Shown: positions 1-32,949 of the stretch, in pieces
How the letters are laid out: each line of letters starts with the position of its first letter
Numbering within the stretch: the stretch's first letter is position 1
DNA from: a virus
Lineage: Duplodnaviria; Caudoviricetes
Virus record (IMG/VR): IMGVR_UViG_3300048851_000230
Location: 1-32,949 of that record
DNA length: 32,949 nucleotides
Reading direction: 5' to 3' (one strand)
Notes under the pieces: model-generated
Told to the model about the DNA's origin: nothing
Database searches by the model: none
The model's input: only the letters and a program-made list of their open reading frames with translations
Translations under genes and position numbers: made by a program

Positions 1-402
1 ATGACGAATAAGAACCTGAACGACTTCGACAAGAAAACGCGGGACAGTGCGGACGCACTCCTATCGCGCGTTCCACCTATCGAGATTCCAAGCGATCCAA
101 TCGCAACGTGGGAGTATGTCGTTCACCTCGCGCTTACGACTGACTTGCTTATTCAACGTAACGGTAAGTCGCTGTCGCTTGAGAAACGTTCGGCTATCAT
201 CGATTGGTTTACCGTCAACATTTACAATCTTAAACAGATTTCGGTGCGAACACTGATTAACGTGCGCGATACGTTCGCGACTTCCTCGCCAGAGTTGGTG
301 GATTCAGATTTGGGATTGCTCTTGAAGCCGCACGAGCAGCGCAGCGATAGGCAAGGCCTGCCACGGCAAGATTGGGCCGCGCTTCGTCAGGCTCTGTGCT
401 GA
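1..402 (+). CDS. Probable C-terminal part of a phage AAA+ ATPase (gene probably starts upstream of the window)
   Basis: TN..-ALLSR-..-ISVRTL pattern resembles the sensor-1, arginine-finger and lid (sensor-2) segments of AAA+ ATPases. No Walker A/B in the window, so it looks 5'-truncated. Confidence 0.45.
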   Translation: MTNKNLNDFDKKTRDSADALLSRVPPIEIPSDPIATWEYVVHLALTTDLLIQRNGKSLSLEKRSAIIDWFTVNIYNLKQISVRTLINVRDTFATSSPELVDSDLGLLLKPHEQRSDRQGLPRQDWAALRQALC

Positions 403-409
403 TGACGGG

Positions 410-527
410 GAAGCGGCTGGCGGGCTCTCATACCTAACGCCAGCCGCTTCGGTCCGATGGCGGTGAATGAATCCGCAGGGACCTACGACCGGCGCTGGAC
501 CTTAGGAGGAACCTAAGCCGGTTCCTG
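410..527 (-). ncRNA. Candidate structured RNA (three stem-loops) downstream of a minus-strand TAAATA
   Basis: Stems 410-422/438-450 (13 bp perfect), 451-455/479-483 with inner 460-463/473-476, and 488-492/518-522 with inner 501-506/512-517. TAAATA on the minus strand at 533-528. Confidence 0.3.
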
Positions 528-669
528 TATTTAGTATCCGACGCACAACGCGCGCCGTGTCGCAATCCTGTGAGTCGAGAAAGCCTCTGATAAAGTCCTC
601 GATACCGAAGATGTCGTGCGGCGCAATTCCTTCGGCAATTGCCAATTCTGTAAGATCATTCGTCGTCAT
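502..669 (-). CDS. Small hypothetical protein (55 aa, MTTNDLTELAIAEG...), not in the ORF track
   Basis: Hand-translated open frame from ATG 669 to TAA 502, co-directional with and just downstream of 706-957. Confidence 0.4.
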   Translation of the reverse strand: MTTNDLTELAIAEGIAPHDIFGIEDFIRGFLDSQDCDTARVVRRILNTGTGLGSS

Positions 670-685
670 GGCTTGATCTTACAGA
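647..685. repeat. 12-bp perfect inverted repeat TCTGTAAGATCA-N15-TGATCTTACAGA
   Basis: Arms 647-658 and 674-685 flank the ATG at 669 and contain the GTAAGAT core also seen in the origin repeats. Confidence 0.75.
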
Positions 686-705
686 TTGTCGCCCGCAATC
701 GCAAT

Positions 706-957
706 TTACTTTCGCATCTCTACCATGCTCGCGCGGATCATCGCGGTTCTATTCACGCGAGCTTCAATCTCCGCCATCTCGAATGGTAGCAGCAACTGTC
801 GCACCGCGTCTAACATCTCTCGGCGCTCCACTTCGCGTGCAGCCGGGTAAAACTCGGCGTCCATCGCGTCCATCATCAATACAGTCTCTGCGTCCTTAAG
901 GTCCTTATAGGTCATCGTTGTCTCCAGACGGCCAATTTGTTCTGCTACTGGCCTCAA
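706..957 (-). CDS. Hypothetical protein (83 aa, helical)
   Basis: ORF divergent from the AlpA-like gene. Its TTG start lies 4 nt after a minus-strand TATAAATA (969-962); an internal ATG start is possible. Confidence 0.55.
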   Translation of the reverse strand: MRPVAEQIGRLETTMTYKDLKDAETVLMMDAMDAEFYPAAREVERREMLDAVRQLLLPFEMAEIEARVNRTAMIRASMVEMRK

Positions 958-961
958 TCCC

Positions 962-1032
962 TATTTATACAAAACGATGCGAACCCTACTTCTTTTTAGA
1001 TATTGCAGCGAAATTGCCATCTCTGCTAAATA
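962..1032. promoter_or_regulatory. Back-to-back TAAATA elements (minus 967-962, plus 1027-1032): divergent promoter region
   Basis: AT-rich intergenic gap between divergent genes with the motif on each strand pointing outward. Confidence 0.55.
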
Positions 1033-1051
1033 GATAATAATGGAGGAAACA

Positions 1052-1234
1052 ATGATGGATACGATGAATACAAAGGAAGTGGCGGAGATGATCGGCGTGA
1101 CGCGCGCCACGGTATTGAACTGGTTGAACCGTGGCGATTTCGCACCGGCTCTACGTCTCAGCCCAAGGGTTACGGTCTACCGTCGCGCGGACGTTCTGGC
1201 GTGGATGGAAAGTAAATTGACTAATAAGCACTGA
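1052..1234 (+). CDS. AlpA/excisionase-like winged-HTH DNA-binding protein
   Basis: MNTKEVAEMIGVTRATVLNWLNRGDFAPALRLSPR..YRRADVLAWM is a typical AlpA/Xis pattern. GGAGG at 1042-1046 favours ATG 1052 over 1040. Confidence 0.85.
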   Translation: MMDTMNTKEVAEMIGVTRATVLNWLNRGDFAPALRLSPRVTVYRRADVLAWMESKLTNKH

Positions 1235-1247
1235 TTTGACTAAGTTG

Positions 1248-1405
1248 TATAAATAGGATGTCGTTGTAGCAGACGACGGAGTTTTCAAGGTCAAGACTAA
1301 ATATTGAATAGGAAGTGCTGTTAGGGTATCTTACTTCATATTGTCTCGAAAATGAATGGCTCACGCGTCTGCTACCGCGTGGGCCATTTTCGTTTTAGGA
1401 GATTT
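1248..1405 (+). promoter_or_regulatory. TATAAATA plus structured leader (putative attenuator) of the Prim-Pol gene
   Basis: Hairpin 1260-1277 has GTAGCA in its loop; terminator-like hairpin 1355-1388 has loop TCTGCTAC. 1266-1275 is perfectly complementary to 1366-1375. Confidence 0.6.
1355..1396 (+). terminator. Intrinsic terminator-like hairpin just upstream of the Prim-Pol RBS
   Basis: 13-bp stem AATGGCTCACGCG/CGCGTGGGCCATT (one G-U pair) followed by TTCGTTTT. Confidence 0.65.
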
Positions 1406-2326
1406 ATGGAAATTACTACGAACCCTTTTTGGACAGCGCTACCGGGTTGGTCGCTGTTTCCGCTCCGCCACCAGTCCAAGCGTCCGGTAGGATCATGGGG
1501 CGATTACATGTTCTTCCCGGCCAGCACGATCCAGCGCGAGATGTGGGCGAGCGAGTTCGAAAACTTCGGCGTCGTTACCGGCTCGGTATCCGGCCTCGTG
1601 GTCGTAGACATCGATAACGACGCGGCGTTTCTGGAGTGCGAGGCGCGCGGCCTGACAACAACCGTCACGATCAAGACGCCTCGTGGCTATCACCTCTACT
1701 ACCAGCATCCCGGTATCGCGATCTCGAACAGCGCGGGCAAGCTGGCGGATGGCGTGGACATCCGTGGCGATGGCGGGTTCTGCGTAGGTCCGGGCAGCTA
1801 TTACCGTCCGAACACCGCAGAGCGCGCACAGGGCAAGCTTGCCGGGGAATACTGGCCAGTCCCGACGATGGGTCCGGGTGAAGTCCCGTTGGCACCCCTC
1901 CCCGCGTGGATCATCGATCACCTTAAGTCGCACGAGCCAAAGGAACCGCAGGACCGTCCTACAGCGCCTGTAGGGGTCGAGACGGTCGAAGCACCGGCAA
2001 TGCCGTCTGCTTACGCTCTGGCGGCTGTGCGGGGGGAATTAGAACACTTACGCGGCACACGGTCCGGGTCGAGAAATCAGAACCTGTTCATCGCATCGGC
2101 ACGCCTTGGCGAATTCGTCGCGGCGGGATCGTTGACGCAGACCGATGCAGAACACGAATTGACGGAAGCAGCCAACGTTATCGGCCTTCCGTCCGATGAA
2201 TCCAATGCGACGATAAAGTCCGGGCTGTCGCATGGTCTACAAAAGCCCCGTGTAGCACCAACACCGAAACCCGCGATGTCAGCAGCAATGGCGCGGAAAC
2301 TACTAAAAAGCTCGAAAGGAAAGTAA
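1406..2326 (+). CDS. Bifunctional DNA primase/polymerase (Prim-Pol) with a C-terminal PriCT-like helical domain
   Basis: Motifs GVVTG..GLVVVDID, TPRGYHLYY, VDIRGDGGFCVGPGS and C-terminal GSRNQNLF. SD AGGAG before ATG 1406, not the ORF-track start 1352. Confidence 0.9.
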   Translation: MEITTNPFWTALPGWSLFPLRHQSKRPVGSWGDYMFFPASTIQREMWASEFENFGVVTGSVSGLVVVDIDNDAAFLECEARGLTTTVTIKTPRGYHLYYQHPGIAISNSAGKLADGVDIRGDGGFCVGPGSYYRPNTAERAQGKLAGEYWPVPTMGPGEVPLAPLPAWIIDHLKSHEPKEPQDRPTAPVGVETVEAPAMPSAYALAAVRGELEHLRGTRSGSRNQNLFIASARLGEFVAAGSLTQTDAEHELTEAANVIGLPSDESNATIKSGLSHGLQKPRVAPTPKPAMSAAMARKLLKSSKGK

Positions 2327-2336
2327 ATAAGAGACA

Positions 2337-3875
2337 ATGGAAAACCCAAATACACAGCCTAACCTCACACAGTCGGCAGAGGACCGGCTGAATAACTGCC
2401 AAACCCGTATCAACGAACTGCTTAAGCAATCGCCTGTGAAGATTGAGGACGTTAAGATTCTTAAAGCAGAGCGCGCACGCATTGAAAAAGAGATGCAGAA
2501 AGCGGCGCATACTTCGCTTTCCGATGACGAAGAACGCGAAGCCGTTGGCGCAATCAAAGCCGACATTCGCGAATGGCTTAAGGTCCGTAAGTTCAACTAC
2601 GTGCTGGCCAACGATCGCTATTGGCTCGACAAAGACACGCACTGGATTCCCGTCTCGGCTCAGACCCTGCTACGCGAACGTCCTACGCTATCGTCCGGGA
2701 TCGAACGCGAGTTGCTTACGAAAGTGATGCGCGAGGATAACCGGTTCTTCGACGAATGCACCTACAGCTACGATAAGGTTCCATCCGACACGCTGAACAT
2801 GATGCGTAAGGATTTCGCACCGATTGTAGAGGAAGGCGAAGCACATTGGATTTTCGATTGCGTTATCCGTTCGGTCGCAGGCGGTAAGGCGGCGAACATC
2901 TCGCACGTCGAACAGCTTATCCTTACGAAATATCTGCACCCGGAATCGACCGTGGTTCCAAGCTTGGTGTTCAACGATGGCGGCAGCACCGGTAAGGGCG
3001 TGCTGGTATCCAATATCTTGACCGCAATCTTCGGACGCTTCGGTGTCGCGGACAACCTGTCGATTGATAAGGTGACGGGACAGTTCAACGCGATGCTACA
3101 AGGTCGCGCTATCTGGTATATCAACGAGACATCACACGGCACCTACTCGCACAACAAGCTTAAGCAGATTGTCGGTTCCCCTACCATGTGGATCGAACCT
3201 AAGGGTATCAACGCCTTTGAGGTTCCGATGACGGCTTGGCTGGTCATCTCGGGGAACGGCGTAGACGGCTCTGTCCTGCTTGAAGGCAACGGCACCGATC
3301 GTCGCTGGTCGATCATCAGCGGGAACAAGAGCCTGCCAGAGCATATCGCGGACGCAGTGGGAACGACCGACGCTGAAGCGCTCGCATGGCTGCGTAAGGA
3401 AGGGCTGGCGATCCTGTCGGACCGAACACAGGCTGGACGATGGCTGGCGGCTCTGGTCGCGCGTCATGGTGACGTGAACGTGTCGGAAGGACACCACGAG
3501 GAAGATTACGCCTCGATCCGCGATCTCCAGCGCACGCTACACGATGACATGTTCCACCAGACGTTCGGACACGAAGATTTCGCCTGCATCCGCACGATTG
3601 AACTGTTCCAAGCATATCTGGACGAATGCGCGTCACTTAAGCGCAAGCCGACCGGACGGAACAAGTTTCACCAGATGGCGCGGAACTATCTGGAAAAGCA
3701 CTTCCCCGATTATGCAGGCCGCATCGCCTTCAACATCGAAATTGAAAAGACCGGGCGGACCTCGAAAGTAGAATACTACAGCCGGAACGTGAAACCGTCC
3801 GACGCAGAGTTGGCGCATAACGGTCGCGATGTCCTCCGCTCCCTCGGTTTCGGCTGGATTCCACGGGCAGATTAA
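2337..3875 (+). CDS. Primase-associated SF3-type helicase (D5-like/DUF5906-type)
   Basis: Walker A GGSTGKG, Walker B variant WYINE, EPKG, motif C ISGN and DRRW; directly follows the Prim-Pol gene. Confidence 0.85.
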   Translation: MENPNTQPNLTQSAEDRLNNCQTRINELLKQSPVKIEDVKILKAERARIEKEMQKAAHTSLSDDEEREAVGAIKADIREWLKVRKFNYVLANDRYWLDKDTHWIPVSAQTLLRERPTLSSGIERELLTKVMREDNRFFDECTYSYDKVPSDTLNMMRKDFAPIVEEGEAHWIFDCVIRSVAGGKAANISHVEQLILTKYLHPESTVVPSLVFNDGGSTGKGVLVSNILTAIFGRFGVADNLSIDKVTGQFNAMLQGRAIWYINETSHGTYSHNKLKQIVGSPTMWIEPKGINAFEVPMTAWLVISGNGVDGSVLLEGNGTDRRWSIISGNKSLPEHIADAVGTTDAEALAWLRKEGLAILSDRTQAGRWLAALVARHGDVNVSEGHHEEDYASIRDLQRTLHDDMFHQTFGHEDFACIRTIELFQAYLDECASLKRKPTGRNKFHQMARNYLEKHFPDYAGRIAFNIEIEKTGRTSKVEYYSRNVKPSDAELAHNGRDVLRSLGFGWIPRAD

Positions 3876-3885
3876 CCCTTTACCG

Positions 3886-4095
3886 TCCGGATTTAGTAGG
3901 ATTTTGATTTCTTACTCAAAATCTTACTTTCCGGATTGGTCGATAACTACCTGTTTTTCCTACATTTTATTCTTAATTAGTAAGATAGTAAGATAGTAAG
4001 ATATTTTAGAGTTGATTATAGGAAGAACGATAAACGTATTTCCATTTCTCATGCTCCGACTAAAACAAGAAGCTACTTATTACTTCTTACTATTT
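3886..4095. other. Putative replication origin: AT-rich region with iterons
   Basis: (TAGTAAGA)x3 at 3978-4001; reverse copies TCTTACT at 3910, 3922 and 4085; inverted repeat AGTAGGATTTTGA/TCAAAATCTTACT within 3886-3935; immediately downstream of the helicase. Confidence 0.7.
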
Positions 4096-4213
4096 TCGAG
4101 CAGCGCGCGGCGTGGTCTGTCAGTGCTCGGGAACATGGCGCGAGCATCGGCGGCGAGATGATATGCAGGCGCGTAGCGCCTGGACCTTCGGTCCAGCCAT
4201 CATCGCGGACACG

Positions 4214-4250
4214 AAAAAGCCCGGACCGTCTTTCGACCGTCCGGGCTTTT
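4214..4250. terminator. Bidirectional intrinsic terminator
   Basis: AAAAAGCCCGGAC-CGTCTTTCGACC-GTCCGGGCTTTT between convergent units; GAAA loop on the minus strand. Confidence 0.85.
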
Positions 4251-4421
4251 CGATGTAGATCGGCTAACTTAGAATCACCATCTACCGCAATCGTTACGAT
4301 CCTTCGTGGCAAGTTAAAAGACTATGCTTCGAGTAACGGCCACCACGTTTACCCTTCCGGGCAGGATCGTCTTTGCTAAGACCGTGATCGACCGGTCTCG
4401 GATTAAAGGCGTTACCCTCTG
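4214..4421 (-). ncRNA. Candidate ~200-nt structured ncRNA, possibly with two pseudoknots
   Basis: Bounded by minus-strand TAAATA (4431-4426) and the terminator; no credible ORF; several nested and crossing helices (see findings). Confidence 0.5.
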
Positions 4422-4457
4422 TAGCTATTTAATCAAAAGAGCCTACCGGCTGTCAAT

Positions 4458-4949
4458 TTACTTCGCCTTGGCGGCAGCAGCTTCCTTAGCCTTACGGCGT
4501 GCCTCTACCGACTCTTTGAATTTCGCGTGACGCGCTGGTGTCCACCCTGCACGGCCAGACTCACCCGCAGGCGCTGCACGCTTCTTCGTGGCCTTTACCG
4601 GCGCTTCAGTGCCATCGCCTACAAGCTGGTCGTCCAACTCGCCTGCATCAACGCTGGCCTTAAGGTGGTTCAGTGCATCCGCGAAACGCTCGGCAGGGAT
4701 TGGCAACGGGTAGACCTTACCAATCTTGATCTCGCGACCGTCCAGCGTGGGCGAAAACATCACGACATTGTTGTTCGCGCTCCACCACTTGTCCGCTCCT
4801 CGTGGCTGCTTGCCCTCGCTGAACTGCTTAATCGTCGCGTCAATTTTTTTGATGAACGGCTTACGCGCCTTGGTGGGATCGGGCGCGGTATGGTGGAAAA
4901 CATCGTGAAGCTTGGCATCAACGAGCGATAGGAAATCGGAAAGCGCCAT
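4458..4949 (-). CDS. Hypothetical accessory protein (163 aa) with a basic, Ala/Lys-rich C-terminal tail
   Basis: Clean ORF with AGGGA before the ATG and TTGACA on the minus strand at 5011-5006; contains VDAGELD and ends GWTPARHAKFKESVEARRKAK... Confidence 0.75.
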   Translation of the reverse strand: MALSDFLSLVDAKLHDVFHHTAPDPTKARKPFIKKIDATIKQFSEGKQPRGADKWWSANNNVVMFSPTLDGREIKIGKVYPLPIPAERFADALNHLKASVDAGELDDQLVGDGTEAPVKATKKRAAPAGESGRAGWTPARHAKFKESVEARRKAKEAAAAKAK

Positions 4950-5019
4950 CGTGGTTCCCCTAATTGGAAGTTCAATGACGCCGCTAAGCGCCGAACTTAC
5001 GAGCCTGTCAAGCTTAAGC

Positions 5020-5340
5020 CTATGCGTCGAACCATCGCATGTAGTGCGGTGTCATCAATCGCGCGTCATCGTGCACGGGATTCTTAGCGGCGAATTTGCC
5101 CTTTAGCGGTCCGTCCGTATGTCGCAGCCGTGCGGGTTCTACCGGCACTCCAAAGGCATCCCCGATCAACACTGCGACACGTAGCCAACGCTTGTTGACA
5201 TACACGGCGTCAACCGGCTGCGGCTTAAGCACCTTACAAACGGTCCGCTTACCGGGTCCCGCGTATGGTCGATCACATCGGACAGAACCACAGCGTGTGA
5301 CAGAGTAGCAGGGATAAGATGGACAGGGACGGTATTCCAT
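5020..5340 (-). CDS. NUMOD4-like protein with a degenerate HNH region
   Basis: YRPCPSYPCYSVTRCGSVR..KVLKP..VAVLIGDAF..RHTDG parallels the NUMOD4-HNH layout (WxxIPGYxxYxVSxxGRVR..HRLVAxAF..NHxDG). Starts 3 nt after the upstream stop. Confidence 0.55.
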   Translation of the reverse strand: MEYRPCPSYPCYSVTRCGSVRCDRPYAGPGKRTVCKVLKPQPVDAVYVNKRWLRVAVLIGDAFGVPVEPARLRHTDGPLKGKFAAKNPVHDDARLMTPHYMRWFDA

Positions 5341-5343
5341 CGG

Positions 5344-5958
5344 TTACGCGGCTTCGGCTCGCATCTCCGCCAGTCTCCGCAACCGTTCTACACGGGACTC
5401 CCGTTTGCTACCGGCTACGCGCAACCGTTCGGGTTTCGGTGAATGAGTGTCGGGATAGTCCGTCGTTTCACGAACGGTCGGCTTCCAATGCTCCGGCCTT
5501 ATTTTGTCTTTGATCGTGCCTATGAGCGCGTCTCGTTCATCCCGTAGGCGCTGCACCTCAGTAAGCAGGATGTCTATTTCGGCTTGGTAGCGATCGTGCA
5601 CACGGTCAATCCGCGCGAGCCGTCCAAGGTCCGCTTGGCTTACCATGTATGACACGGGACGCTTAGGCTTTGGTTCACGCCTAACCCTGTTCTTTGTGTT
5701 TACAGAACGCGTAGTCCAGCGGCAGTTACCCGGTTCATAGTTCCCGTCATTATCGATGCGGTCGAGTTCAAGACCATCTGCCCTTGGTCCCATATCCTCG
5801 TAAAATGCTTGGAAGCTTTCGCTCCACCGTTCGCACATAGCGATACCGCGTCCGCCATAATCTTCCCAATGGGGATGTTTATCACTCTCGCAACGATGCC
5901 TTGCACCTAACCAAGAATTGTATTCGCGCTTGTGGTCTTTAACTTTGAACTTTGTCAT
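5344..5958 (-). CDS. Phage HNH-family endonuclease-like protein with a C-terminal coiled coil
   Basis: YGGRGIAMCERW..SF..F..DMG.R...LDRIDNDGNYEPGNCRW signature; ATG 5958 is the likely start. Confidence 0.85.
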   Translation of the reverse strand: MTKFKVKDHKREYNSWLGARHRCESDKHPHWEDYGGRGIAMCERWSESFQAFYEDMGPRADGLELDRIDNDGNYEPGNCRWTTRSVNTKNRVRREPKPKRPVSYMVSQADLGRLARIDRVHDRYQAEIDILLTEVQRLRDERDALIGTIKDKIRPEHWKPTVRETTDYPDTHSPKPERLRVAGSKRESRVERLRRLAEMRAEAA

Positions 5959-6068
5959 TGACAGAGTGTAAATTAATCGACGCCGAAAAATCAATAATAT
6001 AGCTTTTTCGACCTTAAGTAGGGCATAATTCTTTTAGAGGATAAAATAGAGTATAGGAGGAACACAGA

Positions 6069-6251
6069 ATGACTAACACTAAAGACTACGTAGTTCAGCA
6101 TCGGATATCGCGTAGCATTGTCGAGGACCGCGCATTTGATTTGGCTGCATACATTCACCGTATGACCGATCCCGAAGATGCTGACTACCCGCGCGACTTT
6201 GACACGCTTACTATCAAGTTCGTCGCGTTTGATAGTGAGGTGGCAGCATGA
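6069..6251 (+). CDS. Hypothetical protein (60 aa)
   Basis: Strong SD AGGAGG; first gene of an operon linked by ATGA-type overlaps. Confidence 0.7.
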   Translation: MTNTKDYVVQHRISRSIVEDRAFDLAAYIHRMTDPEDADYPRDFDTLTIKFVAFDSEVAA

Positions 6252-6547
6252 CAGCCATTGAATTTCTAATCCACGAGGTTGCGCATTCTCATTTTTGGGA
6301 ACGCATGGAAGTCGGCAACCTTGAAGTGTTGGAGGCGGACGAAGATACGTGGATTGCAAACCGTCGCGACAAGCTTCGCGAGATGGTCGCAACGTGGGAT
6401 GATACCCGCGAAGCAGACTACGATATGGACGAAGCTCTGGAGGATGTTCCTACGACCTTGCAAGAGCGTCACGAGGATTTGACGACCGCGCTAACAGCCG
6501 CGCTCGACCATCTGGTAGCGCTTAGCAATCGTGGTGCACGATCATGA
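6248..6547 (+). CDS. Hypothetical acidic protein (99 aa)
   Basis: ATGA overlaps with both neighbours. Confidence 0.7.
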   Translation: MTAIEFLIHEVAHSHFWERMEVGNLEVLEADEDTWIANRRDKLREMVATWDDTREADYDMDEALEDVPTTLQERHEDLTTALTAALDHLVALSNRGARS

Positions 6548-6774
6548 TCGCCCGCGTAGTTGATAGGATCGCGCGTGTGATCCTAATCCTTACGCTCTTT
6601 GGGGCGCTTGGTTATTTCGTTCACGGCCTATTTCAGTGCATCCCGCTTATGGTCGCTGAGTTCGTTGCAAGCAGCACGAAGCAGAAGATTATCACAGTTT
6701 CATTGACGCTGTTCAACGCAGCTTTAATCTGGACGCTTTATCGGTTCAGTAAGAGAGTTGTGGTGACGCGATGA
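6544..6774 (+). CDS. Small membrane protein (two hydrophobic segments)
   Basis: Two hydrophobic stretches; ATGA coupling. Confidence 0.65.
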   Translation: MIARVVDRIARVILILTLFGALGYFVHGLFQCIPLMVAEFVASSTKQKIITVSLTLFNAALIWTLYRFSKRVVVTR

Positions 6775-7211
6775 CCGTCATTGCTACAGACGGACGCACG
6801 ATCGCTGGTGACGGCTTGACGCTTTGTGGTTGGACTATCGACCAAACCGACACGGTTAAGGTTCTTCGTCTTGCCGATGGTCGCGTGTTCGGAACTACGG
6901 GCTTAGCGTCTGATAAGATAGTGTTCGGTAACTATCTGGCGGGAAAATCTGATAAGCCTGATTTCAGCGGCAGAGATACGCCTTTCTCCGCTCTGGTATT
7001 AAACACAGACGGGTCCGTCGATTGGTATGGTGCAGAGTGTATCGCTGTTCCCGCAAGTATCCCAACCGCGATAGGTTGTGGATCGGATTTCGCGCGTGCA
7101 GCTTTGGTTATGGGCGCGACTTCTAAGGAAGCGGTAGCGCTCGCGTGTAAGCTCTCGGCAGGATGCGGCGGAACGATAACGGTAATGTCGATAGCTGGTG
7201 GTGCAGAATGA
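6771..7211 (+). CDS. Phage Ntn-hydrolase (HslV/proteasome beta-like) protein
   Basis: N-terminal MTVIATDG..IAGD exposes Thr after Met removal; AIGCGSDFARAALVMGA..EAV...GGTI pattern near the C-terminus. Confidence 0.75.
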   Translation: MTVIATDGRTIAGDGLTLCGWTIDQTDTVKVLRLADGRVFGTTGLASDKIVFGNYLAGKSDKPDFSGRDTPFSALVLNTDGSVDWYGAECIAVPASIPTAIGCGSDFARAALVMGATSKEAVALACKLSAGCGGTITVMSIAGGAE

Positions 7212-7492
7212 GCGACATCGATACCCTCGACCGTGTGTCGAACAGCAACAGCGCGATTATCGACTGCTTTCTCCAGATCAGCCGGGAACGCAAAGTTAAG
7301 GCGCGCAACGTCAACCGCTATCTGGTGTTCGCGCATGACGTGCCATCCCTTAGCGGCGGTTGGCATGATCTACAGGCTACGTCCGATTCTGTCCACGAAG
7401 CACGCATAATCGCTGCACGGTTGTTGAACTATGACCGATATGACCTCGTGTATGTAATCGACCTCACCACGGGTTTTCGGGTTGCGCTGTGA
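7208..7492 (+). CDS. Hypothetical phage protein
   Basis: ATGA overlap at 7208; RYLVFA...SGGWHD...VYVIDL motif resembles a small phage protein family. Confidence 0.65.
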   Translation: MSDIDTLDRVSNSNSAIIDCFLQISRERKVKARNVNRYLVFAHDVPSLSGGWHDLQATSDSVHEARIIAARLLNYDRYDLVYVIDLTTGFRVAL

Positions 7493-7818
7493 CACAAATA
7501 ACCGACGCTACATTGATAGCCATCTTTCGCGACATTGAACATCGCTTAGACGTGTTAGAGGAAGTTGCGCGGCAGCAACACGAGAATGTTTTGATATGCG
7601 ACCGCAATCTGGTGAGCTTCCGTAAGGACGTTGATGCGCGAGACAACGAGGTTACTCGTGCGGTAACAAACATGGCCACCATTGCCGATGCTCAATTAAG
7701 CGACTTACGTGACACGATCCGTGCGGTTGCGGAAGCTTCTAACATTCTATTCGTCTACGAGAAACGGAAGCCAAAGCTTCGAATTGTCACCAAGGATGAT
7801 GGTGGCGACGATGATTAA
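7489..7818 (+). CDS. Hypothetical coiled-coil protein
   Basis: GTGA overlap with the previous gene; heptad-like composition. Confidence 0.65.
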   Translation: MTQITDATLIAIFRDIEHRLDVLEEVARQQHENVLICDRNLVSFRKDVDARDNEVTRAVTNMATIADAQLSDLRDTIRAVAEASNILFVYEKRKPKLRIVTKDDGGDDD

Positions 7819-7984
7819 GGACACGCTGCTTGATTACCTATGGGAGGCCATAGACCGCGCTACAGCAGCAGACTGCTACCACGAGGCCGATCGGGTGACG
7901 CTGCACGCCTTGGCGCTGTCTGTGGCTCTATCAGCCTTGGAGCGGGCGATAGAGGACAAGGTATCGCTTGCCCGATCGTCCTAA
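7811..7984 (+). CDS. Hypothetical protein (57 aa)
   Basis: ATG 7811 overlaps the previous gene end and fills the gap before the HNH gene. Confidence 0.5.
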   Translation: MIKDTLLDYLWEAIDRATAADCYHEADRVTLHALALSVALSALERAIEDKVSLARSS

Positions 7985-8342
7985 GACATACAGTCGCAGG
8001 CCTGCACCCAAGGCCAAGCAGGGTGGCAGCACGACCCTGAGGGATACGAGCGCGGCCTATCAGCGGCAGCGGCTGGCAATCCTCGATGCAGAGACGCTAT
8101 GCCGCTACTGTTTCAACCAAGGCCGTCTCAGTGTGGCTAAGGTGCTGGACCATATCGTCGCGCTATCCTTAGGCGGCAGCAATGACCCGGCTAACCTCGC
8201 GCCTGCGTGTAAGCCGTGCAACGATGCCAAGGGTAAGGACGAACGCGCTTACGCACGCAAGGGCTATGACCTCGCGATGGTGCGGTTCGACCCTGCCCTA
8301 TCCGTCTGGTTCAAGCTTGCGGCGATACCGCGCACGTCTTGA
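7968..8342 (+). CDS. Terminase-associated HNH endonuclease (HK97 gp74-like)
   Basis: LCRYC..VLDHIVAL..GG.ND..NL...CKPCN pattern, upstream of the cos-like region and TerS. Confidence 0.85.
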   Translation: MPDRPKTYSRRPAPKAKQGGSTTLRDTSAAYQRQRLAILDAETLCRYCFNQGRLSVAKVLDHIVALSLGGSNDPANLAPACKPCNDAKGKDERAYARKGYDLAMVRFDPALSVWFKLAAIPRTS

Positions 8343-8625
8343 AAGCTTTCTTCTCACCGAACGCGCCACGTTGTTCGATCATCGTCCCGGTTTCGGTTGG
8401 TGTCAGGGTCAACGAAGTTTGGAAGTGGTTGAACACTGAGTAGCCGATGATGGTTCGTTGTCCGTCATGAACTACGCGAGTGTCGCCACTGGTTGCGTTC
8501 AACACCAGACACTGTTCGAGTTCAGCGACAGGCTTAGTGGCAACGTATGTTGCCTTAAGCTTATGTGTTAGCATCTCGGGAAGGCTGGTGTTTCCCATAG
8601 ACAGCGCGATAACCAGTAACAACAT
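8311..8625 (-). CDS. Putative exported accessory (moron) protein
   Basis: SD GGAGG, hydrophobic N-terminus, two Cys; oriented opposite to the flanking phage genes. Confidence 0.6.
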   Translation of the reverse strand: MLLLVIALSMGNTSLPEMLTHKLKATYVATKPVAELEQCLVLNATSGDTRVVHDGQRTIIGYSVFNHFQTSLTLTPTETGTMIEQRGAFGEKKAFKTCAVSPQA

Positions 8626-8840
8626 GACGACCTCCAGAGCGTGGTATCTCTCCAGCTAATTATTCGAGCAAGCGAAATCGGCGGACGTGCAGCGCGCGAG
8701 CGATGTAGACTAAATAAAGATACGGATCGTTGGGTCAGATGTCGCGCGCTGGCTATGGTTGAGATTTCAACGCAAGGTGGCGGTTAGAGTCCGCCTCACC
8801 CTGCGATCGAGGCACCATCTGAAGCACTATCGTTGCTCCA

Positions 8841-8925
8841 GAGGGGGCGGGGTTGAATCATAATAACAGCCCTATTCCCCCTACCGCAGCCCCACTTTTT
8901 ACACGCATATGCGAATCAAAATCCG
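8841..8925. other. Putative cos/packaging-initiation region
   Basis: GAGGGGGCGGGGTTGAATC...CCCC...TTTTTACACGC...GAA..AAAAT between HNH and TerS, the layout I associate with HK97-like cos regions. Cut site not identifiable. Confidence 0.5.
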
Positions 8926-8928
8926 GGT

Positions 8929-8950
8929 CTCCAGCTAAATACCGGATGCA
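8929..8950 (+). repeat. 22-bp direct repeat CTCCAGCTAAATACCGGATGCA (second copy 20696-20717)
   Basis: Exact match spanning the TAAATA element and start codon of both genes. Confidence 0.9.
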
Positions 8951-9353
8951 AGCTGGACGTAAGCCAAAGACTGTCGCGCAAAAGCGCCTAAGCAACACCC
9001 TACAACCGTGTCGGGACGGCGCTAAAGTCGCGCTCGCGATCATTCCTGCCAACGCTCCAACCGCACCAGACTGGATTACCGATGGTGCACGTGAAGTGTG
9101 GACGGCAGATGTTAAGCGCGCCGTTGGAATGGGTCTGGCGGAAGTCGATCAATCGATGTTCGCGCTTTATTGCGAAACGATGGCGTCGTTCATCGCGAGC
9201 GTAAAGGATGGCGCGGTTCCGAACGCGGCCTTCCGCAGTGAACTCCGCAAGCAGATGGAATTGCTCGGCATCGCAGGCGCTAAGTCTCGACTGGCCAAAG
9301 TCGCGAGCAACGAACCAGCAAAACCGTCACCCTATAGCGTCCGCCCTAAGTAA
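8946..9353 (+). CDS. terS: Terminase small subunit (P27-like)
   Basis: MQAGRKPKT..KRL..AP.W....AREVW..D..MFALYCE..LG...SR pattern, directly upstream of TerL; ATG 4 nt after TAAATA. Confidence 0.85.
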   Translation: MQAGRKPKTVAQKRLSNTLQPCRDGAKVALAIIPANAPTAPDWITDGAREVWTADVKRAVGMGLAEVDQSMFALYCETMASFIASVKDGAVPNAAFRSELRKQMELLGIAGAKSRLAKVASNEPAKPSPYSVRPK

Positions 9354-9356
9354 CAG

Positions 9357-11024
9357 GTGCGACTTAAAAAAGATTCCTACGCTTGGACTGCTATCGACTA
9401 CGCTAAACGGGTTGTAAGTGGTAAGATTGACGCTTGTTTGCAGGTCAAACAGGCCTGCGAACGCACGTTACAGGACCTTAAACGGGACGATTTGACGTTC
9501 GATAACGACCGTATCGACCACGTTTGCGACTTCGCGAGCAACCTACCGCACGTCATCGGCCCCTTAAGCGGGACAAATATCCGCTTAGAGCCGTTCCAAA
9601 TCTACATTCTGGCCAACCTTTTCGGCTTTCTCGACAAGCAAACAGGCCTGAGAAAGTATCGCGAAGCGTTCATTCTGCTACCGCGTGGCTCTGCTAAGTC
9701 CACATTGGCCAGCATTCTCGCGCTCTACATGACGTTCTGTGAAGCGCAGGGCGGAGCCGAAGGCTACAGCGGCGCTACCAGCCTTGCACAGGCTAACAAG
9801 GTATTCGAACCCGCCCGCATGATGGTGCAGCGGACGCCAGCACTGGCGGAAGCGCTCGGCTTGGAAGTCGCGGCGCGCTCGATCTATCAGGTAGAGACTG
9901 GTTCGCGGTTCTCGCCTGTCATCGCCAACACCAAAGACGGCGATATCCCTTGGATCGCGATTTGTGACGAATTGCACCAAGCAAAAAACGGCGTGCAGCT
10001 TGCGGCCTTCAGAACCGGGATGGGTAAGCGACGTGGTAGCGACCCGCTGTTGCTTATCATCTCGACAGCCGGGACAAACGTGGCTGGCGTATGCCGACAG
10101 GAACAGCTTTACTTCGAATCCGTGCTTAATGGCACGCTTAAGGACGATTCCAAATTCGCTTTGATCTACACAATCGATAAGGACGATGATTGGAAAGACT
10201 TTAAGGTATGGCGCAAGGCTAATCCTGCTTTCGGGATATCGGTAGACGAGGCGCATCTTAAGCGCGAGTATGATAAAGCTTTGCAGTCACCATCTGCGCA
10301 GGCGGATTGTCTAACCAAATACCTTAATGTCTGGTGCAACACCGCCACTGGTTGGCTGAATATGAAGCATTGGACGGCAGCGGCAGACCCTGCGTTTGTC
10401 ATCCCGAACGGTTCTATCGTTTGGCTTGGTGTCGATCTCTCGACCAAGACGGACATTACCGCGCTGTGTCTGTGCTGGATCGGTCCGGACGGTCGTAAAG
10501 GTTTCATCCCTTATCTGTTCCTCCCGGCTGGTGCTCTGGATCGATCACCGAACGCGAAGGCTTACGCAGACTGGATTGCACGCGGCGCATTGATCCGAAC
10601 CGAAGGCGAAGCGTCCGACCATGAAGTAGTCGAGGCCAAGATACGCGAGCTTTGCGCCACGTATAAGGTCGAGATGATCCTATACGACAGTTGGCAGAGC
10701 GCGAGCATGATGCAGCGCCTTGCGAAAGACGGTCTTAACGTGATGGAGTTTGCGCAGCGTGCGGCGAACTTTAGCGCGCCGATGATCGATTTTGAAGCGG
10801 AGTTGATGAACGGGTCAATCGTGCACAACGATAATCCGGTAATGAACTGGATGGCGTCTAATGCCTCGGTTGCACGTCGCGGTCCGCTAATCACGATCAC
10901 TAAGCCGACTGGCCAAGATGATCTTAAGATCGACGGCATGGTTACGGCGTTGATGGCTTATGCTATGGCTACGAAGGAAGCTCCCGCAGCTTCCGCACCA
11001 GTCGAGTTGTTTTGGCTTGATTAA
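9357..11024 (+). CDS. terL: Terminase large subunit (HK97-like)
   Basis: LEPFQ, Walker A PRGSAKST, Walker B ICDELH, ISTAG, KANP, nuclease GVDLS..D and KIDG; GTG start. Confidence 0.95.
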   Translation: MRLKKDSYAWTAIDYAKRVVSGKIDACLQVKQACERTLQDLKRDDLTFDNDRIDHVCDFASNLPHVIGPLSGTNIRLEPFQIYILANLFGFLDKQTGLRKYREAFILLPRGSAKSTLASILALYMTFCEAQGGAEGYSGATSLAQANKVFEPARMMVQRTPALAEALGLEVAARSIYQVETGSRFSPVIANTKDGDIPWIAICDELHQAKNGVQLAAFRTGMGKRRGSDPLLLIISTAGTNVAGVCRQEQLYFESVLNGTLKDDSKFALIYTIDKDDDWKDFKVWRKANPAFGISVDEAHLKREYDKALQSPSAQADCLTKYLNVWCNTATGWLNMKHWTAAADPAFVIPNGSIVWLGVDLSTKTDITALCLCWIGPDGRKGFIPYLFLPAGALDRSPNAKAYADWIARGALIRTEGEASDHEVVEAKIRELCATYKVEMILYDSWQSASMMQRLAKDGLNVMEFAQRAANFSAPMIDFEAELMNGSIVHNDNPVMNWMASNASVARRGPLITITKPTGQDDLKIDGMVTALMAYAMATKEAPAASAPVELFWLD

Positions 11025-11036
11025 GCTAAATAAACG

Positions 11037-12284
11037 ATGGGCCTATTCTCAGCATTCAAAGACACGTTCGGCGTAGTCGAGTTCAAAGCTAACGAACTAA
11101 TCATCCCGCAATCGACAGTTGCGGAAATTCACGACGACATTAGCTCGGCTATGGACGGTCCGACTTCGGTAACCGTTTCCGCTGTTGTCGCTTGTGCACG
11201 CGTAATCGCGGAAGGCCTTGCGCTTCCGCCATGCTCTGTCGATCAACTTAACGCGACAGGCGGCAAGACCGCCGCGATGGATCATCCGCTTTACGACTTG
11301 CTTACGCCAAGTGGCACCGGACCGAATAAGCTGCAAACTGCGTTCGAGTTCAAGGAAATGAACGGTCTGCACGCTGCACTTACGGGCGATGCTTTCTCTT
11401 TCATCAATCGTTCACGTCGCAAGCCTTTCGAGATTTTAGAGCTTATCCCGATCGATCCCGCAACGGTTACGATCGTCGCCAGCAGCACGCTTGGTGAACC
11501 CGTTTCTTATCTAATTGGCGGCACTCGCTTCGCTCCCGATGTCATATTCCATTTTAAGGGACCGTCCTACTACAGCCACACGGGTATCAACCCGCTTACT
11601 CAGGCACGAACCGCAATCGGTCTGGCCTGTGCAGCAGAGACGTTCGGCGCGAACCTGTTTAAGAACGGCGCGCGTCCCGGTGGTATCGTTGGTGTTAACG
11701 GCACTGTGTCACCGGAACAGTTAGAGGCCATCCGCACAGCATGGAATGGGCGTGGGCGCGGCCTCGCGAACGCGCACTCCACCGCCTTTCTTCCTGCCGA
11801 TGTCAGTTACACGCCGCTGGCCTCTACCGCCAACGATGCACAGTGGATTGAGACGCGCCGATTCCAGATCGAAGATGTTTGCCGCTACTTCCGCGTCTCA
11901 CCAACGAAGGTCTTTCAGGCCTTGGGTTCACAGTCTTACGCGAGCGTCGAACAAGCGCATATCGCGCACGACCAAGACACGGACGCTCTGTGGCATGAAC
12001 GCTTCGTGCAGGCGGCTAATAAGCAGCTTCTAACGAAGGCCGAACGTGCGTCTGGCCTGCGCATTACGCTGGACAATCGGGCTGCACTACGCGGCACAGC
12101 GGTCGAACGTATGACCTATTACCAGCTTGGTATTTCGAACGGCGTATTCACTCGCAACGAAGTTCGCGAGATGGAGGGTTTCGACCGCATTGACGACGCC
12201 AGCGCGGACACGTTGACGCCAGCCGCTAATCTGTTTGGTCCATCGTCTACGCCAAGCGTCACTCCGGACACCCCATCTGACTAA
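11037..12284 (+). CDS. Portal protein (HK97 family)
   Basis: VVACARVIAE.LA.P, PN..QT.FEF, FKNGARPGG, DAQWIETRRFQ..DVCR.F, TRNEVR.ME motifs. Confidence 0.95.
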   Translation: MGLFSAFKDTFGVVEFKANELIIPQSTVAEIHDDISSAMDGPTSVTVSAVVACARVIAEGLALPPCSVDQLNATGGKTAAMDHPLYDLLTPSGTGPNKLQTAFEFKEMNGLHAALTGDAFSFINRSRRKPFEILELIPIDPATVTIVASSTLGEPVSYLIGGTRFAPDVIFHFKGPSYYSHTGINPLTQARTAIGLACAAETFGANLFKNGARPGGIVGVNGTVSPEQLEAIRTAWNGRGRGLANAHSTAFLPADVSYTPLASTANDAQWIETRRFQIEDVCRYFRVSPTKVFQALGSQSYASVEQAHIAHDQDTDALWHERFVQAANKQLLTKAERASGLRITLDNRAALRGTAVERMTYYQLGISNGVFTRNEVREMEGFDRIDDASADTLTPAANLFGPSSTPSVTPDTPSD

Positions 12285-12291
12285 ATAAAAG

Positions 12292-12942
12292 ATGGAAAAG
12301 AAGTCCCTTAATAGCGTCGAGGTTAAGTTCGCTACAACCGATGACGAGACGATGACCTTCGAAGGTTATGGCGCGGTCTATAAGAACATCGATGCCTACG
12401 GGGATGCTATCGCACCCGGCGCGTTCAAATCTACTCTACGTAGCCACAAGTCCGCAGGCACCCTACCCGCCATGTTGCTTAATCACGATGCGGGTTCGCT
12501 TCCGATTGGCGTTTGGACTGATATGTCTGAGGACGAATACGGGCTTAAGGCATCTGGTAAGTTTCTAAACACGCAGTCTGGTCGAGACGCTTACACAGCG
12601 GTCAAGGCTGGTGCGATTGGCGGTCTGTCGATCGGATACCGTGTTAGCGACTTTTCGTTGGGTAAGTCGCTGGACGATCCCCGTAGAACGATCAAGTCTG
12701 CCGAGCTTCACGAAGTGTCGGTAGTTACGTTCCCCGCGAATGATCTCGCGCGCGTGTCGTCGGTGAAGTCGATCGAACTTGATCCTATCGACGTGCTTCT
12801 AAGCTTTGGAATGACGCTGGACGAAGCAAAGAGTTTCGTCATGCGCATCTCTCAGCCCCTCGAAGCTAAATATAATCAAGCGGTTCTTAGAGCCGCAATA
12901 AACTTTGTTGCAACAACCAAGGAGAGCAATGGAAAACTTTGA
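12292..12942 (+). CDS. Prohead maturation protease (HK97 family)
   Basis: FEGYGAV, LLNHD, PIGVW, GLSIGY, LHEVSVVTFPAN. Confidence 0.95.
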   Translation: MEKKSLNSVEVKFATTDDETMTFEGYGAVYKNIDAYGDAIAPGAFKSTLRSHKSAGTLPAMLLNHDAGSLPIGVWTDMSEDEYGLKASGKFLNTQSGRDAYTAVKAGAIGGLSIGYRVSDFSLGKSLDDPRRTIKSAELHEVSVVTFPANDLARVSSVKSIELDPIDVLLSFGMTLDEAKSFVMRISQPLEAKYNQAVLRAAINFVATTKESNGKL

Positions 12943-14080
12943 CGAACAGATGCAGTCGCTTGTAAAAGAACTGCGCTCCACTCAGGAGGCAAATGAACTT
13001 AAGCGCGACACTCTGCTTGAAGAGAAGTTGACGCGCCTGAACGACGCTATCAGCGATGCTGAGACTAAGGCGCGTGAAATCGAGACTGCCGCTGGTCGTC
13101 CTTCGATTGGCGCAACTGGTGTCAACGAGGATGAAGCTAAGTCCGCGTTCCTTAACTTCGCACGCAGCGGTAACGACGCTGAAATCAAGGCTATGTCGGC
13201 ATCAGTCCCGGCTGAAGGCGGAATCACGGTTCCTAAGGTCATCGCTAACTCGATTCAGTCGCTGCTTATCGATATCTCGCCTATCCGCCAGATCGCCAAC
13301 GTAGTCAGCACGACCACGCCCGACCTGCATATCCCGTTCAACGCTGGTGGCACTGCATCGGTCTGGACTGGTGAAAAGACTGCACGCACTGAGACTGCCG
13401 CACCGTCGATGGTTGATGTCGCGATCCCGTTCGGTGAGCTTTCCGCAATGCCGCTGGTTACTCAGCAGCTTTTGGAAGATTCGTATTTCGATATCGAAGC
13501 GTTTTTGCAGGGTGAAGTCGCCACGGAATTCGCCCGCGCTGAAGGCGCTGCGTTCGTTAACGGCACCGGCGTAAGTCAGCCTAAGGGCTTCCTGTCCTAC
13601 ACGACCGCCGCTACTGCTGACACCGCCCGCGCATTCGGCACGATCCAGCATCTTGCCACTGGCGGCGCTGGCACGGCACCGACTGCCGATCACCTCACCG
13701 CGCTTATCTTCCTGCTTAAGGCTGGTTACCGCGCTGGTTCGGTGTTCGTTATGTCGCGCGCTATGCTCGGTTCGGTTCGCGGTCTTAAGGACTCGACGGG
13801 TCGCTTCCTTTGGGAACAGTCGATGCAGGCTGGCACGCCTTCCACGTTGCTCGGTTATCCGGTCTACGAAGCGGAAGATATGCCCGCTGTTGGGACTAAT
13901 GCGTATCCCGTCGCATTCGGCAACTTCAAGGCCGGTTACACGATCGCAGATCGCGTTGGCCTCTCGGTTCTTCGTGATCCGTATTCGAATAAGCCTTACG
14001 TTTCGTTCTACACGCGCAAGCGTTTGGGCGGCGCGGTTGTCGATTCTTCGGCAATCAAGCTTATCAAGTGCTCGGCATAA
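12929..14080 (+). CDS. Major capsid protein (HK97 fold, N-terminal delta domain)
   Basis: SD AAGGAG before ATG 12929; coiled-coil N-terminus; GGITVP, AF.NGTG..QPKG, LKD..GR.LW, LLGYPV, FGNF..GY.I.DR. Confidence 0.95.
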   Translation: MENFDEQMQSLVKELRSTQEANELKRDTLLEEKLTRLNDAISDAETKAREIETAAGRPSIGATGVNEDEAKSAFLNFARSGNDAEIKAMSASVPAEGGITVPKVIANSIQSLLIDISPIRQIANVVSTTTPDLHIPFNAGGTASVWTGEKTARTETAAPSMVDVAIPFGELSAMPLVTQQLLEDSYFDIEAFLQGEVATEFARAEGAAFVNGTGVSQPKGFLSYTTAATADTARAFGTIQHLATGGAGTAPTADHLTALIFLLKAGYRAGSVFVMSRAMLGSVRGLKDSTGRFLWEQSMQAGTPSTLLGYPVYEAEDMPAVGTNAYPVAFGNFKAGYTIADRVGLSVLRDPYSNKPYVSFYTRKRLGGAVVDSSAIKLIKCSA

Positions 14081-14105
14081 GAACCGATCATCTTCGATGA
14101 CTAAC

Positions 14106-14133
14106 AGGGCGGGTCGAAAGACCTGCCCTTTTT
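14106..14133 (+). terminator. Intrinsic terminator after the capsid gene
   Basis: AGGGCGGGTC-GAAA-GACCTGCCCT followed by a T run. Confidence 0.85.
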
Positions 14134-14152
14134 AGTTCCAGCTAAATAGAAA

Positions 14153-14455
14153 ATGGAAATCCTTAAAGACGCTGAAATTCAGGAATGGCTACGCATCGAT
14201 AGTGGTCGTGATGTTGCTACGATCTCGATGCTTGAATCATCGGCAATCGATATTGTCGAACACGAGACTGGTCTAATCCTTCGCCCGTTTACCGATGTTC
14301 TCGGTGTAATCGTTAAACCAACGGTCCCGGCAAGCCTTAAGCACGCCATAGCCTTGCTGGTTGGCGCTAACTTTGATGATCGTGCGGGCGCTACTGGCGA
14401 TGCGATGACGGCTGCGAAGCGCCTGTGCGCTCCCTTCCGCGTGTGGGCTCTGTGA
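14153..14455 (+). CDS. Head-tail connector (HK97 gp6-like)
   Basis: WLRID...D..I...SA...VE..TG and VP.SLK.AI.LLV...F..R motifs; position after capsid. Confidence 0.9.
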   Translation: MEILKDAEIQEWLRIDSGRDVATISMLESSAIDIVEHETGLILRPFTDVLGVIVKPTVPASLKHAIALLVGANFDDRAGATGDAMTAAKRLCAPFRVWAL

Positions 14456-14811
14456 AGATTGACGCGGGCAAGCTCGATCGGCGCTTGGAAATCCTCACAC
14501 GTAGCAGCCAAGGCACCGGACCATCCGTGCAGGACAGCTTAGGGCAGCTACAGGACACCGTAGGGCAGGTGCAGGACACTTGGACCTCCGCTGGCACAAC
14601 GTATGGCCAGCGGCTCGAATTGCGCACCAGTGACGCCGCAAGGGCCGGTAGCCGGGACACGTTTGCTGTCTCTCGGTTCCTCATTCGCTACCGCGCGATC
14701 GACACCACGGCACGCGTCCGGGTGGACGGCAAGCTATACGACATCCTGTCCATCGATGAACCCGACCGTCGCGAAACCCTCGTGCTTACGGTCGAGGAGG
14801 TGGACCAGTGA
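14452..14811 (+). CDS. Head closure / head-tail adaptor
   Basis: AGKLDRR, F.IRY, RV..DGK.YDI; GTGA overlap at 14452. Confidence 0.9.
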   Translation: MKIDAGKLDRRLEILTRSSQGTGPSVQDSLGQLQDTVGQVQDTWTSAGTTYGQRLELRTSDAARAGSRDTFAVSRFLIRYRAIDTTARVRVDGKLYDILSIDEPDRRETLVLTVEEVDQ

Positions 14812-15257
14812 GTGGTCTAACCGTCAGTGTGAACGGCCTTGCTGGACTTCAAGCGCGCCTGTCAAACCTGTCGCGCGAGCAACAGACCAAGCTCGGGCAG
14901 GCCGCTAACCGCGCTGGTGCAGCCGTAGTCGCGAAGAAAGTCAAAGCAGCGGCACCGGTCTCCAGTGTTCCGGAAGGCGCTGTTCGTAATCGTCACACTA
15001 AGGGCGGCACTACGCGACAGGAAATCCATCACAAGATTTCTAATTCGATCAAGGTCAAAAAGGCCAAGTCGAACGATCCCACCAAGGTTGTTAATTCGAT
15101 CGTCGCAGAGACTTACACCGCGAATTTCGTCGAATGGGGAAGCATTCACAACGCACCAAATCCGTTCATGCGCAACGCATTCGATCAGGCACAACCAGAG
15201 GCAATCGCGCAACTCGCTAAAATATTGAACAAGCGCCTTATGAAAGTAGGCCAGTAA
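14808..15257 (+). CDS. HK97 gp10-like neck protein
   Basis: V.GL..L...L, FVEWGS..AP.PFMR.AF. Confidence 0.9.
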   Translation: MSGLTVSVNGLAGLQARLSNLSREQQTKLGQAANRAGAAVVAKKVKAAAPVSSVPEGAVRNRHTKGGTTRQEIHHKISNSIKVKKAKSNDPTKVVNSIVAETYTANFVEWGSIHNAPNPFMRNAFDQAQPEAIAQLAKILNKRLMKVGQ

Positions 15258-15625
15258 TGATCGAAGAGAACTTAGTAGCACGAATTAAGACTATAGCGGC
15301 TAACGTCTACCCGATCGTTGCACCTAAGGCTTTTCAGCGCCCGTGTGTTGTCTACAACCGCATCGGGACGAACCAAATTCGTTCGCTTGATCCAGCCACG
15401 GGCGGCGACGAAGCGGCTTTCGTCACGTTCCAAATTGACGTGTATTCCGCCAGCTTTCTGGAAGCTAAGACGCTTGCACGTAAGATTAAGCGCAACCTCG
15501 TTGTGTGGTCCGAAGAGGACGTTCAAACTACACAATATATTAACGAGGTATCGAGCGTAGATAACACCACAGAGACAGCGCTTTACCGGGTCATGACTGT
15601 GTTTGAAATCTTCTGCGCAGACTAA
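15257..15625 (+). CDS. Tail terminator/completion protein (DUF3168-like)
   Basis: VYP..AP....P.VVY, FQIDVY; TAATG coupling to the previous gene. Confidence 0.85.
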   Translation: MIEENLVARIKTIAANVYPIVAPKAFQRPCVVYNRIGTNQIRSLDPATGGDEAAFVTFQIDVYSASFLEAKTLARKIKRNLVVWSEEDVQTTQYINEVSSVDNTTETALYRVMTVFEIFCAD

Positions 15626-15638
15626 CGCACGCTCTGGA

Positions 15639-15677
15639 TAAATAACTCCTGATAACACATCAGGAGTATTTTCTAAC
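15639..15677 (+). promoter_or_regulatory. TAAATA plus RBS-occluding hairpin before the tail tube gene
   Basis: TAAATA 15639-15644; ACTCCTGAT (15645-15653) pairs with ATCAGGAGT (15659-15667), which contains the SD AGGAG. Confidence 0.7.
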
Positions 15678-16097
15678 ATGGCTACAGCAGCAATTGCTTC
15701 CGCAGGAGCAACCGTCAAGATCAAGGCTGGTTCGACGGGCACTTTGACCTTGATTAAGGGTCTTAACGACTTTTCCGGCATCGGTGGTGGTTCTGCCGCT
15801 GTAATCGATGTTACCGACCTCGACTCGACCGCAAAGGAGAAGTTGATGGGCGTAAAGGACGAAGGTTCGATTACGCTTAACTTTAACTACATCGCAGCCG
15901 ACCCCGGTCAGGTTCTGGCGTTTGGCGCGCGTGATGCTGTCACGCTTTGCAGCTTCGAAATCGCCGTAAAGACGAAGAAGTTCGCATTTGACGGCTACGT
16001 TACGACTGCCGAAGTGTCGGGTGGTGTAGACCAGAAAGTTTCGCTCGGTATGACCGTCGAAATCACTGGTGCAGTTGTGCAGTCGGCGGTCGTCTAA
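15678..16097 (+). CDS. Major tail tube protein
   Basis: IDVT.LDS.AKE...G..D.G and F.GYV motifs; position in the tail operon. Confidence 0.9.
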   Translation: MATAAIASAGATVKIKAGSTGTLTLIKGLNDFSGIGGGSAAVIDVTDLDSTAKEKLMGVKDEGSITLNFNYIAADPGQVLAFGARDAVTLCSFEIAVKTKKFAFDGYVTTAEVSGGVDQKVSLGMTVEITGAVVQSAVV

Positions 16098-16098
16098 G

Positions 16099-16512
16099 AT
16101 GACCGTCCTTAGCAGAGGCGATATCTTAAACTCAAAGATACCGACTATCGAAGTTGATGTAGACGAGTGGGGCGGTTCGGTATTCGTTCGCGCTCCCTCG
16201 TCGCGTAGCCGTATCGATATGTTGGACGTTGTGCACGCTAACGAGCGCGCAATTGACGACTACGAGCAGGACCAGCTTTTGCCGGAAGGCGAGCGCGAAG
16301 GCTTAGAGAAAGTCGAACGTCTCGAATATGCTTACGTCGAACTGATTTTCGGTATCGTTGACGACAAGGGCGAACGCCTGTTTTCGATGGACGATTACGA
16401 GCAGCTTTTGACGCTTAACTACCCGACCATCCTGCACCTTTACGGGCAGATGAAAACGCTGGACAAACGACCAGCGCCGATCAAAAAAAAAAGAGTTTCA
16501 ACTCGGCGCTGA
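16099..16512 (+). CDS. Tail assembly chaperone (gpG-like)
   Basis: LSR..IL, V.V.EWGG.V.VR, D..G.RLFS; ends shortly after an A10 run at 16483-16492. Confidence 0.85.
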   Translation: MTVLSRGDILNSKIPTIEVDVDEWGGSVFVRAPSSRSRIDMLDVVHANERAIDDYEQDQLLPEGEREGLEKVERLEYAYVELIFGIVDDKGERLFSMDDYEQLLTLNYPTILHLYGQMKTLDKRPAPIKKKRVSTRR

Positions 16513-16924
16513 GCGTCGTTTCCTCTTTCGTTTAGCTCTGCATCTGGGATGCACCATCGCAGAGTTAAACGAAAGAATGTCTCTCGAAGAACTTTACGAA
16601 TGGGAGGCCTACAGCCTCGTTGAACCGTTCGGCTGTCCTGCCGAAGATGACCGCGTTCGCCTACAATGTTCTCTGGACTTCGCTCTACACGCGCAACGCG
16701 GATCGAAGGAACCCGATTGGCTGGACCGTGACCCGGAAGAGACGGCACGCACCCGCGCAAAAATCAGTGTCGCGGATAAGCTGGAAGCGTTCTTTGCCAC
16801 TGTCGCAGAGGATGCAAGCGCCCCGCGCATTATCGAAAATCCATATCCAGACGCACAGGTGGTCGTAGCATCATCGGTTAGTCAGGATGCATCGCCAGAC
16901 CAGCCGGAAGCCATGACGGCCTAA
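16490..16924 (+). CDS. Tail assembly chaperone extension (gpT-like), reached by recoding at the A10 run
   Basis: Frame open from the A run: KEFQLGAERRFLFRLALHLGCTIAELNERMSLEELYEWEAY..EPFG; the ATG at 16577 is internal to it. Confidence 0.75.
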   Translation, partial: KEFQLGAERRFLFRLALHLGCTIAELNERMSLEELYEWEAYSLVEPFGCPAEDDRVRLQCSLDFALHAQRGSKEPDWLDRDPEETARTRAKISVADKLEAFFATVAEDASAPRIIENPYPDAQVVVASSVSQDASPDQPEAMTA

Positions 16925-16931
16925 ATAACAC

Positions 16932-19394
16932 ATGGCTACAATTGGAATCTTATCGGTCGATCTCGCGCTCCAGTCTGCGCAGTTCATGAACGGACTTAAG
17001 GCTGCGAGCGCGGCAAGCTCTCAGGCTTCGCAAAGCATCTCTAAGGCGTTTAACTTTGCGAAAGGTGCGGCGGTTGGCTTCCTTGGGGCGCTTACCGTTG
17101 ATTGGGCTAAGAACCAGATACAGAGCGCGTTCGATTACGCCGATTCCATACAGGATTTGGCAGACCGCACGGGCGCTTCCACAAAGTTTATTCAGGAATT
17201 CGGTTACGCTGCACAGCTTACCGGTTCAAGCGTTGAAGGCTCGCGCGCTGGCCTCGAAAAGTTTGCCAAGACGATGGGTATGGCAGAGCTTGGGAACAAG
17301 GCCGCACAGGAAACCTTAGCGAAGTATGGTGTCACCAGCCGCAACGTAGACACGGCTGTCGGACAGGCGGCGGACACCATATCGAAGTATAAAGACCAGA
17401 CGCAAAAAGCAGCGGCAACGGCTGAGTTGTTCGGTAAGAAAAATCAGGACCTTACAGCGACGATGGCTGGCGGCTCGGCTGGCCTTAGCGAGATGGCAGC
17501 GAAGGCGGCTGAACTCGGCATCGTCATCGGCGACGATTTGATTAAGAACGCTGGTCAAGTGAACGACCAGTTCGACACAATGCGAATGATTATTTCGGCA
17601 GAGATGGCAGCGGCAGTCGTGAACAACGCGAACGCAATCGCGAGCCTTGCGCAGGGTGTCACCTCGCTTGTTGTCGGCTTGGCTCAATTCTGGGCGCAAG
17701 ACCCTTCGAAGGCTATGGCCATCATGGGCGGTATTGCCGGGTTCGCTATGGGAGGACCAGTAGGCGGTCTCGCTGGTGCTGTCGGCGGGTATTACCTTGG
17801 CGATAAGCAGGCAAAGGCCAACTACGCCAAGAACGACAAGTGGCGTGCAGCCGATAAGCTGGAACAGGACGCACGCGCGGCACGATCCAAAGTGGCACAC
17901 GCGGGCGCTTCGAATGAGACGCAGAACCGGTTCGGCGCGATCGTATCCAAGGCGATGCGGGAAAAGGCACGCATCGAAGCCGGGTTGTCGGACGGTTCTA
18001 TCGTCAACACTCCCCGGCGCGCTCCGGCTGGTGGCGGTAAGCCTACCGGTGTCGGCACGATCGAAAAGCCTACAGGTAAAGGGACACCGCCTAAGAAAAC
18101 CGGTTCATCGGGTCCTTCCGCAGAGGACATCGCGAAGAAAGAAGCTTCACGTCTGGAAGCTTACCAGCGCGATCTATTCCGCGCGACCGATGACGAGATT
18201 TCGGCCCGTGAAGCGCTGTCCACAAACATCGTTCATCGTGCAGGGTTCGAACGCGAGCTTCTCGCTAACTCGACCAAGCGCGAGATGGATTCCATTGATG
18301 CCGACATTGCGAACGGAAAGCTTAAGCAAGCCGAAGGCGATGCATTGAAGACGCTTGTTCAAAAGACGAACGTTTCCAAGCTCCAGCTTATCAACAATGA
18401 GCAAGACGACCAACTTGTCCAAGAGCGTTTGAGCATTCGTAATTCACAGATTGATAACGAGCGGGATCAATTGAGCGGTCAGCAGCAGCTTAGCCGTTCA
18501 ATGAAAGACCGTCGCAACATAAGCTTGCGTATCGTTGATCTCGAATATCAAAAGGAAAAGCTCGCACTTGAAGCTGTAGGGGATTCTCATTCTGCATCGG
18601 ACGCGGAAAAGCAGATTGCGGCTGCACGTCTCGGCATCCTCGAAGGTCTTAAAGGCCAAGCGGTAGCTAATGCGAAAAAGCAGACCGCTGGACCGCTGGA
18701 AACTTATCTCGATAGCATCCCCGCTTCGCTGGACGAAGTGAACGAAGCGCTCGAAAACGTGCAGGTCGAAGGCCTGCAATCGTTGTCGGAAGGCTTTAAG
18801 GGCCTGCTTACGGGTGCAAAAAGCTTTGGTGATGTATTCTCTGGCGTTCTCGACACTGTGTTGGACGGCATCTTACAGATTGTCATTCAACAGGCGCTGA
18901 TTAAACCGATTGGTTCGCTTTTGTCTGGCGATGGCGGCGGTGGCGGCGGTTTCCTCGGTGGCATCTTCAAATCGCTGGTTAAGGGCGTTGCGGGCGCGTC
19001 GATCGGCGCGGTTGCTCCAAGCTCAATTGGAACCGCAGCTTTCGACACGGGCAGCGTAAACGCGTTCGATATCACTGGCATTCCTTCGCTTTCCGGCGCT
19101 CGCGCTAACGGCGGACTTACACGACCGGGAGATTACATGGTTGGTGAACGCGGTAAAGAAATCGTCCGGATCGGGACAGCCGCGAACGTCATTCCTAATC
19201 ATGCACTTAAAAGCATGGCTGGTGCGAACGATAACAGCAAGGCTCCGACAATCAACTTTGGCGACATCACTTCGAACGATCCAGCCGCTATTAAGATGGC
19301 AGCGTTCCAAGCGATTGCAGAGGCTATGCCGATGATACGGTCGCAGAGCGCGGATTACACAATGGCGAAGCTGGGCCGACCCGGCCTGCGTTAA
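16932..19394 (+). CDS. Tail tape measure protein
   Basis: MATIG.L.V.L N-terminus, Ala/Gly-rich helical repeats, C-terminal RANGG..YMVGERG.E. Confidence 0.92.
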   Translation: MATIGILSVDLALQSAQFMNGLKAASAASSQASQSISKAFNFAKGAAVGFLGALTVDWAKNQIQSAFDYADSIQDLADRTGASTKFIQEFGYAAQLTGSSVEGSRAGLEKFAKTMGMAELGNKAAQETLAKYGVTSRNVDTAVGQAADTISKYKDQTQKAAATAELFGKKNQDLTATMAGGSAGLSEMAAKAAELGIVIGDDLIKNAGQVNDQFDTMRMIISAEMAAAVVNNANAIASLAQGVTSLVVGLAQFWAQDPSKAMAIMGGIAGFAMGGPVGGLAGAVGGYYLGDKQAKANYAKNDKWRAADKLEQDARAARSKVAHAGASNETQNRFGAIVSKAMREKARIEAGLSDGSIVNTPRRAPAGGGKPTGVGTIEKPTGKGTPPKKTGSSGPSAEDIAKKEASRLEAYQRDLFRATDDEISAREALSTNIVHRAGFERELLANSTKREMDSIDADIANGKLKQAEGDALKTLVQKTNVSKLQLINNEQDDQLVQERLSIRNSQIDNERDQLSGQQQLSRSMKDRRNISLRIVDLEYQKEKLALEAVGDSHSASDAEKQIAAARLGILEGLKGQAVANAKKQTAGPLETYLDSIPASLDEVNEALENVQVEGLQSLSEGFKGLLTGAKSFGDVFSGVLDTVLDGILQIVIQQALIKPIGSLLSGDGGGGGGFLGGIFKSLVKGVAGASIGAVAPSSIGTAAFDTGSVNAFDITGIPSLSGARANGGLTRPGDYMVGERGKEIVRIGTAANVIPNHALKSMAGANDNSKAPTINFGDITSNDPAAIKMAAFQAIAEAMPMIRSQSADYTMAKLGRPGLR

Positions 19395-19416
19395 GGTGAG
19401 ACGGCATAAATAAAGG

Positions 19417-20022
19417 ATGCCGACTTATCCCCTTCCTTTCACTACTAAAGCGCCAGACTCTGAACGCCTTATTCTTACCCGTCGCCAGTCTGCGTCTGAG
19501 TCCTCGTTTAACTTGGCTGTCCAAGTCGTCAACACTGCGTCTCAGTGGTTGCTTGAATGGACATGGCCAAACATGCGTCCAGCCGACGCAGAATTGGTGC
19601 GGGCATGGCTTAACAGCTTACGCGGCCAAATCGGCACGTTCCGATATTTCCCGCGTAAGGCCTTCGTCTCGACCGTCACTGGTAAGACGCTCGCGCTGGC
19701 GGGTTACGCTTACTCCAACACCATATCGATTGGTGGTTGGACCGCGAACCAAGCAAGCGGCCTTCGTGTCGGACAGTTTTTCACGATCGGTGACCAGCTT
19801 TTGACAATTTCGAGCGCAGGCGCGGTAGCGGACTCGACCGGTAAGGTTACTCTCGAATTTGAACCGCCGCTTCGTAAGACGTTCGCGACTGCTACGGATG
19901 TCAATTTCGCCACACCATCCGCGCTCTTCCGGCTGTCCACCAGCGACGCGGCAGGCTTCACGTTGACGCCAGACCGGGCCGTTAACTTCGGCACTGTGCA
20001 GGCACGGGAAGTCGTCGCGTGA
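19417..20022 (+). CDS. Distal tail (Dit-like) protein
   Basis: Directly after the tape measure gene; AWL.SLRG....F, LRVGQFFTIG, FEPPLR. Confidence 0.7.
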   Translation: MPTYPLPFTTKAPDSERLILTRRQSASESSFNLAVQVVNTASQWLLEWTWPNMRPADAELVRAWLNSLRGQIGTFRYFPRKAFVSTVTGKTLALAGYAYSNTISIGGWTANQASGLRVGQFFTIGDQLLTISSAGAVADSTGKVTLEFEPPLRKTFATATDVNFATPSALFRLSTSDAAGFTLTPDRAVNFGTVQAREVVA

Positions 20023-20690
20023 GGGACGGCACAACGCAAGCCGTTCTGGATATCCTTGCGGCTAACGGAATCACGACAGCGCTTCTCGCGCGGCTGGATT
20101 TTGGAAGCGAAACCATCTGCATCTGGACAGGCGCGCACCCGATTACCGTTCAAGGCACCGGGGATTCGTATTTGGACGGTAAGACGTTCGAACCGCTGGC
20201 GTCCGGTGTCGCGGTCTCGATCGGTGACAACAGCTATTCGTATTCAGGCGCGGATGCGATGACCATCACCTTAGGGATACCGGCTTCGCAGTCCGTTTCT
20301 ATAGCGGCCTCACAGGTCACCAGCGACGAATATCGCGGACGGCCTGCCACGCTCTGGCGTTCGCTACTCGTGATGCCTCTGGACCCGCTGGCGGAACCGA
20401 CATGGATATTCCGTCGCGTTCGCGCAGGCGCAATGGACAAGCTGGAAATCACGAACGACGGCTTAAGCCATCAATTCTCGCTTACGATCGAAGCACACGC
20501 ATCGTTGATCTCCAACGCTACCGGCTCGACTTATCTCGACCAAAAGACGCGGTTCGACCCTACGGACACTTCGCAGGACTATGCAGCGAGTATCGGCAAT
20601 CCAGCCCCTACGTCCGGTAGCACAATTAGCAGCGGTTACGCGGGCGGTAGTGGCGGTAGCCAATACAACAGCGCCATGAACATAGCCTAA
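20019..20690 (+). CDS. Minor tail/hub protein
   Basis: GTGA coupling; LDF....IW.G, YRGRPA.LW, G.MD, DQ..RF.P.D. Confidence 0.65.
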   Translation: MRDGTTQAVLDILAANGITTALLARLDFGSETICIWTGAHPITVQGTGDSYLDGKTFEPLASGVAVSIGDNSYSYSGADAMTITLGIPASQSVSIAASQVTSDEYRGRPATLWRSLLVMPLDPLAEPTWIFRRVRAGAMDKLEITNDGLSHQFSLTIEAHASLISNATGSTYLDQKTRFDPTDTSQDYAASIGNPAPTSGSTISSGYAGGSGGSQYNSAMNIA

Positions 20691-20712
20691 GGCTACTCCA
20701 GCTAAATACCGG

Positions 20713-21147
20713 ATGCAGTTCATCCGTGTAAGTGATTGGGAAGATCGCCTTAGAACATATCTCGACCGTGTAACCGAAGAACGTTTCGTGTGGGGTTCGC
20801 ACGACTGCGCACTATTCACAGCGGGCGCGGTTAAGGCGATGACCGAAACCGACCCGGCAGAGGCCTTCCGGGGGACCTACGACAGCGAAGTAACAGCGCG
20901 CGAGTCATTGCGAGCGAATGGCGCGGGGACGCTGCTTAAGACCGTTACCTCGTTGTTCGGCGCGCACAAGCCAATCCAGTTCGCACAGCGTGGCGACCTC
21001 GTAATGCTCGACCGTAAGACACTTGGCGTTAGCGTTGGCGTGTTCTCGTGGTTCGCAGGACAGGAAGGCGACCGCGAAGGCTTAGTCCACCTCCCTACAG
21101 CGGCCTGTAAGTATGCCTTCAGCGTGCCTTTCGAGGCTGCGCAATGA
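20713..21147 (+). CDS. Tail-associated NlpC/P60-like protein (DUF6950-type)
   Basis: R..DWE.RL, FVWGSHDCALF.A..V..MT..D, AQRGDLV. Confidence 0.8.
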   Translation: MQFIRVSDWEDRLRTYLDRVTEERFVWGSHDCALFTAGAVKAMTETDPAEAFRGTYDSEVTARESLRANGAGTLLKTVTSLFGAHKPIQFAQRGDLVMLDRKTLGVSVGVFSWFAGQEGDREGLVHLPTAACKYAFSVPFEAAQ

Positions 21148-24100
21148 GTAAGGTAATTAAGATTGTCGCGCTTGTCGCGGTCGCGGCTGCAATCATCGTC
21201 TTTGCAGCACCTATCGCAGGCGCACTTGCATCCGCTGGTGCAGCGCTTGGTATCGGCGCTGGCGTTGCGTCTGCCGCTCTGATTTCCAGCGTCGTTGGTA
21301 TCGGCATAAGCCTTGGCTTGTCGGCAATATCTTCGGTGTTCATCAAGGCACCTAAGGGCGTCACACAATCGCTTGTAGATCGTCTTAATTCCAGCATCGT
21401 TCCAAGCGCACCGCGTAAGATCGTATTCGGACGCACAGCCGCTGGCAACGATGTTCGGTTCTTCGAGACGTGGGGGAATAAGAAAGACCAATACGCACAG
21501 GTGATCGCGCTTGCGAGCCATCGCGTGCAGGCGATTAAGACGTTCACGATTGAAGATGAACTGAGTTGGCAAGGCTACCTTACCGGCAAGTATGCGGCTG
21601 GTATTACGGTATTCCGCGCCATTACCGAAGGCACTGCGGCTAACGCGGCCTCGCTCGGCTCGGGATCATACTGGAACACCGCTTCTAAGTTTACCGGTTG
21701 TGCTTATCTCGCGATTAACTGGAAACTCGACAGCAAGATATTCACGTCTGGTATTCCGTCACGCAACGTTACGGTTGTCGAGGGTTGCCCTCTTTACGAT
21801 CCACGTCGCGACAGCACGCGTGGTGGTAGTGGTTCGCATCGCTCCAACGATCAATCGACATGGGCCTTTTACGATGGCGCTGTTGAACTTGGGCGCAACC
21901 CTGCCCTCGCTTTGCTCACCTACTTAATCGGCTACCGGATCAACGGTAAACTGGCGTGGGGAATGGGCGTTCCTATCGAACGCATCAATCTCGACAACTT
22001 TAAGATTTACGCGAACGTCTGCGAAGAACGCGTGTCGCGCGTCAATGGAACGACTGTCCAGCGCTATACTGTTGATGGCGTCCTATCGACCAGCGACACG
22101 CACGAGACGGCTATAAGCTCGATCTCCGCTGCAATGGGTTCGTGTAAGCTTACGGACGCTGGCGGGCGCTACACGCTGGTTGGCGGCTACGACGATACGA
22201 TGGGACCTAAGGTCGCATTCACGGAAAGCGACTTGGTAGCGGTTGCCGGTAGCGCGAGCCCTTACAATTGGACGCCAGCGCCAAGCGTTCGCGACACCTT
22301 TAACATCGCGCGCGGACGCTTTGCAGACCCTGCACAAGGCTACTCGCTGGTCGATTGGGGCGTAATCGAAACTGACCCGCTACCGGACTTGGTTCCGCGC
22401 ACGATGACGATAGACCTTGGCTTCGTGTCGAGTGCTGAGACGTGCCAACGTATCGCCAAACAGTTTCTGCTTAGGGAAGCTAAGACACCGGGCGTGTTCT
22501 CCGCGACGTTCGGACCTAAGGCTTTTGCAGCCGAAGTCGGTTCGCTCGTGACCTTAAGCCTTCCGGCGCAAGGTTGGAATAACAAGCTGTTCCGCGTCAT
22601 TGAACAGGCGGAAAATCACGACTTGCTCTTTACCATGACGCTTCGCGAAGATTCCCCGGATGTCTACGCTTGGGATCGCGAGGAAAAGCCACTCCCGGCC
22701 AGCATCCGTCCACCCGGTTACAATCCGCTGGATACGATCTCGCCTGCGAACCTAATGCTTACGACCAATAGCTTTGGTGGCGCTAACGGGATCAACATAT
22801 CGGAAGTCCGCGTAGCTTGGACGCCTGAAACATCGTTGCGCGTTCGCGGTATCCAGATCGAAAGCCGATTGGTTGGCAACACTGCTTGGACCGAAGAGGC
22901 CAGCTTGCATGATGCCGTCGCGGGCGAATTCCGCTTTTCGTCAAACGCACCGGGCGTAAGTGTCGAAGTAAGATGTCGTTTCCGTATGGATACCGGCGTT
23001 TATTCGCCTTGGGTATCCGGCACGATCAACACCGCTTCCGTCACCATCTCGTATGGCGATATCTTGGCTACGCCTACGACCTTGGCAGGAATCAACCCTA
23101 CCGAAGGCAACAAGCTCGGCGGGATCGAAACGGGCGCGACCGTGGGCGCACCTGTCGGAACCGCCATCGGCGGGCGTCCAGTTACGGATGTCCTCACACA
23201 ATTGGACGCGATCAAGACGGGCGGCTTCGCTGATACCGTTGCGCCACCCGTCCCGGCTGGCCTTGTGCTATCCTCGACCCTCACAGACGCGGGCGCTACG
23301 CTGGTTGCAACATGGTCCGCCAGTGTCGCGGATGATCTCGTAGGCTATGACATCTCGCTACAAGAGGAAACGGGCGGCGCTTTCGAGTTTGCGACGACTA
23401 CCACCCGCTACGAACGTCCCGCTGTGCTGCGCAATCAGGCTTACACCGCCAAGGTCCGCGCGTTCGATAAGGCTGGCAACCGTTCGGCTTGGTCCGCCCC
23501 GGTCACTTACACGACCGTTCGCGATACCGTTGCACCAGCGGTTGCTACCAGCTTGGCAGCGGACTCCAGTTTCGAGACTATCACGTTGCGTTGGACTAAT
23601 CCGAACGACGCAGACTTGGTTTCCGTCGAAGTCTGGTGGTCCGCGACAAACTCGACCACAGCGGCGACCCGTATCGCTACGCAGCGCGTGGCACCCGGCA
23701 CGTTGTCCCGCTTTATTCACACGGACTTAACAGCGGGCGCGAACAACTATTACTGGATTAAGACGGTTGATAGTTCGAATAACACGTCCGCGTTCAGCGC
23801 GGGTAGCGGTCTCGTGCAAACAACGTTGGTTGATATCTCGGGTGTTGCACCAGCGGTCGCAAACCAGCTTACACCGACTGTCTCGACCCTACCGTCTCCA
23901 ACGAACTACAGCGGGCCTAAACTGGTATTCAACAGCACGGATGGAAAGCTTTATCGTTACGTAGCGGGACAGTGGACGGCAGCAGTAGCGACAGCAGATT
24001 TCGACCATCTCATAACTGAAAACTTAATCGACTCTCGCGGCCTCGACATTCAAAGTCCAGACGGTTCGATAGTGTTCGGCAGTGATGGCCATATCTCGCC

Positions 24101-24626
24101 TATCGCCACGATCGATATCGGCACGGTAGACACCGGGACCAACAACGTTTTGCTATCAACGATCGCGAGCAACGCGCTTGTTCCATCGCTTAACTTCGTT
24201 GGCGAATTCGCCACGGCACCAACCGAAGCGCAGTTAGGCACGGACTGGCGACAGAACGCGGTCTACAAAAACTCGACCGATATGCGCTCTTACGTGCTTA
24301 CTGGCGAACCACTTAATTGGCAGGTCTACCTTGTAGATGGCCAGTCGTTCACCGTCTTGATTGAATCGAGCAACGGCAACATCTTCCGTCCGGGACAGTC
24401 ATCCTCGACCTTGCTTAAGGCGCGGTTGTTTAAGAATGGTGCAGAGGTAACGAGTTCGGCTCCTGACTCATGGTTCCGTTGGCGTCGTGTAAGCGGCATC
24501 CCGCGCGCGGCTCCTTTGGACGATGCAACGTTCAACACGAAGTATGTGACCGGCTACAAGCAGGTCATGATAAATATAGATGATATCTACGCGCGGGCAA
24601 CGTTCTTCGTTGACGTTGTAAACTAA
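21144..24626 (+). CDS. Tail tip / central host-specificity protein with FN3-like repeats
   Basis: PRKIVFG, G..LYDPR.DST.GGSG.HR, NPAL; FN3 patterns DTVAP..P..L and KVRAFDKAGNRS; Ig-like C-terminus. Confidence 0.85.
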   Translation: MSKVIKIVALVAVAAAIIVFAAPIAGALASAGAALGIGAGVASAALISSVVGIGISLGLSAISSVFIKAPKGVTQSLVDRLNSSIVPSAPRKIVFGRTAAGNDVRFFETWGNKKDQYAQVIALASHRVQAIKTFTIEDELSWQGYLTGKYAAGITVFRAITEGTAANAASLGSGSYWNTASKFTGCAYLAINWKLDSKIFTSGIPSRNVTVVEGCPLYDPRRDSTRGGSGSHRSNDQSTWAFYDGAVELGRNPALALLTYLIGYRINGKLAWGMGVPIERINLDNFKIYANVCEERVSRVNGTTVQRYTVDGVLSTSDTHETAISSISAAMGSCKLTDAGGRYTLVGGYDDTMGPKVAFTESDLVAVAGSASPYNWTPAPSVRDTFNIARGRFADPAQGYSLVDWGVIETDPLPDLVPRTMTIDLGFVSSAETCQRIAKQFLLREAKTPGVFSATFGPKAFAAEVGSLVTLSLPAQGWNNKLFRVIEQAENHDLLFTMTLREDSPDVYAWDREEKPLPASIRPPGYNPLDTISPANLMLTTNSFGGANGINISEVRVAWTPETSLRVRGIQIESRLVGNTAWTEEASLHDAVAGEFRFSSNAPGVSVEVRCRFRMDTGVYSPWVSGTINTASVTISYGDILATPTTLAGINPTEGNKLGGIETGATVGAPVGTAIGGRPVTDVLTQLDAIKTGGFADTVAPPVPAGLVLSSTLTDAGATLVATWSASVADDLVGYDISLQEETGGAFEFATTTTRYERPAVLRNQAYTAKVRAFDKAGNRSAWSAPVTYTTVRDTVAPAVATSLAADSSFETITLRWTNPNDADLVSVEVWWSATNSTTAATRIATQRVAPGTLSRFIHTDLTAGANNYYWIKTVDSSNNTSAFSAGSGLVQTTLVDISGVAPAVANQLTPTVSTLPSPTNYSGPKLVFNSTDGKLYRYVAGQWTAAVATADFDHLITENLIDSRGLDIQSPDGSIVFGSDGHISPIATIDIGTVDTGTNNVLLSTIASNALVPSLNFVGEFATAPTEAQLGTDWRQNAVYKNSTDMRSYVLTGEPLNWQVYLVDGQSFTVLIESSNGNIFRPGQSSSTLLKARLFKNGAEVTSSAPDSWFRWRRVSGIPRAAPLDDATFNTKYVTGYKQVMINIDDIYARATFFVDVVN

Positions 24627-24640
24627 ACCAAGGGGACCCG

Positions 24641-26107
24641 ATGACTATTCTTTCGACCGGCCAGCTAACGATTGTTGATAACAATGATGCGCGCCAAATT
24701 ACTGCTTACATCTCTGCCAATCCGGGCGTGCAGCAAATCTACACCAAGGATGAATCCTCGGTTACGTTTACGCCTAACTGGACCACGATTAACAGCAACG
24801 GTGGTCTGGAGCTTAAGGCTCTTGTCTACGCATCGCGCGCTGGTTCGCCAGAGGATATCACCGGGCAGCTTACCAACCGTAAGTGGACCACACAGGCAGG
24901 AGGCACGGCCCTCGTTACGGGCGCGGCATCCGCAGCCGACTTCGAAGCTGGCGGCACGCTTACCGTTACGCATTCAACGACCGTAAGTCTGTTGCAGGTC
25001 AAAGCAAACCTTAAGGTTGGTAATCCTCCGGAAGTGATCTTCTTCGAAGGCGATTACACCGACCCGGTTACGGGCTTGGTCTCTAAGGTCATCACCTCCA
25101 TTTCATTGACGCAGGTTAGAACCGGCACGAACGCCGTTTACATTAATCTTCGCGAAGTTGACGGCGACACGCTCGAACCAGACACTGGTAAAAGCACGGT
25201 CCGCGTTTTTGCCGACTTGGTTCGCGCGGCTGGCGTTGATGACAGTGGCGTCACGTATCGTTGGTATCAGTCGCCACATGGTGCACCCGACCAGATCGAC
25301 GGTAACCTAAGCGGTGTTGCGGCAAAGTATGGCCTCTTGACGACTGCACAGGTCGCGGCCTCTGCTACCGGCGCTATCGGTCAGTTTAACTCTGTCGCAC
25401 TTACGACCACGAACGTTCCGGACTCCGGTTGGACCGATGCGAAGGGTATCATCGTGCACGCCAGCGCGGTTGTCGATATCGGTAACTTCAAGGTCGAAAT
25501 CAAAGACAGCGATGGCACGATCTACCAGACCTACTTCACGCTTAAGGACGTTTCCGACCCTTACGAAGCTCGCCTGATTTCGACCGCTGGCGACAAGCTG
25601 CAAAACGGCGTTGGAACGACCGATGTTTATCCGCAGATTTATTACGGCGCGGAGAAAGTCAACAATACAACCGGTATGACGTTTGTCTGGTATTATGCGG
25701 ATCGGTCCGGACAGCGCGGCGCGTTCGTTGATACCACGCGCACTGCCGTAAGCGGTGGTCGCACCATCTCGGCTAACACCGTCAACAGCTTCACTTACAG
25801 CGGAACCGCGATCACGTTTTCGGCAGGCGATATTGTTAAGGCCAATCTTGCCGGTTCGGCGGAGTTTTTCGAAGTGGCATCTTCAAGCGGTAACACGGTT
25901 ACGGTTCGGGCACCGACGACCAACACGTGGATGGCTAACGCGTTCGTCAACCTTACGGCGAACAAGTATCTTAATGGCGCAATGTTCGTCTGCGTTGCAA
26001 CTCGCACCACAGTTGGAACAGCGGGTCCGGACAGTGATTCGAAGATTACGGTCACCGGCGACGACGTGGACGCTAAGGGTGTCATTACTGTTGAAGTCAA
26101 CAAGTAA
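24641..26107 (+). CDS. Tail structural protein, beta-rich (Ig-like repeats)
   Basis: Thr/Gly/Val-rich 488-aa ORF between tip and fibre genes; N-terminus similar to that of the next gene. Confidence 0.7.
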   Translation: MTILSTGQLTIVDNNDARQITAYISANPGVQQIYTKDESSVTFTPNWTTINSNGGLELKALVYASRAGSPEDITGQLTNRKWTTQAGGTALVTGAASAADFEAGGTLTVTHSTTVSLLQVKANLKVGNPPEVIFFEGDYTDPVTGLVSKVITSISLTQVRTGTNAVYINLREVDGDTLEPDTGKSTVRVFADLVRAAGVDDSGVTYRWYQSPHGAPDQIDGNLSGVAAKYGLLTTAQVAASATGAIGQFNSVALTTTNVPDSGWTDAKGIIVHASAVVDIGNFKVEIKDSDGTIYQTYFTLKDVSDPYEARLISTAGDKLQNGVGTTDVYPQIYYGAEKVNNTTGMTFVWYYADRSGQRGAFVDTTRTAVSGGRTISANTVNSFTYSGTAITFSAGDIVKANLAGSAEFFEVASSSGNTVTVRAPTTNTWMANAFVNLTANKYLNGAMFVCVATRTTVGTAGPDSDSKITVTGDDVDAKGVITVEVNK

Positions 26108-26138
26108 GGCTTAAGGGCCATGTAGCATAAATACCTAC

Positions 26139-29100
26139 ATGGCCCTTATCTCTGTCGGGCAGTTGTCGATCGTTGATGCGAACGACGGACTGTCAGCGCA
26201 ACTTACTTCTAACTCAATTGTCCTCCCGGCAGACGCAGCGGGTAACGTCAACTCTTACGCGGGCGCTGAAACGTCCTTCACGATATACGAAGGCGGCGTG
26301 GATATGTCCTCTAAGTGGGGATACTTCGTAAGCGCGACTGGTGGCGGTGTAACTTACCGCGATATCAACGACGCGGTTAATCGCTCGGACACTGGACCGA
26401 CGAACGGCGTTCTCGACTCCAACTACCTTAAGGTCACCAGCCTTACGCAATCGCTATCGTGGATCGACATAACCGCGACCCGTGCGCAGCAGCAGAACAT
26501 CGTCCGCCGCTACAGCATCGCTAAGGCCAATACAGGCGCTACAGGCACCAGAGGCACCCTCACAGCCACGCGCGCCATCGCGGGTGGTGTCTGGGTAGAT
26601 GCAGACGCAGCAACGGCTATCGCGGGCATTGGCGGCGGTTCTCCGATCAACGGGGATATCGTCACGCTCTTCCGTGCCTCCCCGGTCTTTTCCGAAACGC
26701 GTGTATTCAACGGAACCGCATGGATCACGATGGCCGCATATCTTGCGGGGTCGCAAATCATCGATGGATCGGTAAGCGGCGGTAAGCTTATTGCACAGTC
26801 GATTACTGCAACGCAGATCGCGGGCAGCACGATCACTGCAAACCAAATCGCGGGTAGCACAATCACCGCAAACCAGCTTGCCGCGAACACGATTACGGCA
26901 GCTAAGATTGCGGGTAACACGATCACAGCCGCACAGATCGCAGGCAACACCATCACGGCTGCACAGATTGCCGCTAACACGATCTCGACAAGTCGGCTCG
27001 CCGTTTCCGATTTCACCAACTACGCGGCGAATGGCGACCTGTCGCTGGGCAACGTTAATTGGTCCAATCTGGTAATTACCGATGCTACCAACGCGTATAA
27101 CGGAACGAACGTAATTGCGCTTCCTCCTGCTGCATCGGCGCGATACGCGAGCAATGATAACGTATTCAGCGTTAAGGGCGGCGACCAATTCTATTTGGAG
27201 TGGTGGGGTAAAGCCGGGTCCGACATGGATTCGAACTTTAACGTTTACCTTCGTGTGAACAATGCGGCTGGTGCACAGGTCCAGACCATCAACGTTGGCA
27301 GCATCAACGCAGCGCAGAAAGTCTACACGCTGGTTTCAGGGTCCGCGACGATCACCGCCACGGGCTACACCGCGTATCTCCAAATCAACTATAACAACAC
27401 GGTCGGCACCGGTTATATCGGCTTGGTTCGTCTGCGTCGTAAGAACGAAGGAAGCTTAATCGTTGATGGCGCGATTAGCGCTAATCAACTTTCCGCGCTT
27501 GCTGTCACCACTGATAAGCTGGCCGCTGGTGCAGTTACAGCAGACAAGCTTACGGCCAACTCGGTCACTGCGAACAAGCTTACGTTGTTGAGCCGTCCGA
27601 TCTCAACAATCGGCATTAACATGCGGGTCAACGCGTCTGGTTCGATGGATTGGGACGCAGGTCAAATCCGCACCATAGATGCGGCTGGTGCGATGATCTC
27701 TTACAGTGTTACGGCTGCGTCTAACGTCGCTTACAATGGATCGACGATCTATTTCTTTTTCATGCCGGGTCGGACTGGCATCGATTACAACAACGACCCG
27801 GCGAACCTTATCAATCCCGGTTACATTCCGCTCGCTGTCTGGAAAGGCGCGAGCGACCTTACGGTTATGTCTGGTGTCGGGACTTCGATTAACGGCGACC
27901 AGATTGTTGTCGGATCGATTAGCGCTAACAAGATTAAAGCCAACTCAATCACCGCCAACGAAATCGCAGGCGGCACCATCACGGGCGACAAGCTTGTAGC
28001 CGGGACCATCACGGCTGCACAAATCGCGGCGGGCGCTATTGTTGCTTCGAAGCTGGCAATCGGTAACAGCGACAACATAGTCCCTGATAGCGATATGCGC
28101 GACGTTACGTTTTGGATTGGCGACACTCCAACCGCGCTGGTCTATCAAGGCGACCAGAACGGCGGCTGGCCTTTCTCCCGTTACTTGCGGTTCAACACCA
28201 CAGGTGGCGCTTTCAGATATAGTGGACGCCCATTTCCTGTCGAACCCGGCGCTACCTATAAAATCAAACTCGGTATCTACATCGGTGGATCGACTGCCAA
28301 CACGTGGTTCAATCCGCTAATCAATGTTCCTTATGTTTCCAATATGTCGCTTAAGAGCGGCGCGAACGTGGCAACACCAGCGGCAGCAGATGCAACTAAC
28401 GGATATGTTGGTAATGTAGACTCGCGTTCTACGGAGTTCATCTTTACCAACCCTACTGGCATCACAGATAACGCAAACAGACTGCTAAGGTTTGAGTTCT
28501 ACGGAGACTTGCAAGGCGCTTACGTCGAATTCATGGTCTCGATGGTCCGCGTGTCGGATAACACGTTGATCCAAGACGGCGCGATCACGACCACGAAGAT
28601 TACCGTCAACTCGCTTAACGGTGACCGCATAAAGGTTGGCACGCTTGACGCTGATAGGATTAGCGCTACTTCCGTTCTGTCGAATACCATTACAGTATCG
28701 GGCGCATCAACGCTCGCTAACGCCTTCACCTCCGCAACGTGGGCCGGTGTCAGTGGAACGGGCAAGCCTGCCGACAACGCGACTGTAGGCGCACCAGCGG
28801 GGACCTACGTTGGCACGCAACTCGCACAGGACATGGTTACGGATGTCGCGAACGCGAAGGCGGCGGTCGGGCAGATCGCGAACGACAACGTTCTATCGAT
28901 CAACGAGAAGTCGGATATTATCCGCGAATGGAACCGCATCGATTCCAGCCGCACGAACCTTGGCGCACGTCTTGCCGCGCTCGGTTTGTCCAGAGCGGCT
29001 ATTGATACGGCTTACACGGCGCTGCAAAGCTATCTGGTAAGTTTGACGCCTGCGTGGTCGGACGTAACGCTTAACACGCCGATCGTTGGCGCGACCTTCC

Positions 29101-31613
29101 GTCAAAAGTTTCAGGACTATTACGCACAGGAAACCGCTGCGATCTCGAACGCGACCGCAACCGCCGCGACGACATCTGCATGGGCTGGCGTGACGGGGAC
29201 GGGGAAGCCTGCCGATGGTGCGACCGTTGGCGCTCCCGTGGGAACGAGTGTCGCGGGTATGCCTGCACAGGATATTGTTAATTCGGTTACCGCCGCGACT
29301 TCCGACAACATTCTATCGCCAGCCGAAAAGCCGATGATTTGGGCCGAATGGCAGCGCGTTCTAAGGGAAGAGGCCAGCTTATACACGCGTGGAACGGAGT
29401 ATGTGACGGGCGGCAAGGCCGCGCGCTATGACGTGCAGACTAAGCGCGATGCTGCGTCCACAGCTAAGACCAACCTGTCGAACTACATCAACACCTTCAG
29501 CCCCGCGCTTACTTCGTTTGAAACTACAACGGCGGTTAATGGCGCGTCCTTACGTGATCTCTTCTACGCCTATTACGACAAGGTAGAGCCCTTTAAGGTC
29601 GCTCTGCAATATCTCGCGTCTGAAAGCGGCGATTGGGCTTTGGTGACGGGCGCTGGTAAGGCGGCGGACAATGCAACCGTTGGTGCGCCTTCCGGAACCA
29701 ACGTTGGTTCAACACTCGCACAGACGATCGAAAGCCGTGCGAACAATCCAGCCGCGACCGTCAACGCGAACGTTACGACCATCGATCCGGGTAAGATTCT
29801 TATCTCGGGATCAACCACGCTTTCTTCGTGGCGGAATGGCGGAGACAACACCAAGATCGAAGGCGGATCGATTGCGGCTAACACAATTTCGGCTAACAAG
29901 ATTACGGTTGGTAGCCGTGGCTTAAGCTTCGAAGGAATCAACTTCGAGGTTAAGGCTGTGCCGACTTCCGCCCAAGAGCTAACTTGGAGCGGTGGTTACA
30001 TTCAGTATGTCAATGATGCAGGCACAGGCGTTGCGATCTTAATCGCGGCTGGCAACACGCTTGGCGTGACTAAGCGCTGCTTCGTCTACTGGACTAAAGG
30101 AGAAGCGGCGCTTCGTGTCGCTACTTCGGCAGAACCGATTATGGCAGATCAAAACTCCGTGATGATCGGGACGTATTACGGCGGAACCACGTTTAACATG
30201 ACGTATGGTTCTACCATCATCAATGGCGACCGTATCACCACGGGAAGCATCACAGCGAACCAGATTGCGGCTAACACCATCACGGCTGGCCAGATTGCGG
30301 CTGGATCGATCACAGCCAATGAACTCTCGGTTGGCGGAAGTGTCGAAGGTTTGCTGATGAACGGTGGTGCGGAAACTGGCACGACTGAGGGTTGGACCGG
30401 ACAGGGCTTCGTCTTGGCTGGCGGTAACGGCTCTGCATACAACCACGGACAGAACCCTAATAGCGGGAACGGCTATTCGTCTAAGGCCTTCCCGGTGACG
30501 GCTGGTCGAACCTACACGTTCAACTATGATCTCTATGGCACGAACGCTTACTTCCGCATCATGTGGGCGGCAGCAAAACCCGCGTTCAACACTCCCAATA
30601 ATGGCCAAGTCGATCTCCTCGCAAACGGCGGAAGCGGCAGCTTCTGGCAGTCTTACACGGGCGCTTGGACCGCACCTAATGGCGCGAATTGGGTAAGCAT
30701 CGTGCTTTACAACACCGGCACGTCTAACGCGATCTATTGGGATAACATACAGGTCTTTGAACAGGTGTCTGGCGTTCGGATTAAGAACGGCGCAATCACG
30801 GCGGATAAGATCGCGGTTGGTAGTCTCTCGGCTATCAACGCGAACATTGGCGAGGTGACGGCGGGAACGATCCGGAACGCGAGCGGCACCACGAACTTGA
30901 ACCTTAACAACGGGGATTTCACGTTCGATATCAACTCGTTTAAGCTTAACTCTCCCGGCAACGTCATTACCAATCCGTTTGAATATTCGAACGGCGCTCT
31001 TCGCATGAAAAACGTTGTGATCGATGGCGGCACAATCGCGAACGTGACTATTAGCACGTCTAAAATCATCGGTAACTCGGTGACGACCAACGCTTACTAC
31101 ACGATCGACAGCGGCGGCAGTATGGGCGGCTTCCCGCAAAACACCTTCGTTGACTTCAACACGACCAGCTATGGTGGCGGCGGCAGCGATGGCGGCGGCG
31201 GCGGCGGATCGGGCGGCGGCGGTGGCGCTTGTCCGGTTCTCAATACACCAATCTTGCTGGCAAACAGTGAACGCGATGGTCCGGGTGAAATCATCATGGC
31301 TGGCGACCTTAAGGCCGATCACGATTGGGTCTGGACGCAGCACGGGACGACTAAGGAATGGGGCGCGTTCCGGGTTACCTACGCGCGTGTCGTGCAAGAC
31401 GTTGTTGTTCACGAAGTCACGATCGACGGTAACATGCTTACGGCCTCGTGGGATCACCCGGTTTGGGTTGATGGCCGTTGGGAAACGATGGCCGCTCTGT
31501 CGGACACGTGTGGACGTGCAGACGTGATGCGTATCACTATCGATGACGCGCATACATACATCAGCAACGGCATTCTTTCGCACAACAAAGTCGTAAACCA
31601 ACAACAGGTATAA
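26139..31613 (+). CDS. Giant tail fibre/adhesin with 10-aa repeats, CBM-like domains and a C-terminal Hint domain
   Basis: ITAxQIAxxT repeats; W..V.G.GK.AD.ATVGAP three times (28740, 29181, 29634); NGxx-led beta-sandwich modules; Gly linker then C...TASWDHP...TYISNGILSHN. Confidence 0.85.
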   Translation: MALISVGQLSIVDANDGLSAQLTSNSIVLPADAAGNVNSYAGAETSFTIYEGGVDMSSKWGYFVSATGGGVTYRDINDAVNRSDTGPTNGVLDSNYLKVTSLTQSLSWIDITATRAQQQNIVRRYSIAKANTGATGTRGTLTATRAIAGGVWVDADAATAIAGIGGGSPINGDIVTLFRASPVFSETRVFNGTAWITMAAYLAGSQIIDGSVSGGKLIAQSITATQIAGSTITANQIAGSTITANQLAANTITAAKIAGNTITAAQIAGNTITAAQIAANTISTSRLAVSDFTNYAANGDLSLGNVNWSNLVITDATNAYNGTNVIALPPAASARYASNDNVFSVKGGDQFYLEWWGKAGSDMDSNFNVYLRVNNAAGAQVQTINVGSINAAQKVYTLVSGSATITATGYTAYLQINYNNTVGTGYIGLVRLRRKNEGSLIVDGAISANQLSALAVTTDKLAAGAVTADKLTANSVTANKLTLLSRPISTIGINMRVNASGSMDWDAGQIRTIDAAGAMISYSVTAASNVAYNGSTIYFFFMPGRTGIDYNNDPANLINPGYIPLAVWKGASDLTVMSGVGTSINGDQIVVGSISANKIKANSITANEIAGGTITGDKLVAGTITAAQIAAGAIVASKLAIGNSDNIVPDSDMRDVTFWIGDTPTALVYQGDQNGGWPFSRYLRFNTTGGAFRYSGRPFPVEPGATYKIKLGIYIGGSTANTWFNPLINVPYVSNMSLKSGANVATPAAADATNGYVGNVDSRSTEFIFTNPTGITDNANRLLRFEFYGDLQGAYVEFMVSMVRVSDNTLIQDGAITTTKITVNSLNGDRIKVGTLDADRISATSVLSNTITVSGASTLANAFTSATWAGVSGTGKPADNATVGAPAGTYVGTQLAQDMVTDVANAKAAVGQIANDNVLSINEKSDIIREWNRIDSSRTNLGARLAALGLSRAAIDTAYTALQSYLVSLTPAWSDVTLNTPIVGATFRQKFQDYYAQETAAISNATATAATTSAWAGVTGTGKPADGATVGAPVGTSVAGMPAQDIVNSVTAATSDNILSPAEKPMIWAEWQRVLREEASLYTRGTEYVTGGKAARYDVQTKRDAASTAKTNLSNYINTFSPALTSFETTTAVNGASLRDLFYAYYDKVEPFKVALQYLASESGDWALVTGAGKAADNATVGAPSGTNVGSTLAQTIESRANNPAATVNANVTTIDPGKILISGSTTLSSWRNGGDNTKIEGGSIAANTISANKITVGSRGLSFEGINFEVKAVPTSAQELTWSGGYIQYVNDAGTGVAILIAAGNTLGVTKRCFVYWTKGEAALRVATSAEPIMADQNSVMIGTYYGGTTFNMTYGSTIINGDRITTGSITANQIAANTITAGQIAAGSITANELSVGGSVEGLLMNGGAETGTTEGWTGQGFVLAGGNGSAYNHGQNPNSGNGYSSKAFPVTAGRTYTFNYDLYGTNAYFRIMWAAAKPAFNTPNNGQVDLLANGGSGSFWQSYTGAWTAPNGANWVSIVLYNTGTSNAIYWDNIQVFEQVSGVRIKNGAITADKIAVGSLSAINANIGEVTAGTIRNASGTTNLNLNNGDFTFDINSFKLNSPGNVITNPFEYSNGALRMKNVVIDGGTIANVTISTSKIIGNSVTTNAYYTIDSGGSMGGFPQNTFVDFNTTSYGGGGSDGGGGGGSGGGGGACPVLNTPILLANSERDGPGEIIMAGDLKADHDWVWTQHGTTKEWGAFRVTYARVVQDVVVHEVTIDGNMLTASWDHPVWVDGRWETMAALSDTCGRADVMRITIDDAHTYISNGILSHNKVVNQQQV
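31230..31586 (+). other. Hint (intein-like, BIL-type) domain, 119 aa
   Basis: N-terminal Cys (aa 1698), block B-like S-W-D-H-P, terminal His-Asn followed by Lys; no endonuclease insert. Confidence 0.85.
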
Positions 31614-31621
31614 AGGAAAAA

Positions 31622-31945
31622 ATGGCAACATTAGCAGTTAACATATCCTGCACTGCGGGGGGGACCACACAGGTTCGCGCAGACTTCGAAGTAAGGCGTT
31701 CGGGTAGCAGCAACGATCAAGCGCAAATCCGCATCGTAAGGCGGATAGATGGCCAAGGCGATGTCGTCTTACCATCCGCTCCGCAGTTCGTTTTACCATC
31801 CGATCGCGATACGCGCGGGTGGACGTTCCTTGACGTTAATCTTCCATCCGATGGCGTTTACACATACGTCCTTCAGATCAACCGGATTAACGGCGCGGGG
31901 ACATTCTACGCGATGGCATTAACAGCCGTGCACTACCGGAAGTGA
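31622..31945 (+). CDS. Small beta-sandwich tail-associated protein
   Basis: AAGGA SD right after the fibre stop; alternating beta-strand pattern, G.YTY.LQ. Confidence 0.7.
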   Translation: MATLAVNISCTAGGTTQVRADFEVRRSGSSNDQAQIRIVRRIDGQGDVVLPSAPQFVLPSDRDTRGWTFLDVNLPSDGVYTYVLQINRINGAGTFYAMALTAVHYRK

Positions 31946-32001
31946 CCTGTTCTTCCTTAACGCAAGCGGCCTGTGATTGCCTCCCGCGCATAAATAGCTC
32001 G

Positions 32002-32031
32002 ATGAAAATTGATAACACCAACGCGCGATGA
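32002..32031 (+). CDS. Putative 9-aa leaderless uORF (MKIDNTNAR)
   Basis: ATG 5 nt after TAAATA (31991-31996); its TGA overlaps the ATG at 32028. Confidence 0.35.
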   Translation: MKIDNTNAR

Positions 32032-32549
32032 ACCGCGCTGTAACACTCGGGATGACTAAGAGCCCCTTCCCTGCGTCCTTTGATGGATCATCGCCGCTGT
32101 TCGCGTTCGTTTTGTTCGCGATGATTGTCGCGAGTTGTCTCGCGCTTACTCTCGCGATCGTTCAGGTTAAGCAGCTATGGGCAGACCGTCGCTACGGTTA
32201 CGATCCATCATGGGCGATTAACTCACTGGTCTTAGCTGTGTGTTGCGGGATCATCATGCGATGCGTTCCAGACGCGGCTTACATGATAAGCTTTGGAGAT
32301 GCCGAACCAGCAACGCTACAGACGCTGCTTACGACCAAGCGTTTCATGGATTTCTTTTTCCTCGCACCGGTAATTTACTGGATGGCCATCTTTACGATGT
32401 GGCGCGCGGACATTGCGCTTAAGCTTCGGTCACCGTCTAACGTAGTTTATTCGGACTTTAGGTATGCGCGCCTTAAGCGCTTTATCGGCTTAGTAGGTTT
32501 GTCAGGCGCGCTCGCAATTGCTGTCACGCTTGGGCGGCTATATCATTAA
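32028..32549 (+). CDS. Membrane protein (about four TM segments), lysis-cassette position
   Basis: Four hydrophobic segments; follows the tail genes. Confidence 0.7.
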   Translation: MNRAVTLGMTKSPFPASFDGSSPLFAFVLFAMIVASCLALTLAIVQVKQLWADRRYGYDPSWAINSLVLAVCCGIIMRCVPDAAYMISFGDAEPATLQTLLTTKRFMDFFFLAPVIYWMAIFTMWRADIALKLRSPSNVVYSDFRYARLKRFIGLVGLSGALAIAVTLGRLYH

Positions 32550-32556
32550 ATAGAAG

Positions 32557-32949
32557 ATGATAGAACGCATCGCCAGCGCAAGTGGCTTGGTCCTTAGCGC
32601 TGGTGCTACAGCCGCTGGAACATCCGTTGCCATCTCCTCACCCTCGCCTTACGCGTGGCTTATCCCCGTGGTTTGCGGCTGCTTAGCCGCGCTTATCGTG
32701 CGTGGGATAACCGTCTCGACACCAACTAAGCGGAAGAAAGTTTGGCGCTTCGAACTCCTCGTAACGCTCTTGGTCTTGCTGCTTACGGGCGTCATTGTCG
32801 AGGAACAAGCGATGTCGGTTATGCGCGCGACTTTTTTGGGAATTGGCTTAGGCGGCACGGGTGTAGGCGTCATATCGTTTGCACGGAACGCATCGCTGGC
32901 GGCGCTTAAGTCGCTGGTTAGCGCGGCTGATACCACGCAGGATAAGTGA
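32557..32949 (+). CDS. Membrane protein, putative holin
   Basis: About three hydrophobic segments with a basic loop; ATG 4 nt after TAAATA. Confidence 0.55.
   Translation: MIERIASASGLVLSAGATAAGTSVAISSPSPYAWLIPVVCGCLAALIVRGITVSTPTKRKKVWRFELLVTLLVLLLTGVIVEEQAMSVMRATFLGIGLGGTGVGVISFARNASLAALKSLVSAADTTQDK

Follow-up and report, generated by a model that had tools for sequence, protein, structure and literature searches.

TAAATA boxes in a Sphingomonas-type prophage: putative promoters for a gp55-type sigma factor that the element appears to lack

Why should the genes of a small siphophage be preceded, many of them individually and at a fixed distance, by the hexamer TAAATA, and which factor would read it? 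The question is raised by the 32,949-nucleotide stretch of viral DNA analysed here (hereafter the window), part of a small Sphingomonas-type prophage of the HK97-like siphophage type, the element measuring roughly 37 kb. The window sits in a contig of 33,910 nt, which continues for 81 nt beyond its left end and about 880 nt beyond its right, and it is incomplete. We consider it probable that TAAATA is the -10-only promoter of a gp55-type sigma factor for which the element has no detectable gene, and which it would borrow from another, co-resident phage. This reading draws on the motif, its spacing and conservation, the gene content and a common geometry, and would assign to the element promoter activity, transcript start sites, a helper and a life cycle.

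TAAATA occurs 21 times in the window, 18 copies on the plus and three on the minus strand, each where the original prediction, made from the sequence alone, had placed it. None of 100 dinucleotide shuffles reached this number (mean 8.66, maximum 16). An ATG follows ten of the 21 boxes at 4-5 nt, with a chance of at least ten of about 2e-11, and the base preceding the box is C or A at 18 of the 21 sites. The predicted gaps were all recovered: 4 nt at eight boxes, 5 nt at two and 7 nt at one. The accompanying statement that no copy lies deep inside a coding sequence needs qualification, since two lie within the 3' end of one and four overlap the TAA stop of the upstream gene; the other 17 are clear of stops.

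Boxes at the left of the window face in both directions. One on the minus strand (528..533) faces left, ahead of a hairpin region without ORFs (about 400-523), and a second (962..967, minus) lies upstream of a small ORF (706-957). On the plus strand, a box at 1027..1032 precedes a gene for an AlpA/excisionase-type HTH protein (1040-1234), which has in-frame ATGs at 1040 (7 nt from the box, lacking a Shine-Dalgarno sequence, SD) and 1052 (19 nt, with an SD). Two copies (1250 and 1298; 1250..1303) stand upstream of a Prim-Pol gene with an SD-led ATG at about 1406, and one (2324..2329) overlaps the primase stop, 7 nt from the ATG (2337) of a helicase-like gene; these genes were named through PHROGs and Pfam. 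The third minus-strand box (4426..4431) points into an ORF-poor, AT-rich region (3880-4420) that may be origin-like, and a plus-strand copy (8711..8716) is intergenic between the packaging HNH gene (7968-8342) and terS. Structured, ORF-free segments had been proposed for several of these copies. Folding bears this out only for the segment downstream of 533 (z -5.4); support at 4431 is marginal (z -1.8), and 8711 shows no structure (z 0.2). The window has no Rfam match to a non-coding RNA.

The virion genes follow the order HNH-terS-terL-portal-protease-capsid-neck-tail in a PHROGs search of the window, and protein family matches describe a complete HK97-like head, neck and siphovirus tail module (8946..31945, plus strand). 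All of its boxes are on the plus strand. The gap is 4 nt for terS (8936..8941, ATG 8946; predicted leaderless, with weak anti-SD pairing), portal (11027..11032, ATG 11037), protease (12282..12287, over the portal stop, ATG 12292), the head-tail adaptor or connector (14143..14148, ATG 14153), tape measure (16922..16927, over the upstream stop, ATG 16932), the distal tail protein Dit (19407..19412, ATG 19417), a DUF6950 gene (20703..20708, ATG 20713) and, beyond the module, a holin-like membrane gene (32547..32552, over the upstream stop, ATG 32557). It is 5 nt for the tail fibre (26128..26133, ATG 26139) and for a nine-codon uORF (32002-32031; with its box, 31991..32031), whose TGA overlaps the ATG (32028) of a 173-aa membrane gene to which it may be translationally coupled. 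The GTG of terL (9357) follows a one-mismatch box, TAAGTA, by 4 nt (9347..9352); 19 of 27 relatives have TAAATA there. Three SD-led genes have the box farther upstream: capsid (12867..12872, in the protease 3' end, 56 nt from ATG 12929), the major tail protein or tail tube (15639..15644, 33 nt from ATG 15678) and a tail gene (24571..24576, in the 3' end of a J-like gene, 64 nt from ATG 24641). A terminator-like hairpin with a T run (14089..14134, plus) follows the capsid gene and precedes the next box by 14 nt. PHROGs and Pfam bore out the gene names first given, with two caveats: the gene called NlpC-like is DUF6950, and the holin call is a sub-threshold Pfam match (E 0.056).

No integrase was found within the window bounds by PHROGs or Pfam; four relatives (G001, G002, G004 and G005) have one. 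Control families of the cI, Cro or Q type were absent from the scanned ORFs of the window and its relatives, as was a repressor from those of the relatives, and nine of ten relatives yielded no endolysin, the tenth having a candidate. A 163-aa gene (4458..4949, minus) is kept across the family, SD-led and without a box; its model is a beta-hairpin, and a DUF6641-like resemblance is a lead only. As a sigma factor it was ruled out by an Atlas comparison and the beta-strand model (pLDDT 67.7).

Shine-Dalgarno use varies with the distance of the box, as had been foreseen. Anti-SD pairing is weak (-2.7 to +1.7 kcal/mol) at the ten starts spaced 4-5 nt from a box, and strong (-6.9 to -9.3 kcal/mol) at the capsid, tail tube, 24641, AlpA and primase starts. 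The predicted lack of a shared -35 also held: across 221 element sites TTG is not enriched at any distance upstream, and at the -35 spacing T is depleted. There is a weak preference for C at the position 21 nt upstream, seen in 50% of these sites and absent (27%) from G311, a jumbo phage introduced below.

Orthologous boxes have been kept in a family of HK97-like Sphingomonas and Sphingobium prophages whose proteins are 25-66% identical. Among 31 loci (the portal set forming 13 clusters at 70% identity), the box is retained at portal in 27 of 28, connector in 24 of 25, capsid in 27 of 30, tail tube in 26 of 27 and tape measure in 22 of 24. Eight prophage records hold 166 boxes, 64 at 4 nt and 19 at 5 nt; one element flanked on both sides by host DNA (G006) has 24, some of them before leftward replication genes. 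Host flanking DNA (105 kb) contained no TAAATA, and three other HK97-like phages taken as controls had no site at 4-5 nt. Sphingobium members carry the box 15-33 nt ahead of their virion-gene starts, in a leadered arrangement. Some members of the family have lost most of their boxes, among them G010 and L021, the latter down to a single copy.

The same layout recurs in G311, a 500-kb jumbo phage which encodes a sigma factor of the gp55 family (E 9e-25). Of its 171 boxes, 72 have a 4-nt gap and 19 a 5-nt gap; the genes they precede include capsid, portal, protease, TerL, baseplate and endolysin. Jumbo phage and prophages have in common a C or A before the box; the base immediately preceding the ATG is also alike in both, a G where the gap is 4 nt and a pyrimidine where it is 5 nt. 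For the prs gene of G311, 40 of 41 Sphingomonadaceae genomes gave scores of 467-508 bits and none of 127 other Alphaproteobacteria exceeded 460.6 bits, and 13 of the 15 best taxon-named matches are from Sphingomonadaceae. We take the gene to be Sphingomonadaceae-derived, and the host assignment of G311 is drawn mainly from it. The SerRS of G311 is nearest to Acetobacteraceae and other Alphaproteobacteria (52-56%), and near-identical copies of its sigma and kinase occur on 1-2 kb contigs labelled as an Oxalobacteraceae MAG.

G311 was the one jumbo phage found with the 4-nt layout. Phosso, Atu_ph07, PA5oct, XacN1 and RaK2 have only 0-5 start-abutting sites and Cr30 none, and two distant IMG/VR jumbo phages lack the layout. 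Relatives of the G311 capsid region have few 4-nt sites, although in G311 itself this region is also leadered. Scanning IMG/VR for a 14-base pattern returned 64 loci, mostly chance, five of which have at least two layout sites. Unrelated P22-like prophages (G119, twice, and G622) carry the same box, with 26 of 41 sites at 4-5 nt; in all, two Sphingomonas prophage families unrelated to that of the window use it.

The sigma factor itself was sought by profile, a search that the original prediction had recommended for the flanking sequence, and was not found in the window and from relatives flanked by host DNA. Neither PHROGs, Pfam, phrog_234 nor a custom eight-sequence profile detected one in the window, and that profile, built from gp55-like sigmas such as those of G711 and G606 (see below), found nothing in any other element. 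The elements G006, G007, G009 and G119, all with host DNA on both sides, encode no gp55 and their host genomes contain no resident copy; none was resident in five hosts or in 301 host-family genomes, Cr30 being detected as positive control. Cultured lysogens with a sigma-less, host-flanked element include Sphingomonas sp. HITSZ_GF (contig NZ_JARQXA010000001.1) and S. guangdongensis CGMCC 1.12672. In a later draw from the genus, two of 251 Sphingomonas genomes had gp55-like genes, both in box-bearing prophage regions. G711 belongs to the family of the window (HNH 47% and 163-aa protein 35% identical) and demonstrates that a member can encode its own gp55, while G606 represents a third prophage family with its own endolysin. 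In G711 the sigma gene occupies the interval from the 163-aa gene to the packaging HNH. ORF 5020-5340 of the window showed no significant likeness (E 0.042) to the C-terminal half of this sigma, which is a fusion. The absence of a sigma from the window and from host-flanked relatives points to supply in trans.

Four other readings may be set against these data. The motif could be chance, or a by-product of TAA stops at tight gene junctions, to which the four copies overlapping a stop might be attributed; the 17 copies off stops, the shuffles, the spacing, and the retention of the motif across lineages and its absence from control phages refute this reading, to which we assign a negligible probability. 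TAAATA might instead be an AU-rich element that serves translation initiation along a single long late mRNA, an idea which the fixed spacing and the replacement of the SD by the box in ten genes would favour. However, the box also precedes SD-led genes at distances of 19-150 nt, as well as ORF-free segments, is leadered across Sphingobium members, follows a terminator-like hairpin at 14143 and matches the late box of gp55 phages. The tracking of SD use by box distance, the leadered Sphingobium boxes and the hairpin indicate transcription, not translation, and we regard a translational role as very improbable. It is improbable, if less extremely so, that host RNA polymerase reads the box, through either sigma70 or another sigma of the host, perhaps aided by an activator that the element encodes and that escaped recognition. 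In Alphaproteobacteria the -7 T is often missing from -10 elements, Sphingomonadaceae hosts are common to all the families, the weak C at -21 is present in the elements and missing from the jumbo phage, and the 4458-4949 gene, kept in many elements, might supply the activator. Yet that gene is not sigma-like and was not found in P22-like elements, the -35 spacing shows no TTG, and a 4-nt gap between box and start is short for sigma70. In 201 host-family genomes, motif-ATG counts tracked those of a reversed-pattern control except in prophage clusters, and the 16 host sites inspected appear to be chance, rRNA or mobile DNA. A count of TANNNT at ATG spacing in 125 kb of host flanks gave too few sites to be informative. 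With neither enrichment before host genes nor a -35, as leaderless sigma70 promoters of the host would show, a host regulon for TAAATA was rejected.

The remaining reading accepts gp55-type promoters and dispenses with a special link to jumbo phages: the element would be autonomous, its sigma lying off the contig, or a decaying descendant of temperate phages that captured gp55, sigma-less copies being relics or occasional cheats on sister prophages. G711 and G606 carry such genes, boxes are eroded in some members, and since the window is incomplete and without an integrase, a sigma could be encoded past the contig ends. Set against this, the window interval homologous to the G711 sigma site is fully sequenced and holds no sigma, host-flanked elements have none, nor do their hosts, and many sigma-less lineages keep intact boxes and long ORFs. 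Identity between the sigmas of G606 and G711 is only 35%, a hint that each was captured separately and that they do not go back to a single ancestral gene. We judge this reading unlikely, though worth keeping in view.

Under the preferred reading, borrowing of a gp55-type sigma, a separate short transcript would begin 4-5 nt after each box. For most genes the start would fall on or beside the AUG, giving a leaderless mRNA, whereas transcripts for high-copy proteins (capsid, tail tube) would begin ahead of an SD leader. Gene-by-gene, -10-only leaderless promoters read by one alternative sigma, the core of the original prediction, gain support from comparative genomics (G311, G711 and G606, and the lack of a host regulon). 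Without a host regulon using the box, the element would need no repressor and might stay silent until a gp55-coding phage enters the cell. The most plausible candidate would be a jumbo myophage of Sphingomonadaceae resembling G311; a temperate phage encoding gp55 itself, a rarer kind, would be another. Genes for excision, replication and the virion would then be switched on together, and particles would likely exit when the helper lyses the cell. Helper dependence may be indicated, indirectly, by the failure to find a sigma, a repressor or (in nine of ten relatives) an endolysin among the scanned ORFs. A joint, wider reading seems to us about as apt to be wrong as right: unrelated sphingomonad prophage families (HK97-like and P22-like), without repressor, sigma or, mostly, endolysin, would wake only on a jumbo late sigma, express replication and virion genes at once from such promoters, exit in their own particles at jumbo lysis and perhaps curb its burst, a few having captured gp55 and become autonomous.

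According to PMC2988020, gp55 alone supports basal initiation on core RNA polymerase without a -35 element, and T4 late transcription in vivo requires gp33 and the gp45 clamp. Profiles for gp33 (PF16805) and the clamp (PF09116) found neither in G000, G311, G119 or G006, with Cr30 positive; their requirement in T4 and the failure to detect them in G311 count against the model.

If correct, the model would describe phage-on-phage parasitism in which a full-virion prophage borrows only transcription, and probably lysis, and in which the late sigma of a lytic phage serves as the induction signal. It would explain prophages without repressors, which standard induction would miss, and provide a signature in the sequence by which prophages could be matched to their helpers, and jumbo phages to their hosts. 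It would also place gp55, regarded as a hallmark of the T4 superfamily, inside small temperate phages. Our literature search, most subscription papers lying outside it, found no paper describing prophages that use T4-late promoters or take their sigma from a helper.

The nearest known parallel is the T4 late promoter, described in PMC7892883, PMC2988020 and PMC5259590 as a TAAATA core read by gp55, lacking a -35 and present as many separate promoters before virion genes. The RaK2-like jumbo phage CBB has an ATAAATA box, and gp33 and the gp45 clamp are reported as undetected in it. The window resembles T4 in its core, its lack of a -35 and its box per virion gene, and the short form with a single preceding base is also found in G311 and in Caulobacter phage Cr30, which has CTAAATA ahead of its capsid gene. 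Unlike in T4 and CBB, the box belongs to a temperate HK97-like siphophage of roughly 37 kb, stands before replication genes as well and abuts the start codon, and the element has no detectable gp55. T7 islands, as reportedly described by Chen and Schneider in 2006, are integrated elements whose promoters answer to the transcription enzyme of a lytic phage, an enzyme that the islands themselves do not encode. The likeness is plain, but the factor there is the T7 single-subunit RNA polymerase and here would be a sigma, and the present element encodes a complete head and tail. Satellites such as P4, PICI/cf-PICI and PLE carry an integrase, an AlpA-type HTH, a primase/helicase and variable cargo, are helper-activated (the late promoters of P4 are transactivated by P2 Ogr, and PLE is set off by ICP1) and borrow capsid and/or tail. 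The window shares the AlpA, Prim-Pol and helicase-like genes, its relatives integrases, and the family variable cargo; in contrast to satellites, the family encodes its own capsid and tail and appears to borrow transcription and probably lysis. With HK97 and lambdoid phages it shares virion gene order and protein families, whereas no cI/Cro/Q-type control was found in it, an endolysin was usually not detected, and gene-by-gene boxes and an internal terminator-like hairpin take the place of one antiterminated late operon.

The TAAATA boxes of the window were exactly where the original prediction had placed them, all 21 copies, in a sequence of 54.7% GC. The count exceeds that of every shuffle (mean 8.66, maximum 16), and an ATG lies 4 or 5 nt past 10 of the 21 boxes (P ~2e-11). 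For starts at this spacing, pairing to the anti-SD is weak (-2.7 to +1.7 kcal/mol), whereas an SD (-6.9 to -9.3 kcal/mol) serves the capsid, tail tube and 24641 starts and those of AlpA and primase, whose boxes all lie farther upstream, a contrast that had likewise been anticipated. As also predicted, no -35 element was found at the boxes, while a C at -21 is weakly favoured in element boxes of both prophage families (50% of 221 sites; 27% in the jumbo phage discussed below). The box of terL carries one mismatch, and a terminator-like hairpin lies 3' of the capsid gene, 14 nt ahead of the next box. The tail tube leader (15639-15677) can fold over its own SD, and the bases following the 15639 box resemble, probably by chance, those after the box in a T4 P23 oligonucleotide (PMC7892883). 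Palindromic hexamers, CTTAAG among them, are 4-6-fold over-represented across the window.

Portal searches matched 29 IMG/VR loci and six chromosomal loci (Sphingomonas, Sphingobium), with close portals present in 8 of the 251 Sphingomonas genomes searched and in 2 of 301 from Alphaproteobacteria. Across 31 family loci, which are non-independent (the related portal set yields 13 clusters when grouped at 70% identity), boxes are retained ahead of orthologues of 25-66% protein identity: portal (27/28), connector (24/25), capsid (27/30), tail tube (26/27), tape measure (22/24) and terL (19/27). Within the fetched stretches, 9 of the 13 portal clusters have at least two boxes at 4-5 nt. Capsid and tail tube boxes are leadered in every case (27-106 nt), as are nearly all boxes in Sphingobium members, and most boxes are lost in some members, such as the relative G010. 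No box stands at 4-5 nt in Kronos, phiKM1 or PARCL1pr, which are HK97-like phages, and TAAATA is missing altogether from 105 kb of host-flank sequence. In the host-flanked relative G006, the leftward replication genes have boxes in front of them too, and there is thus no sign of an early/late split. The elements at G006:C5:24545 and G008:C5:243106 adjoin, through a large serine recombinase, apparently the same host gene, which we take to be comM-like; in other members the integrases are of the tyrosine type. At five loci (L005-L008 and L027), a segment that terminates in opposed boxes recurs inverted elsewhere in the same elements and is possibly a small mobile or duplicated unit.

PHROGs and Pfam assign to the window a complete HK97-like head and siphovirus tail, an AlpA/excisionase HTH, a Prim-Pol, a helicase-like gene, HNH genes and an HslV-like peptidase, and neither detected a sigma, repressor, integrase or endolysin there. 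The window is a provirus call, to which a matching 33,910-nt contig (from run X1, which may be its source) adds 81 nt on the left and ~880 on the right. With the Caulobacter phage Cr30 as positive control, the gp55 family (phrog_234) had no match in the window, four relatives, five hosts or 301 family genomes. ORFs scanned in the relatives (96, then 150, being 147 of 254 listed plus three from G008, then 150 further) include integrases, primases/helicases, methylases, toxin-antitoxin-like genes and MucR genes, with no cI-type repressor or Q among them and a lysin candidate in only one of ten elements (G005). These absences are firm only for the host-flanked G006, G007 and G009, since the sequences of G001-G005 stop at provirus calls and those of G008 and G010 where their contigs end.

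The one non-virion gene widely common to the family encodes an unnamed 150-190-aa protein with a basic C-terminus (4458-4949, minus strand); it is SD-led, without a box, and adjoins the integrase in many members. Its product was considered as a sigma and rejected as not sigma-like; it could serve as a silencer of the nucleoid type or as a recombination factor. At 31991-32549, a leaderless 9-codon uORF has a stop overlapping the start codon (ATG) of a 173-aa membrane gene adjoining the holin-like gene. A strong hairpin (400-523, z -5.4) that lies where two units converge, downstream of the minus-strand box at 533, is a candidate terminator or small RNA. Past the helicase-like gene, an ORF-free and AT-rich stretch containing short repeats (3880-4100) is origin-like.

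The same box recurs in P22-like podophage elements of two Sphingomonas genomes (G119:C1:61500-98700, G119:C1:1490000-1525000 and G622:C7:271000-294600), where 26 of the 41 sites are at 4-5 nt. No protein likeness to the window was detected in these elements, and neither sigma nor repressor occurs among 67 ORFs taken from two of them. Two different gp55-type queries against the 251 Sphingomonas genomes gave the same two matches, only 35% identical to each other. One is a T4-type sigma fused to an HNH-like tail (G711:C14:5364-6203, L368), on a 9-kb fragment of the window's own family with three boxes. The other is jumbo-type (G606:C122:about 38000-38600; L364, L367), in a third prophage family with endolysin and integrase, where 27 boxes, ~14 of them at 4-5 nt as read from printed contexts, were counted. 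Every gp55-like gene found in these genomes therefore sits within a box-bearing prophage region. A profile built from both and six phage sigmas revealed no further copy, either in the window or in the remaining elements, and the window counterpart of the interval holding the G711 sigma is fully sequenced.

What was observed directly is the motif with its spacing and conservation, the gene content and the geometry in common; we consider it highly probable that the boxes are gp55-type promoters. The T4 late box occupies -13 to -6, and most transcripts from the elements would start on or beside the AUG. T4 late promoters consist of a -10-like element alone (PMC7892883); gp55 on core RNAP gives basal initiation, which gp45 and gp33 raise several hundred-fold (PMC2988020); the RaK2-like jumbo CBB has a gp55-like sigma and an ATAAATA box ahead of structural genes, with gp33 and gp45 undetected (PMC5259590); and group 2 jumbos encode sigma factors (PMC7824862). 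PMC3121705 and 10.1101/406421 contribute nothing decisive.

As to who reads the boxes, no regulon is seen in host chromosomes: box counts in 201 family genomes agree with the reversed control everywhere but at prophage clusters, and 16 inspected host sites outside prophages look like chance, rRNA or mobile DNA. That another phage supplies the sigma to the sigma-less elements seems to us probable; that there is such a donor and that it is a lytic jumbo, not a sigma-bearing temperate sister as in G711 and G606, we judge, taken together, about as likely as not. A scan based on the box context most frequent in the window brought out a candidate jumbo, G311 (499,572 nt). This phage codes for a sigma of the gp55 family (E 9e-25; RaK2/PA5oct/Phosso type) and has TAAATA-4 nt-ATG at 76 sites versus none in the control. 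Its boxes precede ORFs at 4 and 5 nt in 72 and 19 of 171 cases (eight prophage records: 64 and 19 of 166), with C before the box (68%; prophages 70%) and G before the ATG (61%; prophages 77%) at 4-nt sites, and a pyrimidine before the ATG at 5-nt sites in both. The box is very likely its late promoter, since copies lie upstream of capsid, portal and protease genes (leadered) and of TerL, sheath, baseplate and endolysin genes. This layout is not shared by Cr30, by five cultured jumbos or by two distant jumbos from IMG/VR. The G311 prs gene is Sphingomonadaceae-like: it scores 467-508 bits in 40 of 41 Sphingomonadaceae genomes and at best 460.6 bits in 127 other Alphaproteobacteria (among which G355 is an unpublished genome that decides nothing), and Sphingomonadaceae account for 13 of the 15 hits named to a taxon. 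G311 and these prophages have in common tail-associated genes and a gene for a methylase, whose DNA is 67% identical over 829 nt. Against the link we count a SerRS pointing no further than Alphaproteobacteria, near-identical sigma and kinase copies on tiny contigs labelled as an Oxalobacteraceae MAG, the failure to detect gp33 and gp45, and the few 4-5-nt sites of relatives near the capsid gene. G311 (L146-L170) also carries 41 tRNA calls, SerRS, TyrRS, CysRS, ClpX/P/S, genes for NAD salvage, an HfaB-like gene and a histidine kinase (GAF-HWE) that is conserved in related contigs.

With its sigma supplied by another phage, an element would need no repressor; all its genes would fire together, late in the helper infection, and it would probably exit through the helper's lysis.

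Prophages with T4-late-type promoters are not described in the literature searched, most subscription papers being beyond reach. The window box works like the box in T4 late promoters, although the T4 system codes for gp55 and none was detected in the window. In organisation the element resembles phage satellites, which, however, lack virion genes, whereas it has complete head and tail genes; T7 islands are the nearest concept. The box array is real, and the element may represent a new form of helper-dependent element.

Follow-up and report, generated by a model that had tools for sequence, protein, structure and literature searches.

The window, that is the whole stretch of 32,949 nt of IMG/VR virus record IMGVR_UViG_3300048851_000230 that we analyzed, represents most of the genome of a tailed phage (Duplodnaviria; Caudoviricetes). 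In addition to two replication genes, which are oriented rightward (Table 1), it contains terminase, portal, protease, and HK97-type capsid genes and a long-tail module. A leftward accessory block consisting of an HNH gene, the gene for a 163-aa protein, and the candidate RNA studied here converges on the replication genes and is separated from them by an AT-rich tract. The family of the 163-aa protein has 199 representatives at E-values of up to 0.001. Because the named relatives of this protein belong to Sphingomonas and Sphingobium, and homologues are present in 58 of the 401 sphingomonad genomes searched, the host of the phage is probably a sphingomonad.

Table 1 Genes, signals, and predicted RNA elements at the locus (positions in the window; the strands of a helix are separated by a slash or by "with")
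Feature	Position	Strand	Description
Primase-polymerase gene	1352-2326		Rightward replication gene
Helicase-like protein gene	2337-3875		Rightward replication gene
Bidirectional intrinsic terminator	4214-4250	both	16-nt arms 4250-4235/4230-4215, GAAA loop
Candidate small RNA	4214-4421	minus	~208 nt; 5' end placed from the promoter-like site
Hairpin P5	4285-4280/4260-4255	minus	6 bp; loop contains 4270-4264
Three-way junction	4296-4370	minus	P3, GGAA-loop hairpin, and P4
P3	4370-4363/4303-4296	minus	8 bp; pair probabilities 0.67-1.0
P4	4347-4343/4309-4305	minus	5 bp, closes 33-nt loop 4342-4310; probability ~0.55
GGAA-loop hairpin	4362-4359/4354-4351	minus	4 bp; pair probabilities 0.96-1.0
Hairpin P2	4399-4393/4384-4378	minus	7 bp, 8-nt loop; pair probabilities 0.84-0.96
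Putative pseudoknot 1	4417-4410 with 4338-4331	minus	8 bp; complementarity real, within chance
Putative pseudoknot 2	4317-4311 with 4270-4264	minus	3' strand in P5 loop; within chance
Promoter-like site	4456-4427	minus	TTGACA 4456-4451, 18-nt spacer, TTAAAT 4432-4427
163-aa gene	4458-4949	minus	Upstream neighbour; mRNA would read through the candidate RNA
Matching promoter-like site of 163-aa gene	4985-5011	minus	TTGACA-N18-TTA, 36 bases before start codon
HNH gene	5344-5958		Start ATG 5958 (204 aa), not TTG 5994

Directly past the helicase gene, the AT-rich tract (3878-4100, GC 0.27-0.36) contains a long inverted repeat at ~3882-3940 (z -5.7) and three 10-nt repeats with a spacing of 8 at 3978-4003, the complement of which occurs again at 3901-3931 and 4085-4096. 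This tract is likely the replication origin.

Coding potential, promoter-like site, and terminator of the stretch

All six reading frames of 4253-4421 have negative codon scores (-0.26 to -0.67; for comparison, +0.12 to +0.16 for three real-looking neighbours and -0.10 for the HNH gene, which is also real), and none of the three ORFs overlapping the candidate RNA is a called protein. On these scores we rejected a protein-coding reading of 4253-4421, in agreement with the preliminary description, in which no ORF was considered credible. The candidate RNA is absent from Rfam 15: a scan of the window against its ribozymes, riboswitches, small RNAs, and antitoxins, a check that the preliminary description had proposed, gave no match at the gathering threshold and four sub-threshold matches (E 0.5-3.8), each driven by the terminator. 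Known ribozymes and riboswitches were rejected on this basis, and tmRNA because ARAGORN called no tRNA or tmRNA genes. We also rejected a guide RNA for the HNH gene, because that gene is 900 bases away and encodes a phage HNH protein of the ordinary kind, without signs of belonging to an RNA-guided family.

A perfect TTGACA, overlooked in the preliminary description, begins one base past the stop codon of the 163-aa gene. The TAAATA noted previously is indeed present at 4431-4426 and offers an alternative -10 element one base on (19-nt spacer), making the register ambiguous. A scan with the sigma-70 consensus called no promoter at this site, and the -10 element at 17 nt is not canonical. In alphaproteobacterial promoters, as characterized in PMC8407463, the TTG of the -35 element is kept, the T at -7 is mostly absent, and a 17-nt spacer is commonest; judged against these features, the site is a credible but not an ideal promoter. 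The window has 10 TTGACA sites, two of which fit the pattern TTGACA-N18-TTA; both head a leftward unit. The expectation is 0.14, a figure that overstates the case because the pattern was drawn from the same two sites. A 151-base relative contig from another run spans 4401-4491 with 14 differences; the six that are listed leave the TTGACA unchanged and all lie in the 18-nt spacer, and the eight that are unplaced could fall in the first 30 bases of the RNA.

At the other end of the stretch, the previously reported strong terminator was recovered with U-tracts of U5 on the minus strand and U4 on the plus strand. One relative contig has 7 differences over the 242 bases of 3994-4235; in the contigs from the three other runs, 4248-4400 is outside the coverage. 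Because rightward transcripts coming from the helicase gene would end here as well, the terminator alone does not argue for a separate RNA; the need for a terminator between convergent units would explain it without one. It is the first strong hairpin past the stop codon of the 163-aa gene, 205 nt downstream. Since the mRNA of this gene thus meets no strong hairpin before the terminator, the stretch is a 3' UTR in any case, as the preliminary description had suggested as an alternative. We conclude that 4214-4421 is likely a small RNA gene, because the stretch is non-coding, has a promoter-like site at one end and a strong terminator at the other, and matches no catalogued RNA family. No RNA sequencing run was among the runs listed as carrying the stretch; the best of these runs is a soil metagenome, possibly the source of the uncultured phage.

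In the gap upstream of the 163-aa gene (4960-5340), which contains the promoter-like site of that gene, the codon score of a 106-aa frame is negative, and this frame is not among the called proteins; the gap also has one local structure on the minus strand at 5100-5219 (z -3.2). The HNH protein has a long C-terminal extension that looks helical.

Nested fold and crossing helices

The hairpin P2, the 8-bp helix P3 with the helices enclosed by it, and the last hairpin, P5 (GUAGAU/AUCUAC), were all recovered where they had been described (Table 1). With the terminator included, the fold of 4210-4425 has a z-score of -4.0 (0 of 200 shuffles as good); the body without the terminator (4253-4421) has a z-score of -1.9 (8 of 213 shuffles as good), and 120-nt windows within the body have z-scores of -0.5 to -1.4. 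The nested fold is therefore moderately unusual, with much of the z-score of -4.0 due to the terminator. Folding is more favourable on the minus strand (-53.7 kcal/mol) than on the plus strand (-44.1 kcal/mol), and the minus strand carries GNRA loops and G-U pairs.

Both crossing complementarities proposed in the preliminary description are present, and in an unbiased search the best two-pseudoknot structure contained the same two crossing helices, supporting that the original structural reading was sound. The argument that crossing helices at this density suggest a functional RNA did not hold up, because three shuffle tests placed them within chance (p 0.11-0.17). Specifically, in constrained folding the energy of the two-pseudoknot structure was reached by 27 of 213 dinucleotide shuffles, and the gain of the pseudoknots over the nested fold was smaller than the shuffle mean; the score of the optimal helix packing was reached by 386 of 2573 and 830 of 5092 shuffles; and with the nested scaffold fixed and the loop bases shuffled, 2612, 3875, and 3978 of 23848 shuffles did as well as the best single crossing helix, the best pair, and the best triple, respectively. 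Because these tests score stacking energy only, the pseudoknots, which are no better than chance in a single sequence, are unproven candidates rather than excluded ones. The hexamer that forms most of the 5' strand of pseudoknot 1 occurs twice in the RNA (4415-4410 and 4297-4292), so that either copy could pair with the loop strand 4338-4333. Of the earlier proposal of a folded functional RNA, what remains is a discrete minus-strand RNA, which is plausible given the non-coding stretch, the promoter-like site, the terminator, and the GNRA loops; the support drawn from the crossing helices is lost.

Homologues of the 163-aa gene and searches for the RNA

Genes of the 163-aa family are often monocistronic and in some cases arranged in tandem with a paralogue; one member, P0087, is a fusion in which a DNA methyltransferase domain comes first. 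The 163-aa protein matched no Pfam or PHROG family, and fold searches with its predicted model gave no clear match (best Z 4.9). One relative is 83% identical and encoded on a 41-kb contig. With a loose hairpin test, a hairpin was found within 60 nt of the stop codon in 33 of 36 homologue loci, compared with 205 nt here (the 36 include a nearly identical pair, L001 and L002, and at one of the three loci without such a hairpin the contig breaks off); many of these hairpins have U-tracts. By the same loose test, a terminator lies directly behind the gene in five of five upstream paralogues, and at three loci (L195, L196, and L215) two paralogues are set apart by a terminator plus TTGAC. The candidate RNA was found at none of the homologue loci searched (8 loci; 31 loci, including three repeats; covariance model), and the 59 genomes chosen for the 163-aa family gave one partial match at chance level. 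The single locus from a metagenome scan has 54% identity and ends 124 bases past the gene. Because the homologues end in a terminator at once, and given the arrangement at L195, L196, and L215, the 205 extra bases look like a cassette that was added behind the 163-aa gene in this lineage, not like an obligate partner. The link to the protein encoded at 4458-4949 that had been put forward in the preliminary description is not supported, as none of the homologue loci searched showed the RNA.

In our searches, from which very near records may have been missing, we found no full-length homologue of the candidate RNA, and on this sequence evidence it is known from one phage lineage. Using blastn, we obtained one short chance match in 50,697 phage records, four in 72,556 plasmid records, and nothing beyond matches of 17-48 bases in 4 plus 401 sphingomonad genomes. 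A covariance model built from the single sequence, and hence of limited sensitivity, gave one, one, two, and no weak hits in partly overlapping sets of 59, 151, 151, and 151 genomes, respectively. Three covariance-model hits (L338, L420, and L421) were rejected because they lie inside reading frames, and a further candidate (L337) because the RNA core is absent. Pattern scans of viral contigs gave no RNA by blastn and nhmmer in two of 64 parts (120 loci), no full-length relative by the covariance model in 21 of 64 parts (120 loci), and no full-length relative in all 64 parts (81 loci), where the best hits, L364 and L406, were rejected as coding. The RNA was also not found at the 45 viral-contig loci with terminase relatives, mostly 24-39% identical. 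No helicase relative was found in the 401 genomes, cultured phages, or viral contigs; helicase proteins that are 72-80% identical are present in protein collections, documenting that close phage relatives exist.

Our literature searches, one of them aimed at this host group, did not turn up the candidate RNA. In PMC10690425, a catalogue of phage RNA candidates of 29-151 bases, five short motifs are absent from six supplementary files, with three further files outside the search.

Possible functions and comparison with known RNAs

Taken jointly, the readings in which the stretch yields a discrete functional RNA, whether it acts by base-pairing, by its shape, or as a partner of the 163-aa protein, appear somewhat more probable than not. 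Our working hypothesis, which we favour tentatively, is that a free small RNA of ~208 nt regulates mRNAs in trans through the 33-nt loop closed by P4. We take base-pairing as the likeliest mode of action because, according to PMC12197685, most characterized phage small RNAs act in this way. Host polymerase would transcribe the RNA from the TTGACA at 4456, starting near 4421, and the RNA would be released at the terminator common to the 163-aa mRNA and to rightward primase-helicase transcription. The RNA would have been gained as an accessory gene behind the 163-aa gene, and would pair with mRNAs through the loop, which the crossing helices, if formed, would mask and unmask. The best target candidate within the genome would be the mRNA of a tail gene at ~20574-20597, and this candidate is weak. 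The two best ungapped matches of the 33-nt loop elsewhere in the genome, at 27883-27901 (17 of 19) and 20577-20597 (18 of 21), are both antisense to late-gene mRNA, with scores equalled in 8% and 16% of 642 shuffles. The predicted duplex with the tail-gene mRNA has an energy of -33.0 kcal/mol (15 of 529 shuffles as good) and lies deep in coding sequence; the match is post hoc, the segment being one of three tested. Duplexes of other 33-mers of the RNA are as stable or more so, and we treat the match as a weak lead only.

The same locus could be read as nothing more than a long 3' UTR of the 163-aa gene, or as a spacer left by an insertion, that ends at the terminator between the convergent units and the helices of which are incidental or stabilize the mRNA. 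The lack of a strong hairpin between the stop codon and the terminator, the chance-level pairing capacity of the crossing helices, the weak z-scores of the body windows, and the lack of a homologue in our searches all fit this reading. Nevertheless, we regard it as somewhat unlikely, because a perfect TTGACA lies behind the stop codon with a downstream TTA as at the gene's own site, the listed changes in the relative contig are confined to the spacer, and homologous genes manage without such a UTR. It is less likely still that a compact, doubly pseudoknotted RNA acts by its shape as a ligand or decoy of a host protein, for example a nuclease with a role in defence or an RNA chaperone. No crossing helix beats the shuffle control, and the RNA has neither a repeat array like that of pseudo-ToxI nor a match to an Rfam antitoxin or ribozyme; on the other hand, unbiased searches chose the same two crossing helices, pseudoknot 1 is present in both optimal helix sets, and the crossing helices use loops of the scaffold and leave the nested fold intact. 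In addition, a third loop-loop pairing of 5 bp (4389-4385/4277-4273, within a 6-bp helix) is possible, and the GNRA loops and the three-way junction may suit a tertiary fold. The more specific proposal of a new class of phage RNA, with a ~170-nt core, a three-way junction, two or three loop-loop pseudoknots, and its own promoter, that is carried as an accessory gene and serves as a decoy for a defence or RNA-binding protein of the sphingomonad host is decidedly doubtful.

We also considered a role in cis in replication, in which transcription is directed toward the probable origin (3880-4210) and the promoter-terminator pair sets local supercoiling or insulates this origin. The AT-rich tract with its repeats and inverted repeat, followed by a cluster of short hairpins directly beyond the terminator, would be in line with such a role, and PMC12197685 describes a precedent in lambda, in which pO, the promoter of OOP RNA, matters for replication although OOP is no primer. 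This role is nonetheless improbable: the strong terminator halts the RNA ahead of the hairpin cluster, so that the RNA cannot prime there, and the origin is itself a prediction. Finally, the RNA and the 163-aa gene are adjacent and co-oriented, and the protein has a basic C-terminal helix, as might be expected if the two were partners in the manner of a protein-RNA toxin-antitoxin pair. In type III toxin-antitoxin systems the RNA comes first and the toxin gene follows, the reverse of the gene-then-RNA order here; because, moreover, the homologue loci examined have no match to the RNA and homologues end in a terminator at once, we consider a partnership highly improbable.

Returning to a trans-acting small RNA, there is a likeness to RNAs made from the ends of genes. 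MicL is reportedly transcribed from within cutC, and DapZ is a 3'-end small RNA with its own promoter. Like RNAs of this type, the candidate has a terminator shared with the mRNA of the upstream gene, and the promoter that they have at the end of that gene may correspond to the TTGACA behind the stop codon, with its ambiguous -10 element; the candidate differs from them in being phage-borne, longer, and more branched, and has no sequence relation to them. OOP lies on the opposite strand near replication genes, and in this respect resembles the candidate RNA. Together with PreS of lambda, VpdS of VP882, and sar, it is likewise a short non-coding phage unit in an accessory region (PMC12197685); in contrast to these RNAs, the candidate is predicted only, does not run antisense to a gene that it overlaps, and lacks an Rfam match. 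Pseudo-ToxI of phage PhiTE and the type III antitoxins (PMC3594212) share with it a phage origin, possible pseudoknots, and possible action by shape, whereas the putative pseudoknots of the candidate are long-range and no toxin gene lies downstream. An array of ~36-nt pseudoknot repeats is not present, as no such direct-repeat family was found in 3800-6500, and downstream of the RNA and its terminator there is only a 79-aa frame, which has a negative codon score and runs through the terminator.

Overall, it is plausible that the stretch is a phage small RNA gene specific to this lineage that also serves as a 3' UTR, with putative pseudoknots and a putative function. According to PMC12197685, most of the small RNAs known from phages belong to enteric and Vibrio phages; a sphingomonad phage RNA cassette, if true, would add a host group that has been poorly sampled, and the pseudoknots, if real, would constitute a new RNA fold.

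Just beyond the terminator, 4150-4205 contains two abutting perfect triloop hairpins (4169-4181 and 4181-4197) within a longer stem, a pair that would form a three-way junction in single-stranded DNA or RNA. The hairpins are unchanged in a relative with 97% identity, and a contig whose flanks are unlike those of the window retains 4163-4207 with four differences. They are possibly a primase or origin signal.
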